Of a stretch of DNA of 64,000 nucleotides, positions 1 to 64,000 are shown piece after piece. The stretch spans positions 37,758,001 to 37,822,000 of the forward strand of contig CM097888.1 in assembly GCA_044892525.1 (NCBI GenBank). The letters are read 5' to 3'. The number at the start of each line of letters is the position of its first letter. The stretch's first letter is position 1. The position numbers were made by a program, and so were the translations under genes. The notes under the pieces are model-generated. The model saw only the letters and a list, made by a program, of their open reading frames with translations. It was not told where the DNA came from and did not search any database. The DNA comes from Schmidtea polychroa. Lineage: Eukaryota.

Positions 1-1653
1 ATTTTAATTTATAATATATTTTGTTTAAACCAAACAAATTTTAAAAATTTTAATATTTATAGGTATTTGAATTTTTTAAAATTAAATTTGAAAATTTTCG
101 TTAATATTTTTTTAAACGAGATAAATTAAAAAAAATTTTATTTTTAAATTTCAAATATTTAATCTATTCTTCATTAAAAGGAATTCTGAAAAAGAACTTC
201 TAACATTAAAATTTAATAAATAAAATCTCAAATTTAGGTGTTTCAAAGGCAAAATATGATATGAAAAATAAAAAATGCTACAACGTACCATTGAACATGA
301 ATCAATATTGTTCACCGAAATCTTAATAAAATGTAGGAAAAATGACAATAGAATAATTATTCATTGATAAAATGTCAAAAGGAATGCATTTTTACTTGTA
401 AAATTTAGCTATTCAATTTTTGAAGTTTTAAAATTATTTTATCACCATACTCCAATGTACCCCATTGTACTATATATACTCAGATTTAGTCACCCAATCA
501 AATTCCTCATTATTGGAAGCTATTCTACACTATTCAAACCCAATTCCTTTGTTTTTACACAATTTTACCCCAGCCCTTACCCCTTCAAACAAATTAAATT
601 TTCAAAGTATTTAGCAAAAACAGCTTCTAATTAAAATCATATATTCTCATTCATACAGAAAATAAATAAATTAATTTGTAAAGAATAAAAATGAACATTA
701 CTCAATAATTATAATTAAAGTTGATTTATATTCATATTTAAATTTCGTATCATCGTAAAATTTAATGAATTAAAATCTATAAACTATTAGCATTGCACAA
801 TTACCAATAAAGCTTAAAAATAACACATTATTGGAATTAGACATTTTTTTCATATTAATTATGCATTGTTTAACCACTAAAATTTGTATTCATTTAACTT
901 AAAACTATTACTATATTTTATCGGGAATGATACAATTAAAATTATTTATAATACAGAAAAAACATTTTACTTGTCCGGCAACACTTTCACCATCATAATA
1001 AATATAAAATTTTTCTTTTGAACCATTTTCATTGCGTACTTCTATATACTTACGAGATTCAGATCCTTGTAATAATATATCTATATTCGCACTTTGCCCA
1101 AAACCAAATAAATTCTTAAATTAAATAAATATTTATAAATTCTTAACTCATTTAATTAACTGACCATTCTCAAATTCAATGATAATTAATAGTAAATTTT
1201 AATTATTTATAACCTTTAACTGCAAAAATAATAATAATGTAGTTGATTAAAACACTAATATTAATGTTATAAATCTTTACAAATTAAAAATTTAATTATG
1301 AGTCATTTGTAATTTTGAAATTTGTTAAAACTTAACTAGACATTAATTTTTAAAATATAATTTTATTTAAATAATAAAAAGAAGGAAATTTGTAAAATGA
1401 AAATACAATTGTAAAAATTCCACAGAAATACGAAACTGACTTATTATAATTTTTGTTAAAAAATTTATTCATACACATTTATATAATCTTCTGGAATATC
1501 GTTATAACTGACATCAAATTCTGCCAATAATTGACTGCATCGCTATTTCGTATAGAATCATTTGTTCCAGTGCTCGAAGTGGAACAAAATATGTGCCGGG
1601 ATAGGCATGCTGTGGCACCCGGGATTCCAGGCTTTTATGCAGAAATTTTCAGT

Positions 1654-1792
1654 TGGGGGTGTTGCAAAACTTTGGGGGGTGTCCAACAAATTTTTTTTGG
1701 GGGGGGGTGTCCACCCATTTAATCATAAGTTTCAGGGGGTGTACCTGTTTTAATGTTGGGGGGGGGTGTCAAACAATTTTGGGGGGTGGGTA
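1654..1792 (+). repeat. Subterminal G-tract (GGGGGTGT) array inside the hAT
   Basis: Six G5-G9 tracts, five of them followed by TGT, spaced about 20-35 nt apart. Confidence 0.7.
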
Positions 1793-2101
1793 AATCCCTG
1801 CGGGATTCTCATTTTTAACCAAGCAAAATGACAGAGATTTTTTGCATGTGTAAATTTGTCTGATAAATAATCGGAAATTTTGTTTCAAATATAAAGCTTC
1901 AACGTCTTACTCTGATAGTCCTTTTGGTAATAGCCCATTTTCTCACATTACCTCAAAAAACTGCAAATTCACTTAACTTTCTACGTGCTTTTATTCAACA
2001 TTTAATTACGGTAAAATATATTAAAGAACTGGTAGCACTAAATGCTGTCAAACATGTTGAGAACATATCGTCAACAGAGTGGGAATAACACTAACAAACC
2101 C

Positions 2102-4345
2102 TCATAACTTGCAGAGAGAGTACATTGATGTTTCGCTAACGGGATCATCACGGACAATTCGCGATAGGCAGTTCTTTTCGTCTGCATGTCTGTGGCCACT
2201 GGTTAGCCAACTTTGCACATAAGCAGAGGGCTTCCATAATCTTAATGGGGGATCCACAAGGCGAATCATCATTAGTGCAGAAGCACGCGATATGGATAAG
2301 CTTGAGCGGCAGTCAGTAACAATTAGATTCATGGCACTGAACCCACGTTCACACTCGGCAGTTGATACAGGAATGCATTCTATTGTACGGAGAAGTGGCA
2401 GCAGTTTTTGTGAAATGCGCTTGCCACCATTTTCAATAAATTCCCGCATCCCCTGGAGAGAGCTAGCAGTGTCGATTTTGAATCGGGTGCAAAGCGCCCG
2501 GATACTGTCATCACCGTATAAAATATCCATTGAATCGGGCCAGAAGGATGGGTATAACACTTTAAGGTGATTGTAAAGCAGCGTGTTCGTAGAATGTGCG
2601 GATGTTACGTTGCTGGAATGATGTGTTGGGAGAAGTCGCGATTCCAGATTGTTTCGTAAGGCTTGGAAAAACCGATTAGCATTAATGAGTACATCGCATT
2701 TGCTGCCCTCGTGCAGGGTAATTCCTTTGAACGCTGGTTTTTCAGAGATTTCACACAAATGCTCTCCTCTTCCTTTTTTTAGGGACTCTAGGACAAGCAG
2801 CTCACGGTTGATGAGTTTGTGTGCCTCTGGAATGCTCATGTCCCGGCGCTGTAGAGAAAGTGAAAGGTCTGCTAGCTCTTGTAAGCCATCGTACATCACA
2901 GCTAAATTGTGCACAAAAGTGAAAGTAGATAACCGTAGAGAAAGGCCAATGTAGGTAGCCTGCTCTCGTTTATCTCTGGATGGATCTATGGCAGCCTGTT
3001 GAAAGTGATAATAGAGAGCTGGATAATTTTCCCATACTGCTTTTATTGTCCGCAGGCTTGATGCCACCCAACGTGTACTTAATATTCGTCCAATCGAAAG
3101 CAGTTGCTTTCCAAGTGAATTTGCTACATCGTGCAATTCCCGTTGATTTTTAGGTGAGGCATGATACAAACTGTACAGTTTATCCATAAAACAACGGAAA
3201 TTGTTTACTCCACAAACCTCTTCTACAGTATCTCCGACTCCCAATTCTAAACGGTGTGCCGCACAGTGCCAGATAACAACGTGGGGGAATTTCCTCACAA
3301 TAAGTGCACCAACTCCAGCGCGACGTCCCAACATAACTGAAGCGCCATCACAGCAAAAGCCAATCCAATTTTCAGTGAGATAAGCTTCACCAATACCGTG
3401 CTTCTCCAAAGAAACTAGAAGATCTTGAAATATAACTTGGGATGTCGTTCCATTCAATTCAATTAAATCCAGGAAGACAGTATTGACCTCATGGTGCAAG
3501 ACGCAGCGAATGTAAATTATCAACGTAGCTTTTTGGCTAAGTGAGGTCGATTCATCAATGAGGATAGATATCTTGGCATTCTGACTAATGATTTCCTCCA
3601 ACATCCTTTTACGCATCTCTTTTGCAATGTTGTCAATTATATTGGCGCATGCATGATCGCTGTGGAGAATCCTTCCCATGTCTATTCCATTGAGCCGTTG
3701 CAAGTCGATTTCCATCTCCATGTCCGAAAAAGGCCTGTTTAACTTGGCCTGTTTATATGCCGTTCGGAAAACTCTTTCAGTAGATGCCTCATAAGCTTTA
3801 CAATGAATAGTTGCCAGATTTTCCATAATCGCAGATTTCTGAGTATTCAATATCATACATGCTGTCTTATGTGCTGAGCTATTCAAGTGATCAAGCATCT
3901 TTTTGCGGAGAGACTGTTGCTGCTTTGCAAGAGTGTCACCATAGTGTGTAACATTTGCCGACATCCATTCCTCTGACATTTTGACGCCACGACTTTTATG
4001 CGGACCAAGCAATTTCACCTTGTGACACGTGGAACATCCTAAATTCTTAGCAGAAACAATCAGCCAATCATATTTGCTTTTGTATTTCAGCCAGGTTTCC
4101 ACTGTCCAACAATCAGGTATAGATGGAGAATCACGTTGCACTGTCTCAGAGTCATTGGGGATAATGGTGATTGACGATGACACACTAGAAGTAGATGGAG
4201 AATCACGTTGCTCTGTCTCAGAGTCATTGGGAATAATGGTGATTGACGATGACACACTAGAAGTAGATGGAGAATCACTTCGTTGCATTTTCAGAGCCTT
4301 CGGCTTAAAAAAATCATCAATCCGTTTCACTCGTTTAAGAGACAT
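2102..4345 (-). CDS. hAT transposase, ZNF862-like type, ~747 aa
   Basis: Motifs DESTS, CCDGASVM, HCAAHRLEL, TRW and the C-terminal hATC dimerization motif IPVSTAECERGFSAMN. The ORF-track start at 4384 is TTG; the first in-frame ATG is 4345 (MSLKRVKRIDDFFK). Confidence 0.92.
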   Translation of the reverse strand: MSLKRVKRIDDFFKPKALKMQRSDSPSTSSVSSSITIIPNDSETEQRDSPSTSSVSSSITIIPNDSETVQRDSPSIPDCWTVETWLKYKSKYDWLIVSAKNLGCSTCHKVKLLGPHKSRGVKMSEEWMSANVTHYGDTLAKQQQSLRKKMLDHLNSSAHKTACMILNTQKSAIMENLATIHCKAYEASTERVFRTAYKQAKLNRPFSDMEMEIDLQRLNGIDMGRILHSDHACANIIDNIAKEMRKRMLEEIISQNAKISILIDESTSLSQKATLIIYIRCVLHHEVNTVFLDLIELNGTTSQVIFQDLLVSLEKHGIGEAYLTENWIGFCCDGASVMLGRRAGVGALIVRKFPHVVIWHCAAHRLELGVGDTVEEVCGVNNFRCFMDKLYSLYHASPKNQRELHDVANSLGKQLLSIGRILSTRWVASSLRTIKAVWENYPALYYHFQQAAIDPSRDKREQATYIGLSLRLSTFTFVHNLAVMYDGLQELADLSLSLQRRDMSIPEAHKLINRELLVLESLKKGRGEHLCEISEKPAFKGITLHEGSKCDVLINANRFFQALRNNLESRLLPTHHSSNVTSAHSTNTLLYNHLKVLYPSFWPDSMDILYGDDSIRALCTRFKIDTASSLQGMREFIENGGKRISQKLLPLLRTIECIPVSTAECERGFSAMNLIVTDCRSSLSISRASALMMIRLVDPPLRLWKPSAYVQSWLTSGHRHADEKNCLSRIVRDDPVSETSMYSLCKL
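4121..4279. repeat. 72-bp in-frame tandem repeat (2 copies plus a partial) in the transposase N-terminus
   Basis: AGATGGAGAATCAC recurs at 4121, 4193 and 4265; it encodes DSPSTSSVSSSITIIPNDSET(E/V)QR twice. Confidence 0.95.
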
Positions 4346-5884
4346 GAGTAACTCAGACAAAAGGCTCACAAGCAATAGTGTCAATAGACAATGTGAGTGG
4401 ACAGTCCAAATGTGTGAGATAAGAATAGAGGGATAGAAAGAGCTAGACTATGTGGTCGTGATTATGAGTTGCTATTAAGTTAATTGGTTCATTTCATAGA
4501 CACAAAATACGTAATAACACACCCTTTGTGTAAGCTACGCAGTGCCCGTGACAAGAAACTCATGCCTACACTTTCACACACACACCTTTAATACATCAAA
4601 ACTCATACTATATACAGTGGATAAGAAGTACGATAAAAGCATTGAAGCGGTCCTATCTCTTACATATTGTGATTGTCAATATGTGCATGTGTATGTATAT
4701 CTGCGTAGCACATATATGTTTTCTTATCACGTTAATTATAACAGCTCTCTGCATGTGAAATCATGCACACATTATATATAGAGGGGGTCGCAGTATAAAT
4801 AACTCAACAAACAACTTGCTGGTTTAACTAAAATAAATAAGAGAATATACCTACCTATCCATTACTGCTGCTTGGGAAATTCTTAATTGAATAGAGAATA
4901 GAGAATAAAGAATATATATATACATACATATATGGATGTACTATGTGTGACCTTAATTGCAGTATTTGTGTGCCTATAAAATGAAATAAGTACCGGGATA
5001 AACCTATAGATTATATGAAATGAAGTGCCGGGATGCAATTCCGCCTACATAATCAATGCCGGGATAATATCCCGGCTATCCCGCCTCACTTCGAGCACTG
5101 ATTTGTTCTAATCTCTCATATTCAGCAACTGACCTCTCCTTAAATGCGCATTTCTTGTTCAAGTAGCGGGCTTGTAGGACATTAGCAGTGATTTTATTCC
5201 ATGAATTCTTCACCAAAATCGCGCCCTTCTGCATAATATTGTTTTAAGCAAATATTATCTAAGTAATTTCATTCATCTTCATATTATTTTCGATTAATGG
5301 AGTATCTGAAAATTTAAGGTATCCTGCATAAGAGGACTTATTATTTTTTAGAGTTCTAATTATATATATATCACTTGAGAGGCCTAAGTTCAAAAATAAA
5401 AATACAAATATTTTTAAAGCAATATTTTATTGATAGTAAAAGACTATTTTTTAAAACTTTACAGTAAGCTATTTTTAACTAAGTCTAAGATTCCTTGCTA
5501 CTTCAATATCTCGCCAATAATTATGTTGAGGTCCGTAAATTAAAATAAATTGAAATGAAATTTAGGTTAAATAAAAAGTAAGTGAAGGAAAAAAGACAAA
5601 TAAAAGCGTGATCATGCATGGAAGTGATAGTAAAGGAAAGTACGATGGAAGCAGTATTAGAAAATGCCAAAAGCAATTACGAAAGGCAAGAATCCGGAAA
5701 TCCGAGAAAAATCAATAAATTGAAGAATCATCGAAATCGAATGGGGAAAACGGGACAGGTATAGAGTAGCTAATGGTCAACAAGATGATGGCTAGGGATT
5801 TATCAGAAAATGGTTAGGAAGGGTCGAAAAGCATTGAAATGTACGAAAACAGAAAACGTTAATTAATTAATTAATTGGCTAATA

Positions 5885-5955
5885 GAAAACCCGAGCTAAT
5901 GGGAAACCCGAGCCAATGGAGAACCCGAGAGATGAATGAAACCCAAGCTGGGTAA
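5885..5955. repeat. Degenerate 17-18-bp tandem repeat within an unclassified purine-rich repeat remnant
   Basis: GAAACCCGAG-like unit seen four times. Confidence 0.6.
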
Positions 5956-8076
5956 ACAAGAAGAAAAGTAAACAGAAGGAAGATTTGGGTCCATTAACTT
6001 GACACAATGATTAATTGGAAAAGAGCAAGGAGAAGATTGTGAGTGTAGAAAGGCCGGAAGGGCCAATAATTATCTGGATTCGTTGGACCATTATGAGTGA
6101 CAGCCGAAGCAGATACGTGGAAGCAAATGTCAAGTGAAAGATTGGCTTGGCAATGACCATTGTCATCCCGATTTCGAGGAGTATATAAGGAAAGGGAAAA
6201 TCAGAGAAAATCGGCATTTTGCCTCAGGTAGGGTAAGAAGAAACCGAGCTTAGGAAAAGGCGAAAATGAATTTAGGAGATAAGGAAGAAGAATAGATAGA
6301 ATAAGAATAAAAAGCGTTCTCGTTCTACTAGATAGTAAACTTTTTGTTGGCTCAGACAAATCACCGAAATTTTGTCTACTATGTTGATGGACGATCATAA
6401 TTAACGAAACTCTAGGATATTTGGATCTATTAATTTCTACTAGCGATGTCAATTTATCAAGAAACGTGTCCTACCACAAGAGTTTGATGGGTGATTGCAC
6501 ATTACGAGTGGCTCTGACATCAACTTCAGCCTAGTCTATCGGTCTTGAAATGTCTATCCTTTCGAATTGAGATTTTACGTTGAAATGGATTTACGCCTAT
6601 TTATCGATAGTCAACTATATACGACGATTTAATTCCTAGAAATATTTCCTCATAAGTTTTATGAATTTTCCATTTTACTGTTGAACTTATGACTTCAGAT
6701 AGATGATAAAATTTACTATTATTACGATCTCTGCAACCTATCATGCTCGTGTCAGTTGTCAAACTCATTTTATCTGAAACGAAATTTCAGAATATACCAT
6801 TAGCTTCTGTATCAATGTCAAACTATTCATATTCGAATTCAATCCTACATCATTACGCTCAACTTGGTCAAAATTAGATCTACCTTCTATCACTGACTCT
6901 ATTCCTATTTAAATTCCTCAACAATGCTCCAAACAAGTGGACATCTGCGGCAGTATCAGCACGAATACCAACACCGCACGAACATCGTTCAATCTGGTGG
7001 CATTAAAAGCATATAAGTCATAAAGCGCAAATTGAATAATAAAAATTCCGCACCAAAACATAAAACTCCTGAAAATTAATCTTATCATTTCGAATATCAT
7101 TAATTCCGAAGAAAATCTTTACCATAATAAAATGTGAGAGGAAAAAGAAAACGATTTTCAATTAATATTTAATGGTTAAAATTACATTTATGTCATATAT
7201 TATTTTAGAAAGAATTCAACATTCCAAAAATAAAATGAAATAATAATTACATTTTTTTCAAAAGTCCCTAATCGCAACTGAATATATGAATATAAATTTC
7301 TTTGGTTATCCTCGAATTCTGAGTTAGATTTTCGTACAGTGATGAGTCTCGCGTCCTAAATCTATGGAAATTAGATAAATAGCATTGGGGAATCACTTTC
7401 TCAGATTTCTATATATACTAATCAGATTATTATATTAACCAATCCGGATTGAGGATTGGTGTAATTTGTATGTTTTGTGTATTTAATTTATTATTTTAAT
7501 GTTTCCTACAGTCTTAGCCTCTAAAATTTTATAATGCACAAAAAAATCGACAATTCAGTTTCACTTAAGAACTGTTGTCTCGATTCCCCAAAACTATTTT
7601 TACTGCGTGTTCCAAACAACTGTTTCAAACGATTTAATCAATTAAATTGAAAAACCTTTTCTGTTTAGTGAAAATCGAGAAAATGTTCGTACAAATTTGC
7701 TAGCTAAATCAACTTTTATAATCAAATCCTCTTTCTGTTCAATTTTTGATCTCCGTTGAAATCCACATGTTCAAAATCTGACAAATTAATATTCTAAACA
7801 CCAAAATACTTCGCTAGAGTTTCAGATGATGTGTGAAAATTGCATATTACCGCCTTCGCATTCCATAATAAGAGTAAAAAAAACGATAAATGCATACATA
7901 AAACAAAAATATTTTTCACAGATGGAACAATATTGTTCAAATTGGACTAGTTATTAAACAATAGAATGGAAATTGTTATGAAAATAACAAATTTCTGTAC
8001 AATTTTGCCGCCTTTTGTATTTTTCCGCCGTGGCGCCTGCGTGAAAATCACGCATCGTACCCGCCTCACGCCGGGC

Positions 8077-8079
<3 letters not shown>

Positions 8080-8119
<40 letters not shown>
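8080..8119. repeat. (TA)n microsatellite
   Basis: About 20 TA units read directly. Confidence 0.98.
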
Positions 8120-8120
<1 letters not shown>

Positions 8121-8988
8121 CATAAGTCAATTTTTATAAGTGATGTTCTGCAGATATAGTAATTGTATATTAAAATTTAACTAAATAAAAAACATGCAAT
8201 TCGGTAACAGGCAAGAGGATGATTAATAAAGCCAACTCCTTCGAGTAAGTGTAATATAAACAAAGCAATTTGAATTCTTTAATGATAATTAATGAAACCA
8301 ACTACTCAACTGTTTAGAATACGATGGGCAATCAAGTCATAGTAAAAAAAGACACAGGTTTCTTTGTGAAATCCAACTTAAACAAAAACGAAATAGTAAT
8401 CATTTAGTTATCTACGGGACAAGAACCACAGCAACATAAAAGAAGTACGCTTCAGTAACTCGAATTTTGTCCAGGTTTACGTTCATGCACAGATAGATTA
8501 GATTTTCTGCCTGGGATTTCTCATTAAAATTACCTGTTACCAAAAAGACTGATAACCAGAAACTAGAATAAATCAAAATTGTATAAAAAAAATTTGGCCT
8601 ATATAAACAGTTTATTGTTTTAAAAATATATTGAACCGAAATTCATTTGTGTAATTTCAGAAATGAATCTAAAAAAATTATTATTTGGTAACAATTTGAA
8701 CAAAATAACATTCAAAATATTTAACAATTAAACACAATTAAATATTTCCCACGATTTATTAAAAAATAGAGTAAGTGAAATATTATAATAAAATAGAAAA
8801 TAATAGAATAACATTTTCACATTTGCATGAAAATTGTCGTTTATATTTTATTTAATGCGACTAATATCATGCTAAATGAAAAATATAAAAATGTTTTATC
8901 ATCACCTTGCAAAAACTAAAATGAGATATTAATTCAATTTATTTGCTCATTTTTTGTTTAAATCATCCAATAATTTATTATATAAGTT

Positions 8989-10731
8989 TCATTCATTTTG
9001 AACGTTGGTTTTCAATTCTAATTTCGTAGAAACCGTGTCATCATTTACATGAGTTGTATGAGTATGAGATGACTTTTCCGTTTTTGAGGATTTGGATAGA
9101 TTGCCAGACAGGGATACAAATGTGCTGGTAACTATTGCCCTTACACGTTTTGCCCAAACAAAACAAATCATTAAAAAAAAACCTTGAAGACTGTTAATCA
9201 TTGCTAGAATGAAGATAAGTAGGGTTATACTGGAAAGATTTGCAAATATCTGAAGCACATATCCTAATCCAAAGACCGTGGTAAGTCTGACACAAAGCCA
9301 AAGAGTTGAATTTGATTCTTTCTTTTGTACAACACGACATTCTTTTGACGTTTTTATAATCCGATAAAATACAATAACACACGAAACACTGTTCCATAAC
9401 AGTAATAGGCATACAGGTATATAGTACCAGATTAATCCACTTAGAAGATTGGTAAACCAACAGTGTTTCCCTCCATATCTCGGTCGTATTGTAGAATTAT
9501 TTGGCATCGTAAACTCTACAATTACTGACGAACAAACGATTATCGCCACACAACTGAACCCAGTTATACAATAACAACAAAATGTTTTCCAAGTTTTCTT
9601 TTTCCCCATATTCGTGGATCGAAATCCAAATGTTTGCAACAAATCTAGAGCATATACCGCCATCCAGACAAACGTACTAAGACTGACAAATTGATGAGAT
9701 ATAGCTATATATAAACAGGCGGAGGATGTTACAACACGGTTATTTGAGACCAACAAAACGAAAAAATTTGACAACCAAAGACATATACTTAAACAGACGG
9801 TAAGGTAACCTCCAAAATTTCGAAAAATACTTTGAGTCGTGTAGAGAATGATTAACATGAATAAGCAAACCATTGATAAACAAGTAAAGATAAATGAAAA
9901 AGTATCTATAATAAAATATACAATTGGGTCACTGTATGTAACATTTTTATTTGTAAGATTTAGATGAGGAGCCGGCTTATTTTGGGATTCATCTTCCCAT
10001 TCTGCAAAATTTAGGCTAAATGAAAATGCACTGCTTGCAACATCTAACAATTGTGGTAATTGTGTAAAACAAGATATATTTCTACAATTGCAACAATGAT
10101 AATTTTTATAAAATTTCCTTCCGTCAGAAACTATCTCCAAATTTCCATTTAAACACATATCGGATACATTATCAAACCTTTTCAGCAGAGTTCTCGGACA
10201 CAATCGGGTAAGATTTCTGAAACAAATTCTTTGAAAGTCTGGATCTATCACTGGGGAAATCGAACAACTGTAAGGAGATTTGATCATTATGTCATTTACT
10301 TGTTTACCATTGGTGATATTGTGATCCAAACAAGAAATAGATAAACTAAAGTATTTGTATCGTTTGATATTGTTGCACTTGGCACAATAGTAATTCTCGT
10401 AAATTAATTTATTTTCCCCCATCACAGCTGCATAGGATTTTATTGGTAATTTTGTATCTATCAATTCTTTTGTGCAATATTTGGAATAATAATGATTCTC
10501 ATTGACACATTTATCAATAACCCATATCCTTTCATAGGAATTCTTTGGAAACTCTTTACAACTGGAAATACTTTCTAGACTTCCAGTTTGTTGAAATTTC
10601 TCATGACCGGGACAACAATCACCGAATTTGTCGCAGATTTCATCACACTGACAATACGGATCGGATTTTCTACAATTTTCTGCGCATTGACTCAGGTAAA
10701 ATATCAAAAAAATAGACAAAAGAAAAATCAT
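8989..10731 (-). CDS. Intronless SMB-domain class-B-like (secretin/adhesion/Methuselah-like) 7TM GPCR, copy 1, ~580 aa
   Basis: Signal peptide MIFLLSIFLIFYLSQC (first ATG 10731; track start 10776 is TTG), SMB-like CQCDEICDKFGDCC, Cys-rich ectodomain, seven hydrophobic helices, TM3 FVWM, ECL2 GGKHCWF and TM7 NSLQGFF typical of 7tm_2. Confidence 0.92.
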   Translation of the reverse strand: MIFLLSIFLIFYLSQCAENCRKSDPYCQCDEICDKFGDCCPGHEKFQQTGSLESISSCKEFPKNSYERIWVIDKCVNENHYYSKYCTKELIDTKLPIKSYAAVMGENKLIYENYYCAKCNNIKRYKYFSLSISCLDHNITNGKQVNDIMIKSPYSCSISPVIDPDFQRICFRNLTRLCPRTLLKRFDNVSDMCLNGNLEIVSDGRKFYKNYHCCNCRNISCFTQLPQLLDVASSAFSFSLNFAEWEDESQNKPAPHLNLTNKNVTYSDPIVYFIIDTFSFIFTCLSMVCLFMLIILYTTQSIFRNFGGYLTVCLSICLWLSNFFVLLVSNNRVVTSSACLYIAISHQFVSLSTFVWMAVYALDLLQTFGFRSTNMGKKKTWKTFCCYCITGFSCVAIIVCSSVIVEFTMPNNSTIRPRYGGKHCWFTNLLSGLIWYYIPVCLLLLWNSVSCVIVFYRIIKTSKECRVVQKKESNSTLWLCVRLTTVFGLGYVLQIFANLSSITLLIFILAMINSLQGFFLMICFVWAKRVRAIVTSTFVSLSGNLSKSSKTEKSSHTHTTHVNDDTVSTKLELKTNVQNE

Positions 10732-12305
10732 TGACGATAAATTGAAAAGGAAATTATCAACTAAAATAAATGCCAAGGAAAATATTTATTTTGACATTGC
10801 CTCTTTAGGATTTTCCCATAATTGGAATTGATAATTGCACTATTTATCGATTGAAATTGCTGCGCTGTTTTTGATCGCACTTGGGCTGACTGAAATGTAA
10901 ATAATTTCCCAGATCAAACACTGGTAGATAAAGGGAAAATATTTCCCAATTCTCTGTGCTTGATTGGTATCAACTATAGACAAATCATTAACAATTTCCA
11001 AAAGAAATTTAATCATGTTTATTTATAATTTTTGCATTCAAACTGTTCAACAAGAAATCAACTTTCTAAAATTTATTTAAATTTTTATTAAAATTACACT
11101 AGATTTCCTATTCATTAAAATGGCAAAAAAAAATTTAATTAAATATACCATGTTTCTCCTAATAAAAAACCGTCAGACAATATAAGCTCCATTTTTATTC
11201 CAATGACAAAATATGAAGAATCTGATAATATTATTTCTAATTAATTAATTAATTAATAAATTAAAAAAATAATAAATCTGGGGAAAATTCAAGATTTTTG
11301 TAAGCTTGAGAAATATAATTTATTTTAACATAGCAATAAACTACTACTAAACTATATGAGAGAATAAATGAAATTAAATATCAATTAATTTTATAAAAAA
11401 TTATAAAATTAAATAATAGAAAAACAATCAGTTTTTGAATTTTAATAAATAAATATTTATTATCTTTACTTATTTACTTATAATAAAGAGCGAAAATATG
11501 TAATTAAATATAATTAAATAAATAATTAAAAGAATGTATGTTGTGTATTGATGTGGTAGAAAAACTCTATGCTTACATCATTCTAAGTTGAACAAAAGTC
11601 CTCGTGGAGATTTGTTTGAATATTACAAACAAATTGTTTTTATTAGAATTAAATAAATATTTTGTAAATTTAAGTATTGATGTTATAAATATTAAAAGTA
11701 TTACAACAAATAGAAACCGAAATAATTAAATTAGTAAGAAATCAGCAATTTAAACAAAATTAACCAAATTAATATAATTTATAGGCATATAATATTAATG
11801 TTACTTAATCAATTTTTTTTATTATATTCATTATTTGGTCGAAATTTGAATTTATAATTAAAATTTATTATTTAATACCAATATTTTGCGGCCTATAATA
11901 ATAATGTTGAATTTTCGATTTTTCTTAACTTAAGTTGAATAATTTTATTTTTGAGATAAGGTCGAAAACTTTGTTTTTAATTTTCTTTTTAATTTAATCA
12001 TTTAAATTGTTAAAAAAAACTATAATTATAAATTGTTTAAGTTTGTTTAAATTTCATTGGATACACGTCTGAGTATGATTGCTTTACTCTATTTCGAAAT
12101 CGCTGATTGGTTATTATATTATATTTATTCAAAAGACAACAATTCCGAAAATAAATAGATTTAAAATTTTTAATAATTTGGAGTAATAATAAAATAAAAT
12201 AACTTAAAAAGATGATAATAATATTTATTAATTATGCATAAAGAAAAATTAATTCTAACAAATTCAGTTATGTTTTAGGAAATATTTCTCATGATTTTAA
12301 TGGTT

Positions 12306-14033
12306 TTAATCAGCCATGTTAATTACGGTTTTCATTGATTTATTTGTTTTGTATTTGTCAACAGTTTCATTAGATTTGGAAAAGGAATCGGCAAATGAAG
12401 TAAGCACATCAACGAATATAATCCGTACTTTTTTTGGCCAAACGAAACAACAGGTTAGTAAACAACCCTGTAAACAAATAACAAGGGACCCAAATACTAT
12501 CAGCGGTCGATAATTAGTTAGGATGGCTATTATTTGAAATATATATCCGAATCCAAAAACCGCCGTAAGTCGAACGCAAAGCCACAAAATGGAATTTGAA
12601 TGGTCATTTGAAACTAATTGACATTCTTTTGACGTTTTAATTATTCGATAAAATACAAAAACGCAAGATCCAAAATTCCATAATAGCAAAAAACAAACTG
12701 GAATGAAATACCAAACCATTCCTCCAAGTTTATTTGTAAACCAACAATGACTTCCTCCATAATTCGGCCGTATGGTATAGTTCGTTGCTAAAGTAAATTC
12801 CAGTATAGTTGACAGTGTAACTATTAAACCAGAACAACTAAACCCAACTAAACAATAAAAACAAAAAGTTTTCCATGTCTTCTTTTTTCTAGAATTGACA
12901 GATTTCACACCAAAAGTCTGCAGCAAATCTAATGCATATATTGCCATCCAAATGAAATTGCATATGGAAATAAAATGCTGGAATATCCCCAAGTATTGGC
13001 AGAATGACGAATCCACAATGTTAGGATTTTGAACCAGCAGCGTGCAAAAATTAATCAACCAAAGACAAATACTCAGACATATTGTAAGGTATCCTCCAAA
13101 GTTATGAAATACTTTTTGCGTTATATAAAGAACAATCAAAACAGTCAAAGAAATCATTGATAAACATGTAAATATAAATGAAGTATAGTAAACAAAATAT
13201 TTCACGTTCTTTGATTCAATTGCGTAATCAGAATATGTCGTATTTACTTCCGGTATAAAAGCATCTCCATCTTCCGGTTCCATCCAATCATTGAAATTGA
13301 GTAGATATGAAAAGGTTGACATATCTAAAATGGAAGTCTGTTTCATGACTTGTAAAAGTCTACACTGGATCCTCCAACATTCACAGCAGAATTTATTTCT
13401 ATACAACGTTTGCCCATGAACTTCAAAGCTTTCAGGTCCATTTTTGCATTTATCTGTTATATTTTCCCCGAAATTCACAAAAGAATTTGAACAGAAATCT
13501 ATCAGTTTTGTTTTGCATGTTCTTTTTATATTATTTTCAATTTCCGGCTGTATTTCACACAGATCTTTATACTTCAGAATCGCTTGATTGGCCTCATAAA
13601 TGTCGGTAATATTCACATCCGGACAGCTAATGGAAATATTTAAGTAACTATAATTGTCTTCATTGTTGCAAATGGCGCAAAAAGAATTTTCATAAATAAC
13701 CCCATTGTCATTGATTACTGGGATAAAAGATTTGACAGGAACTTTAGAAAAAATTACCTCTTTACTGCACAATTTCGACAGAAAATGTTTATTGTTATTT
13801 TTGCATTTGTCAACGACATACATACTTTCAGCAATTGAAGGTTTGGATAATTTGCATTTTATAATGTTTTGCAAACTTCCGGGTTTGTTGAAAGATCCAT
13901 GACCGGAACAACAGTCACCATACAAGGTACATTTATCATCACAGTTGCAATATTCACTGTTCTTTTTGCATTTATCTGCAAATCCAACAATGGAACCGAA
14001 AAATAGAATTGTAATAGAAGATAAAAAAACCAT
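12306..14033 (-). CDS. Intronless SMB-domain class-B-like GPCR, copy 2, 575 aa
   Basis: Signal peptide, CNCDDKCTLYGDCC, FIWM, GGSHCWF and CLQG; paralog of copy 1. Confidence 0.92.
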   Translation of the reverse strand: MVFLSSITILFFGSIVGFADKCKKNSEYCNCDDKCTLYGDCCSGHGSFNKPGSLQNIIKCKLSKPSIAESMYVVDKCKNNNKHFLSKLCSKEVIFSKVPVKSFIPVINDNGVIYENSFCAICNNEDNYSYLNISISCPDVNITDIYEANQAILKYKDLCEIQPEIENNIKRTCKTKLIDFCSNSFVNFGENITDKCKNGPESFEVHGQTLYRNKFCCECWRIQCRLLQVMKQTSILDMSTFSYLLNFNDWMEPEDGDAFIPEVNTTYSDYAIESKNVKYFVYYTSFIFTCLSMISLTVLIVLYITQKVFHNFGGYLTICLSICLWLINFCTLLVQNPNIVDSSFCQYLGIFQHFISICNFIWMAIYALDLLQTFGVKSVNSRKKKTWKTFCFYCLVGFSCSGLIVTLSTILEFTLATNYTIRPNYGGSHCWFTNKLGGMVWYFIPVCFLLLWNFGSCVFVFYRIIKTSKECQLVSNDHSNSILWLCVRLTAVFGFGYIFQIIAILTNYRPLIVFGSLVICLQGCLLTCCFVWPKKVRIIFVDVLTSFADSFSKSNETVDKYKTNKSMKTVINMAD

Positions 14034-14903
14034 TTGGAGAGATGGAGATAATTTGAGAATCGAATTAAAACAGTTTGATATTTTATGTGATAAATTTACA
14101 GATTTATCATGCTTAAATTCTGGCCATTTTGTTGATTGATCATTCTTATGTCAACACAAACATTTACAGAAACAAAGAGAATAAAACATTTCATAATCAA
14201 TTTTGTCAGCATATTTTTTTTCTCATTTTATTTAATTTTAAATAATTTAATCGACATAATTAAATGAAAAAAAATGTATTTAGGATATTTCCCCCCTGGA
14301 CATTCCCCCATACCTTTCTCCCTGTCATTCCCTTCTCTGGACATTTCGAAGGTTTATAATAAACCTTCAAAGGGTTAAAAACCTTAGAATTTTTCAAACC
14401 TTATAATATGAATATCAAACAAAAGGTATACTCTGAGTATCCGACAACATATTTTCTCCTCTTATGGGTACTACTCACAAGGGCACTGGTCACACTCAAC
14501 AACTCCAAATATAATTATTATTATTAATATTATCATTAATACACCAAACACCACTGAGATACGTTCTCTATAGTGGTGGTTGGCGTGTAAAATCACTCAC
14601 CAATTTATTTACCAATTGTAAATTATCATCATCAGCAAATCAAGCATCAATTTATCATGTACTGAATTGCTAATCAATTATGTTTTTTGGAAATTTATTT
14701 TAGCCATTTTACAAATGGCTTACAAGTAATTTTTTTTATTTAAAGTAAATTTTAAGACTTGAATTTTGATCCATATGGATATGAGATCATTATTCCAGTT
14801 CTTAAATATTACTTTTAATCAACAATATAATTATAAATTATTTTTAATTAATTTTCAGGCTTTTTAGGAATTTTATGTCTTTTATTAAAGTATTTTGGAA
14901 TTA

Positions 14904-16813
14904 CAGTAGATTTCGTTTATAGAGAACTTGCTTAAAGAGAACAAAATCGGTTAAAGAGAATTTTTTGGTTTAAAAACGGCATTTACCCCAATTTTTCAGT
15001 GTAAATGTTCTCTTTAACCGATGATTGGTTAAAGAGAACATTTTTTTATTTTTTTATTTTTTCGAAATACAGTTTATTTTAGACAGTAAACATATAATTT
15101 AATTATTTTTGTTTTAAAAAGGTAATTGATTAAATGGTAACCTGATTAAAGGTTATTTGATTAATTGAAAATATTATTTTACTTAAAAATTTTAGGCCAT
15201 AATGAAATCAAGTTCTAGGACAATTCTAACACTCAAACAGAAATTTGAAATCATAGCACTTTTTGAGAAAGGAGAAAGCCAAGTATCATTGGCCAGAAAA
15301 TATAAAATATCACCTTCATCAATATCAAACATTTGTCACAAGAAAAGGGAAGAAATACTTGAGGCCTACAGTTCCAGGCCTTCATCAACCAAGAAACTGA
15401 AACAATCTTTTCATGATGATCTAGATATTCAGTTAAGGGATTGGTATTCGCTGCAACGATCCAGAAAGATTCCCATCAACAGTGTATTACTTATTGAAAA
15501 AGCTGATCAAATTGCCAAATACCTAAAGATTCAAGATTTTACTTGCACAATGAGTTGGATCCAACGTTTTAAAACTCGGCATTCTCTTGTTTTCGGATCT
15601 ATTTCTGGAGAAGCTGGTGATGTAAATAATGAGTTGGTGGCGTCGTGGCTTAAAAATGAGTGGCTGGAAATTAGGAAAGGTTATGGTAACAAAGATATTT
15701 TTAATGCAGACGAAACGGGATTATTTTACAGGCTTTTACCAAATAAAACAATTAAGGTTAAAGGAGAAAGATGCGTTGGAGGTCAGTTATCTAAGGATAG
15801 GATAACTTTGTTATTTTGTGCAAGTATGGAAGGTGAAAAATTGCCTCCATTAATAATTGGAAAATCAAAAAATCCCCGATGTTTTAAAAATGTTGATATT
15901 ACTTCCCTAAATTATAAAAACAATCAGAATGCATGGATGACTTCAATACTTTTTTCAAATTGGATTGTGTCATGGGATTCTAAATTAAGAAGTATTGGAA
16001 GAAATATTATTTTATTAGTAGATAATTGTTCTTCCCATCCTCCGTTAGGTCAATCTTTAACAAATATTGATCTAATTTTTATGCCTCCAAATACCACAAG
16101 TAAGTTACAGCCTTTAGATGTCGGGGTTATCAATGCTTTTAAGCAGTATTATAAAAAAGGAATTGTTACAAAAATGATTCATTTTTATGATTCTTATCCA
16201 GAAGAAAAATTTAAAGTAAGTATTCTTGATGCAATTAGTATGGCTAAAACGGCTTGGTCAAAAGTTAGCTGTAATACTATAAAAAATTGTTTTAGGCATT
16301 CTGGTTTCGGCGAAGTGGTTGAAGGAATGGCAATAAATGAAAAATTTTCACCTGATATAGAGGAATATTTTGAAAAGCAACACTCGTTTACTGATTTTGT
16401 TAATGCTGAAGAAAATTTAGTAACAGAAAATGTAACTGAACAGGAAGTAGAATTAAATTTGTCGCTATCTGATACGTCAGATAACAATCAATGTGTTGAG
16501 CTTCCCAACATTCATAAAGCATTTGAGTGCATGCAACAAGTAGTTCTTTTTTATTCAAATCAGGATAAAACTATCCATTTACAAGAAAGTTTAATAGCAA
16601 TTGAATCAGATTTGGAGAAGATTTTACTCAAGAAAAAAACCAGGCAACGGAAAATAACTGAGTTTATTTTCAAAAAATAAATGTGTTAGTTAGTAAAATT
16701 TTTTGAATATTTTTAAAATTATCCTTATTAAAAGTATCGGTTATAGAGAAGTATCGGTTATAGAGAACATTTTTTCAAGTCCCAAAAATGTTCTCTTTAA
16801 GGGGTATCTACTG
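14904..16813 (+). mobile_element. Complete Tigger/pogo (Tc1-mariner superfamily) transposon, 1910 bp
   Basis: 24-bp TIRs CAGTAGAT...AGAGAAC (19/24 match), TA on both sides (14902-14903, 16814-16815), and repeated subterminal GGTTA(A/T)AGAGAA sites. Confidence 0.95.
15202..16680 (+). CDS. Tigger/pogo transposase (CENP-B-type HTH + DDE_1), 492 aa
   Basis: N-terminal HTH LTLKQKFEII, WIQRFKTRH, and the catalytic triad in FNADETGLF / LLVDNCSSH / LQPLDVGVI. Confidence 0.95.
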   Translation: MKSSSRTILTLKQKFEIIALFEKGESQVSLARKYKISPSSISNICHKKREEILEAYSSRPSSTKKLKQSFHDDLDIQLRDWYSLQRSRKIPINSVLLIEKADQIAKYLKIQDFTCTMSWIQRFKTRHSLVFGSISGEAGDVNNELVASWLKNEWLEIRKGYGNKDIFNADETGLFYRLLPNKTIKVKGERCVGGQLSKDRITLLFCASMEGEKLPPLIIGKSKNPRCFKNVDITSLNYKNNQNAWMTSILFSNWIVSWDSKLRSIGRNIILLVDNCSSHPPLGQSLTNIDLIFMPPNTTSKLQPLDVGVINAFKQYYKKGIVTKMIHFYDSYPEEKFKVSILDAISMAKTAWSKVSCNTIKNCFRHSGFGEVVEGMAINEKFSPDIEEYFEKQHSFTDFVNAEENLVTENVTEQEVELNLSLSDTSDNNQCVELPNIHKAFECMQQVVLFYSNQDKTIHLQESLIAIESDLEKILLKKKTRQRKITEFIFKK

Positions 16814-18237
16814 TATTTCGAAAAAACATGAGTCAGATATGTTTTTAATTATAATTAATTAAATAAATAAATCCCAAAAAATATGTATTTTTTTAAAACA
16901 TTTTGGGAAAAATCGCTGATTAGAATAATTTTTGAACTTTTTTTTCTGAGCTCAATATGAGGGATTCTTTAAGGAAATCAAATCTGGAGTAAAAAGATAT
17001 TGAACCAAATTCATCTGCTCTTGATATTTTCAATTAAAATATAATTTTAAAAATTTTCAACGACCATATTTTTCTAAAAATTGTCTAAAATAGAATTATT
17101 ATAGAAACGTATCTCATCGTTACATTTCTACGAATCAAAAGTTTGTATGTGTTTTTTAATATGTGTTGCGTTTGTGTGCAGTTTTTAATTTTTCTTCCAC
17201 TTTTCAGATTTCTATAGTATAAGATGTATCTCACTGAGCTATAAATGAGAACATCAATGTGAAATCAAAGTAAGTATGTATGTTTCTATAATGTAAGATT
17301 ATTGATTTTTTTGTTATATTATAGGAAACGGTTCTCAGTGGTGTTTGGTGTATTAATATTATTATTGTTTTTTTCAAAGTCATTGATGACTCATTCATGG
17401 TCAAATATATAGACAGCCCGGAGTTCCTGCATGGTATTGCCCACAACCTTCATCTTTGAAGTAGTAAAATCTGATTAACATTTATTTTTTAGTCTGTTAT
17501 TTTAAATTTTATATTTTGTATTCTGATGAACAAATTTTTGTGTCGAATGACAGGGGGAAAATATCCTGTTTCCAATTAAATGAAAAAAAAATGTATTTTT
17601 ACAAATATAAATGATGAAATTTTAATAAAATTTCATGACCAATTTTACAGTATTTATTTCAAACAAAGTTTATGTTGCCGCAAAAATTTCCAACATAATT
17701 TCTTCGACACCCTTCTACTTCCAAATTGAGAAAATTTTATATCTAGAAATTAAAAAATACGTAAATTTTTAAAGGTTTGTTAACAATTAAAACAAAATTA
17801 AGCTGAGATTTTAAAACGATTTATTCTTTTGTTCATTATGTGTTAAATAAAATTGTTAAGATTTGGATGTTTAATGCGTCATATTATGGATGGTGTACAA
17901 AATACACGACGCGAGGAGTTATTTAAAATAAAGGTACGCGACTTCCTAAAGGTTAAATAAAATAAAATAACAAAAGTAAATAAACTCGAGTAATTGTTTA
18001 CAACTTATGGTAATATAAATATAATTTTAGGAGATAAAATTATTAAAAAATTAAAATAAATGGATATACGAAATAAAATTATAAATAAAAAATGAATTAA
18101 CTGACATTGTTGACCCATTGATGTCATAAAATTAATCGAATATGAAAAGTGAAAAGACATATATAAAAATATATACAACTAAAGCGTTTGAATTTTAATG
18201 ATTAATTGCGTCTGGAGCTTAAGAGTTACAAATAAAG

Positions 18238-18400
18238 ATGAATTTTTTAATATATCAAATAATGGTTCTTAAGGTTGAAAAAGAGACTTTCTCACGTTGA
18301 TCATGGAAGGTCTACGTTAGCTTATTCATCGGTAAGCAAAATTTGTATTAAAGTCAATGCCGAATCTGGTAATGCTAGATATACAGAAACGAGGAAAAAA
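18238..18400 (+). pseudogene. EEF2: Decayed 5' fragment of translation elongation factor 2
   Basis: 18293-18400 reads HVDHGRSTLAYSSVSKICIKVNAESGNARYTETRK, against eEF2 HVDHGKSTLTDSLVSKAG...G.ARFTDTRK. The upstream frame MNFLIYQI resembles MVNFTVDQI, with a frameshift between the two. Confidence 0.7.
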
Positions 18401-19774
18401 ATCCCTAACTATTTGCAATAAACTATTACAAGTCAATTACTTTTTTATACCTTGGTACCTATAATCACATTTGACAAATCCATGTAGGTTTAAAGTTGTT
18501 ATTATTTAAAAGATGATAAGTCTTAGATTGTTGAAAACTTAGGCGAGTTTAAAGGTGCTCTGAATACTCGAAATCTCACTCGAGTGTATCCAAGGTAACA
18601 GAGGCGTGGCTGGGGATTGCATTTGTCTTGAGGCACTAAAATGTGATTTGAAAACTTTGGTATGTTGGAATTTGAAACATTCATGTATTAATAATGTCTG
18701 TTAAATATCCTAGTTATTGTCGTTTTGCTATATTCTATCTCATAATTATCATTAAGCATGTTATACCTTCACAGTAAACTACTCATAGAATCCTCGATTT
18801 TGTCATTTTTATTTTGCACTTCTCACTATTGAACGAAATGAGATGGAAAAATGTCATTTTGATAAAATTATTGATCATTTTGTGATGGTAAAATCCAGAA
18901 AAATAAATTTGCTATGAATGTAAAAATTGGAAATTGAATTCGGTATGATGGCTTAGTCTTCTTTGAATGAACGTGTAAACTTGGGTCATTTTACGAAATG
19001 TTGACTTTATTGTAAAAAATGTCTATTTATCTTGAAACAATTTAATATATAAAGATAAATATTAATAACTCTGACTGGACCAGAAAAGAAAATACATTTT
19101 AGCTAAATTTGTGAATAAAGTATTACACAATCAAGGATATTTAATATTTTAAATCTATAATGTATTTTAGAAGAATTGAGCCTCATGAAAATAATTGTTC
19201 AAGTTTTAACATTACATTGGAAAAACTTTTAATACATGATAAATATTAAATGCACTTTAAAAAATTGCATAATTACGCTTTAAGCGATTTTAATATACTA
19301 CTTACAAATTTGTAATGTGAATTTGTAACCGAAACAATTTTTACTTTGTATATAACACTAACACAATTTATATCATAAAAAGAAATACTAAATCATTAAA
19401 ATTTTTGATTTGAAAATTTTTATTTTATTAATATGCGTTCTTATAATTAATTCGAAATAATTTATTGCTAATATTTGACATGAATAATAAAGCTTTTTGA
19501 GTTTTGTTTCAATGAAATATTTTTTATCATTATTTTCTAAATGAATTTGTTACATTCCATTACATAAATTTTAACAAAATATTTCATATTGTAATTTTTC
19601 TATCATAGATATCTAATTTGAAAATTTGACATCTGCCATGTTCATTATGCGGATCAGCATGAGAGGCGCTGAAAATGTCAAAAAACGAATTCTTGTTTTA
19701 TTAAGTATTATTTCGAACATTTTCACCAACAAGAAATTCTAATTTAAAAAAATGTAAAAATGATCAAATTTAAA

Positions 19775-19924
19775 NNNNNNNNNNNNNNNNNNNNNNNNNN
19801 NNNNNNNNNNNNNNNNNNNNNNNNNNNNNNNNNNNNNNNNNNNNNNNNNNNNNNNNNNNNNNNNNNNNNNNNNNNNNNNNNNNNNNNNNNNNNNNNNNNN
19901 NNNNNNNNNNNNNNNNNNNNNNNN
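19775..19924. other. Assembly gap (N)
   Basis: N run. Confidence 1.
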
Positions 19925-20081
19925 TTATTTCTGACAGACTGACAGTTTATCCTTAAAAATTAAATAATTATTTAACAAACTAAATGAACAAATATTCAAA
20001 ATTTGTGTCATTATTATTAAAGTAAATAAACTCATTATTATTTGAATTTCATTTTTTATTATACTTTGACAAAAAATTCCA

Positions 20082-21767
20082 ATGTTATTTTTGATGATTT
20101 TTGCAGGTTTATTCTACCATTCAGAATCTTGTTCAAACCTTCATAAATTATGTTATTGCGACTCTTATTGTAAGGAATTCGGTGATTGTTGCCCTGATTT
20201 AAAAATAGACAAGCAAATCAATAACACTAATATAATAAAGTGCAAATCAATAATTACGGACTATCAAATAGATGTTTCAATGATCGATTCTTGCACTTCC
20301 CATCAGGATCAATTACAAGATTTATGTTCAAGAAAAGCCTTCCCTACAGAACTGAAAATCAGATCATTTATCCCTGTAATTTCGGAAAATGGTAATATAT
20401 ATAAGAATTTTTACTGTGCAAAATGCAATGAAAAAAAACAATTTAAATATCTTCCTATTTCAATTTATTGTTTTAATTACACTATAACAAATATTTTTGA
20501 AGCCATTAGCATTTTTGAGATAATACACGAAAAATGCAAAATAAATGCTAAAATAACCAATGATATTCCTAAATGTGAAAAGAATGTAATAAATTCCTGT
20601 CCGAGTTTTAGTGGAAATTCAACGAAAGACAATTGTGAAGTCGGTCCACGTAAAATGGCAACAGATGGGGTTTATATTTATAGAAATTTTCACTGTTGCA
20701 AGTGCAGAAATGTTTCCTGTATTAAGTTTGAAATTCCGAATCCCAATACATTTAATATGCTTCATGATAGTTTTTCCTATTCGCTTAATTTCAATGAATG
20801 GGAAGAAAGTGGTAAAGTCAAAATTGAATCGGAAGCAAATCAAACCAATACCAAACATGAGAATAGTTTTGATCGGTTTATTTTTTATTTATCTTTTTTA
20901 TTTTCATTGATGTCAATAATTTCCCTATGTATAATAATTGCAATTTATGCCTGCAAAAGCATGTTTCACAATTTTGCCGGTTATCTAACATTATGTCTCT
21001 GTTTTAACTCAATTTTTTCCACCATATCTACTCTGTTCTTTACCAGCTTCTTCATAACTGTGACGATTGCCTGTAGGTATTTGGCAATGTTGAAACATTT
21101 CATTAACATGAACTATTTCATTTTCATGTCAATATACGGGTTTGATCTTTTACTCACATTTGGCAGTGAATCAACTTCTTTGGTGAAACGAAAGATCTGG
21201 AAAAGATTCGTTATTTATTTCGCAGTCGGTTTCGGTTTGTCGTTTTCTGTTGTTTCATTGGCAATCGTTTCCGATTTCACCGTGGAACGCAATTCATCTA
21301 TTCGACCGAGATACGGAGGTAAATATTGTTGGTTCACAAACAAAATTGGAGGAATGATTTGGTATTTTGTTCCCGTCTGTTTGTTATTGGGCTGGAATTT
21401 TGTCATATGTGTTGTAGTATTTTACAGATTAGTTAAAACAAAATCAGAATGTCAAATAGTAAAAACTGGTCAACTCAATTCAACATTCTGGCTATGTTTT
21501 CGACTAAGTTTAATCCTCGGAGCCGTTTATGTCATTTCAATTTTCGTAATTTTAATTAATGTTGCAAGCCTGATAGTCATAGGGTCTTTAATTAATAATC
21601 TCCAAGGATTTATGTTGGCATTTTGCTTTTTATGGCCGAAACGGGTACGAAAGTCACTGAAGATTTCCATTTCTTCTTTGAAAAACTGTATAGAATCGTC
21701 AATATCATATAATAAAGAATTTAATGGAACCTATTCACAAACAAAACCTAGCTATATAGATCACTGA
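20082..21767 (+). CDS. Intronless SMB-domain class-B-like GPCR, copy 3 (inverted), 561 aa
   Basis: Signal peptide, CYCDSYCKEFGDCC, 7TM with GGKYCWF and NLQGF. Confidence 0.92.
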   Translation: MLFLMIFAGLFYHSESCSNLHKLCYCDSYCKEFGDCCPDLKIDKQINNTNIIKCKSIITDYQIDVSMIDSCTSHQDQLQDLCSRKAFPTELKIRSFIPVISENGNIYKNFYCAKCNEKKQFKYLPISIYCFNYTITNIFEAISIFEIIHEKCKINAKITNDIPKCEKNVINSCPSFSGNSTKDNCEVGPRKMATDGVYIYRNFHCCKCRNVSCIKFEIPNPNTFNMLHDSFSYSLNFNEWEESGKVKIESEANQTNTKHENSFDRFIFYLSFLFSLMSIISLCIIIAIYACKSMFHNFAGYLTLCLCFNSIFSTISTLFFTSFFITVTIACRYLAMLKHFINMNYFIFMSIYGFDLLLTFGSESTSLVKRKIWKRFVIYFAVGFGLSFSVVSLAIVSDFTVERNSSIRPRYGGKYCWFTNKIGGMIWYFVPVCLLLGWNFVICVVVFYRLVKTKSECQIVKTGQLNSTFWLCFRLSLILGAVYVISIFVILINVASLIVIGSLINNLQGFMLAFCFLWPKRVRKSLKISISSLKNCIESSISYNKEFNGTYSQTKPSYIDH

Positions 21768-21919
21768 TATAATTCAATGAAAGCTCTATAATTGCAAAAT
21801 AGACAAAGGCAACAATTTCTTTAACATTTTCATATTTTTAACTGAAAAATTTAATTATTTATATAAATTGATTAGTTTATAAATAAAATTTTAAAAGTAC
21901 ATTTTGTAGCAAATGATTT

Positions 21920-22248
21920 NNNNNNNNNNNNNNNNNNNNNNNNNNNNNNNNNNNNNNNNNNNNNNNNNNNNNNNNNNNNNNNNNNNNNNNNNNNNNNNNN
22001 NNNNNNNNNNNNNNNNNNNNNNNNNNNNNNNNNNNNNNNNNNNNNNNNNNNNNNNNNNNNNNNNNNNNNNNNNNNNNNNNNNNNNNNNNNNNNNNNNNNN
22101 NNNNNNNNNNNNNNNNNNNNNNNNNNNNNNNNNNNNNNNNNNNNNNNNNNNNNNNNNNNNNNNNNNNNNNNNNNNNNNNNNNNNNNNNNNNNNNNNNNNN
22201 NNNNNNNNNNNNNNNNNNNNNNNNNNNNNNNNNNNNNNNNNNNNNNNN
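21920..22248. other. Assembly gap (N)
   Basis: N run. Confidence 1.
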
Positions 22249-25200
22249 AGCCTTTTGCTGCGAATAATGTATTTTTGAAAAAATTTTCAACTATAAGATA
22301 GCCCTTGTCAATTTCCTTTGAATATAAAATGGTAAATTATAAAGTTTAGTTTAGTATTAATATCTTATTATTATTTATCATGACTCGGTAATTATTATTA
22401 TGTTATGGTACACAATTTAACTCCAGTTGAAAATTCATATATAATTACATTTCAAAGAATTTAATTGTTTTTTTTTAAATAAATCAAAAAACGTAGTATC
22501 ATAATTTAATGTTTAAAAATAGAATGACAATTAGATCGCTACTCCGCGAGTTGACGAGTCCATCAATTAAGATTCGAGTTAAAACAAGATAGATTTATGT
22601 CTATCAAAGTGATTTTTAATTACATTATAACAAATTTTTAATTTGTTTTTATTGAATATAATATCATAATTTTAGATTATATTTTGTTTACTAATTTTTA
22701 CTAAAATATGATATTTTTAGAAGTTTTCATATTTTCTCTATTTATTTATCAACCACTAAGCATTTAAAATAAACTATATTATTTTAACTTATTAAATACC
22801 AATTTCTTTTTTTAGAATTGATTTTAATTTCCGGTATAATTAATTTAAAATAAATTAATTTAATAATTTAAAAAAATAAATTTAATAATAAATTTAAGTA
22901 TGAAAATTGATTTTATGAAATTTGAACAAGATTTTAAGATAAAACAATTTTTCATAAAAAATATAATTTTTTTCAAAATTGGATATGCAAAATGTCATGA
23001 ACATTTTTGTTTTTTTTGTACAAATTTCTAGATAAATGCTCGATTTAGTTGACTTGAAAGATAGATTTGTTATATTAGTAATATTTAAGAAAATGATATG
23101 GACATCATCCGTTACCTCAATACAGCTTTTTATATATAAAAGAATTAAGACAGGGGGACGATTTGTATCAGAAATAGAATTAAGAAAAAATGTTTTAGTA
23201 ATTTATTTACAAGAATATCTAGACATAAAGGTGTTGCAGTAATTTTAAACTCAAAACTTGTTTCATTAAGTGAATATTTAATTCAAAAAAAAATTTCGAT
23301 TATAGAATAATCCTTTTCCATTTATTATTTCCATCCAACTGAATTTATTTGTTATTTTTTCTTTCATTCATGACTTTACTACAATAGCATTTTATCTTTT
23401 ATCAAATTATATTCAGGTTGTTTTTAGTTTTAATTGTTTTTTTCCTGGAGTATTTTCTTAAATTCAATGAACAGCTTCATTTATTTTCAGTATAATTAAC
23501 TAAATATTTAATTATTCTAGAGAAAATAAACAATTTGATAAATAATATCGAGAAGGAATTGTTTGTTTTAAATGATGGATAATATTCGATGCTGACAGCA
23601 AATAATCGTAAATCACACAAAGCCGTCAATCTCAAAAGATCTGTGTTTTGTTTGTTTAATTATTTTCACCTTTAACGGCAAATTTGCAATTATATTTGTA
23701 AGAATATGAAATTGAATATAAAATTTAAAATTACTCAAAACACTTTGAAATAATTTTATTTATTTTCATTTTGACAAAAGATTAAACATTTTATTATTAT
23801 ACTCAACACAAATTTTCGGCTTCACCTTTATCAAGTGTAAATATCACATGATCTTTTATTTGCTATTTTTGTCAAAATACAAATAAATGAAATTTCAAAA
23901 GACAGATCAAAGGTGACCAACAAAATTAAGGACTTTGAATAATAATTTTGAAATCGCAAATAAAACGACAGTACAAAGAAAGACTGTTTGGACTAATAAA
24001 TAATTTCGACGGGGATATAATTATAATTTAACTCCAGCGGTTTATAGATTAAAACAACAAAACCCAATAAAGTATTATTTTCAGTAAAACAACTTTTTAA
24101 AAAGTTACTGATTAATTCAAATAAAAATATTATCAACAAGAAAACTAATCCCAAGGAGTCCACCTAAAAAAGTAAAAAGTTTTGCAACATTTGTAAATCT
24201 GAACTCCATCATATGATCACATTCCAATTTTCATAGACCCCAAAAACCGTTTGCTCTATATTAAGGCTCTAAGTGAAACTTCAAGCAGAAAATAAATTGA
24301 TTCAGCTTTAAATAATTTAACTCTCATTTAATAGTTTCATTTCTTTAACCGTTCCTTTTTTATGGTTTTCTCCTCATCACTCAGATTAAATAATTTTCCC
24401 ACGAAAGGCCGAAAAGATTTAAACAAATCAAGTTACTTAATTTTGGCTAGGCAGGCGTTTTTTACTTTATAATTAAATTGATTTGTTTTTATCAATTAAT
24501 TAATAATTAGTTTGTATTTATTAAATAACTTTGTCTCGGAACCCACGGTCGATTTTATATTAATTTATTCATATGCATCTCTTTATTTGCTGTCTACTCA
24601 TACCTTCACCAAAAAATATCATTTTTCAAATCTTTCATGATATCTGTTTTGCTTTGCACATTAATTTCATTCTCTAGTTTGTGTTAAATTTTATGTTTTA
24701 ATTGCTTTGCACAGAATTTGATTTACATAATTCCAATAAATTTACCAAAGTGCATTTATTATAGAAACTACCTATGCCAAGAGACATTATTATGATGTAA
24801 GGCAAGGTTACTGAATTAGTGGTGAAACCGTATTTTATAAGGAGTATTAGTAAAATCCAATATTTTATTTTATTCACCTTTGACTTGTTTTTGTTATCAT
24901 CAAAAATTTCATTTATTTTCATTACGAATATATGAAAGACTTTTATCTTCCTATCTAACACAAATATTCGGTCGAACCTTTATTAAATATTATTTATATA
25001 GAAGACTTGTTAAGGACTGTGCCAATAATTTGTGTTAAATATAAATAAAAATTAATAATTAGTCAAGCTCTCAAAACGTTTTTATTAACATTTATTTCAA
25101 ATAAGTATTACAAAAGGTGAGACAGACGAAAAACAAAACACTAAAGGAAAAAAAAAATTCCAGTCTGGCAAGATTGCTATGTCGGTTTTAAATTCTATTT

Positions 25201-25476
25201 CTTTATCCGTTTTGTCCCACTGGCGAGAATTATATATTATTAGGATAAAAGAAGAAGAAATTAAAGATAGAGACGAAAACAAAAGAAATATGTATTTTCA
25301 GAATTTTTTAAAAATTTAAATAAAATAAAAGCTTAAATTGACCTCTTTATTATAACAATAAAATCAGAATAATTGACAAGACATGATAAAGAAGGAGAAA
25401 GAATGTTATTTAATTAACCTAAAGAATAAGAGGTGTCTTTCGAAATTAAATTTTGAGATCCATGATCAAATGTGCC

Positions 25477-27195
25477 TCATTTACTGTTTGTATGACTTCT
25501 TTCCACATTTTGGTTCGATTTATTAAAACTTGAAGAATTTGAAATGGTTTCCCTGATACTCGAAAGTTTGCCCCTCATCAGAGAATAAACACGTGCCGTA
25601 CAAACAAAACAAAGAGTCAACAAAAAACCTTGAAGACAATTTACCATCGAACCTAAATTTATCAAAATCTTGAGTTGTGTAAATATTGAGATAATTTGCA
25701 ATACATAACCAATGCCAAATACTGCCGTAAGTCTTATACAAAGCCACAAAGTTGAATTCGAGTCTCTCGTCTTTACCATTCTGCATTCTTTAGCAGTTTT
25801 GAATAGTTGATAAAACACAAATCCACATGTGATTAAATTCCACAATAATAACAAACAAACGGGAATGAAATACCATACCAACCCTCCAACCTCACTAGTA
25901 AACCAACAATGCTGTCCTCCATACCTTGGTCTAAGCGTTGAATTAGTCTTATCAAAATATTCAGTTACTACAGAAATTCCCACAACGGAACCAGAAACAC
26001 CAAATACACATATAAAATATATGCAAAATGTCTTCCAACCTTTATTCTTGTTAATGCTTGCTGACTTTGTGCCGAAGGTTTGTAACAGATCCAAGGCGTA
26101 AACAGCCATCCAAACGAAAGTACTCAAAGCAACAAAATGATGGAATATTGCCAAATACTTACACGAGGTTGATTTGACAATTTGAGTGTTGGTTACCAAT
26201 AAACTCATGAAATTGATCAACCAAAGACAAATACTCAAACAAACGGTTAAGTAGCCTCCGAAATTCCTAAAGACCTGATGAGTTAAATATAATATAACCA
26301 AAAAGAGTAAAGATATTAATGATACACAAGTGAAAATAAATGAGATGTGGTAAATAACTGTTTCTCCCATATCTGTCTCAAAGGTAGAATTTGTGTTATT
26401 TGAAACGTTTTTTCCATGATTGAGATTTATTTCTTTAGATTTTTCATTATTATCTTGTTTCTCCCATTTGTTAAAATCTAGTAAATAGCTAAAATGGGAA
26501 TATGGATCATTCCAAAGTTTCATTCTAAGAGAACAATGTTTGTTCCAACATCTACAACAGAAGATATTTTTATATTTTTGAAACCTGTAAACATAGGTTT
26601 TCTTTTCCCCATTTTCGCATTTGTCAATAACAATTTTATTCTGTATTAATTTAGTGTTTGTACAATTTTCAATTATATCTGCTTCACAACTTCTCTGTAA
26701 AGTTCTATTAAAATATGGAAAGATCTGACAGTGCTTTGGATTGTCAATTACTGCTTCATTAGCACTGGCATAGTCATAGATTTCTCTCGGATCGCAGTTG
26801 ACTTTCACTTGCAAATACGTAAAATGAAATTCTTCATTACATTTAGCACAGAATAGATTGCCATAGATAATCTTTATATTCGAAATCACTGGGATCCAGG
26901 ATTTGAGGGGATTTTTTGGATTGAATATATTTCTTTTGCATAAATCAGAGAGAGGATGATTGGGATTATTGCATTTATTAATTATCCACATAGCTGATGG
27001 GAATAACTTGTTGAATGGTTTGCATGACAAAACATTTCTAAGTAATCCTGGCTTACCGTGATCCTGATGGTCATAACAACAATCGCCATATAGATAACAT
27101 TGAGGATCTGAATGACATATTTGATCAATTTGTGAACCAGTGTAACTTGATCTAATTGTTGAGAGAAATATTATTAATATCAATAATAAAATCAT
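25477..27195 (-). CDS. Intronless SMB-like class-B GPCR, copy 4, ~572 aa
   Basis: First in-frame ATG is 27195 (track start 27204 is TTG). Carries CHSDPQCYLYGDCC and a 7TM near-identical to copies 5 and 6. Confidence 0.92.
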   Translation of the reverse strand: MILLLILIIFLSTIRSSYTGSQIDQICHSDPQCYLYGDCCYDHQDHGKPGLLRNVLSCKPFNKLFPSAMWIINKCNNPNHPLSDLCKRNIFNPKNPLKSWIPVISNIKIIYGNLFCAKCNEEFHFTYLQVKVNCDPREIYDYASANEAVIDNPKHCQIFPYFNRTLQRSCEADIIENCTNTKLIQNKIVIDKCENGEKKTYVYRFQKYKNIFCCRCWNKHCSLRMKLWNDPYSHFSYLLDFNKWEKQDNNEKSKEINLNHGKNVSNNTNSTFETDMGETVIYHISFIFTCVSLISLLFLVILYLTHQVFRNFGGYLTVCLSICLWLINFMSLLVTNTQIVKSTSCKYLAIFHHFVALSTFVWMAVYALDLLQTFGTKSASINKNKGWKTFCIYFICVFGVSGSVVGISVVTEYFDKTNSTLRPRYGGQHCWFTSEVGGLVWYFIPVCLLLLWNLITCGFVFYQLFKTAKECRMVKTRDSNSTLWLCIRLTAVFGIGYVLQIISIFTQLKILINLGSMVNCLQGFLLTLCFVCTARVYSLMRGKLSSIRETISNSSSFNKSNQNVERSHTNSK

Positions 27196-29269
27196 AATTA
27201 TCAATTCATTTAAAATAGTGAAAATTTAAATATTTATTTGTTTAAATTGACTGATTGTATTGTGAGGAGAATTAGGATTCAATCATATTTATAACAATAA
27301 TTTTATGAAATTAATGTCGTAATGAAATTTTGTTAATGATATTTTATTATATTTATCAAATAGGACAATCAACCGTTTTATTAGGAAAATAAAACTCGAA
27401 ATTGAATTGGGCTATTTAAACTCATCTTTTACTGTTCATTGCCAAATTTAACTTGTAATCTATTTTAAAGATAAATATAATTATTTAGAATAAATAGAAA
27501 ATAATAGTATCAGTTTAGATAGAAAGAATGAAAATAATGTAGTTTGGCAGATTATAATAAAAATCCAATATATTTATTTATTTCAACATCGTGTATAAAC
27601 ATTATAGAAATCAATATTCATGATGATTCGGGTGATCAAGTAATTACCAAAAGACTCGAAAATTCGATTGCTATTATATTTTGGTAAAATGGAGTAGTAA
27701 TTATGTTGGGTTATTAATTAATTCGTTGGTGTATAACTTCATGTATGACTTCTTTATATCAAGTAAAAGCAAGCCGTATACAATAAGTGTTTTTTTCAAA
27801 TTATATTTAAAATTTGTCAATACAATAATTTATTAATTAGATTTGCACTTTTCTTTGATATATAGTATTGATGGCAGGTAACCCAAAGGGCAACCGTCTT
27901 TTTACAAACTTGACTTGACTTCGCAAAAAACTTCCACTTTAACCTTTCTAAAACTTTTCATTCCCTTTATAGATCTCTCCTTTGAGTCAATCATTTTCCC
28001 CAATAAAATTATCAATTCTCTGGAAGTAACAAAATATAAACTAAATTCAATTATTTTCTTTTATTTTGCCTGAAAATCTTGGGAATTTTTTTTATTAATT
28101 ATATTAATTAATTTATATCAATTGAGAAAATTGGTTTGTATTTTTCAATTAATTTTGTCAATAAACCTCCCTTGGTTTGTAGTTATTATATTCGTATTTG
28201 TCTCATCCTTCGCGATTCGCTCATATCTGTTTTTTAAAAATATTAATTTTTTAATATTTGTAATTTTTAATAATTTTTTGCACTCCAATTTATTTTTGAA
28301 TTTTTTTAATTTTTTATTGTTTTTTGAGCAGTTCTTTGTGCAATTTAACCTTTTTACGAAACCTCAACAATTAGGACATTATATACAGTTTTATAAAATA
28401 AAATACTTTACACAACAAAAATGTACTACCTGATGTAATTCATATTTTATCAAAGGAAATTAATAAAGTGAACAAGAACAAACAAAATATTTAATACTTA
28501 AGAGACTTGAAACAAAATTATTAATAAAATTTCTCGAGGATATGGAATTATATTTTGAAAAACAACTTGAAAATCCCGTGTAAATCAGGCTTTTAGTAAT
28601 TCGTTACCTTTCTCTCTTTTCAAATTGTATATTCACTTTATGTTTGACAGCAAATGACAAATTTCGTTTAGTTCTTCTCTTTTGACAATAACAGTAGGGA
28701 GATGTGAGCTTGCTAGTTCATAATGAGTTCTCTGTCACCCCCTCCAAAAAACTGACCTCGTCAAAATCAAAACCTTTGTTGACCACTATCCTTAAGTTTC
28801 ATGAAAACTTATCTTCAAAACCACGTAAGCCAGCTAGTTTATTATGGCCTATTTAGCCCAATCCTCAAAATATATTTCTTTGGAGCTATTTAAAATTTTT
28901 AGTTTGATAATTTACTGACTTTATTGAGATCAAAACTATTTCAAGATCAAAACTCGTTTTCGATATCATGGTTGGATCACGGTTAAATGGCGATTCTAAT
29001 ATTTTTCCTATCTATCTCAATATAAGATGATGAAGTCTGCATATTCTAAACAAAAATAATATGTATATGTATGCTGTTTTAACGGGGTCGATGTGAGAGT
29101 ATGCAAAGACGGTATCAGAGAAGACAAATTGCATTGGAAAATGAGCGATCTAGCGAATTTGAGAATGGTTTATAGTTGTGAGGCCAAAACATGAGAAGCC
29201 ATTATGAAAATTTCAAATTTTCTTTGGTTTTTTGTAATTTCATTTCAAAGCTATTTGAATACACTTCCA

Positions 29270-29620
29270 CAGATTTCGTTGTGACAAATTCAGGTGAAAG
29301 CTCTCTTTTGGTTTTCTTTTACTGTCCCAACATAGGAAAGTTTCATCTCTTTCAGTTCTTCCACTAAATCCAGGGCAGTGAACCAATTGTCTATTGTTAG
29401 GTTGCTACTAGATTCATGTAATTGTGCTATTTTTCTCTTGATTACATATGTTGGCTTATTGCTGATGTCAAAAAGTATTTCTAACAGTCAATTCGAGATT
29501 TCGATAATTTTGTGGGGCTTATAACACCTAGTAACTACTTCAACAAATTATGAAGAGCAGCGCGATTTTTCTTGTTGGGAATATATTGATAAAATTTACT
29601 GAACTTGTCTCTTCCGAAAA
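29270..29620 (-). mobile_element. piggyBac transposase relic
   Basis: Minus strand gives GR..FYQYIPNK, then NLTIDNWFTALDLVEELKEMKLSYVGTVK, then (frameshift) KRELSPEF; these are piggyBac core motifs. Confidence 0.8.
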
Positions 29621-29643
29621 AATATGAAGAGCCATCTGGGCTG

Positions 29644-29752
29644 TTTTGGATTCAATGACTTTATCAACAACGCCTCACAAATCACACGTTTCGATAATTA
29701 TTAGGAACGTGTGATTTGTGAGGCGTTGTTGTTAAAGTCATAGAATCCAAAA
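29644..29752. repeat. Long fold-back inverted repeat (47-bp arms, 15-nt spacer)
   Basis: Arms 29644-29690 and 29706-29752 differ at only 2 positions. Confidence 0.95.
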
Positions 29753-32289
29753 AATAATGTGCAGAATGCAGTGAATACTTGTATTTTAAATGTTTTTATA
29801 TAATTTCTTTTCTTGTATATTGTATGTATTGATTGTTGTGTTAAATTAAATAATTAATAAAATTTTTTAAATTATTAAATAAAATTTTTTAAATTTTTTA
29901 AAAATAATATATTAATTTAATTATAATTTTTAAAAATAATTAAATGTTTTTATTAAATAAAAAAATTTTAATTAATTAATAAATTTACTTAAAATACTTA
30001 ATTTACATAGTTATTATATCCCACTCGGTGATGACAGGAAAACTATCGAAATATATCGTGAAAAGAATGTTTGATTGGTGTTATCTTATAAATAAGATAT
30101 AATATTTTTTTGTGCTTCTCATTTTTCTAAATCTAAAATATAATCAATTTCTGCCATTTCATTAATTAATTTAATTTTTAATAAAAATATGAATAATATT
30201 AAAATTAATTTACAAAATTCAAAGTGTTCCCGGTGTTAAATAATATAGATATAATTGAAACAATACATTAAAAAGAATTGTTACATCAACAATATCATGT
30301 AGCAAATCACTATCAAAATAAATAAATTTTACAAATGTTATTTTTCCATAATTATTTTTATTGAAATCTATTATCCTAATTACAATAAAAAATATTTTAC
30401 TAATAATTTTAAGTTTAAAACTAAATATTAAAAATAAAAAACTGTGCAGAAAATGTGTTAATCACATAAATAAAAATATACTTTAATTAAGTTAATTTTA
30501 TAATACTGTAGTTTACAAACTTTTTTATACCTTCTCCCTCTTCCATTTTTCATTAAAACCTGTTGTAAAACCCTCAATTTTCGTAAATAATATAATTTCT
30601 TAAACTATTTTTATATTTTAATTTATTTAATAAACTACAAGTCAATATTAAGGTGACCAGATTTTTTAAGTCGAAAGCAATTTATAAAGTATGGAAATGT
30701 TTCGGTTATTATGCGCTTAACAAAATATTTTAAATTAAGTAAAATGTTGTTTCAATATCTTTAGTTTTTATTTGAATGAATTTTCTTTCATTTTTTTTAA
30801 ATATTCCAAAAATCATCACTTGTATACTAACTTTTAACCTTCAGAGTAATGCATATTTTCTGTATCTCGTCATTCTCATTGAAAATCCATATATTCAAAG
30901 CTATCTATCAAAATATAATTCAAGAAGTACATAACACAAGAAACGTAGTACTTAAGGAGCAATTAAAAATTGAGTACAGTCACAACGAAGTACCATACAT
31001 TCGAAATTAGCAGACCTGGTCACTTTTCAAAATACCATAATTACATAAATTTAGCATTTTAGATTTAAAAATATATATTTATTTTAGTGTAATAAAAGTC
31101 TTTAATACATTTAATAAATCATTCAAAAATCCAAAAGGTCAAATGGATGTTTAATACAAAATAATGTTTCAATACGATTGATAGGCTTGTTTTTCAACAG
31201 AAATTTTTTCAAACCGTATTTTCATTAAGAATATTTCTACTCTTCGTTTCTTTCAATCACTAGACGACATCTTTACATTGAAACAGCTAGAGCAAAGGCT
31301 CAGTTTCACATAAGTAAAATTTACAAATGGAAATAACATTTCGAAAGTGTTACTTGTTAAATTAGGAAAGTCATTCTTACCTCATATTCAAAACGTAACA
31401 ATATTATTTTCTTGTTTAAATATCTCCTTTAATGTGTTGATACAAGATAAGCCAATAATCATTACTTGCGCGGCGGTTGGAAGTCTTAAAGAATCACATT
31501 TTCAATCACAAACTGTGGTTTTTTATCTGTGAGGATATTTGTATATAATTATCAACGAGTATTAAAATTAAATTAAATTATTAAACTAAATAATAAATTA
31601 GATTAAAAGATTTTATATAAATAAATATTATAAATAGGGTGGATATTAAGTGTTAATTTGCGCTCTAATATTACATGTGCTCTTTAATAAATAAAAGTGA
31701 GCTATAATATATATTAAAAAATTAATTTAGGATTAAGATTAATAATTTTAAGATTCCGTTTAATTTATTTTTTTAATCTATTTTAGGATCTCATCTAATT
31801 AAAATTGTAGCTCAATTTAAACAACAGCTCTATTAAAATCTAATTATGTGATCTTTTAAATCCTTTTTTAGCACAACTTAAAATTTTTAGAGGACAACCT
31901 AGAACTTTTAGTTTCCAAAATAAATATATTTTAGAGCACAACTAGTATTACCCTTTATAAATAAGAAAAAAAATTAATTTAAATCTAAAATATGTTAATA
32001 TGATGATTCGACTTCTTCAGAAATTTCAGTGATTTCATTAAACATGTTTGAATTGGATAAAATATTTAATTTTTAATATTTAATATTTATAATATTTATA
32101 ATATTTATTTATAATATTTATAATATTTATGTTTTAATATTTTATTATTTTATAAATAATAATATATTTTGTATGATAATTATGATATTGTGACCAGCAC
32201 ATAGCTCTCTTTTTAGTTTTTAGTTTTTATCAATAAATGTGGATTATCTTTTGAAGAGTTTGTACGTTGTATTTCTGAGTGTAAGGTTA

Positions 32290-32450
32290 ACTTTGGATGA
32301 AAGACGTAATGAAGTTTGAAGTCTGAGTATTGGAATCCCGAGAAAAGGTAGTTGTTCTTTTGATTCATCGTTGTCTCTGGTTTTGTATCATGTTGGCTCT
32401 TTGCAAAGCCACTATCCATCAGTTTTTGTTAGTGCTAAAATCATTTATTC
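32290..32450 (-). mobile_element. Possible Penelope-like reverse transcriptase relic
   Basis: Minus strand ESKEQLPFLGIPILR resembles the PLE motif E....LPFLD..I.R; short and decayed. Confidence 0.4.
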
Positions 32451-34101
32451 ATATCATTATCCATATCATTAATTTTACATTTTACAATTTAATAAATCGC
32501 ATATTTTGTAAACATTGTGATATTTTCTCATTTGAAAATGAAAGACTCATACAAAAAAATGTATCGGTTGTTTAAACAAACTGAAAATTTAAAATTTCAG
32601 AAAAAAAATCTTTTTAAATGGATTTTTAAAATTTCCGTGAAAACAATATAATTTTGGATAACTGATACTGCAAAATTATACATCACTATGAAATTAATGG
32701 TTGCCTGAAATATTAATTATCCACAAATCAGACTAAAAATGTATAAATAAATGATGTCAGATTCAAATAAAATACATGAAAAGTTATTTTTAAAATTTTG
32801 CAATTTATACATACATTATCTTTAAAAAAAACTAAAAATAAAGACTTGAAAAATCTTTGCACTTCCTAAGAGATTGCTTCATATCTTTAAGAGAGCGTAA
32901 CCCACAAAATAAGAATCATTGTCCTAGACGAATTGTTATATTATTTACAAACAATCTTTCTTTGACTTTTTACATAAATATAAATTTTAAATATTTTATT
33001 TGTTCACTTTTGATCTATTTTCTAAAAACATTTTCAAAAAATTAATTTTTCAAAAAACTATCATAAAATGGTTAATTACCATTGAGTTTTCAGTAAAGAC
33101 TTCTTGAACTTTGTGTCAATTTCAATATTTTATTTATATTTGATTATTGTATAAATTAATTTCATAATAAAATAAAAATAAAAAAAATATGACATCATTT
33201 ACCGTTGTCCAAACATAATTATTACATGCCTAAAAATAATTTCATTTTCATTTGATATATCCACAGAAAACAAATAATAATTTTGAATCTGTAAATAATC
33301 TATCAAATAATACATTATAGTCATGTATGCATTTAACGACTCACCCTATAGATATATTAATTGCTCATACCTTCAAAGAAGGATTTGAAATAAGTCTGGA
33401 TTAACATGTTTATGGCCATGTGAGCCACAAATGATCTACACCCTTCAAATCGATTGTCTTAAACCTTTGACTTTTTATGGTTTTTGTGATTATTAGCCTT
33501 ATTAGAACCCTAAGATCTTTTAAAAATCATGCTTCAAAAAATAAATTTATTTTAAACCGTATTTTATTGAACAAAAAATATGTGACTCGTTTTTTAAAAA
33601 GTTTACAAAAGCTTTTGGCTCACTAAACAGAAACGGAAGAATTCGCATTGTCGTTAACATTTTAAGAAAATATTTATTTTCTTTGAATTTCGTTATTCAA
33701 ATATTTTTAAGACAAAGAGATTAAAGACCAAGACGAATATTTCTTATAATAAAATTGACTTTTCACGATAATTTTATATAATAAATTGCAATATACTCTT
33801 GATATTCAAAATGGAAAAAAATACAAAAAACAAATTTAAAATTGTGTTGCAATTTTTGATTATATTGAAAATGTAAAAATTTTTAAATTTTGTTAAAAAT
33901 TTTAGAAATCTTTATAAACATTTTTTTTTGAATTTTGACTTAATTTTGAGTATAAAACTTGAAAACAATTTTTATTAATTTAATTTAATCCAAATTTTAA
34001 ACCAGTGAAAAAGCAGAAAATTTATTTAAAGGGAAGATAAAAGAAATAAAAAAAGGATCCTTTCACTAATTACATACTTTGCAGCAAAGACCTGATCTTA
34101 T

Positions 34102-34408
34102 NNNNNNNNNNNNNNNNNNNNNNNNNNNNNNNNNNNNNNNNNNNNNNNNNNNNNNNNNNNNNNNNNNNNNNNNNNNNNNNNNNNNNNNNNNNNNNNNNNN
34201 NNNNNNNNNNNNNNNNNNNNNNNNNNNNNNNNNNNNNNNNNNNNNNNNNNNNNNNNNNNNNNNNNNNNNNNNNNNNNNNNNNNNNNNNNNNNNNNNNNNN
34301 NNNNNNNNNNNNNNNNNNNNNNNNNNNNNNNNNNNNNNNNNNNNNNNNNNNNNNNNNNNNNNNNNNNNNNNNNNNNNNNNNNNNNNNNNNNNNNNNNNNN
34401 NNNNNNNN
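34102..34408. other. Assembly gap (N)
   Basis: N run. Confidence 1.
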
Positions 34409-34588
34409 TAGTAAAAATAAAATATATTTAAATAAAATAAATAATTAATAAAATAAATTAACCATAATTCTGAATCCAAATAGAATTAATTTAGTAAATA
34501 TTCATTTGCATGGAACGTGAAATATTAATTGGTTATTGACTTTAAATAAATAGTAAGGGAGAGTTCTAAAAGTGCGACAGAGGTGATC

Positions 34589-34777
34589 NNNNNNNNNNNN
34601 NNNNNNNNNNNNNNNNNNNNNNNNNNNNNNNNNNNNNNNNNNNNNNNNNNNNNNNNNNNNNNNNNNNNNNNNNNNNNNNNNNNNNNNNNNNNNNNNNNNN
34701 NNNNNNNNNNNNNNNNNNNNNNNNNNNNNNNNNNNNNNNNNNNNNNNNNNNNNNNNNNNNNNNNNNNNNNNNNNNNN
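34589..34777. other. Assembly gap (N)
   Basis: N run. Confidence 1.
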
Positions 34778-35520
34778 CTAAAAAATTGTTAATTTTGAAA
34801 GCTTCTATAATTAGCTCATAAAATCCTTTTATAATAAATAATATCTTAAAATATTTATAAAATATAGTTTCCAATAACTATTTATATACGCAATTTAATA
34901 TATTTAAAAAATTTTCTATTTTGATTTTTATTCCTGATGAAATTTAAAAAGTATATTTGATCAATTTTTCTATATTATTTTAAATTTTAAATTATTATAT
35001 TTTAATTTTTATTTAATTTTTTTAAAAGCTATTCTCAAGGTCAATAATAACAAATCAAACTGATGATTTCATTGATCTTTCCTTTAGTGTTGATTGTTGG
35101 CCATCTGTTTGTGATGAGAATTGCTTCTTTATATATGACATTTTATTGGATGTTTCCATTGGCTAAGATTTCTATTGAAATATTTTTTCTTTAATTCCTT
35201 GGTTGACATTGTGCAATTATTATTTTATTTGTGTTGTTTGCCAGAACTTCTTTCAATTTCTGTTGACCTCAATTTTGTTATCATCATATTAAAAAATAAC
35301 TAATATTGAAATGGGATTTCATTAATAAATTGATTTTAATTTATTCCAAATAATGACTCAAAGGCAAAATAAAATAATAACAAAAACTATGAAATATACA
35401 TAAATATATTCTCAGCAAAATAAATGAAATACGAATAAGGCGCATAATAATACAAAATGTAAAAAGAAACAAAGTAAAGGAGTCTTCTAACAATTAAACA
35501 AAATATTGATATTAATTATT

Positions 35521-37206
35521 TCATTTTTTTAACAGAAGATCCAATACATTCTGTTTATCATTTGAATGACTTCTTTCTGATTTCTGTGTGGATCTATTCG
35601 CACTTGATGACTTGGATATACTTTCCGTAATTATTGACAGTCTGTTCCTTAATTGAGAACGAGCGCGTTTTGTACAAACAAAACAAAGAGTCAACAAAAA
35701 ACCTTGAAGACAATTTACCATCGAACCTAAATTTATCAAAATCTCAAGTTTCGTAAATATTGAGATAATTTGCAATACATAACCAATGCCAAATACTGCC
35801 GTAAGTCTTACACAAAGGCACAAAGTTGAATTGGAGTTTCTCGTCTTTATCATTCTGCATTCTTTAGCAGTTTTGAATAGTTGATAAAACACAAATCCAC
35901 ATGTGATTAAATTCCACAATAATAACAAACAAACGGGAATGAAATACCATACTAACCCTCCAACCTCACTAGTAAACCAACAATGCTGTCCTCCATACCT
36001 TGGTCTAAACGTTGAATTAGTCTTATCAAAATATTCAGTTACTACAGAAATTCCCACAACGGAACCAGAAACACAAAATACACATATAAAATATATGCAA
36101 AATGTCTTCCAACCTTTATTCTTGTTAATGCTTGCTGACTTTGTGCCGAAGGTTTGTAACAGATCCAAGGCGTAAACAGCCATCCAAACGAAAGTACTCA
36201 AAGCAACAAAATGATGGAATATTGCCAAATACTTACACGAGGTTGATTTGACAATTTGAGTGTTGGTTACCAATAAACTCATGAAATTGATCAACCAAAG
36301 ACAAATACTCAAACAAACGGTTAAGTAGCCTCCGAAATTCCTAAACACTCGATTAGTTAAATATAATATAACCAAAAAGAGTAAAGATATTAATGATACA
36401 CAAGTGAAAATAAATGAGATGTGGTAAATAACTGTTTCTCCCATATCTTTCTCAAAGGTAGAATTTGATGTGTAATTATTGTAATTTAGGACAGAGAGTT
36501 CCTCTTCATTCTCTCCATCTTCATCCCACTTATCGTAATTGAATAAGTAACTAAATCCTAATGAGCCCCCTGAATAAAACCTTTTATTTGTCAAGGTAGC
36601 ATTTCTTTCAATGTTAGAACAATTTTTAATATCACAATTATCCAGAACTCTTCTATGATTTTTAAGATTATTTTCATTTGTTCTAATCATACAATTCCTT
36701 TGTAACCCTTTTTCAAAATATGGTAAAACTTTGCACAATTTTGAGATTTGTTTCATCACAGTTTTATTCTCAATTTTATCTTTATCAAACGGAAGAATTA
36801 AACCGCATGCAATTTTCACTTGCAAATACGTAAAATGAATTTCTTCATTACATTTAGCACAGAATAGATTGCCATAGATAATCTTTATATTCGAAATCAC
36901 TGGGATCCAGGATTTGAGATGATTTTTGGGATTAAATATATTTCTTTTGCATAAATCAGAGAGAGGATGATTGGGATTATTGCACTTATTAATTATCCAC
37001 ATAGCTGATGGGAATAACTTGTTGAATGGTTTGCATGACAAAACCTTTCTAAGTAATCCCGGCTTACCGTGATCCGGATGGCCATAACAACAATCGCCAT
37101 ATAGAGAACATTGAGGATCTGAATGACATATTTGATCAATTTGTGAACCAGAGTAACTTGATTTCATTGATGAAAATAAAATTATCCATATTGATAAAGT
37201 ATTCAT
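35521..37206 (-). CDS. Intronless SMB-like class-B GPCR, copy 5, 561 aa
   Basis: ATG start, signal peptide, CHSDPQCSLYGDCC and 7TM; lacks the second YxNxxCCxC module. Confidence 0.92.
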   Translation of the reverse strand: MNTLSIWIILFSSMKSSYSGSQIDQICHSDPQCSLYGDCCYGHPDHGKPGLLRKVLSCKPFNKLFPSAMWIINKCNNPNHPLSDLCKRNIFNPKNHLKSWIPVISNIKIIYGNLFCAKCNEEIHFTYLQVKIACGLILPFDKDKIENKTVMKQISKLCKVLPYFEKGLQRNCMIRTNENNLKNHRRVLDNCDIKNCSNIERNATLTNKRFYSGGSLGFSYLFNYDKWDEDGENEEELSVLNYNNYTSNSTFEKDMGETVIYHISFIFTCVSLISLLFLVILYLTNRVFRNFGGYLTVCLSICLWLINFMSLLVTNTQIVKSTSCKYLAIFHHFVALSTFVWMAVYALDLLQTFGTKSASINKNKGWKTFCIYFICVFCVSGSVVGISVVTEYFDKTNSTFRPRYGGQHCWFTSEVGGLVWYFIPVCLLLLWNLITCGFVFYQLFKTAKECRMIKTRNSNSTLCLCVRLTAVFGIGYVLQIISIFTKLEILINLGSMVNCLQGFLLTLCFVCTKRARSQLRNRLSIITESISKSSSANRSTQKSERSHSNDKQNVLDLLLKK

Positions 37207-37538
37207 TGATCGATTGTGAATTATTTGTGATCTGGGTTCAATTTATTTGTTTAAATTAGCAAGTTGTGTAATGAATTATTTGATAGGCTGATAAAGTTGT
37301 CACAGGATTTGTCTGTTACAGAAAATAGAAATTAAATATGATTTATAGAAATTTATTATGCAAACAGAATGAGATGTGGAACATTAATTAATCTTACTGA
37401 TATCGAAGAATAATAATCTGCGCCGAATTAATTTGATATCCGTTGCGTTTATCTTGAATTTAATTATTCCCTGTTCTCTCATATTACAAATATATTTAAA
37501 CAAAATAACAAAGTTTTGTACAATTACAGTGTATTTCT
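37207..37538. repeat. 5' flank of GPCR copy 5, near-identical to 49549-49880 (5' flank of copy 6)
   Basis: 332-bp colinear match with only a few substitutions. A second, more diverged block matches about 37560-37740 vs 50260-50435. Confidence 0.95.
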
Positions 37539-38399
37539 CTAAATATTATTTCTAAAAAATTTATTCTTTGGTTTTCTCAGATTCTTAGATTCTTATTCAT
37601 ATTTAAATTAGACTACGAAAAGACTTCGCATTGGAAGATCATTGGTCCTATTTGGACATTCACATTTTCAACAATATCAAATCTAAATTCATTGACTGCC
37701 TCGGTGCAGTGATTATTTAAATTGTTTATTAATTTGTATAATGACAACTTATAATGACAATCGGGTGTGCAAATAATGCAAAATTAGAAAATAAATATTA
37801 TTTAATAAGTGTTACATATGGTGGGTTACAGGTAATCCACATCTTACCCTTTCTTAGCCAATCCTGAGTTGCTTAAAAAGAAAATTTGAGTTTATTTTTG
37901 GTTATGACGAGACATTTTTAGATTTCCGTTTGAACTCTAACAGCAAACCTTTGTGTGTTCTTTTTGCTTATGTAAATTCAATGGTAGTTATTAGCTTGTC
38001 AACTATTAATGTTACTTGCATGGGTCAATTTTAATGATAATTCTATGAAATGTTTAGTGCTTATCCTGCTAAATCGAAATCAAGTTTAAATATGGACCAA
38101 TGTGTGAATTCTTGAAGCATTAGAATGTTGAAAATATGCACATGAAATTAATTAAGTTCATAACTATCTTTAAAAAGAACCCCCAATTATTGGACAGATG
38201 AAATATATTTCAAGATCATTTCAAGACAATTTTGCTATAACTAAATGAACTGTCGCCTCTTTCAAACTAAACGGATCGTTTGATAAAGATAACCATCATA
38301 ACTATGAAAGATGACTTTAATTATCATTTGTAAATATTTTGAATTATCAATTGTGACAATTACAATAAACCACACGAACTATGGTTAATCTCGTTTACC

Positions 38400-39370
38400 T
38401 AACGCACAGTCTTCCTACGGTCACTAATAGTGACTCACTATCAAGTATCATTTGGTTAATTGTGGAAATCCTAAAGGGGAAGATTAGTCGGGACTGTATA
38501 AATGTTTTATATGCATATATTTTCTGTGCAGGATGTAGGTCGGATTCGAAAGGTTTTGTTGCGTCTCTTATTGCCTTATTTAATATGTTGTCGATATTGT
38601 AAATCCCTTTTTCGTGTAAGTTACTGCCTAAATATCTATAAAGGTTATTCTCATCAACTATAGGTATTTTTCATTGTATATTGTTAGTATTTTGTTATTA
38701 TTTTTTTATTTAGTCTAAAGTATCCACATTTACTTGGGCAAAATACTAGTCCTGCTATTTCTGTATGCTTTATTATGTCGCTTAGCATGTTTTCTATGTC
38801 TTGTCTAGAATTTTATAGAAGTACAATGTTATCAGCGTAGGCAATAATACTGAAATTACATCCGTTAATTATAAATGGACGTTTGCTTAATATGTCTTTA
38901 ATTAAAAAATCAATTGTCAGTCAAAATATGGTCGGGACATGGGGCATACATTATTTATTTTTATGCTATCTGTTTTGTTTCCTTTTTTTCATTTTTTCCG
39001 TCGCATTCATTGTATATAGTTTGTATGAGTTCTAATGTGTTTTTGTGAATGCCTATTTTGTGTTATGTATCCTATAGTAATTTAATCTTACCAAATGCGT
39101 CAGTTAGACCTAGCTAAATGATATATATATCTATTTTTGTTCTGATGGCTCTTTCTTCTACTAGTGTTAATAATGTGTTGTGTTCAGAGCAGCCATCAGG
39201 TGTACATATTGCTTTCTGGTTGTTGCTAAGTAAATTTCCTAGTCTTATCCATTTGAGGAGTCTATTGTTTATAATGACGGAAAAAATATGTATGATGTGT
39301 ATAGCATTGCTAGTGGTTTCTATGAAGATATCTCATGGGTAATTTCTTCCTTACTGGGTTTAACGATAAG
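38400..39370 (-). mobile_element. Non-LTR retrotransposon RT relic of the RLE (R2/NeSL/Utopia-like) group
   Basis: Ordered minus-strand motifs KPLAML, QKA...DGCSEHN, LTDAFG, CPMS, IIAYADNIVL, GLVFCPSKC, YRYLG and LHPAQKI...FIQSRLIF, with stops and frameshifts. Confidence 0.8.
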
Positions 39371-40266
39371 TTTTGTTTTGTATAATTCTGTTATGTATTT
39401 ATGTTGTATTTGAGTTTGCTTCGTGTATTACTTCTTGCTTTTGTTTGATTTTTCTTTAAATTTGGGGTTATTACTTTGGTATTATGTGGATTCAATTAAT
39501 TATGTTTATTTGGTGTTTTAACGTGTTTCTAATTTAGTTGGACTTACTACTATGTTTGCGTGTTATGTTACTACGCATTTCGTCACGTTACTTATGCATG
39601 GGACTAGAGTAAGTTTTTGCCCAATACATATCATTTTGTAGAAGTTTAATAATATAAAATATCAAAATACCATGTTGTTGGACACACATTTACAAGTGAA
39701 AAAAATTATATATGGTTAAAATCTGTCAAGCAGATCATTTGAAAATTATTAAAAATTGAAGGCAATAGATAAAAGTTTTTAGTTCTATCAGTAGTAAAAA
39801 TAAAGAAATTGAAAAAAATATAAATTTTGCAATATTATATAAAGTGCAAGTTGACATTAATAAATTGGAGTGCGAAAGATTTCCTTTTAAACGAGTTTTA
39901 GATCGGTTGAATTTAAAGAAAAATCTCCCTTGTTCAATTAATATAATTGAATCACAAATGTAATAGTTGCTATAATATTAGTAATATTTCATCATGAAAC
40001 TGAGTAATGTAATTTAGTTATAAGATATTTTTAAAAAAAATTATGTATGACCTTAACTTGTTTAACTCAAGTAATTAAGTATATTAAAAATGCTACACAT
40101 TTCATTCGGAAATAATATCATTGTCACTTTAGCATTGGTTAAGAAGTAATCAATTTATTTTATCTGACTATTTTATTCTTGAAATATTTTGAATTTACTA
40201 ATGAAAATCTGTTAAATAATTAATAAATATTATAAATTGAAGTATTAAATCGCAGTTCTTATAATT

Positions 40267-43200
40267 ATGGTAAATTTATTGGATGAATCTCCTATAAATC
40301 AAGCAATTGATGCCGTTGTTAAACTTGCTAAAAATATTATAAATGATGAGAACTCCGAATCAAAAAGAAAAGTTGAAAGAGATTTTAAATCTTGGGAATC
40401 ATCAGATTCAAAAGAAAATGACTTGTTTAATGATAAAATATTCCGGTAAATTTATTTCATTTATTTTCAAAAGTACTTATAATTTTGACGGGTGAATAGT
40501 TCAAAATCTTTATCAAAAATTCTATTATTGGCATCTAATATAAATCACTGTATATTACTTGTGTCATTATTAATCAGTCATATAAAGCGGTAAATATTTT
40601 ATTATCTAAATATGATTGGATGTTATTGGAAGCGTGCATCTGTATTTAACGGTTTGCAAAATTTAACATTCACATAAAATTTTCGTCAAAACTGAAGTAT
40701 ATCCTGCAACCTATTTAAAATTAAATTAATCACCTTTAAAAATCGTATTTACATATTATACAAAATGCTTCACAATTAGAGCTGTGATTATTTAAATTAA
40801 ATTATATTCGGTTCGAAATCTAGAATATAAAATTCTAACTCATTAAAATTTATGATTTATATATTATAAAATATTAATGATAGAAAGTAAAATCGGTCAT
40901 TTTGACTGGTCTGGTAGTTCTAGTATTAAAAGACATTTTTAAAATGGTTTCTAAAATGAAAAATGTCAATATATATTGACTCACGCAAATGGTTTACACC
41001 AGAAACCACTCAGATACGTTTCCAATAATATAAGAAAAAAATTAATAATCTTACATCATAGAAACATACATACTTACTTTCACTCTAATATTCTCATTGA
41101 TAGTGCAATAAGATACGCCTTACACTATCGAAATCTAAAATGTTGTAGAAAAATAAATACTGCACACAACCACAACACATTCTACAAAACACATGCAAAC
41201 TCTATATATAGAAATGCGCCGCTGAGATACGTTTATAATAACTTTATTTTAGACAATTTTGAAAATATAAAAGATTGTTGAAAATGTTTTTAAATGTATT
41301 TTTAAAGAAACTACGTTAAATTATCATGAGAATGACGAAATATCATTGTAAGAATTATTTGAGTTAAAATTAAGTTAAATATTCATTAGAATTTCTGATT
41401 TGTTTTAGAAATGTTTTAGAAAAATACATCGTTGTTGATTGAACTATCAATTGATTTAATTATTTAATTATTATTAAAAATATATCTGACTTACATTATA
41501 TCAAAATAATTATAAAATAATTATAAAATAAATTTCATAAAATTCCTAAAAAACTTGAAAATTAATTAAAACTAATTTATAATACAAATGTTGACTAAAA
41601 GTAATATTTAAGAACTTGAATAATGATCTCATATATGGATCAAAATTCAAACCTTAAAATTAAACATCTGATATGAAAGCTATTTCTAATGACAAATGAA
41701 ATTCATTAAATTGGTGAGTCACCCATTGTAGACCAATTGGTTTACGCACCAACCACCACTATAGAAAATGTTATTATTATTTTATATTATAGAGTATTTT
41801 TTATCAAATGCAACACGATGTACTAAAAAATACATGTAAACTTTCCATAAGTAGAAATAGTTCACGGCAAAAAAACTTTTCAAAAATTGTATTATTTAGG
41901 AAAATGACAGATTAAAATTAAGAATTCATAGACACTGCTGAACTCAATTTAAAAAATATGAGTTGTTGGAAAATTAAAGAAAAAACAGTAAATTATGGAG
42001 CAAAATTTCATTTTAAATGGTTATTGTAATGTATTGTATTATTTTATTTGTCGGTTGTTTTTGTTATATGTAAATTACAATCTCGCACGTCGATATCGTT
42101 AATGAAACAGTTTACGTATGAATTGTGTATTCTCGATCAAACTTTCAATTAATCCTTATCAAATAACCGGAACATTCGATCAAACTTTCACTTAATCCTT
42201 TCAGAATAACTTTCAGAAAAAAAAGAAAATAATAAAATAATATAGTATAACGAACCAATTAATTATTACAACTTTTATTAAATATAAAATTAACTAATTA
42301 AACAACCTGGTTATTATTTCTTTTTCATGGTTTCGAAAGTTCGAAACTCAAATAAATTTCACGGCACACCATTGTGCCGCGGCACACAGTTTGGACAACA
42401 CTGCACTAATGTCTAATTAAAATTAAATATTTCTCAAAACAAATTATATATTTTTTAATGTAATGAATACTATTTAAAATTCTATTTTTTTTCTTACTGA
42501 AAATATCGCAACGATATAATTAACATGAATGGAAAATGGAACAGAATGGAAAAAATTTATTTTTTTTTCAAAAAAAATGTGTTTTGAAAATTAGATTTTA
42601 AAAAATAAATTTACAAAAACAAACTAAGTGGAAAATCACTTTTCGATTTTAGGACCCATTTAGAGTGGCGCCCCTATGCCGAATTTTGTGCTTCAAAATA
42701 TTTGTTTAATATCCCTTTAAATTCTAGCAATTTTTATCAAATTATAGTCTAAACAATAGTTACAAGCAAATTCGATGTATTTAAATTTTGTATTTAACCT
42801 TAATCTTAATATTTTTTTTATTTTTTAGTGCTTGTTACATTGTTCACCTCTACAGCAGAAGAATCGGTTGCTTTTATAATTTATTGAATTCTTTTAAATT
42901 AAATGGAAATATTAATAATTATATTCGAACAGTAAATTATTAAAAATTTTTGAATTTAAATTCTTATTTATTAATTTTGCTAGTGCGAAAAAGTGACCAG
43001 TATTGGTTGCGGTGCAGCTCCAGAAATTTTGTCCTATTTACATTACGTTCGTTTTAAATTGAAATGTAATACTTTGAACTTGAAATTTATTGGGTACGAT
43101 TCAATCATAAATTGGGATACCTACATTGATGTAATGAAACAAAATCTTGACAAACGAACTACTTTCGAATTCAAAGTTTGTTTCTATATTTTAATTTTCA

Positions 43201-45395
43201 TGTAGATGTATGATGCAATTGCAATGGGAAATTAAATTACTTGACCTATATTCTATAATAAATAGTTAAAGAGTAAATTATTAAAAATTTTTGAATTTAA
43301 ATTCTTTTTTTAATTATAAGTAAACGGCAATCGTTCTTTTCACGCTATATTTCGACAGTTTTCCTGTTATCATCAGGTAGGATATAATAACTATTTAAAT
43401 TAAGGATATTAAACAAATTTATTAATTTTATTAATTATATAAAAATTTTTTTTTATTTAATAAAAACATTTCATTCTTTTTAAAATTTATAATTAAAATA
43501 ATATATTATTTTTAAAATTTTAGCATTTATAATTTAATTTAATAACTTAAAATTTGTTTAATTAATTATTTAATTTGACAAACACCAATCAATACGTACA
43601 ATATTCAAAAAAATATTTAAAAACATTTAAAACACAGGTATTCACTGCATTATGTACATTAATTTTCGGATTCAATGACTTTATCAACAACGCCTCACAA
43701 ATTACACGTTCCCAATAATTATCGAAATTTTAAAATCAGACATACCTATTTTACTCTTACAGCACTTATTGTGCTCACTAATATTGGTCAAAATCTTCGG
43801 TCTTTAATGCTCTCAGGCTCGAACACAGAGATGACGGGAAGTAACTCCAAATTACACCCATTATATGTAAACTGATAGACGAGATCGGAACATAATTCGA
43901 TCGGAGTTTTAGACTTATTAATGAACATATTGCGTACTTTCCATGAAGTTGACACTATCCCATAGTTGAAATTTCCTAACTACTTTCTTATCTTATTATC
44001 TTATTCTTATTTTATATGCCTAGAGATTGATCATTAATAAATATTCATAGCCAGTGTTCTTATAAAACAAAGTCTCTTATTCATTCACATATTGTGTAAT
44101 ACAGGTCAATGTAGGAAAATTAATTATTACTAATAGATAAATGCTCAATTTCAGGATTCTGTATTCGATAAGTTCGAAGATGAGAATAAAGGAAGTGACT
44201 ACAAAAATTAGTAATTTTTTAGTCAAAATATTTTAAATTTTGATGGAAATGTAGCAATTTTTATAATAACTATTGAATAAAACCTAAGAAAATATAAAAT
44301 TTTATTTCAACCAAATGTTTGCATTTTCAGTCAAATAAAATGAATAAATTTAATTCACTTTTCACAAATTCTAAATAAATAACAAATTTCTGAAAATCTG
44401 ATTTTCAAATTCACACGGTCTTTTGAGCTCTTTAGTTCGTTAGTTATCTTAGGGAATTTTCTCTTTTATTCGGGTTTTTATTTTCACTACGTAAACTACA
44501 TTGTCCAATAAATTTGTACTTTTAATTCAACAATTTTGAAAAAATGACTTTCATTTTTCTATCTAATGATGATTAAATGGATTTATAAAATTTTAATTAA
44601 ATTATGTTTTTAAATCTGCACCTTCTAAGAATCCCTTTTCAATTTGAAAATATTTTTATACATTTATTTTTTTGTTTCCAATTTATTCCAGTTTATACTA
44701 TAAAATATGGTTAAAATTCAGTCTGTAATCCAATTAATTACTTTTTGATTAATATAAAGTGATGATTTCTTGGTAACAGCATTAATTAAATTTTAAACAA
44801 TTAAATGATAATTTTCGGCTATACGATATGAAATTGACAAGGATTATATATTATTTGCATCAAAAGGTTTAAATTATCATTTAATTGTTTATTACTTTTT
44901 GATTAATTCGATTAAATCTTTTGATTAAACTGAAAAACATTTGAAAAAAGCATTGCCAAAAATTTGTTACAAAGGGAAAATAAGTTTATAGTAATGAAAA
45001 TAAATTTATAAATTAAATGAATTTCTTTATGATTTTATGTATTTAATAACAAATTTTATTATGTAATAATGACAGAAATTCAAATTTAATAGCATTCTTA
45101 AATTTTATTAATCATTTAATTACAAAAATATTTTCATTTTCATTTGTAGAATGAAACTGTTAATATCACTACTCTTCGGAATATGAGAAAAGGAGGGGTT
45201 TGTTTAATGTCATTCTTTCACTTCAAAGATTTTCCTAACATTTGGAAACTTTTGAAAAGTCATTTTGAATTGGTTATAGTTCTTGATGTCAAAAGTGCAA
45301 ACTTTCGGTCCGTAATGCGGGGACGCGGTTATTCAATTATTAATTTTAAAGATGGGATTCAAGAGAAATATTTCTATTATTTCTATCGGTTTTAG
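40267..45395 (+). CDS. Predicted multi-exon class-I SAM-dependent methyltransferase-like gene (copy A; one junction unresolved, possibly a pseudogene)
   Basis: GT-AG, phase-compatible exons 40267-40445, 42829-42931 and 42984-43175, then probably about 43206-43264, 43321-43376 and 45150-45395. Motifs VTSIGCGAAPE (motif I), FIGYD...W (II) and MRKGGVCLM (VI-like). Confidence 0.65.
40997..41772 (-). mobile_element. Second, inverted copy of the TA-flanked TIR element at 14542-17350 (no Tigger; one end lost)
   Basis: Starts TA|CACCAGAAACCACTCAGATACG. Its reverse complement aligns to 14560-14903 joined to 16814-17350. Confidence 0.75.
42355..42403 (-). mobile_element. Solo terminus of a Buster/Charlie-type hAT element
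   Basis: Reverse complement CAGTGTTGTCCAAACTGTGTGCCGCGGCACAATGGTGTGCCG is a typical Buster end; no partner end was found. Confidence 0.5.
43435..43726 (-). repeat. Dispersed repeat, inverted homolog of about 29690-29975
   Basis: Shares GGATTCAATGACTTTATCAACAACGCCTCACAAAT, the spacer and the adjoining AT-rich tract. Confidence 0.85.
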
Positions 45396-45991
45396 TTAAT
45401 ATCTTTTATATAACTTATTCTTTTTAACATTCAAATTGAACTTCTCTACATTCAAATGAATAATAAACTGTAATGTGACTTTATATTGCAATTTGGATTT
45501 TAGTAGAATTTTTATTATAAATATAAAATTCAATTTTTTTAGAGAGCGTAATAAATCATTAAATTTAACATATTTCACTCTACATAGTGCCAGTGACTAC
45601 CCTGGAAATAAATAAACCTTAGTTTCACGTACCCCATCTGAAATTGTATTTAATTTTAAAATATAAAAATTTCCACATTTGCAAATAATAGTTTAGATCA
45701 ATGGTCTTCAAAAGTTCGGGTTTGCAATAACTGGTTTGACGGTAGTGTGTAATTACTAGGTAGAATTAATAAAAAAAATTGTTATATGTTTATCATGGTA
45801 GTGTAGATTTGGTGGCCACTTGCATCCCATATTTTGCCTTAATAGTTTTTACTTTTAAAGCCACCACTCACTGGCTTATCCTTCTGGTTTGGAAACCATA
45901 ATTATTAATTTTCCCTCTATTTTGTAATAAATTCATAATTGTGTCGAGAACATTTTTGTACCGGTAAACCAGATTTTGATTAATTTTTAAT

Positions 45992-47100
45992 TTATACTGG
46001 CACGTTGACGTCAGTCCCTAGAGGGTCTGGATTGATAATAATAATGGATACAATTTTACCTTAACGATCATTGACTTGTATACAAAATATGCATCGGTAA
46101 TACGGCTGTAATTATTAGAAATGATTTTGAAGACTTGTTTGAGAATTCATTGAATTTTCATTCTCCACCAAAAAAGCGTTATACTGATAATGTCTAAGAA
46201 TTTTATAACAAAATATTCAAAGAGTTTTTTGATAATAATGAAATTGAAATTTACTCAACCTGATGAATGAAGTCAAGGTCCTTGACATATTCCTTTTATA
46301 GAGCGATTTAATAGAACATTGAAAAGATGATGTATAAAACATAAAATGAAATCGAGCGAAGGCAAGGCCCTATTGTTAAGTCGATTGAAAGAGCTAATAA
46401 AACTCAATGTCAGCGGAAAATTGCCTGATAACTCAATACCAATATTATTAACCCTACACTGCACAAATTTTTATTTTTAGTTATCAATTATGTAAGTATA
46501 TGTAAATTTATGCAAGGAATACGGGAAAAGGAATTTTAAAAATCCAATTTAGCTTTGGGGCACGGCTTCCTCTGATGAAAAAACGACTTATTTTTGATTT
46601 TGAATGTAATACGTATTTAACAATGTGTAAATTTGAAGTTATAACAAGAAAAAAATATATGCGTCACTGTTTAGTATAGGGTTATAGACTGATTTTATAA
46701 AAATTTATAATATAACCTTATAGATAACAAAAGATGATGAAGGTAATTGTACTTAAGCAATATATTACCTGCTAAAGATTATAGTGTTAAAACATATGAA
46801 CTTACTTCGGGTTTAAAGTTAAAATAGAAGGTAAAGGAGATACAATTTCAGGTGCAGATATTAAAAAAATATTTGGAAATAGCCAAAGCTAGCACTGTGA
46901 AGTATATACGAGAGTTAAAAGTAATTCATGTTGCTCCAGCTGTGAAAGAAGTAAATCAAAGACAAGGTCTTAGTGAGTTAGACGAAAAGACAACGCGTGG
47001 ATTATGAAACATCACGCACTTTTTACCTGATAATCCAATTGAACTTTTTATTGAATTGTTGAAGCTGCTAAGGGCATCGAACAATTTGAATGGGGAATTT
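45992..47100 (+). mobile_element. Polinton/Maverick-type retroviral-like integrase relic
   Basis: WHVD, NNGYNFTLTIIDLYTKYA, PKKRYTD..EFYNKIFKEFF..NEIEIYST and IERFNRTLK in order (45992-46330). LPDNPIEL at about 47023 resembles a Polinton ORF C-terminal motif (weaker). Confidence 0.7.
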
Positions 47101-47844
47101 TATTAAATAGCACTCTTCATTAAGTTGATATTTTTATTACATGGTTTATTGTATCTTTTTATCTAATGTATTTCTTGGATATAATAATAAACTTAAAAAA
47201 TTAAATAACAAAATATTAAATAATAATATTAAAAATATTGGTTTAAATAAAAATAATAAAAAAACAAAATAAATAAAATTAATAATCAAAGAATTTACTA
47301 AAAAAATATTAAATATTAAAATTATTAATAAACTTAATTAAATATAAATAAATCTTAAAAATTTCGACAAACTTTTATAAAAACAAAATGAACTTTAAAC
47401 TTTCGTTAATTACATATTAAACAAAATATTTTTAAATGCGCGCAAAAACCAATACACATTTGAAAAATTTTTTTTTTGAATAACATGGATTAAAAAAACC
47501 CAAAAAGTACTCATTTAAACCTTTCAAATTCCTACTAAAATGAACCTACAAATACACTTTACATATGATTCAATGTTGCTGTAGAATAAATCAAGTATAT
47601 GGGCACCAAATAATATTGGATTTTTTCATTTTGATATGATAATTATTTAATACAATTTTTAAAATAGAATGTTACAGTTTGAAAAATTTATTTTAATTTA
47701 CTCAAAATAATGACTTAAAACAAAATAATTATAAAAGTAATGAAATATAAATATAATATTCTCACCAAAATGAAAAATACGAATGATAACGCATAATAAT
47801 AATTCAAAGGTCAATAAGAAATAAAGTAAATGTTTCTTTTAAAA

Positions 47845-49548
47845 TTATATTATTTCATTTTTTAACAGAAGATCCAATACATTCTGTTTATCATTTGGAT
47901 GGGTCTTCTCTGACTTCTGGGTGGGTCTATTCGCACTTGATGACTTGGATATACTTTCCGTAATTATTGACAGTCTGTTCCTTAATTGAGAACGAGCGCG
48001 TTTTGTACAAACAAAACAAAGAGTCAATAAAAATCCTTGAAGACAATTTAACATCGAACCTAAATTTATCAAAATCTTGAGTTGTGTAAATATTGAGATA
48101 ATTTGCAATACATAACCAATGCCAAATACTGCCGTAAGTCTTACACAAAGGCACAAAGTTGAATTCGAGTTTCTCGTCTTCACCATTCTGCATTCTTTGG
48201 CAGTTTTGAATAGTTGATAAAACACAAATCCACATGTGATTAAATTCCACAATAATAACAAACAAACGGGAATGAAATACCATACCAACCCTCCAACCTC
48301 ACTAGTAAACCAACAATGCTGTCCTCCATACCTTGGTCTAAGCGATGAATTAGTTTTATCAAAATATTCAGTTACTACAGAAATTCCCACAACGGAACCA
48401 GAAACACCAAATACACATATAAAATATATGCAAAATGTCTTCCAACCTTTATTCTTGTTAATGCTTGCTGACTTTGTGCCGAAGGTTTGTAACAGATCCA
48501 AGGCGTAAACAGCCATCCAAACGAAAGTACTCAGAGCAACAAAATGATGGAATATTGCCAAATACTTACACGAGGTTGATTTGACAATTTGAGTGTTGGT
48601 TACCAATAAACTCATGAAATTGATCAACCAAAGACAAATACTCAAACAAACGGTTAAGTAGCCTCCGAAATTCCTAAAGACCTGATGAGTTAAATATAAT
48701 ATAACCAAAAAGAGTAAAGATATTAATGATACACAAGTGAAAATAAATGAGATGTGGTATGTTATCGTTCCTGCCATATCTGTCTCAAAGGTAGAATTTG
48801 ATGTGTAATTATTGTAATTTAGGACAGAGGATTCCTCTTCATTCTCTCCATCTTCTTCCCACTCCTTATAATTTAGTAAGTAGCCAAATTCATTAAAGCT
48901 AAATGGAATTTTTATCACAGGTAAGGATGCATTTCTTTCAATATCAGAACAATTTTTAATATCACAATTATAAATATCTTGAGGATGATCGTCATTTGGG
49001 GAGGAGATGTTTGAAAAATCATTTGTTCTAATCATACAATTCCTTTGTAACCCTTTTTCAAAATATGGTAAAACTTTATACAATTTTGAGATTTGTTTCA
49101 TCACAGTTTTATTCTCAATTTTATCTTTATCAAACGGAAGAATTAAATCTTCAATTTTCACTTGCAAATACGTAAAATGAATTTCTTCATTACATTTAGC
49201 ACAGAATAGATTCCCATAGATAATCTTTATATTCGAAATCACTGGGATCCAGGATTTGAGATGATTTTTGGGATTGAATATATTTCTTTTGCATAAATCA
49301 GAGAGAGGATGATTGGGATTATTGCATTTATTAATTATCCACATAGCTGATGGGAATAACTTGTTGAATGGTTTGCATGACAAAACATTTCTAAGTAATC
49401 CCGGCTTACCGTGATCCGGATGGCCATAACAACAATCGCCATATAGAGAACATTGAGGATCTGAATGACATATTTGATCAATTTGTAAACCAGAGTAACT
49501 TGATTTCATTGATGAAAATAAAATTATCCATATTGATAAAGTATTCAT
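47845..49548 (-). CDS. Intronless SMB-like class-B GPCR, copy 6, 567 aa
   Basis: ATG start, signal peptide and 7TM; closest to copy 5. Confidence 0.92.
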   Translation of the reverse strand: MNTLSIWIILFSSMKSSYSGLQIDQICHSDPQCSLYGDCCYGHPDHGKPGLLRNVLSCKPFNKLFPSAMWIINKCNNPNHPLSDLCKRNIFNPKNHLKSWIPVISNIKIIYGNLFCAKCNEEIHFTYLQVKIEDLILPFDKDKIENKTVMKQISKLYKVLPYFEKGLQRNCMIRTNDFSNISSPNDDHPQDIYNCDIKNCSDIERNASLPVIKIPFSFNEFGYLLNYKEWEEDGENEEESSVLNYNNYTSNSTFETDMAGTITYHISFIFTCVSLISLLFLVILYLTHQVFRNFGGYLTVCLSICLWLINFMSLLVTNTQIVKSTSCKYLAIFHHFVALSTFVWMAVYALDLLQTFGTKSASINKNKGWKTFCIYFICVFGVSGSVVGISVVTEYFDKTNSSLRPRYGGQHCWFTSEVGGLVWYFIPVCLLLLWNLITCGFVFYQLFKTAKECRMVKTRNSNSTLCLCVRLTAVFGIGYVLQIISIFTQLKILINLGSMLNCLQGFLLTLCFVCTKRARSQLRNRLSIITESISKSSSANRPTQKSEKTHPNDKQNVLDLLLKNEII

Positions 49549-50892
49549 TGATCGATTGTGAATTATTTGTGATCTGGGTTCAATTTATTTGTTTAAATTA
49601 GCAAGTTGTGTAATGAATTATTTGATAGGCTGATAAAGTTGTCACAGGATTTGTCTGTTACAGAAAATAGAAATTAAATATGATTTATAGAAATTTATTA
49701 TGCAAACAGAATGAGATGTGGAATATTAATTAATCTTACTGATATCGAAGAATAATAATCTGCGCCGAATTAATTTGATATCCGTTGCGTTTATCTTGAA
49801 TTTAATTATTCTCTGTTCTCTCATATTACAAATATATTTAAACAAAATAACAAATTTTTGTACAATTACAATGTATTTCTATCAAGATTGACCAGTAAAT
49901 TGAATATTTTTTAGCATAATTGTTTTATTCTTGTTTATGAAGAAATAACGAAGAAAAATATTTTCTGGATAGTTGTATAAATAATTTTAATAAAATACAC
50001 GAGACGTTTAGCTCTCACTTTTCCATCCTTGAAAAATTTTTAATTATCATACAGATTAAAAAGTATGAATTATACCTTTATTTTGGATTTTCTTTCTTTT
50101 TTTTTCCTTTTTCCTTTTTTTTCCAATTTTCCTTTTTGTTTTTCAGCATTCCGCGTAAAGCGGTTGAGGATTTAAAACAACTATGTTTTCTAAACATAAC
50201 TTTTGAAATTAAAATGATTTATATATACATATATATTAACAAATTTTGTAAATATATTCTTTTTGGTTTTCTGAAATTCTTGCATTTTTCTCCCCTTTAG
50301 GTTGGATTATGAAAATAGTTTTCATTGCAATGCCCATGGTTATATTTGAACATTTACATTTTTGACATCATCAAATCTAAACCCATTGACTATCTTGGTG
50401 CAGTGATTAATTTATTTGTTTATTAATTTATTACTATAAGAACTTCTTTCAATTTTCACCTCTGATCTCTTATCAATTTTTTAATAAATACAATATTATT
50501 ACTGATTGAAATATAACTTTAAATAAATCGTTCCATTTTATTTTCATTGATATAAAATATTTCAAAAATGGTCTTCTTCCATCAAACTTTGCATTTAATA
50601 CAATTTCTTATTCTTTTGATATCAATGAAATAAACTTTAACTTATTACATCAATTGAAACAAATGAATTATGAAAAAATATTTGAAAGCAACAGATATTT
50701 TTGCAATGAGATCCAAAGTCGAAATCGCAGAGATAACCGAGAGTGGGCCTACTTTACTCCGTTATTTCTGGCACATCATACAGAAGTTTATTCAATGATT
50801 ACTTGACAGTACTTTTTATCAACTTCTTTCACCAAAGGCTACTTTTACTTTTCTTCACAGCCGAAATATATATATATATATATATATGTGTG

Positions 50893-51279
50893 TGTCGTAG
50901 GCAAATGGTAATTTTAGGAAAATAACATTTTCAAGNNNNNNNNNNNNNNNNNNNNNNNNNNNNNNNNNNNNNNNNNNNNNNNNNNNNNNNNNNNNNNNNN
51001 NNNNNNNNNNNNNNNNNNNNNNNNNNNNNNNNNNNNNNNNNNNNNNNNNNNNNNNNNNNNNNNNNNNNNNNNNNNNNNNNNNNNNNNNNNNNNNNNNNNN
51101 NNNNNNAGTCTATCCGACAAAATATTCTGTCCCCCTATGGGTATTAGTCGTAAGGGTACTGGTCGCACTCAACAACTCGCAAGGGTATTATTATATGAAA
51201 TAATAGCTAAAGCTATTTGACCAGGCATATGGCATTTGCCTAGCCAAATGTTATTTTCCTAAAATTACCATTTGCCTAC

Positions 51280-51283
<4 letters not shown>
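50893..51283. mobile_element. MITE with perfect 38-bp TIRs inserted in a (TA)n tract (spans gap 50936-51106)
   Basis: TGTCGTAGGCAAATGGTAATTTTAGGAAAATAACATTT at 50893-50930 and its exact inverse at 51246-51283; TA repeats on both sides. Confidence 0.85.
50936..51106. other. Assembly gap (N)
   Basis: N run. Confidence 1.
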
Positions 51284-51310
<27 letters not shown>

Positions 51311-52383
51311 CTGTTCGTTCAATTATTTTATTAAGAATTTTCAATCACCATGATCTTCATCAAATTACATCAAGATCTACTTGAAATTTAATAAATTAAT
51401 AATTGATCATTTCATCATCATTTAACTTTTCAATTTAATTTGATATTTGGTATATCTTGGTCTTGATCAATGGATCACTTGGGGTTCCCCTAACATATTC
51501 ATTGCCGAAACCAGTTATCCTGTGCTTATTATTTTACCATGTGTTGCTGCTCTGAATGGTCAGTCGGGTTTATATTGGCTTGGATTTCCAAGTCGAAATA
51601 AATTTTGGATGGCAGGAGTCGGAGAATCAACGAGTTCGACTTAACGAGATACTATAGGACGGCCCTAACAAATATAGGGTAAATATATGTGTGGAGCCCT
51701 CATGATTCAGAATCCTAATCCTTCAATCTACAAGCCCAATTTGATCTCTCCGCAAACTCAAAGCAACTCATAATAACTTTGATCGACAATAATCATTCTG
51801 TGTGACAATTCATTTGACAATTTAATGTTTAATTCATTTGATGTGTAATAATTCATTTGTTTATTTTATATATAGAATATTTTTATGATGTTATGAATCA
51901 TGTCGTGAATATATTTTGTACATGCAAAATCGTAATATATGGGGTTCAAAATTAGTTTAAGTAAAAATACTTTAATTTAAATTCTATATCAAAGAAAAAA
52001 ATAAATAATTGATTTTTAAGTAACTAATGAGTTGATTGTTTTTCTATCAAAACGTCAATAACCATACAAATAATAAATTTCATCGACTTGGAAATTCCTT
52101 TTAATAAGATCAGTAAATATTTTCTTTTTATAGAAAAAAATATAGGAAAATAAAATAAATATTTATTTAAAATTAACAACCACTCAAGAAATTTTGTATA
52201 AATAACGCTAATAAACTTAGTTCAGCAGCCCAAAATGTTTACTACACTTTTCAAGATTTAAAAAGGTAAATCTTTATCAGATTCATAAAAAAGAACATGA
52301 CAAAGACGTCTACCATATGCAAGCAACATAGCAAGAATAATAAAAAACACGCACACAGGTGAATCATTTGCAGTAACTAAAAG

Positions 52384-52386
<3 letters not shown>

Positions 52387-52446
<60 letters not shown>
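52387..52446. repeat. (TA)30 microsatellite
   Basis: Read directly. Confidence 0.98.
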
Positions 52447-52449
<3 letters not shown>

Positions 52450-53417
52450 CCATTAAAGTTGAGACTCTCAAATATTGAGACCTCAAAGTAAATAATAAAT
52501 AATATATATGTCATTTACCCCTTGTTTCCCACGGGAATCCTTCACAGTCCATTGTAGTTATTATATTAACTAGTTTGTCATAAATATTCAGGAAACCCCG
52601 ACTCATTGAAAGTCTATCATTTCAATTTTACAATTATTACGTAAATAACAACTAGGAAAGTCATCTTTCCATCCCGGAAAACAGAACACTTTGAAACTTA
52701 TGATAATCTCTCTTCAAATTTCAGTTACTTTCTTTGTCATTATAGGATTCATTATCAGAATTAATTATTTATGTTACGGATAATAATTGAATTACGAATA
52801 AATCGAATAATAGAAATGATGAATTATCAAGTTTGATAAAGGCCTTCCCGAAATATGGCACAATGCCAAAGTGACTAATGTATAGTGGTAGGAAATCATA
52901 TGAGGTTTCACTACAAAAATGCAGGAGTTCTCGGTTTAAGAATATTTATACAAACAAAATAAACAAGAATAATATAGGTTATTTCCGAAAAAAAGTTTAA
53001 TGGATGATAATTGTGATTAGATATGACTTACCTTTTTGATTATGTCACAAGTTTAGTTTGGTTTTATAAAATTTTGTTAGAATGTTTCTTTAAAAAATTC
53101 TTATTTAGCGAAAAACTTTTATTATTTTTTATTAATATTTAATTCAAAATTTTTTGTAAATTTCATTACCGACCTTAATTTGTTTTAATTTTTCAATTTT
53201 AAAATTCACAAATTTTTCCAATCTTATTCTCAGAATTTAATTTTCATAACTAATTTTTGCTGTTAATTTTAGAGCACAAAAATTGTTATTGATTCTAGGA
53301 AACTTACGTTCGTTTAAGAGGGAAAAGTTTTTGATATTGAAGTGAATTTAAAAATTCCGTGATTATTTTGATAATAGCATTTCAGGCCAAATCTTCAATT
53401 TATTAATTTTTAACCAA

Positions 53418-55315
53418 ATGAACATTTTATTATTCGGTCCAACAGTTACGGATATACATCCAGCAATAAATGCAGTTCTAAACGCCGCAATGGAAATAAA
53501 GTATCGTGCAAATTCGTATACTTTATCTAGAATAAAAAGATTGTTCAATAAATGGAAAAAAGATTTTGCAAAGAAAAACGTACTTTTTCAAAATTCGGAA
53601 TTTAGGTAAATTTTACCAATTTAAAAACATTCTATCGGTCTCTCAGGTCAGTAGAACTGTCGCTAAGGACAGCACTATGAGAGTTTTCTGTTTTATTAAG
53701 GGGATCCACTCATATTATTATAGCAGATAGTGATATGGTCAGTGACGTAACCTCAAATTCTGGGCCCCTATGATTTTCAAAATGACCCTCCTTGCAGCCA
53801 ATGACAATCTGATAGACAATAATTTTATGTTTTTAATTCATTTTGAATTTCCGGACTCAAATATTTGATGCTGTGTTTATGTTTATTTAAACGTTCACTC
53901 ATTATTGGATCAAATTCTGCTAGGATCTCAGCTTCAGATAAAAGAAAAGGCATTGCCAAAAATTTGTGAGTACCAAATAACATCGATATATTACTGATTT
54001 ATAGTCTTCAAGGTCTCTTTTTAATAAATTATAAACCTCATCGATGTGTTCATTATGTCCTCTAAATGACTATCCATTGCAAGCTAAACTTTCTTAATTT
54101 CTTTCTCATTTGATTCATTTAAAGCAGTGTACATATCTTTGGCCATTTTTGTGATGTGTAGCTTGTGTTGAACCGGTAATTGTGACTTCATCCAAAAGTG
54201 TAGTATTTGATCACACGCTCTCAGTTACAATAACTTTTCTTATCCGGTGAAAGAAAGCAAAGATATGCATCATCTAACGTTCAAAAGAAAGTGCACAATT
54301 TTATTTTGCACGGATGTCATATTAACCAGACGATATTTCCGCTGTGGTGAGAATTGATTTCACCGGCGTAGATTTAGCCGCAATAATTTCGAATGTAATC
54401 GAATATCACAGATTTCGTTATGTGACGATAAAGACCTTTTCCAATAAATTGCATTCAGTTTATGAATAAAATTATTTTTTAAAATGCTTATAACCAATGA
54501 TATTATTAATTATAATATTATTAATAGTAAATAGATATTTAACTGGTATGATGCAAGTTTCACAAAAATAGAACCGAATTGCGACAATGGTACTAATTTC
54601 TTTAATGTTATGGATCCTTGAAGGACCAATAAATGCTTTTTATTTCTCGGAAATTTTGCAGATAGTATTTGGTTATAACGAAACTTTAGGGGGTATAACA
54701 TCAGTTTCATGACTATAACAACTTATTTTTCCCGGTACACAATTCTTTCTAAGATAAAGCAACAACTAATATTCCTATTTACAAATTAACTTCACAAATA
54801 ATATAAAAATAACAAAGTGACTGTAAACTTTTTATACAAACTTATCTTTTTTATTTTTGACTAAAAATTTCACACTACATTTAAATTAAAAAAAAATGAT
54901 TTAATCCATTTAACTTGAATTCATTTCATTAAAATTCTTCACATTCAGGACTAACAAATAATCTTACTCAAACTCTTCAATTGACTATATTTAATAATTG
55001 AGATAATTGGAAGTCTTAACACTATCAGTGCCAAAGAAAATAATGTATTTTCAATATAAACTTGACAGACTGTGGATTTAAGTGAAAATTTCAAATATTT
55101 TTCGTGTTCATAACTTATGAACTTTAGATGCGGCTCTCTTTCTTTGCTGTCATAATCCTAACGGTACAAAGAGAAAATTTCCAAAAATTGTTGTGGTGCG
55201 AGCGGCAAAGCACTGGCAGTCAAAAATGACTGACATGGCACTGAGTGTGTTACCATTGTATATAGAATTCCGCCCATTACCTGATAAACTGAATGATAAA
55301 TTAAATTTTTTTGAA
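53418..55315 (+). pseudogene. Diverged paralog (copy B) of the methyltransferase-like gene, probably decayed
   Basis: Exon 53418-53605 aligns without gaps to copy A exon 1 (18/51 identical aa) and has the same phase-2 intron in the final Arg codon. AG/GT-bounded open exon 55128-55315 (KIVVVRAAKHW...IEF) resembles copy A exon 3. Motif I region appears decayed (CEYQITSIYY*). Confidence 0.55.
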
Positions 55316-56779
55316 GTTTGACATTTATTCCTAAACATTTAATAATTTTAAGGTTCTCAAATGATTTTAAATATAAGAATTCTCTTCACATAATGAAAAA
55401 CTCATTTATTTAGAAAGGATTAAATTACAATCAATTACAATTAATATTCAATCAGTAACGAATTTATTGAGATTATTTAATCAATTCATTAAATTATAGC
55501 TGTAAAATTATTATAATACAGGAAAGCGAAAACATTGAAATAAAAATGTCACGAAGTAGATAAAGGTGAAAATTTATTCTTAAACATTTGACATTGTTAA
55601 TGATTTCCAAACGATTTTAAACATTATAGTTATCTAACGTTTTAAGCACAAATTTATTTAAAAAAAAATTAAATCAATTACAATTAATATTCGATCAACA
55701 GCTATTTCATTATTTCATTTACATAATTATTGGTTTCCGTTTATAGTATTTGACAGTGAATTGCTTGATGATTTTCCTCATGCTTTTCATATTTATTAGA
55801 GATTTGCCATAATTTTTTACTATTTATTTCAAATAAATTTAATATCTAACATAATGTAAAAAAAAGTTTAAAAGGATTATACAATCATTTGCAATACAGA
55901 AAAGTCGATTTTCCATTAACATTGAAATAAAAAAGTCACGTTGTCAACAATATTAATTAAATGACGTTATCCACATTTTGAATGAATATATCCACAAATC
56001 GGCTTTTATTTTATGTGCTGACCATAAAACCTAAAATCTTGTCAATTAATGAATAAAATTCAATAAAATAAATGCGATATGAACAAAGATTAAAACTTTT
56101 ATGATGCTTCAACTTCAAAATTCTTCTATACATTAGTATTATAATTTTTCGACAATGGAAGGAAAGTGTTCTCGACTTTATCTCTATAGTTAACTTTTAG
56201 GTCTTCGCCCAGTAAGAAAATAAAATACTTTATTGACGTATTTACTTGAGTGGTCTATATATTATAAGAACTTTTTTTTCCAATTTCACCACTAATTTCT
56301 TTTCCATTGTATTTATTAAAAAGCTTGAAGACTATGAATCAGTAAATATATCAAAAACATCGATATGTTTACAGATTCATGAGTGCAATTTTTGAATAAA
56401 ATGATAGCAGCACATTGCCATTATCAATTTATTAAATAAAATCAAACTTTAATGTTCTATTAGCCTGTACAATCAATATGCAAAAAAGAATCCACTTTCT
56501 AAATTATTTTCTAAAGTTGATCACCCCTGTTGAATACTATGGTGACCAGTTACAACAACCGAGATCCAATCACGTATTTAGGAGACATTGCACGTGTTTT
56601 AAACATTAATGTTACTTGACTTCATTATTCATTTTCATTTATAAAACACTTATTATTTTTAGAAACTTTTTTAAATAACTTACCAACAAACACTATTCAC
56701 TTTATTGACTGAGTGTCTGACATTATCATAAACTACATCATTTTTCATTTATTTTTCCATCATACCTTTTTGTCCGTGC

Positions 56780-59650
56780 CATTTTGTCTTATCTCAAAAA
56801 TATACTCGTGGAATTGATATTAAGAGTTCACTTGATAACATATTGTCAGATACAGATACCACTGAACAATTTGGTAAGTGAAGCAACAGACGAAGCACTT
56901 TCATAGTCTTTACTGTAGAATGAAATGTTAACTGAAAAGAATATATATGTTTTTAGTTATTCATCAATTAAAACCACAACATGATTACTTTCATAGTCAA
57001 AACTTCTTCAAACATAGTTTTAAAGTTTGCATAAAATGCATATGAATAATCAACGTAGTCTGAAATGTCACTAAATTGGAAAATGAAAAAATTCCCGGCA
57101 TTCAATGTTGTGCCTCATTAATTTTATTCTTGCAAGAAACGCTGCAATAATAGATTTTGTTTTTATTAAATTCAGACTACCGCCCTGCAACCTTATTGAA
57201 TATGACACATAAATCTGGTAAGTACGCATTATCTGGTTTCATATTTATTCGTTCTTCTTTCAAAATGGAATCATTTGCTTCCTAAAAAATTTAAAACGAT
57301 CTCAAAAAGTGAAAGTGATCTTATCATGCACAAGTCCTTTGACAACCAACGTACGTCGATGTGAAGAAGTCATCGATGGAAGTTCTCATGATTTTCGTCA
57401 CACAGCTGCGCAGATAACCTAGTATTTTTCTCAGCAAAATCGAAAATAATTCTGGTGTCTGTTGCTTTCAGCAGAATCACATTTAAAAATACTGTAGCGA
57501 GACAACGGGGATGTGCTATGTGGTATTGGTATTATTTTATATTTTTTAAATGCAATAAAGATATTAACTTCAAAAACTGTATTAACTATAAACTTTTAAT
57601 TGCTTTTAAAAAGAAAAATAATTAATGGATAAATAGTTTCTCTTTTATATGACTCTGTATTTCCCCCCTTGATTGTAGAATACCTGTAGAATAACAATTT
57701 GTTTGAAACAACAATTTAAAACAATAATTTGGAGTAATAATTTGGAATTATATTTTGTTTCTAGCTAATTATTTTTTAGTAATTTTCTTTTTAAATTTTT
57801 TCTTTATTCTTTTGTCTATATTAAATTTAAAAACTTACTATAGAGTATTGGTTTCTTGTTAATAATAAATAAAGTTATAGAAAAAAATTAATGAGATAGT
57901 TATTGTACTCATAATGGAGAGGAATAGTGTTAGATGATGAGGGTAGACCCATCACTACATTTACCCTAGATAAGTATTACAGAACGGGGCCAAACAAATA
58001 TAGAGTTAATGTGTTCGCTGAGGAACGGAAATAGGCAAAGCTCCAATGCTTCAACATACCCGTCAATCCAATTCCCCAACAGTGCAATCCAATCCAATAC
58101 AACCCGAAAAAACAATAATTATTCTTATCCCTTGTGATCCTATTAACAATGTATATATTTTATGTTTGACAATTATTATTTTATTGATTTTATTCATTTA
58201 TTGTATATGTATATATTCTTACATTTATTGACTACATTGATGTATGGGTTAATTATTTTATATTGTGAATATGTTAATAAATTTTATCAACAAACTTAAC
58301 ATTATAATAAAAAAGAAGGGGATTTATTATATTATAAAACATTAATTATTATTATAAAAATATTAATTATTATTTAAATTACAATGTAGAGTATACAAAA
58401 ATATATTTAATTATGTTTTATCAGTATTTGAAAATTATATTCCGTACGTACAAGCCGGAAATTAATATATTTTAAAATTAATAGAAAAAATAGATAATAA
58501 CATCCGCTATAAGAATAGCAGGAGATAATAATTATAATAATTAAAAATGAATATAATATTCCGTGCGTATATGCCGGAAATTAAAATATTTTATTTTAAC
58601 AGTATTAAAAAATAGTATATATACCACAGCAAAATTCAGTAATTTTGCCCAAATTTTCTTAGGTTTTCCTGAATCTTAAAGAGGCAATCTCTGCGAGATT
58701 TAAAAATAAGACAGCACAGAACGTCTAACATATTTTGTTTACAATCAAAACATAACACGCACAATATACATTATAACGATACATAACACGCATCGTTGAA
58801 TAGCGAATTTTTGAGAAAGATCAAAGGATAAACTCTTGTAATTAAAAGGTTAATTTTATTTGTTAATAAATTTTGTTCAAACACTTTGTTTTTATTCGAA
58901 TAACTATATAAGAACCAGCAAGTTGGGGTTTTAAAAAAGTGAGACCTCAACAATAGCGCCCAACTATGGCTGGGGCTCCATGTATTGTCGCCTATATTAA
59001 ATTTGAAAAAGGAATCTCCTTTTCAAAGAAAAAACATTTAGAACCGTAATTAGTATCGGTTATCAAGGTTCGCGCAAATATGATTTCTTTACAAATTTCT
59101 TGAATCAGAACAAAACGTACATATGCTAATAATAGTATTTCAATACCAGGCAAAGTTGATTCCTTCAGTTAAATGGAGAAATAGTTCGTTTGCAAATAAA
59201 TACATAATAAACTTTCATAATACGTTTTTTCAATGCGTATCTGAACTGTGTTGCTCAAAGAAATTCTTTTAAGATTATTATTAGAAGGTATGTGACACGG
59301 GTTTCAAAATTTCATCAATTGTTGGCAAAACTAGTTGTTCCCCAATATTACGCAGTTTTCCTGATTTTGTTATGAGTAGCGATATGTTGTAAGACACTCA
59401 CAAACCATCATCATCTCTTTTTTTCAATAGAAGGGAACATGCTATCTATTTTGGGTTTCATAAGGACATTTTCTATCAGTTTTCAAATATTTCAAATCTT
59501 TATCTGCTTTATTAGAATAACATAGAATTTATTCAACATATATTTATAGTTATTTTTTAACACTTTGTTGTATCTAAGACGCATTGGAAGGTGTATGTCC
59601 AACACTGATGGAATGAAACCAACTTTCAAGTAATCAACGCTGTAATGTCG
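56780..59650 (-). mobile_element. Near full-length Buster/SCAND3-type hAT transposase relic split by a ~1.4-kb insertion
   Basis: RHYSVDYLKVGFIPS, SYNISLLITKSGK, LLLAYVRFV and HGAPAIVGR (59650-58910), then LCDENHENF..LLHIDVRWLSK and LRLLL..TKL (57530-56780); many stops. Confidence 0.85.
58433..58620. repeat. Degenerate direct repeat, 119-bp period, with a TTCCG...CGGAA mini-hairpin
   Basis: TTCCGT(A/G)CGTA...GCCGGAAATTAA at 58440 and 58559. Confidence 0.7.
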
Positions 59651-60048
59651 ATATTTTTTAGATTTGACCATATTTTGACCATATATAGTTTCATATTTTT
59701 AGATTTTGACCATATCTATCTGAAATCTAAAATTAAGCTTTTTCAATTTAAAAAATTTTAATTATAAACTAATTTTAACAAAAAAAATCGTAATTATTTA
59801 ATTTTATTCAAGTTTACTATTTTAATTATAATTAATTAATTTTAATCAATTTTAACTATCTTTAATTACTTTTAATTATCTTGGTTCAGTGGAAGGATGA
59901 TAATTGTTTCGAAAAAAACTAAATAATTCTTATTTTGCAATTTCAAACGTAAAAAATTATAAAAGGTAATAAATTTAAAACACAGCTCAATAAGGAGAAA
60001 AAAACAAACGTTAAAAACTATAAATTTTTTAAAAATAAATAAATTGAA

Positions 60049-60918
60049 AATACTTTTTTCAAATTGGATTGTGTCATGGGATTCTAAATTAAGAAGTATT
60101 GGAAGAAATATTATTTTATTAGTAGATAATTGTTCTTCCCATCCTCCGTTAGGTCAATCTTTAACAAATATTGATCTAATTTTTATGCCTCCAAATACCA
60201 CAAGTAAGTTACAGCCTTTAGATGTCGGGGTTATCAATGCTTTTAAGCAGTATTATAAAAAAGGAATTGTTACAAAAATGATTCATTTTTATGATTCTTA
60301 TCCAGAAGAAAAATTTAAAGTAAGTATTCTCGATGCAATTAGTATGGCTAAAACGGCTTGGTCAAAAGTTAGCTGTAATACTATAAAAAATTGTTTTAGG
60401 CATGCTGGTTTCGGCGAAGTGGTTGAAGGAATGGCAATAAATGAAAAATTTTCATCTGATATAGAGGAATATTTTGAAAAGCAACACTCGTTTACTGATT
60501 TTGTTAATGCTGAAGAAAATATAGTAACAGAAAATGTAACTGAACAGGAAGTAGAATTAAATTTGTCGCTATCTGATACGTCAGATAACAATCAATGTGT
60601 TGAGCTTCCCAACATTCATAAAGCATTTGAGTGCATGCAACAAGTAGTTCTTTTTTATTCAAATCAGGATAAAACTGGCCATTTACAAGAAAGTTTAATA
60701 GCAATTGAATCAGATTTGGAGAAGATTTTACTCAAGAAAAAAACCAGGCAACAGAAAATAACTGAGTTTATTTTCAAAAAATAAATGTGTTAGTTAGTAA
60801 AATTTTTTGAATATTTTTAAAATTATCCTTATTAAAAAGTATCGGTTATAGAGAAGTATCGGTTATAGAGAACATTTTTTTAAGTCCCAAAAATGTTCTC
60901 TTTAAGCGGTATCTACTG
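60049..60918 (+). mobile_element. 5'-truncated Tigger copy (about 99% identical to 15946-16813)
   Basis: Same transposase C-terminus and intact right TIR ending ATCTACTG|TA; about 10 differences seen by eye. Confidence 0.95.
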
Positions 60919-61135
60919 TAAATTGAAAATAGATTAAATAAACAATTTTATAATTGTTCTATTTTTCTTTTAACTCTGTATTTCTTGATTTTTTTTGATT
61001 ATTTCTGAATATTTTGAAATCGCAAAACAAAGAAAATATTTTTCCTGAATAGAGTTAAATTCATGTATCAGTCCTTTCTTTTGGTCATAACCCTTCATTA
61101 ATTTATAAGTTGTCAATAACTTTAATCCACTTTAA

Positions 61136-61369
61136 CCCTTTGACCACTGTCGGGACATATATGTCCCAGTCAAATTTAAAAAAAATATAGATGCCTTATT
61201 CTCTGTGCTATTACAACCAACGCTTGTCCCACTCGTGTTTATAGTATTTTCGACTAGTTTCGTCTATACTCGTTAATATATGTTCTGCCGGCTAGCAAAC
61301 GTAACATTTTATTTCATTCGTTGTCACAGTTTACAGCAATTTCATTTTTTAAAAATCGTCGTCAAAGGG
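61136..61369. mobile_element. Putative piggyBac-type MITE (234 bp)
   Basis: TTAA|CCCTTTGAC ... GTCAAAGGG|TTAC ends; palindrome GGGACATATATGTCCC near the left end. Confidence 0.5.
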
Positions 61370-61699
61370 TTACATATCTTTTATTAGCATTGATATACAT
61401 AAATTATTCATAATTATCTGTAATTATATCTTAAATTTGGCAAAAAATTTATTTATAGTGCAAAAGTGTTATACTCGAAATTAGTTCTTTTTAACCCATA
61501 GCTTGTGTTGGCAAACATAAAAATCGAAAATAAAAAACGCATGCTTTTAAATTTCTTTGTTATTGTTTTTAAACTAGTCAGCTATTTTTACTATTCTTAC
61601 AACTGTATTATTTTTATTTTTTTGTTATTTTATTTGATCATATATTTAAATTTTGTTTTCATTCTCTCTTTCTTTGCGTCTTCATACTGAATTTTCCAT

Positions 61700-62105
61700 T
61701 GTGTGCATGTTTCTCATATTCAAACTACTTGAAAGGTTCATCCAAGATTGGAAATGGGATGGTATTGAGTTTTTTGTAGTCATCATAAATGTGATTGTTT
61801 TATGATCTGTCCTCAATTTAAAATTCTTACAGTAGAGATAATATTTAAAATATTGCGTAAAATAATAAATAGCTAAAGATTCCTTCCTTATTATACAATA
61901 TCTTAGTTCGTGCTTGCTCATTGCATGTGAGTAATATTCTGCAACTCTTTCATTTCTTTCATTATTTCGTTGTGATAGAACAGTACATATTGTGTCAAAA
62001 CTCGCATCGTGTCTAAAATAAAATCGTTTTTTTTTAAATTCGGGTATATTAATACCGGGGCTTTTGATATTGTGTTTTTCCGTTTTTCAAATGCTTCTTC
62101 ATAAG
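61700..62105 (-). mobile_element. Older Ty3/gypsy RT-connection/RNase H relic, truncated by the LTR at 62106
   Basis: EEAFEK.K..ISKAPVLIYPN..DFILDT(fs)DAS...VLSQ...ERVAEYYSH...RYC..RKE.LAI...F..YL...FKLRTDHK. Confidence 0.85.
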
Positions 62106-62371
62106 TGTAAGATGATATAATAATTTACAACGAATTACTTACATAACCAGGTCACTAGACCTTGATATCTATTGAATGATGCGGGAATGCTTGTATAACT
62201 AAATTAAGTAAGTATGTTTGTCTTCTGTGTCAACAGTATCACTTAAACTAATAATTCTCCCTTTTGTAGATTACGCAATTCAATGTACTATAAATAGTAT
62301 AACGATTGTGTGTTCCGTTTAGATTTTTGAAGTGAATAAAGATTTCTGTGAAACTATGTCTTCTTCTAACA
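62106..62371 (+). mobile_element. 5' LTR (266 bp) of a Ty3/gypsy retrotransposon
   Basis: TGTAAGATGA...TCTTCTAACA termini (8/10 inverted match), TATAAATA at 62289, AATAAA at 62335, and a PBS immediately downstream. Confidence 0.85.
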
Positions 62372-63444
62372 TGGCGACCACGCCAGGACTCCAGAACTAT
62401 ATCAAGCCACCTAATCAATTGCTGCCAAATGGTGATTTAGAAATTTTTATTTTGGAATTGAAGAGATTTTTCGAAGTCACGCAACAACCGCAAGAAACTC
62501 AAGAAATTGTTACCAAGGCCTTTCTGTCGGTAGAGTTGATCCAGAAATATGAAGAAGTACAGAGCGATTATTCAGGCTATGAAGAAAGATTAAGAAAAGC
62601 GTTCGAGCCAAGGAAAAATCTAGCCATGGATCTAGACGCAGCTTTAAGATATCGAAAAGGAAATGACTCGTGCACCGAATTTTTCAATAAAGTGGAAAAG
62701 CTCGTCGACAATGTTCTTCGACACAAATTAACAAAACCGGCATTAATGTTATTTTTAATGCAGAATGCAATGGAAGATATGGAAACAAAAAAAGAATTGA
62801 AATTAAGAGAAGTTAAATCAGTAGATAAGGCCAAGGAAGTGATATCAAGAATAGAAGAAATTCAAAAAGAGCTTTCAAGTGAACAATCATTAGCATCTCT
62901 ACATGAAAATAAATCATATGCGGAGACAGTCAAAAGTCCGAGAAAAACTCAGTTGTACCAACAGAATAAGACGCCAATATTTTATAACTCTAGAACCAAT
63001 GAGGCCATGAACTTCAATATGCCAAATAAAAGTGACTGGAAAAACGAGACCAGGCGATTTAAACTGCAGAGATGTTGGGCGTGTGGAGAGCAAGGACATA
63101 TTCGAGCAGAATGCCCAAACGTAAAATGCTCTCAATGTTCCAAAAATGGTCATTTCAAGTATCAATGTTGGGACATCAGAAGAAATTCAGTTAAAACAGA
63201 AGCATATTACAACAAAAGAAATTATGATAGAAATCAAAAACAATTTGGATCCAGAGGACAATTTCAAAGCAGAAACCAATCTTCAGACAGAGGACCACAT
63301 CGAAGACAATGCAATGCGATATACGACTACGAATACGAGGAAAGAGAGCTGATTCAACAGGATGATATGCAAAAAGATTGCGAACAGCTAAAAGGGGAGG
63401 CTCCAGTTTCAAGGGAGTTGCTAGGAGCCATAAATTTGGTTTAA
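62356..63444 (+). CDS. gag: Gag with two CCHC zinc knuckles
   Basis: CWACGEQGHIRAEC and CSQCSKNGHFKYQC; in-frame ATGs at 62356 and 62371. Confidence 0.9.
   Translation: MSSSNMATTPGLQNYIKPPNQLLPNGDLEIFILELKRFFEVTQQPQETQEIVTKAFLSVELIQKYEEVQSDYSGYEERLRKAFEPRKNLAMDLDAALRYRKGNDSCTEFFNKVEKLVDNVLRHKLTKPALMLFLMQNAMEDMETKKELKLREVKSVDKAKEVISRIEEIQKELSSEQSLASLHENKSYAETVKSPRKTQLYQQNKTPIFYNSRTNEAMNFNMPNKSDWKNETRRFKLQRCWACGEQGHIRAECPNVKCSQCSKNGHFKYQCWDIRRNSVKTEAYYNKRNYDRNQKQFGSRGQFQSRNQSSDRGPHRRQCNAIYDYEYEERELIQQDDMQKDCEQLKGEAPVSRELLGAINLV
62372..62389 (+). promoter_or_regulatory. Primer binding site, tRNA-Arg type
   Basis: TGGCGACCACGCCAGGAC is complementary to a tRNA 3' end GUCCUGGCGUGGUCGCCA, resembling metazoan tRNA-Arg. 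Confidence 0.75.
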
Positions 63445-64000
63445 GTAAGTATATTGTTGACACAGAATGTTTGAATTTGAATGCTTGTGATTTCAAGATT
63501 TCCGTAATGAATGAATTTAAAGATGATTTAAAAATTAATGATGTAATTATGAATGATTGTGAATTTTTTGACTTTGAAAATTATTTTGAATATAGTTTTT
63601 ATGAAATTAATAACAAAATTGATAAGATTATGAGTATCGATATAATTAATAATAAAGTTAATGAAAATAAAGAAAGACCTTTTGCACCTAAATTCGTTTA
63701 CGAAAGAAAGAATGGCAGACCTAGTGTAGGTATTTGGCTGGAAAATAAAATAAAAGTTGATTGTCTTTTGGATACCGGGGCTAGAATAAACGTGATTAGC
63801 GAAGATGTTGTTAGTAAATTAAAGATGCGTGATAAAATAGGGGAATCCAATATTATGGTTACATGTGCAAACGAGAGCACACTTAAGGAACACACATAGG
63901 AACAATATTACTAAAAGTGAGAATTTCGGGATTAGAATTGGTAATAAGATTCTTTGTGGCAAATAAGATTAACCCGAGCGTAATTGCAGGCGTAGAAATG
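63378..64000 (+). CDS. pol: Pol N-terminus (aspartic protease), -1 frame to gag, frameshifted at about 63895, runs off the window
   Basis: CLLDTGARINVIS active site. After the TAG at 63897 the protease continues in another frame (GTILLKVRISG...FFV...VIAGVEM). Confidence 0.85.

Follow-up and report, generated by a model that had tools for sequence, protein, structure and literature searches.

The locus and its transcripts

The window, which is the whole 64,000-nucleotide stretch of Schmidtea polychroa DNA analyzed here (64 kb), contains six uninterrupted open reading frames (ORFs) of 561–595 aa, named g1 to g6. Five were listed on the minus strand (g1, 8989-10776; g2, 12306-14033; g4, 25477-27204; g5, 35521-37206; g6, 47845-49548) and one on the plus strand (g3, 20082-21767). 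The pairwise identity among the six copies was 35–90%, and a tblastn search of the window with three of the six ORFs returned the same six places and no extra fragments. The TTG starts listed for g1 and g4 come from the bacterial ORF finder and are artefacts; the first ATG is at 10731 in g1 and at 27195 in g4. The runs of N in the window (19775-19924, 21920-22248, 34102-34408, 34589-34777, and 50936-51106) were all outside the ORFs, so no reading frame rests on an assembly gap. The sole inverted copy, g3, lies alone on a 1,995-bp piece (19925-21919), isolated by the assembly gaps upstream (19775-19924) and downstream (21920-22248) of it; given these flanking gaps, the orientation and exact position of g3 may have been set by scaffolding. 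The six intact single-ORF paralogs announced in the preliminary description, five minus and one plus, were thus recovered from the ORF list and by tblastn, with the plus-strand copy being gap-flanked.

These six genes are real, intact, and expressed at least in part. The RNA of g1 is unspliced and polyadenylated: an RNA-type contig of 1,774 nt was gapless and colinear with 8937-10710, RNA contigs were colinear over 8937-10867, and a contig from run X6 (8738-9145) was extended by 19 T absent from the genome, which read as A on the minus strand. The 3′ UTR of g1 extends over 8738-8988 (minus strand), poly(A) being added near 8738. Clear transcription was observed for g1, and only traces for g2, in the form of weak RNA patches at 12868-13831. 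The intronless state that had been proposed for all copies was observed directly in g1; the other five, g2–g6, are probably intronless too, judging from the end-to-end alignment of their open ORFs.

Counterparts of the PARF1 receptors

The sequences P0001, P0002, and P0004 were letter-for-letter identical to the published PSMD005966B, PSMD033258, and PSMD005966A, which are labelled PARF1, a planarian receptor family published in 2011 (PMC3261222). Judged by sequence, the six genes are the S. polychroa counterparts of this known S. mediterranea family, and the family is not new. When compared by region, g1, g2, and g4 were 75–87% identical to PSMD005966A, PSMD005966B, and PSMD033258, respectively; the likeness of g3 to PSMD005966C (supplement 23 of PMC3261222) and of g5/g6 to PSMD038514 was judged by reading the published sequences. 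The architecture is common to both species, and the g1-g2-g3 neighbourhood is as in the published contig mk4.005966. The existence of an S. mediterranea counterpart for each copy implies that most of the duplications are older than the species split. A count over the 781-Mb genome returned six close copies, all in this cluster, and the nearest matches bearing a non-planarian species name were at most 25% identical, in agreement with the lineage-specific family by local duplication that had been suggested.

The coding sequence of g1 (8989-10731, minus strand, first ATG to stop) is the orthologue of PSMD005966A: the two (g1 and P0004) were paired in the region trees with support 99/98-99 and an identity of 75–76%. 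It contains a six-Cys knot resembling somatomedin B (SMB), whose end is at 10612-10647, the motif FSFSLNFAEW (9997-10032), and the 7tm_2 core (9175-9903). Gene g2 (12306-14033, minus strand), orthologue of PSMD005966B (84% identical) and forming a starred pair with P0001 in the region trees, has its knot at 13908-13943, the motif STFSYLLNFNDW at 13284-13319, and 7tm_2 at 12459-13193; its YxNxxC[AC]xC modules begin at aa 114 and aa 211. The most divergent copy, g3 (20082-21767, plus strand), carries the motif FSYSLNFNEW at 20766-20801 and 7tm_2 at 20907-21614.

In gene g4 (25477-27195, minus strand), orthologue of PSMD033258/014465A-C, four Cys are left of the knot (27076-27117) and the two YxNxxC[AC]xC modules are present; the motif SHFSYLLDFNKW is at 26464-26499 and 7tm_2 at 25621-26355. 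Gene g5 (35521-37206, minus strand), of the PSMD038514 type, has lost the second Cys module and carries FSYLFNYDKW at 36526-36561 and 7tm_2 at 35695-36429. Its recent duplicate or conversion partner, g6 (47845-49548, minus strand; 90% aa identity to g5), has lost two more ectodomain Cys and carries FGYLLNYKEW at 48859-48894 and 7tm_2 at 48028-48756.

Receptor architecture and mosaic ectodomains

Each copy was found to combine an N-terminus of hydrophobic character with a Cys-rich ectodomain and a 7tm_2 core, in line with the preliminary description. Pfam 7tm_2 matched all six with 39–55 bits (gathering score 20.6; E 1e-10 to 1e-15). A profile search of PDB sequences returned, at E ≤ 0.001, adhesion GPCRs only (ADGRE1 at 4e-14, then ADGRG2 and ADGRE5). 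The seven-helix (7TM) part of the AlphaFold model used for g2 (ma08cc4854599) gave structural matches of up to Z 28, with an rmsd of 2.3–2.9 over approximately 265 residues, and the top VIA and Foldseek matches were adhesion GPCRs. The class-B hallmarks are invariant in the six copies, namely the TM3-ECL2 Cys pair (C345, C430-W431) and the L-Q-G of TM7, and TM6 has a Tyr in place of the toggle Trp. The lack of a GPS in any copy was borne out, since the Pfam scan of the six copies had no match to GPS/GAIN at E ≤ 0.1 and the string C-x-C-x-H-[LIMV]-[ST] or H-[LM]-[ST] was absent from all of them. The class B1 secretin receptors were also considered and rejected, HRM having no match at E ≤ 0.1 in the six copies.

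The proposed SMB-like knot stood in part. Five of the six copies matched Somatomedin_B below its gathering score (14–20 bits against 23.1; E 1e-3 to 5e-2), and g2 had no match to it at E ≤ 0.1; the knot is degenerate, with six of the eight canonical Cys kept in g1–g3 and four in g4–g6. ESM-atlas clusters with DUF8401 (PF28443), SMB, and 7tm_2 matched model residues 5-564 and 19-263, the shape match of the g2 model to DUF8401 clusters extending over residues 19-263. PF28443 was not found in the six copies by the local Pfam scan, and was precomputed on P0002 (the g4 orthologue) but not on P0001, P0003, or P0004. The ectodomain has approximately 220 residues, with the Y-x-N-x-x-C-[AC]-x-C module occurring once or twice, and is modelled here as a degenerate somatomedin-B knot followed by a putative DUF8401. 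A GAIN domain has about 320 aa.

Among 61 wider relatives, 7tm_2 was found in 60, SMB in 30 (up to E 5e-19), and GPS or GAIN in none. Receptors of the SMB-DUF8401-7tm_2 type occur in other animals too, including Nematostella (the NvX cluster, e.g., A7SFI6), molluscs, and arthropods; they have a like domain order without GPS/GAIN, and share the Y-x-N-x-x-C-A-x-C-N modules and an S-[FY]-S-[IL]-L-L-D-F-N motif with PARF1, but at just 20–25% identity. Most of them have 700–950 aa, the full eight-Cys SMB, and an extra module of 4–6 Cys between the motif and TM1, compared to which PARF1 has been shortened and its SMB has decayed. The solved 7TM cores closest in both sequence and structure are those of canonical adhesion GPCRs (ADGRE1, ADGRG2, ADGRD1, ADGRL, ADGRF1), and the hydrophobic x-x-F-S-x-L-L before TM1 of PARF1 resembles their T-x-F-x-x-L-M; in contrast to them, PARF1 lacks the GAIN domain, the GPS Cys box, and the H-L/T cleavage site, and differs in its small ectodomain and the Tyr of TM6. 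By description only, PARF1 can be likened to the adhesion GPCRs of amphioxus that bear Kringle and Somatomedin B domains (Nordström et al., 2008; PMC2246102); their expansion is also lineage-specific and has an N-terminal SMB on an adhesion-type receptor, but belongs to another lineage and includes Kringle domains. The data supported the description of the six proteins as GPS-less, SMB-type class-B (adhesion-like) receptors, locally duplicated and planarian-restricted.

A mosaic structure was observed in g4, g5, and g6. Their N-terminus and 7TM were 94–96% identical (dS 0.05–0.08), whereas the middle ectodomain showed an aa identity of 28–32% (dS 1.4–2.1). The variable cassette of g4 (26394-26802, minus strand) lies between the blastn blocks 25487-26393 and 26803-27186; it could not be aligned with g5 or g6 as DNA, while its flanks were 94–95% identical; g5 and g4 have an almost identical N-terminus and 7TM and a different cassette. 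The g5/g6-type cassette is present in S. mediterranea PSMD038514, and the two genes share a nucleotide block (47684-49889 in g6, 35327-37547 in g5) at 92%. With the DNA compared within S. polychroa, this mosaic is consistent with an old variable cassette whose surroundings have undergone gene conversion. The middle region was 15–35% identical between old paralogs. The dN/dS was 0.11–0.40 in the 7TM and 0.3–0.5 in the ectodomain, none being above 1, and 0.53 for the middle region of g5 and g6. On sequence grounds, the g4/g5/g6 mosaic is new beyond PMC3261222, a paper in which neither this pattern nor the Stachel-like motif was reported, and which did not give the intron state of PARF1 or assign DUF8401.

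The segment before TM1 and the readings of the cluster

An S-T-F-S-Y-L-L-N-F motif before TM1 was conserved in all six copies and in the wider family. The consensus of the segment is x-x-F-S-Y-L-L-(N/D)-F-x-x-W, with 24–36 Cys-free residues to TM1, and in the AlphaFold model the motif is an island of pLDDT 81 amid disordered linkers. The adhesion GPCR chains starting at the tethered agonist aligned from model residue 237-240 (21 of 21, over 95–97% of residues), and those lacking the agonist from residue 274-280 (9 of 9); this overlay was made with one model, built from 38 sequences. The motif resembles the Stachel of adhesion GPCRs, and a role as tethered agonist is a hypothesis suggested by this model, possibly a new point. 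The strict Stachel pattern was present in g2 and g4 only and in 6 of 157 relatives; the other copies have a looser motif, with a Ser at the key Leu position in g1 and g3. These deviations, and the Tyr in place of the TM6 toggle Trp, speak against the agonist hypothesis.

It is an evenly balanced possibility that these proteins are ordinary ligand-gated class-B receptors, in which FSYLLNF..W would be the last strand of DUF8401 and its pocket position a prediction artefact. Longer relatives have the same motif 90–160 residues and 4–6 Cys away from TM1, before the extra module, and DUF8401 proteins that stand alone, with no 7TM, align across the motif-bearing stretch, for which reason the motif may be a structural strand of that domain. 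The scarcity of the strict pattern and a poor first, shallow model agree with this. On the other hand, the motif was kept in g5 and g6 despite the loss of a Cys module and of up to eight ectodomain Cys, the linkers flanking it in PARF1 are Cys-free and of low confidence, and in the model the motif coincides with the tethered agonist in all 21 agonist-containing structures, which were released after the AlphaFold2 training cut-off. A tentative case can be made that PARF1, perhaps together with the whole SMB-DUF8401-7tm_2 clade, keeps a Stachel-type agonist without GAIN or autoproteolysis.

The preliminary description had attributed the cluster to a retroposed founder and its expansion into a family for chemosensory, host-cue, or non-self recognition; applied here, the retroposition would have taken place in planarians. 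The single ORFs, the colinear g1 RNA, the tandem arrangement, the fast-evolving middle ectodomain, and the restriction to planarians above 25% identity, among matches with a species name, agree with it. Nevertheless, every one of the more distant paralogs in the S. polychroa genome was a single ORF, no multi-exon parent gene was found in that genome, and members of the same architecture in a bivalve and a gastropod were also single-exon; retroposition in planarians is unsupported because of these mollusc relatives, and intron loss, if any, is probably older than planarians. PROF1, another flatworm GPCR family, likewise seems exclusively intronless (Zamanian, 2011; PMC3261222). Survival of a poly(A) remnant or a target-site duplication is unlikely at saturated dS, the ectodomain dN/dS is not above 1, and the literature searched contained nothing on chemosensory, host-cue, or non-self roles, so this origin and function are improbable. 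Membership of the Methuselah/Mth-like family is less probable still: neighbours in the AlphaFold DB are named “G-coupled receptor Mth-like 1” or “Mth2”, and some homology to Methuselah has been noted for the related NvX receptors (Zamanian, 2011; PMC3261222), but those names are automatic annotations, Methuselah_N was absent from the six copies (E ≤ 0.1) and from the 61 relatives (E ≤ 0.01), and the ectodomain is of the putative SMB-DUF8401 type. Decay of some or all copies into pseudogenes, with frames still open by chance, is very unlikely. The Cys lost in g5 and g6, their middle dN/dS, and solid RNA support for g1 only would agree with decay; against this, all six copies keep a frame of about 1.7 kb open at a genomic GC of 25–30%, where stop codons are frequent, the 7TM is under constraint, and the cassette type of g5/g6 is also conserved in S. 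mediterranea.

The preferred reading, with a probability of about 0.8, is that the six genes are functional and unspliced and encode orphan cell-surface receptors of the PARF1 family. Types g1, g2, g3, and g4/g5 would derive from old tandem duplications (dS saturated) preceding the split of S. polychroa and S. mediterranea, g5 and g6 would be young duplicates, and conversion would hold the N-terminus and 7TM of g4, g5, and g6 near-identical while the divergent old middle cassette stays. Each protein would start with a signal-type N-terminus, followed by the degenerate knot of somatomedin-B type, a Cys-rich DUF8401 ectodomain, and an adhesion-type seven-helix core. The variable ectodomain would bind an extracellular partner and the conserved 7TM would signal through G proteins; the literature searched contained no ligand, G-protein coupling, or phenotype for any PARF1 member. 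Autoproteolysis would not occur, since both GAIN and GPS are lacking, and the membrane-proximal segment might, most plausibly though still doubtfully, occupy the orthosteric pocket as a plug or as a built-in agonist that is not cleaved. If true, the agonist element of adhesion GPCRs could exist and work apart from the GAIN cage, and in PARF1 a small Cys-rich ectodomain would gate the agonist, with the middle cassette diversifying while conversion freezes the signalling core.

The receptor array and its identity with PARF1

Six single-ORF receptor genes (g1 to g6) were located in this AT-rich DNA (GC 20–34%): g1 at 8989-10776, g2 at 12306-14033, g4 at 25477-27204, g5 at 35521-37206 and g6 at 47845-49548, all on the minus strand, and g3 at 20082-21767, the sole plus-strand copy. 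For g1 and g4, the TTG start codons in the ORF list were artefacts of the bacterial ORF finder, and the first ATG codons lie at 10731 and 27195, respectively. When three of the genes were used as tblastn queries, exactly six places in the window were matched (35–90% identity), with no fragments beyond the six ORFs. The ORF calls and tblastn thus agreed with the five minus-strand copies and one plus-strand copy of the preliminary description, the strand of g3 being read on a gap-flanked piece. The N runs, all assembly gaps (19775-19924, 21920-22248, 34102-34408, 34589-34777 and 50936-51106), fell outside the ORFs, so no reading frame is gap-dependent. Since g3 is the only gene on a 1,995-bp piece flanked by two gaps, its inverted orientation may be a scaffolding choice.

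In the Pfam scan, 7tm_2 was above the cut-off in all of the copies (E 1e-10 to 1e-15), Somatomedin_B (SMB) matches were sub-threshold in five of the six and no such match was obtained for g2 at E <= 0.1. GPS, GAIN, HRM and Methuselah_N were matched by none of the six, and the string C-x-C-x-H-L-S/T was absent from every copy; the claimed lack of a GPS was therefore confirmed by both searches. Hydrophobic N-termini suggest putative signal peptides in g1 to g6.

Transposable elements were also found around the array. An intact 760-aa ORF at 2102-4384 (minus strand) gave a Pfam match to the hAT C-terminal dimerisation domain (E 1e-4) and was assigned to a hAT-type transposase. A pogo/Tigger-type transposase (DDE_1 E 1.5e-43, CENP-B_N, HTH_Tnp_Tc5) was located between g2 and g3 at 15202-16680 (plus strand), and a partial copy of 881 bp at 60049-60929 (plus strand) was 98.5% identical to it, which indicates recent activity of this DNA transposon. 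At 62332-63899 (plus strand), overlapping ORFs with a gag-like CCHC zinc knuckle, followed by a second frame, probably represent the 5' portion of an LTR retroelement extending past the window.

The six genes are the published planarian family PARF1 (Zamanian et al., 2011; PMC3261222) seen in a sister species, and the array alone adds little to it. A protein search with g2 as query returned five proteins (P0001 to P0005), of which P0001, P0002 and P0004 are the S. mediterranea members PSMD005966B, PSMD033258 and PSMD005966A, respectively, in the published sequence supplement. The identity between g2 and PSMD005966B was 84%. In region trees g1 paired with PSMD005966A and g2 with PSMD005966B, both starred, and g4 adjoined PSMD033258; by reading the published sequences (PMC3261222), g3 was likened to PSMD005966C and g5/g6 to PSMD038514. 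Orthologue identity between the copies of the two species was 75–87%, the level that marks the window as coming from a sister species. PARF1 entries A and B bear the contig name mk4.005966 and entry C the same number (PMC3261222), in agreement with the adjacency of g1, g2 and g3 in the window. No PARF1 orthologue exists in schistosomes (Zamanian et al., 2011; PMC3261222), which limits the family as a drug target. A literature search for DUF8401, PARF1 function and planarian SMB receptors gave nothing beyond PMC3261222, and the novelty of the present analysis is limited to the mosaic/conversion pattern, the assignment to DUF8401 and the Stachel-like segment. The chemosensory claim made for the array lacks support.

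In a profile search of the whole S. polychroa genome, g1 to g6 were recovered at E <= 1e-139; as these six strong matches all lie in the window, the core PARF1 family is confined to this locus. A distant full-length relative at C2:111417874-111419568 (minus strand, E 9e-54) has a 589-aa open frame 23% identical to g2 and possibly corresponds to PSMD001641, an outlying member of the published set. Two further groups of single-ORF adhesion-like GPCRs, arranged in tandem at C2:120.43-120.57 Mb and C3:43.08-43.17 Mb, matched the PARF1 profile in the 7TM part only (E 1e-41 to 1e-22); one comprises three copies whose open frames measure 893, 461 and 893 aa, and the other at least five copies of 727–773 aa, some with stops. 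By this genome-wide count the close copies were the six described here, the rest being distant or 7TM-only. The preliminary interpretation was borne out in part, as regards a local expansion of GPS-less receptors of SMB type that is restricted to one lineage.

Expression was assessed in sequencing runs aligned over g1 and g2. Run X3 was DNA and gave one contig covering 8700-14159. In runs X1, X6 and X7, guessed to be RNA, the intergenic stretch was near-empty. In run X1 a single contig of 1,774 nt was colinear with 8937-10710 and a further piece reached 10867, run X7 covered 9037-10645, and a contig of run X6 started at 8738 and continued into 19 T absent from the genome, read as the poly(A) tail of a minus-strand transcript. 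These colinear RNA-type contigs and the extra T indicated that g1 mRNA is unspliced and polyadenylated. At least one copy, g1, is therefore transcribed, and g2 showed low patches only (12868-13831). Within g1 (8937-10710), the X1 and X7 contigs had 11 and 7–12 shared differences from the assembly (~0.6%), so the transcriptomes came from animals other than the one sequenced for the assembly, and g1 is polymorphic.

Wider family, 7TM core and gene structure

With 1.84 billion representatives as targets, a profile search detected 4,020 proteins (E <= 0.001), 172 of them at E <= 1e-30. Named relatives are known from Nematostella (A7SFI6), one bivalve, one gastropod and Limulus. Among 61 scanned relatives (the best-scoring 60 new hits and P0005), 7tm_2 was present in 60, Somatomedin_B in 30 (best E 5e-19) and GPS or GAIN in none, which indicates that GPS-lessness characterises an old metazoan clade and is not a planarian invention. 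ESM-atlas clusters matching the AlphaFold model of g2 carry PF28443 (DUF8401) with 7tm_2 and SMB, and these clusters and the domains of the relatives point to a PARF1 ectodomain of SMB plus DUF8401. Structure searches with the full-length model were swamped by 7TM matches and bear on the 7TM core.

The pLDDT of the g2 model was 47 with a 9-sequence alignment and 79 with a 38-sequence one. Adhesion GPCRs were the best Foldseek matches for the 7TM (TM-score by target 0.77–0.84), and VIA-align against them gave Z 28 and rmsd 2.3–2.9 over ~265 residues; in a profile search of PDB sequences, ADGRE1, ADGRG2 and ADGRE5 alone passed E <= 0.001. The TM3-ECL2 Cys pair and the TM7 L-Q-G were invariant in g1 to g6. 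The TM6 toggle Trp of the G-x-T-W motif of adhesion GPCRs and of the wider DUF8401 family is replaced in PARF1 by an invariant Tyr (Y497 in g2), also found in the S. mediterranea orthologues.

The preliminary description had derived the array from a retroposed founder. The bivalve (2,097 bp for 698 aa) and gastropod (2,901 bp for 966 aa) relatives are also single-exon, as is the 530-aa relative P0003, and the distant paralogs in the S. polychroa genome are all single ORFs, leaving planarian-specific retroposition unsupported. The gene model of the Nematostella relative spans 12.5 kb.

Mosaic history of g4, g5 and g6

Values of dS among g1, g2, g3 and g4 were saturated, so these duplications are old. 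Compared with g5/g6, g4 was 94% identical in amino acids at the N-terminus (dS 0.07–0.08) and 96% in the 7TM (dS 0.05–0.07), whereas the middle ectodomain (aa 131-262) was only 28–32% identical (dS 1.4–2.1) and gave no DNA-level alignment by blastn. The orthologues g4 and PSMD033258 were 81%, 75% and 87% identical in the N-terminus, middle and 7TM, respectively. Hence, paralogs are closer than orthologues in the flanks and the reverse is true in the middle. The g5/g6-type cassette is present in PSMD038514, by reading of the published sequence and not by a computed tree, and would thus be older than the S. polychroa/S. mediterranea split, with the flanks homogenised afterwards. The simplest reading of these comparisons, in which the DNA was that of S. 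polychroa, would be gene conversion of the g4/g5/g6 flanks, a process that would homogenise the signalling core while the old divergent ectodomain cassette persists.

The second Y-x-N-x-x-C-C-x-C module was lost from g5 and g6, whose ectodomains contain 14 and 12 Cys, respectively, against 18–21 in the other copies. Values of dN/dS among g1 to g6 were 0.11–0.40 in the 7TM and 0.2–0.5 in the middle region, with no sign of positive selection. The DNA-level duplication of g5/g6 (35327-37547 and 47684-49889, 92%) comprised the 2.2-kb gene blocks only; no large repeated unit taking in neighbouring genes was found at that level, and the intergenic 37547-47684 was not duplicated.

A candidate built-in agonist segment

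A conserved segment lies 24–36 Cys-free residues ahead of TM1 in all six copies: S-T-F-S-Y-L-L-N-F-N-D-W in g2, S-H-F-S-Y-L-L-D-F in g4, S-A-F-S-F-S-L-N-F in g1, D-S-F-S-Y-S-L-N-F in g3, L-G-F-S-Y-L-F-N-Y in g5 and N-E-F-G-Y-L-L-N-Y in g6. Its form in the wider family is [YS]-S-[FY]-S-[IL]-L-[LIM]-D-[FILM]-N, and the candidate agonist peptide (residues 239-250 of g2) is STFSYLLNFNDW. The segment resembles the Stachel core of adhesion GPCRs, T-x-F-x-x-L-M, as in T-S-F-S-I-L-M of ADGRF1.

In the g2 model, the segment forms an island of pLDDT 81 between low-confidence linkers. All 21 adhesion-GPCR chains starting at the tethered agonist (two VIA tables; among them ADGRD1 545, ADGRF1 567, GPR56 383, GPR114 227, CD97 531, ADGRL2/3/4, ADGRG4 and ADGRG6) aligned from model residue 237-240, with 95–97% of their residues aligned, whereas the agonist-less chains (9/9) aligned from residue 274-280. 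The model thus seats the segment at the agonist position. The strict Stachel pattern was matched by g2 and g4 only among the copies and by 6 of 157 relatives, an additional Cys module separates motif and TM1 in longer relatives, and stand-alone DUF8401 proteins align over the stretch holding the motif. A split-chain prediction of the 7TM (263-556) with a 37-residue segment (226-262) scored 0.15 against a mark of 0.34 and so weighs neither way. Taking this single model together with the sequence likeness, we tentatively give a chance of about three in ten that the segment could serve as a built-in agonist of PARF1 receptors.

The mosaic array would offer an example of recognition diversifying while conversion homogenises the rest, and would bear on the interpretation of arrays in other genomes. 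If the segment were indeed an agonist, the PARF1 receptors, being small, intronless and free of GAIN, would form a natural minimal system for asking whether tethered agonism depends on a GAIN domain, which adhesion-GPCR biology has yet to settle, and they could offer a first functional handle on DUF8401.

Follow-up and report, generated by a model that had tools for sequence, protein, structure and literature searches.

Regional gene conversion between tandem receptor paralogs has been described for TLR1/TLR6 of mammals (Kruithof et al. 2007, PMC2077338). In the converted region, the paralogs of one species resemble each other more closely than orthologs do; the ligand-binding part shows the opposite order (PMC2077338). 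EMR2 (ADGRE2) was described by Kwakkenbos et al. 2006 (cited in PMC10055975) as a chimera formed from CD97 and EMR3 by conversion. Adhesion-like GPCRs with a Somatomedin-B (SMB) domain include planarian PARF1 and Nematostella NvX (PMC3261222), and there are SMB-bearing members of the Methuselah (Mth/Mthl) family (PMC4768249). Keyword look-ups in PMC3261222 and PMC4768249 did not turn up a conversion mosaic for SMB/Mth-like families.

The window, that is the whole 64-kb stretch of DNA analysed, carries a tandem array of six intronless class-B (7tm_2) GPCR genes, numbered here as copies c1 to c6, and three of its members, c4, c5 and c6, are the subject of this study. The original prediction saw in them a constant scaffold homogenised by conversion, and within it a diversified recognition cassette of the kind found in immune or allorecognition receptors. 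We consider it probable that the pattern arose instead by regional gene conversion, together with old divergence left unconverted and a cassette remodelled under relaxed constraint in c5 and c6.

The receptor family and its gene models

All six ORFs match Pfam 7tm_2 with 39–55 bits, above the gathering cut-off of 20.6, and this score places them in class B (secretin/adhesion, 7tm_2) of the GPCRs. In a PDB fold search the solved 7TM structures nearest to c4 are CD97, ADGRE1 and ADGRL3, and the fold also matches CRF1R. In Swiss-Prot the fold is matched best by Mthl3, Mth2 and Mth, with ADGRE and ADGRL scoring nearly equal. For the ectodomain fold, the PDB and Swiss-Prot searches gave 7TM matches only. 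A weak N-terminal Somatomedin_B match is present in all six ORFs (14–20 bits, below the Pfam cut-off of 23.1), and a relative, P0009, exceeds that cut-off with 27 bits. None of the six proteins has a Pfam match to a GPS or GAIN family at E<=0.1, which sets the array apart from canonical adhesion GPCRs. Methuselah_N (PF06652) likewise has no match at E<=0.1 in the six proteins; membership of the wider Mth/Mthl family is still possible without it, because PMC4768249 admits ectodomain-negative members. DUF8401 (PF28443) is a precomputed hit on P0001, a protein of another species that is likely to be the c4 ortholog on similarity alone, and occurs in 92–94% of the members of the nearest Atlas clusters. 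The named relatives are arthropod, and the Atlas clusters are arthropod or cnidarian. The encoded proteins thus combine an SMB-like Cys-rich ectodomain with a 7tm_2 core, and resemble Methuselah-like and adhesion receptors.

The coordinates are collected in Table 1. The true start of c4 is the ATG at nt 27195, which corrects the TTG at nt 27204 used by the ORF tool. The ORFs of c4, c5 and c6 are all intact.

Table 1. Positions in the window of the genes, tracts, cassettes and patches of c4, c5 and c6.
Feature	Position (nt)	Strand	Remarks
c4 CDS	25477..27195	-	conserved parent-like copy, ancestral cassette; 7tm_2 E=1.6e-14
c5 CDS	35521..37206	-	561 aa, derived cassette
c6 CDS	47845..49548	-	567 aa, derived cassette minus two further Cys
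Homogenised tract 1 (SMB-like N-terminal Cys-rich module), c4	26803..27144	-	dS 0.08-0.10
Homogenised tract 1, counterparts	c5 36814-37155, c6 49156-49497	-	
c4 cassette	26392..26802	-	137 codons, 9 Cys, ancestral type, 72% identity to P0001
c5 cassette	36466..36813	-	116 codons, 5 Cys, derived type
c6 cassette	48799..49155	-	119 codons, 3 Cys, derived type
Homogenised tract 2 (juxtamembrane segment + 7TM), c4	25598..26395	-	dS 0.04-0.06
Homogenised tract 2, counterparts	c5 35672-36469, c6 48005-48802	-	
c4 C-terminal tail	25477..25597	-	diverged from the c5 (35521-35671) and c6 (47845-48004) tails
Patch B, c5	36641..36673	-	33 nt; c6 counterpart 48971-49018, 48 nt; mutually unalignable
Patch C, c5	36523..36598	-	76 nt; c6 counterpart 48856-48928, 73 nt
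c5 upstream region	37207..37547	-	96-100% identity to c6 49549-49889 over ~310 nt, then decay
Two assembly gaps	34102-34408, 34589-34777		intergenic, downstream of c5

Mosaic identity and gene conversion

As predicted, c4, c5 and c6 are 95–100% identical in the N-terminal Cys-rich module and in the 7TM, and the segment in between, 116–137 codons long, is barely alignable, with 25–29% identity between c4 and c5/c6. The cassette coordinates given beforehand agree with those derived here to within 2 nt. In 30-nt bins, the DNA identity of c4 to c5/c6 is 86–100% over alignment columns 61–402 and 816–1613, and 27–73% over columns 403–815. The corresponding protein identities of c4 and c5 are 95% in the N block, 29% in the cassette and 96% in the 7TM. 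Identical runs shared by c4 and c5 reach 270 nt, whereas none of 5000 permutations gave a run above 60 (P<=2e-4). The sliding identity check thus rejects uniform divergence along the CDS, and the mosaic pattern is therefore real. It is wider than had been stated, since the signal peptide (47% amino acid identity) and the C-terminal tail (46–54%) of c4 have also diverged from those of c5/c6. Outside the CDS no homology between c4 and c5/c6 was found, the upstream region of c4 being unrelated. Between c5 and c6, on the other hand, identity stays at 96–100% along the locus between -310 and +536; it is only 64–86% in the 3′ flank, and farther out the two are unalignable. That c5 and c6 are haplotype duplicates is rejected, as their homology is confined to ~2.2–2.7 kb around the genes.

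Such a mosaic, and the sharp patches that distinguish c5 from c6, could also be produced by an assembly in which similar paralogs were collapsed or misjoined, or by polishing errors in a gapped draft. The near-identical repeats are prone to mis-assembly, and the 64-kb scaffold has five N gaps, two of which lie between c4 and c5. The latter two are 744–1419 nt past the c5 stop (nt 35521) and ~6.9 kb from the start of c4. Because of these gaps it is not certain how c4 is ordered and spaced with respect to c5/c6, although each gene itself is continuous. Nevertheless, no CDS or cassette is crossed by any gap; c5 and c6 share one ungapped stretch (nt 34778–50935), and c4 lies on another (nt 22249–34101). 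The same derived cassette occurs at two separate loci with intact frames, the patches are in frame and without stops, and P0001, from another species, independently has the c4-type architecture and the c5/c6-type tail. An artefact of assembly is accordingly hardly credible.

The claim that the flanks were homogenised by conversion holds up on the synonymous sites. Between c4 and c5, dS is 0.097 in the N block and 0.043 in the 7TM, and reaches ~2.2 for the cassette and 1.3 for the tail; over the three copies, silent sites are homogenised inside the tracts (dS 0.04–0.10) and saturated outside them (1.3 to above 2), next to flanking DNA of c4 that is unrelated to that of c5/c6. Between c4 and c1–c3, dS is saturated everywhere. 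The comparison with the putative ortholog points the same way. In the N block c4 is 95% identical to c5 and 81% to P0001, and in the 7TM 96% and 87%; in the cassette the order is reversed, with 72% to P0001 and 29% to c5. The tail of P0001 is of the c5/c6 type, 79% identical to that of c5 versus 43% to that of c4. Paralogs are thus more alike than orthologs inside the tracts, with the reverse outside, and the identical runs exceed chance. In an AU test on the 7TM a clade of c4 and P0001 is disfavoured (p=0.022), and the N block gives the same direction without significance (p=0.21).

Repeated ectopic (interlocus) conversion has probably homogenised the N-terminal Cys-rich module (~340 nt) and the juxtamembrane segment with the 7TM (~800 nt). 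It probably did not reach the signal peptide, the cassette (which is the membrane-proximal half of the ectodomain), the C-tail or the flanking DNA, all of which would display a much older divergence. We propose that the tracts end at the cassette edges because the divergence and indels of the cassette block heteroduplex formation. The master copy was most likely the conserved c4: among polarised 7TM changes, unambiguous derived residues number 0 in c4, 5 private to c5, 6 private to c6 and 2 shared by c5 and c6. One of the shared changes turns into Cys a Trp that is invariant in every other sequence compared. For functional work, c4 is the copy identified as conserved.

The 7TM regions of c5 and c6 also contain short clusters of 4–7 changes within 9–14 nt, with no donor in the window, an observation that speaks against the explanation by conversion and old divergence. 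A search for recombination signals and cassette-flanking repeats returned only short repeats of 12–18 nt and one imperfect 28-nt pair; they are judged to be at the chance level for AT-rich DNA.

Composition and constraint of the cassette

Just two types of cassette occur among the three copies. That of c4 keeps the Cys pattern of copies 1–3, as had been noted, and its conservation with P0001 is level with that of c1 and c2 versus their own relatives (74–76%). It would be the ancestral type, rich in disulfides and subject to ordinary purifying selection. The derived form, with a 16-residue deletion and 4–6 Cys lost, is found in c5 and c6 only. The ectodomain has 18 Cys in c4, 14 in c5 and 12 in c6, and the counts across the compared proteins (20, 18, 14, 12) are even every time. 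AlphaFold models the c4 cassette at pLDDT 56–80 up to about residue 230, and c5 residues 175–254 at pLDDT 23–49; the latter is weak evidence of disorder, since the alignment available to AlphaFold for the c5 cassette was very shallow. In the c5/c6 lineage the cassette has probably been remodelled to a shorter form, which lacks the Cys of two to three disulfides. It probably forms a stalk that is glycosylated and for the most part unstructured, and that is likely to have evolved under a constraint relaxed without being absent.

Alternatively, c5 and c6 could be degenerating duplicates on the way to pseudogenes, in which conversion from a functional c4 keeps repairing most of the gene and the cassette is beyond repair. 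The loss of Cys and of 16 residues, the low-confidence model, the Trp-to-Cys change and the private 7TM replacements, confined to c5 and c6, would all fit. Neutral AT-rich sequence of this length, however, would acquire stops: the 116–119 codons of the c5/c6 cassettes contain none, and none of 20000 shuffles was stop-free. Both ORFs are complete, stops abound in the other cassette frames, and no indel breaks the frame. A conserved motif of the FSYLLNF..W type survives in both copies, the ~310 nt upstream are conserved between them, and the 7TM dN/dS is 0.26–0.50 rather than 1. Decay of this kind is unlikely. A compensated frameshift as the origin of the cassette or the patches is rejected, since the DNA itself differs and the other frames are stop-rich; the c4 cassette matches that of c5 in frame 1 only (E=3e-8).

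In the cassette tree, c5/c6 form the longest branch (2.9 substitutions per site) and are sister to c4 (support 81/83) instead of lying outside c4 and P0001; the alternative is not rejected (p=0.13). This topology speaks against the favoured explanation. If true, the cassettes split after the species did and evolved extremely fast, and conversion with old divergence explains less of the pattern. No relatives of the c5-type cassette were found among 5.8 billion proteins, and a metagenome scan with c5 found nothing.

The two sharp patches by which c5 and c6 had been said to differ are real at the DNA level (patches B and C), and the frame is preserved as claimed, the three length differences (patches A, B and C) all being multiples of 3. 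In B and C taken together, synonymous and replacement sites are equally saturated (dS ~3, dN 0.64). Where alignable, the patches are 57–58% identical, which is below the neighbouring 3′ flank (64–86%); a simple unconverted remnant does not predict this, and it counts against the preferred view. Small inversions and local templates are rejected as a source, since neither strand of the window contains a match above 15 nt. Under regional conversion, the patches would be islands missed by a more recent conversion between c5 and c6, or short imports from an unseen donor.

Could the cassette, as originally proposed, be a specificity-determining segment under diversifying selection, with conversion maintaining a constant scaffold? 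The mosaic is genuine and sharply bounded, the frame is held through saturating divergence with in-frame indels only, and the c5/c6 branch is the longest in the tree. The even Cys count hints that selection still favours a protein able to fold, and the patches and small clusters of change resemble short imported tracts. The pairwise dN/dS of the cassette is nevertheless 0.31–0.52 between c4 and c5/c6 and 0.48 between c5 and c6, values which are unreliable because dS is saturated. A ratio below 1 had been named beforehand as a finding against the proposal and counts against diversifying selection, pairwise averages being a weak test. The conservation of the c4 cassette with P0001 and the mere two cassette types do not fit either. 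Neither many variants nor a donor archive, as in hypervariable receptors, was seen among fragments in the window or in the protein database: in a tblastn search of the 64-kb window for silent donor cassettes or gene fragments, no match apart from the six genes had an E value under 0.09, and the c5-type cassette is absent from the protein database. Nor do the variable patches lie on a confidently folded surface, as they fall in a stretch that AlphaFold models at pLDDT 23–44. We find no evidence of an immune-like variable system in the array, and diversifying selection on the cassette appears quite improbable. That patches B and C and the 7TM clusters were copied in from templates in other, unseen members of the family at distant sites of the genome is more doubtful still. 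If true, this Methuselah/adhesion-like GPCR array would use mini-conversion to diversify the membrane-proximal ectodomain, with c4 as the master copy by which the scaffold is reset, and would amount to a system of patchwork diversification for an animal receptor of chemosensory or recognition type.

Comparison with known systems

With immune and allorecognition receptors the array shares a conserved scaffold, a divergent extracellular segment and clustered genes. It differs in having no replacement excess and neither many variants nor donor cassettes, and its divergent part has lost the disulfide framework. The comparison class by architecture is SMB + DUF8401 + 7tm_2 in Pfam 38.1. As in SMB/Mth-like GPCRs, there is a single N-terminal Somatomedin-B-like module in a Cys-rich ectodomain, and a 7tm_2 domain nearest to Mth/Mthl and ADGRE/ADGRL; those families, too, show lineage-particular expansions. 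The SMB match of the array is below the cut-off, however, and there is no Methuselah_N domain.

The locus was put forward as the best candidate for an undescribed system, yet the same logic is already documented for TLR1/TLR6 and EMR2/CD97, and no new kind of biology emerges from the array. EMR2 is likewise one of a set of class-B/adhesion-type paralogs in which, through duplication and conversion, the closest relatives of the ectodomain are not those of the 7TM; it carries EGF repeats and GAIN/GPS, whereas c4, c5 and c6 are intronless and have no GPS match. TLR1/TLR6 present the same reversal of ortholog and paralog similarity. They belong to another protein family, however, and have one converted tract, whereas two tracts surround the unconverted segment in c4, c5 and c6; this segment, in c5/c6, looks remodelled or relaxed and does not resemble a conserved alternative binding site.

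The array offers a clean case of concerted evolution by region, in a family of animal receptors that is widespread and uncharacterised and has an SMB-like ectodomain and a 7tm_2 core. The part of the ectodomain free to change is its membrane-proximal half, and the SMB-like module and the 7TM are held constant. The pattern is a familiar one in tandem gene families, comparable to TLR1/TLR6 and EMR2/CD97.

Receptor array and its surroundings

The window is of animal origin and AT-rich, with GC at 19-43% per 2-kb bin (mostly 22-30%), and holds six intronless ORFs of 561-595 aa each, the tandem class-B receptor genes c1-c6. All six exceed the curated Pfam cut-off for 7tm_2 and give a weak N-terminal match to Somatomedin_B (SMB), and GPS and Methuselah_N had no Pfam match in any of the six proteins. 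The solved structures nearest to the c4 7TM are CD97, ADGRE1 and ADGRL3, and the nearest Swiss-Prot models are those of Mth/Mthl and ADGRE. The nearest ESM Atlas clusters, largely arthropod or cnidarian, have an SMB + DUF8401 + 7tm_2 architecture. Published relatives of the SMB + 7tm_2 kind are planarian PARF1 and Nematostella NvX (PMC3261222) and the SMB-bearing Mth/Mthl members (PMC4768249). The F-S-Y-L-L-N-F-x-x-W motif, about 40 residues N-terminal of TM1, is near-invariant family-wide (FSYLLDFNKW at c4 aa 236-247). Its spacing and hydrophobic pattern loosely resemble the tethered-agonist strand of adhesion GPCRs, a lead only; GPS/GAIN is undetectable here. In the ORF calls c4 and c1 begin with TTG; in a eukaryote the likely start is the first ATG (codon 16 in c1), and these ATGs line up with where the other copies begin.

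Mobile elements are also found. Over 881 nt, two 3′-part copies of a pogo/Tigger-like transposase element share 98.5% identity; the element seems to have transposed recently, both within the array and next to it. An intact hAT-like transposase ORF of 760 aa lies in a 2-kb bin of 43% GC, against 19-35% in all others. Dispersed repeat fragments common to the intergenic spacers are probably transposon remnants.

Positions of features in the window
Feature	Position	Remark
c4, c5, c6	25477-27195; 35521-37206; 47845-49548	all (-)
Cassettes of c4, c5, c6	26392-26802; 36466-36813; 48799-49155	membrane-proximal ectodomain
Patch B, c5 / c6	36641-36673 / 48971-49018	33 nt / 48 nt
Patch C, c5 / c6	36523-36598 / 48856-48928	76 nt / 73 nt
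c4 TTG extension	27196-27204	first ATG at 27195
c1 TTG extension	10732-10776	
N runs	19775-19924; 21920-22248; 34102-34408; 34589-34777; 50936-51106	
pogo/Tigger-like, full ORF	15202-16680	
pogo/Tigger-like, 3′-part copies	15945-16824; 60049-60929	
hAT-like ORF	2102-4384	
Spacer repeat pair	29689-30095 / 43310-43727	inverted, 82%
Spacer repeat pair	17025-17352 / 40995-41313	79%
Spacer repeat pair	14748-14903 / 41507-41661	84%

A mosaic with homogenised flanks

The cassette between near-identical flanks in c4, c5 and c6, as originally predicted, is real; its edges are sharp and the coordinates agree to within 2 nt. Aligned in 30-nt bins, the DNA of the three copies is 86-100% identical in columns 61-402 and 816-1613 and 27-73% identical in columns 403-815. 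Identical runs between c4 and c5 reach 270 nt; in 5000 permutations none exceeded 60. The signal peptide and C-terminal tail of c4 likewise differ from those of c5/c6, and no homology of c4 to c5/c6 was found beyond the CDS. c5 and c6 form a mosaic too, with 96-100% identity over a stretch that begins 310 nt upstream and ends at codon 179, and patches thereafter; their 3′ flanks share just 64-86% identity, with nothing alignable past ~2.7 kb. That the mosaic stems from mis-assembly is a minority reading. Two N runs fall within the c4-c6 region, and c5 and c6 share one ungapped stretch while c4 sits on a separate one, so where c4 lies with respect to c5/c6, in distance and in order, depends on scaffolding. 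Both runs are intergenic, 744-1419 nt past the c5 stop; none of the five runs touches a CDS, and c4, c5 and c6 are therefore each continuous.

Block-wise comparison of c4 and c5 with each other and with P0001, a protein of another species (dS, Nei-Gojobori)
Block	c4-c5 dS	c4-c5 identity	c4-P0001 identity	c5-P0001 identity
N block (SMB-like module)	0.097	95%	81%	
Cassette	about 2.2	29%	72%	
7TM	0.043	96%	87%	
Tail	1.3	54%	43%	79%

Between c4 and c1-c3, dS is saturated in all blocks. Selection acting only on amino acids could neither homogenise nor saturate silent sites one block at a time, so the blocks differ in history. P0001, 79% identical to c4 and by similarity its likely ortholog, gives what in these sequences is a classical ortholog/paralog reversal between blocks. 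In the 7TM, a (c4,P0001) clade is disfavoured by the AU test (p=0.022). Block-wise dS and this reversal bear out the proposal that conversion homogenised the constant parts.

Conserved c4 and remodelled c5/c6

Diversifying selection on the cassette, the sharp c5-c6 patches being its possible traces, is likewise a minority explanation. The c4 cassette shares 72% identity with P0001, much like the c2 and c1 cassettes with their counterparts P0002 (76%) and P0004 (74%), and is therefore not hypervariable. In patches B and C, dS is about 3 and dN 0.64, against 0.074 and 0.033 in the remaining c5-c6 cassette; thus the patches are islands of old or foreign sequence in recently homogenised DNA, not replacement hotspots. 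Their underlying DNA differs, and frameshifts and inversions were ruled out for them. The D-x-C motif of c1-c4 is kept in c5 patch B and absent from the C-rich c6 patch B. No donor for the patches was found within the 64-kb window, nor a c5-type cassette outside c5/c6 among 5.8 billion proteins or in a metagenome scan with c5. Small change clusters of similar kind also occur in the c5 and c6 7TM; patchiness is therefore not confined to the ectodomain. With c4 conserved, the patches showing no replacement excess and no donor in the window, the predicted diversified recognition cassette is not supported.

Polarised with P0001 and other paralogs, the 7TM has no derived residue in c4, 5 private ones in c5, 6 in c6 and 2 common to c5 and c6. 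In DNA, c4 differs from c5 and c6 at 19 and 20 positions, and c5 from c6 at 29. These counts suggest that c4 is the conserved master copy and that c5 and c6 are faster-evolving derivatives. One common change replaces W by C at the start of TM6 (STLCLC, where c4 and every other relative have STLWLC); 9/9 other sequences compared have Trp there, and the change may alter receptor function.

The c5/c6 cassette is homologous to that of c4 in frame (E=3e-8), and lacks 16 residues and several Cys relative to it. Ectodomain Cys number 20 in c2, c3 and relatives, 18 in c4 and P0001, 14 in c5 and 12 in c6; the always-even counts fit loss of whole disulfides. Two Cys of the SMB-like module (alignment columns 61 and 70) were lost together in the c4/c5/c6/P0001 group relative to c1-c3, an earlier step of the same trend. 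AlphaFold gives the c4 cassette a pLDDT of 56-80 up to about residue 230 and c5 residues 175-254, which include both patches, 23-49, weak evidence as the c5 alignment is shallow. The longest branch of the cassette tree, at 2.9 substitutions per site, leads to c5/c6, whose placement as the sister group of c4 is moderately supported (81/83); the c4+P0001 alternative is not rejected (p=0.13). Such losses could be read as decay of c5/c6 towards pseudogenes, again a minority view. The c5/c6 cassettes contain 0 stops in 116-119 codons (stop-free shuffles, 0/20000), the remaining frames are stop-filled, all indels are in frame and the FSYLLNF..W-type motif is retained; the cassette is still coding.

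These results agree with regional concerted evolution on either side of a segment that one sub-lineage, c5/c6, remodelled under relaxed constraint; the divergence of that segment would then shield it from conversion. A pattern like the c4/c5/P0001 reversal has been reported in TLR1/TLR6 (PMC2077338) and, among class-B receptors, in EMR2/CD97/EMR3 (PMC10055975).

Follow-up and report, generated by a model that had tools for sequence, protein, structure and literature searches.

The window analysed here, a 64,000-nt stretch of Schmidtea polychroa DNA, very probably contains at 40267-45395 (+) a real, transcribed four-exon gene with a SAM-methyltransferase fold. The explanation that best accounts for the data as a whole, and that we consider reasonably probable, is that the gene is functional and that its product joins a helical bundle to a class I methyltransferase core, with RNA as its likeliest substrate. 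It adds to the transcribed genes a methyltransferase-fold family that goes undetected by Pfam and NCBIfam, patchily distributed (Cnidaria, Platyhelminthes) and expanded in this flatworm lineage.

All three exon junctions (40445 to 42829, 42931 to 42984 and 43175 to 45150) are carried by intron-less contigs (records 1, 7 and 9) from the public runs X1, X2 and X3, which belong to two studies; contigs of the DNA run X5 (records 14, 19 and 21) read straight through the exon/intron borders. The RNA nature of X1-X3 is deduced from the missing introns, and the contigs give neither strand nor expression level. The three introns are all GT..AG, with phases 2, 0 and 0, and the joined coding sequence of 720 nt is open throughout and encodes 239 amino acids with no frameshift required. 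Upstream of it, the 5' UTR extends over at least 40200-40266 (+), as record 1 of X1 covers 40200-40444 from its position 85 and has 84 more letters upstream.

Exon 1 (coding part 40267-40445, +) was defined by its open reading frame and by the junction 40444/5 to 42828/9 in contigs of X1, X2 and X3. It encodes amino acids 1-59 plus 2 nt, up to the phase-2 donor CG/GTAAAT, and corresponds to the first part of the N-terminal helical region; judging from the letters, the N-terminus of the protein is acidic and not presequence-like. Intron 1 (40446-42828, +; 2383 nt) is absent from the cDNA-like contigs and present in record 14 of X5, and a depth table places high-copy repeats in it at about 40908-41792. 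The remaining exons were likewise taken from the contig junctions. Exon 2 (42829-42931, +; amino acids 60-94) carries a helix that is conserved in the family, F-R-A-x-Y...L-[YF]-x-x-R, as seen in the alignment to the Macrostomum and cnidarian homologues, and is followed by intron 2 (42932-42983, +), of only 52 nt. Exon 3 (42984-43175, +; amino acids 95-158) comprises strand 1, motif I (G102-C-G-A-A-P-E108), strand 2 up to D133 (motif II), W138 and strand 3 (T-F-E-F-K), with secondary structure assigned through the alignment to the model of the Nematostella homologue P0009. Intron 3 (43176-45149, +; 1974 nt), across which record 7 of X2 and record 9 of X3 join 43175 to 45150, contains very high-copy repeats at about 43334-44093 and 44625-44978, according to their depths, as well as a local copy of intron 2 at 43273-43320; the 34-nt core of intron 2 has just two copies in the 781-Mb genome, and both are in the window gene. 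Exon 4 (45150-45395, +) encodes amino acids 159-239 plus the TAG stop codon and comprises strand 4 (G-V-C-L-M-S-F, 174-180), the W190 helix, strand 5 (E-L-V-I-V-L-D, 198-204) and strands 6 and 7, the last of which forms the C-terminus. An AATAAA at 45462-45467 (+), 67 nt past the stop codon, is a possible polyadenylation signal, proposed from the sequence.

The original prediction had also assembled a spliced gene from small ORFs in this region. Its quoted pieces are present in the sequence, and four of them are true exons, separated by GT-AG introns that match the contig junctions. It differed in giving the product about 280 amino acids, with an extra exon at 43321-43376 and one frameshift at the 43176-43264 junction, and in suggesting horizontal acquisition from bacteria, a reading that we now regard as highly improbable. 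The transcript contigs omit the extra exon and pass from 43175 to 45150 in frame, the boundary between exons 3 and 4 is identical in all paralogues, and there is no gap at this junction in the family alignment. From about 43334 on, the supposed exon belongs to a repeat whose summed depth in the DNA run is roughly 1e6. As a candidate it was considered both alone and together with a 7-nt micro-exon at 43266-43272 that would restore the frame, and it was discarded, since it is skipped in the contigs and sits in a high-copy repeat, and since the paralogues and the family alignment can both do without it. A conserved "motif IV" exon can thus be mimicked by high-copy repeats that lie in an intron.

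The assignment to the methyltransferases comes from structure. Neither Pfam, NCBIfam nor the PDB sequences gave any match, even at E 1-10, and a Pfam search on single exons returned only sub-threshold FtsJ and PUB matches; thus, the methyltransferase call rests on the predicted structures of homologues. The AlphaFold2 model of Nematostella P0009 (pLDDT 86.2, pTM 0.84) shows helices followed by strands b1-b7, and that of the Macrostomum domain (P0006:60-310; pLDDT 82.9) has the same layout, both with seven strands, intervening helices and a b6-b7 hairpin. The window protein, placed on this fold by alignment alone to modelled homologues that are 21-25% identical to it, is accordingly modelled as an N-terminal helical bundle (about amino acids 1-95) that leads into a class I methyltransferase core of seven strands (about amino acids 97-239). 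The homology behind this placement is solid: a profile HMM built only from cnidarian sequences finds the spliced product of the window gene with 57.6 bits (E 2.7e-14 at Z=1e6, amino acids 54-236), a pairwise blastp comparison with the Macrostomum domain has an E of 1.9e-21, and the alignment to the family spans the window protein from end to end. The earlier proposal of a stand-alone class I Rossmann methyltransferase-fold protein is in this way sustained by the two models, by their structural matches, by homology, and by motif I and the Asp of motif II.

In a Foldseek search of the PDB at least 500 matches had E<=0.001. Those listed, 50 in number, were almost all methyltransferases, the best being METTL17 (8csp_7, 2e-7). 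AFDB neighbours of the family include protist and fungal proteins (B7G181, A0A2Z6QHK4). The top structural matches are all SAM-dependent Rossmann enzymes, almost all of them methyltransferases (probability 1.00, Z up to 16). With VIA-align, the two homologue models gave Z 16.1/15.4 for Rsm22 (6sg9_F1), 14.7/15.0 for METTL17 and 13.4/13.9 for yeast Rsm22, and a shape search of the Atlas also returned Rsm22 families (TM 0.65-0.67). The chains matched, whose identities were checked, are T. brucei mt-SAF1/RSM22 (6sg9_F1), human METTL17 (8csp_7) and the yeast protein (8d8j_0). These Rsm22/METTL17 proteins (PF09243) are methyltransferase-like assembly factors of the mitochondrial small subunit, and they share with the window family the architecture of an N-terminal helical bundle on a seven-strand class I core.

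The family is nevertheless distinct from METTL17. PF09243 does not match the window exons or the homologues at E<=10, and when the genome itself was scanned (E<=0.01) the window locus was unmatched and the sole match was a separate, canonical METTL17 at C1:204.72 Mb. An hhalign comparison between the family and the exons of this METTL17 was colinear, with a non-significant E of 0.02-0.03. METTL17/Rsm22 proteins have 398-456 amino acids, as opposed to 239 in the window protein, which lacks their C-terminal extension; both the window protein and its cnidarian homologues end within a few residues of strand 7. In METTL17 this extension bears the Fe-S-binding region. The generic class I methyltransferases, such as RsmG/GidB, the Sgm/RmtB/ArmA 16S rRNA m7G methylases, JHAMT and histamine N-methyltransferase, have in common with the family the b1-b7 core, the Gly-rich loop and the acidic residue of strand 2 (Foldseek probability 1.00, E 1e-5 to 1e-7), but they are only 10-17% identical and give no HMM match, and the window family has a signature of its own. 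As for the FtsJ/RrmJ 2'-O-ribose methyltransferases (PF01728), there is a weak local likeness in the L-x-P-G-G/strand region of exon 4 and in the G-A-A-P of motif I. The match is confined to exon 4 and falls below the gathering score (E 0.0075; 16.6 bits, where the cut-off is 24.1); FtsJ was not matched in the full-length homologues and was not among the top structural matches.

We infer SAM binding, catalysis and an RNA substrate for the window protein, each with its own degree of confidence. That it binds SAM and methylates something seems to us fairly probable. SAM would be bound by the Gly-rich loop that follows strand 1 (G102-x-G104) and by D133, with which strand 2 ends, and its methyl group would go to a substrate positioned by the N-terminal helices together with the conserved Trp and M-S-[YF] residues. 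The 239-aa product would be cytosolic or nuclear. The residues invariant throughout the family (S-x-G-C-G-P-G, G-x-D-x-x-x-G-W, M-S-Y, W and K) include, at the SAM motifs, those shared by cnidarians and flatworms, namely S-x-G-C-G-P-G and G-x-D. The Asp of motif II, a position that in this superfamily contacts the ribose hydroxyls, is D133 in the I-G-Y-D of the window protein and D140 in P0009, and it is invariant across the cnidarian and flatworm alignment.

The window copy has departed from this signature at several positions, and for this reason it could be a pseudoenzyme or a decaying tandem duplicate, which would keep the methyltransferase fold but no longer methylate; it would then serve only to sense SAM or as a scaffold for binding, or be on its way to loss, and the ancestral activity would be retained by more conservative paralogues such as the one at locus L019. 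Of the 16 residues invariant in the family, five are replaced in the window copy (in motif I, P>A and G>A; before W138, G>N; and also Y>F and K>H), as opposed to two in the L019 paralogue. Motif I reads G-C-G-A-A-P-E where the family has G-C-G-P-G, so that of the three Gly of G-x-G-x-G only the last has changed, to Ala, and strand 4, which starts with an acidic residue in cnidarians (D-V-I-L-M-S-Y), starts with Gly. The nearest structural relatives, Rsm22 and METTL17, are also pre-ribosome-bound assembly factors in the solved structures, and intron 3 is cluttered with repeats and harbours the leftover copy of intron 2. However, the gene has an intact ORF and canonical splice sites throughout, and its transcript is present in three runs; G-x-G, D133, W138, the F156-equivalent, M-S and W190 are all kept, and the Asp of strand 4 is a variable position, missing in several other planarian paralogues and present in Macrostomum. 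Loss of activity is therefore possible but rather unlikely, and an active methyltransferase remains our preferred reading.

RNA seems to us the most likely substrate because of the Rsm22/METTL17-like architecture and of the nucleic-acid-type appendages found on relatives, and by this analogy we propose it tentatively for the window protein. The predicted structures lean towards RNA over a small molecule. An active enzyme that methylates a small molecule or a protein appears somewhat less probable. The matches that come next to Rsm22/METTL17 include natural-product, hormone and amine methyltransferases at nearly equal Z (JHAMT 13.0, MmcR 13.0, histamine N-methyltransferase 12.4 and 14.0), and BpumL, ChlM and DhpI are among the Foldseek matches. 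The margin of Rsm22/METTL17 over the generic methyltransferases is only 1-3 Z units in the first search, and in the second histamine N-methyltransferase (Z 14.0) outranks yeast Rsm22; besides, the window protein is short, stand-alone and has no recognisable RNA-binding domain. On the other hand, only Rsm22 and METTL17 align over the N-terminal helices as well, with 210-231 residues at rmsd 3.2-5.0 A and top rank for two independent models, whereas the generic methyltransferases reach Z <=13.0 over 145-190 residues in the P0009 search. RsmG and the 16S rRNA methylases are recurrent in the match lists, and there are family members with RS/RD-rich tails (in Macrostomum) or with Cys/His-rich repeats shared with an SF1 helicase protein. 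Such tails and repeats are typical of nucleic-acid-associated proteins.

From sequence searches, the family appears to be a small one without a database model, and flatworms and cnidarians are the only groups in which we found it. Among 1.84 billion proteins, an exhaustive profile search returned only nine relatives; the named sources are the flatworm Macrostomum and the cnidarian Nematostella, and several of the relatives carry no stated organism. No database copy of the window protein was found, and two profile searches for one gave cnidarian proteins only, or nothing. Nematostella vectensis LOC116603031 (P0009), Montipora capricornis P0032 and Macrostomum lignano BOX15_Mlig009940 (P0006/P0036) are whole-length homologues, with 21-27% identity and profile E of 1e-14 to 1e-16. 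Three introns interrupt the planarian-type genes, whereas those of the cnidarians and Macrostomum consist of a single exon, and the Macrostomum proteins end in low-complexity, RS/RD-rich tails of about 900 amino acids. There is no described function for P0009, P0032 or the Macrostomum homologues, and a literature search under the name LOC116603031 returned nothing.

A horizontal bacterial origin had been suggested from the resemblance of the motif to bacterial-type proteins. The relatives with a named source in the protein search are from flatworms or cnidarians; none is from a bacterial record, and NCBIfam gave no match. What could be said for a bacterial source is that G-C-G-x-x-P-E is superficially like the G-A-A-P-G of FtsJ-type proteins, with the weak FtsJ match described above, that the Nematostella and Macrostomum genes are free of introns, and that one relative sits in a record titled "MAG: bacterium". 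This record is the single match obtained in 185,579 prokaryote genomes, searched with a 7-row alignment. Its contig of 4.6 kb (36-43% GC) has one lone ORF, 94.5% identical to P0020, which groups with coral sequences, and so it is likely to be mis-binned, coral-type host DNA. The window gene itself has three spliceosomal introns, a host-like GC content of 27% and at least seven loci of its family in the genome. A bacterial origin is not supported by these sequence comparisons, and the lead is not worth following.

Three of these loci lie in tandem among secretin-type GPCR genes. Six other loci have counterparts of exons 3 and 4 with the same boundary between them, and for the L019 copy the complete four-exon structure was confirmed, phases included. 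Within the 64-kb window, tblastn of the whole protein detected no second copy, and a looser search found, at 53419-53605, the first exon of the next paralogue. One long paralogue, at C4:27.63 Mb, appears to be fused to Cys/His-rich repeats, conceivably "NF-X1-type zinc fingers"; this region gave no match in Pfam, the Atlas, the PDB or NCBIfam, and the repeats are common to the long paralogue and the SF1 helicase protein P0037. A family that is METTL17-like yet distinct from the METTL17 of the same genome, with helicase-associated zinc-finger-like repeats on one paralogue, makes a role in RNA modification testable. More speculatively, and with little probability as a whole, this could be an unrecognised Rsm22/METTL17-like RNA methyltransferase family without a Pfam model, kept only in cnidarians and flatworms and multiplied in planarian-type genomes, with one lineage fused to a Cys/His-rich module otherwise found on an SF1 (ZNFX1-like) helicase, and its role would lie in RNA surveillance or small-RNA pathways, not in ribosome assembly.

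Contigs of four public sequencing runs, compared with positions 40200-45500, define the methyltransferase-like gene as four exons on the plus strand (40267-40445, 42829-42931, 42984-43175 and 45150-45395). Intron-less contigs of 686-700 nt are present in three of these runs, which come from two studies (one with X1, the other with X2 and X3). In them 40444/5 is followed directly by 42828/9 and 42931 by 42984, and those of X2 and X3 also take 43175 straight to 45150. Since introns are missing there, while contigs of the DNA run X5 (records 14, 19 and 21) are continuous over the exon/intron borders, the X1-X3 contigs are cDNA, the run type in the record being itself only a guess. All introns are GT..AG, with phases 2, 0 and 0, and the coding sequence of 720 nt encodes 239 aa. 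The original prediction had spotted the gene correctly, and the ORF fragments quoted in it were located in the window, but its exon model of about 280 aa was wrong. Given the direct junction in X2 and X3, the frameshift proposed at 43176-43264 is not needed, and the extra exon placed between exons 3 and 4 (43321-43376) is absent from the transcript contigs and, as a separate exon, from every paralogue copy examined. A 7-nt micro-exon, considered as an alternative rescue of the frame, was likewise without support.

The false splice sites of this extra exon came from a second, local copy of intron 2 located within intron 3 (43273-43320 against 42932-42983, identical at 39 of 48 positions), whose exact 34-nt core has just two occurrences in the 781-Mb genome, each within this gene. 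The copy may be a remnant of a duplicated segment of intron 2 and exon 3, later overwritten by a repeat. From about 43334 onward the supposed exon is part of a repeat with a summed depth of ~1e6 in the DNA run. Very high-copy interspersed repeats occupy 40908-41792, 43334-44093 and 44625-44978 in the introns (summed depth ~1e5-2e6 in run X5), and some of them occur in the cDNA-like runs too.

No Pfam model, at E up to 10, matched the exons or the full-length homologues, except for two sub-threshold exon matches (FtsJ on exon 4 and PUB on exon 1), and searches of NCBIfam and of PDB sequences gave no match. Relatives were found by an exhaustive search of 1.84 billion representatives, the query being a last-exon profile built on seven paralogues. 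Nine proteins were recovered: the planarian-type P0001 and P0002, fusions of the domain with Cys/His-rich repeats; P0005 and P0006 from Macrostomum lignano (1094-1217 aa), where it is N-terminal to low-complexity RS/RD-rich tails; P0004, from a Logan assembly; the stand-alone Nematostella protein P0009 (263 aa); and three that are short fragments or junk from repeats. Another search brought in 25 further proteins of cnidarian type (~250-300 aa), one of them from the coral Montipora. The spliced protein aligns with these relatives from a conserved helix in its N-terminal part (F-R-A-x-Y...R) as far as the C-terminus, gap-free across the exon 3/4 junction, and an HMM built only from cnidarian sequences matched its residues 54-236 with 57.6 bits and, at a nominal database size of 1e6 sequences, E 2.7e-14.

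At least six further loci in the genome match exons 3 and 4, and in all copies ...T-F-x-F-[KQ] closes exon 3 and N/A opens the last exon. Two (L018 and L019) lie directly downstream of the window, in tandem with its gene, and the others are at C4:57.97 Mb (L022), at C1:268.45 and 268.46 Mb (L023 and L024, two copies) and at C4:27.63 Mb (L020/L021). The L019 copy shares 46% identity with the window protein over 236 aa, and its four exons and their phases are the same. Exon 1 of the L018 copy is within the window (53419-53605, plus strand); it has an ATG and, like the window gene, a phase-2 GTAAAT donor. This copy continues at L018:2861-3217 and L018:5100-5351, after a gap of ~13 kb between exons 1 and 2 that contains a pogo remnant and LTR-element ORFs. 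At C4:27.63 Mb the final exon extends into a long Cys/His-rich frame (L020:1737-3971, minus strand, G000:C4:27626737-27628971; upstream exon at L021:7248-7400, minus strand), so that a single open frame of 745 aa leads from the last methyltransferase exon into Cys/His motifs, C-G-H-rich and repeated, and a helical C-terminal part. The same fusion is present in the related transcript-derived P0001 and P0002.

The class I methyltransferase fold is supported by AlphaFold2 models, made with the family alignment, of two homologues, P0009 (pLDDT 86.2, pTM 0.84) and the Macrostomum domain (pLDDT 82.9, pTM 0.81). In both, four to five helices at the N-terminus precede b1-aA-b2-aB-b3-a-b4-aD-b5-aE-b6-b7. 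Foldseek gave at least 500 PDB matches at E<=0.001, and the best 50 were methyltransferases almost throughout, led by METTL17 in a human mitoribosome assembly intermediate (8csp_7, E 2e-7). A second aligner, independent of Foldseek, ranked three chains of confirmed identity at the top for both models, with T. brucei mt-SAF1 (RSM22; 6sg9_F1) at Z 16.1 and 15.4 for P0009 and Macrostomum, respectively, human METTL17 at 14.7 and 15.0, and yeast Rsm22 (8d8j_0) at 13.4 and 13.9. The alignments to these chains span 210-231 residues and take in the N-terminal helices, whereas generic methyltransferases align over 145-190 residues only, with Z <= 13.0 in the P0009 search; in the Macrostomum search, however, histamine N-methyltransferase (Z 14.0) outranked yeast Rsm22. 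Shape searches of the Atlas and AFDB agree, returning Rsm22 families, 'rRNA methyltransferase', BMT2/Bmt6-like entries and RsmG, together with uncharacterised protist and fungal proteins. By sequence, however, the family is not Rsm22: PF09243 detects, above its cut-off, only a separate canonical METTL17/Rsm22 orthologue (L026/L027, G000:C1:204718939-204726140, minus strand; E 1.7e-20 against human METTL17), and hhalign of the family against the exons of that gene was colinear and not significant.

A bacterial origin had been proposed for testing, but no relative with a bacterial record turned up in the profile searches, including the 1.84 billion representatives, or in NCBIfam. When the motif-I peptide was scanned in one genome per species for 185,579 prokaryote species, a single relative was confirmed, on contig_303 of a GTDB record titled 'MAG: bacterium' (L028). 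Its 4.6-kb stretch is gene-poor, with 36-43% GC (~39%) and a single notable ORF of 253 aa, 94.5% identical to P0020, a homologue which clusters with coral sequences; most likely it is eukaryotic host DNA that was wrongly assigned to a bacterial MAG during binning. In the planarian genes there are three spliceosomal introns, and their composition is host-like. As the genes of Nematostella and Macrostomum consist of one exon each, the introns were probably gained in the triclad lineage before the paralogues duplicated, or else lost independently elsewhere; the single-exon state is no argument for bacteria as the source.

The window protein keeps G102-x-G104 after strand 1 and D133 where strand 2 ends, in agreement with the motifs I and II originally assigned, as well as W138, the F-E-F strand 3, M178-S179, W190 and D204. 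Of the 16 residues that do not vary between cnidarians and Macrostomum, 5 are altered, two of them in motif I, and strand 4 opens with Gly, not Asp. SAM binding by this copy is therefore plausible but not assured, and the copy may have lost catalysis. For the family, the predicted fold, the conserved SAM motifs and conservation from cnidarians to flatworms argue for a SAM-dependent methyltransferase. Its substrate may be RNA, in view of the Rsm22/METTL17-type architecture and the fusions in relatives, either to RS/RD-rich tails or to a Cys/His-rich region, which at E 1e-13 is related to the C-terminal end of P0037, whose helicase domains are of the UPF1/IGHMBP2 type (AAA_11/AAA_12); Cys/His-rich and helicase regions together may recall the architecture of ZNFX1. 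The substrate may instead be a small molecule or a protein. With its class I methyltransferase fold the gene is ordinary in kind, and it is of moderate interest as a member of a family without a Pfam or NCBIfam model, phyletically patchy, expanded in this genome and of undescribed function.

The window (G000:C4:37758001-37822000; 27% GC, five N gaps) also holds an array of six paralogous ORFs without introns, 561-595 aa long and Cys-rich in their N-terminal part, at 8989-10776, 12306-14033, 25477-27204, 35521-37206 and 47845-49548 on the minus strand and 20082-21767 on the plus strand. All three that were scanned match secretin/adhesion-type 7TM receptors (PF00002, 7tm_2), one with an additional weak somatomedin-B-like match at its N-terminus. 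Since exon 1 of the next methyltransferase paralogue is found in the window, the unit of a minus-strand receptor and a plus-strand methyltransferase is repeated (35521-45395 and from 47845 onwards). Mobile elements comprise an intact hAT-like ORF of 760 aa (2102-4384, minus strand) and, on the plus strand, an intact pogo/Tc5-type transposase (15202-16680; CENP-B_N, HTH_Tnp_Tc5, DDE_1), a truncated second copy (60044-60784) and the gag (zinc knuckle) and aspartyl protease of an LTR retroelement (62332-63899) that runs on into L018. By eye, the receptor copies at 25477, 35521 and 47845 are strongly alike.
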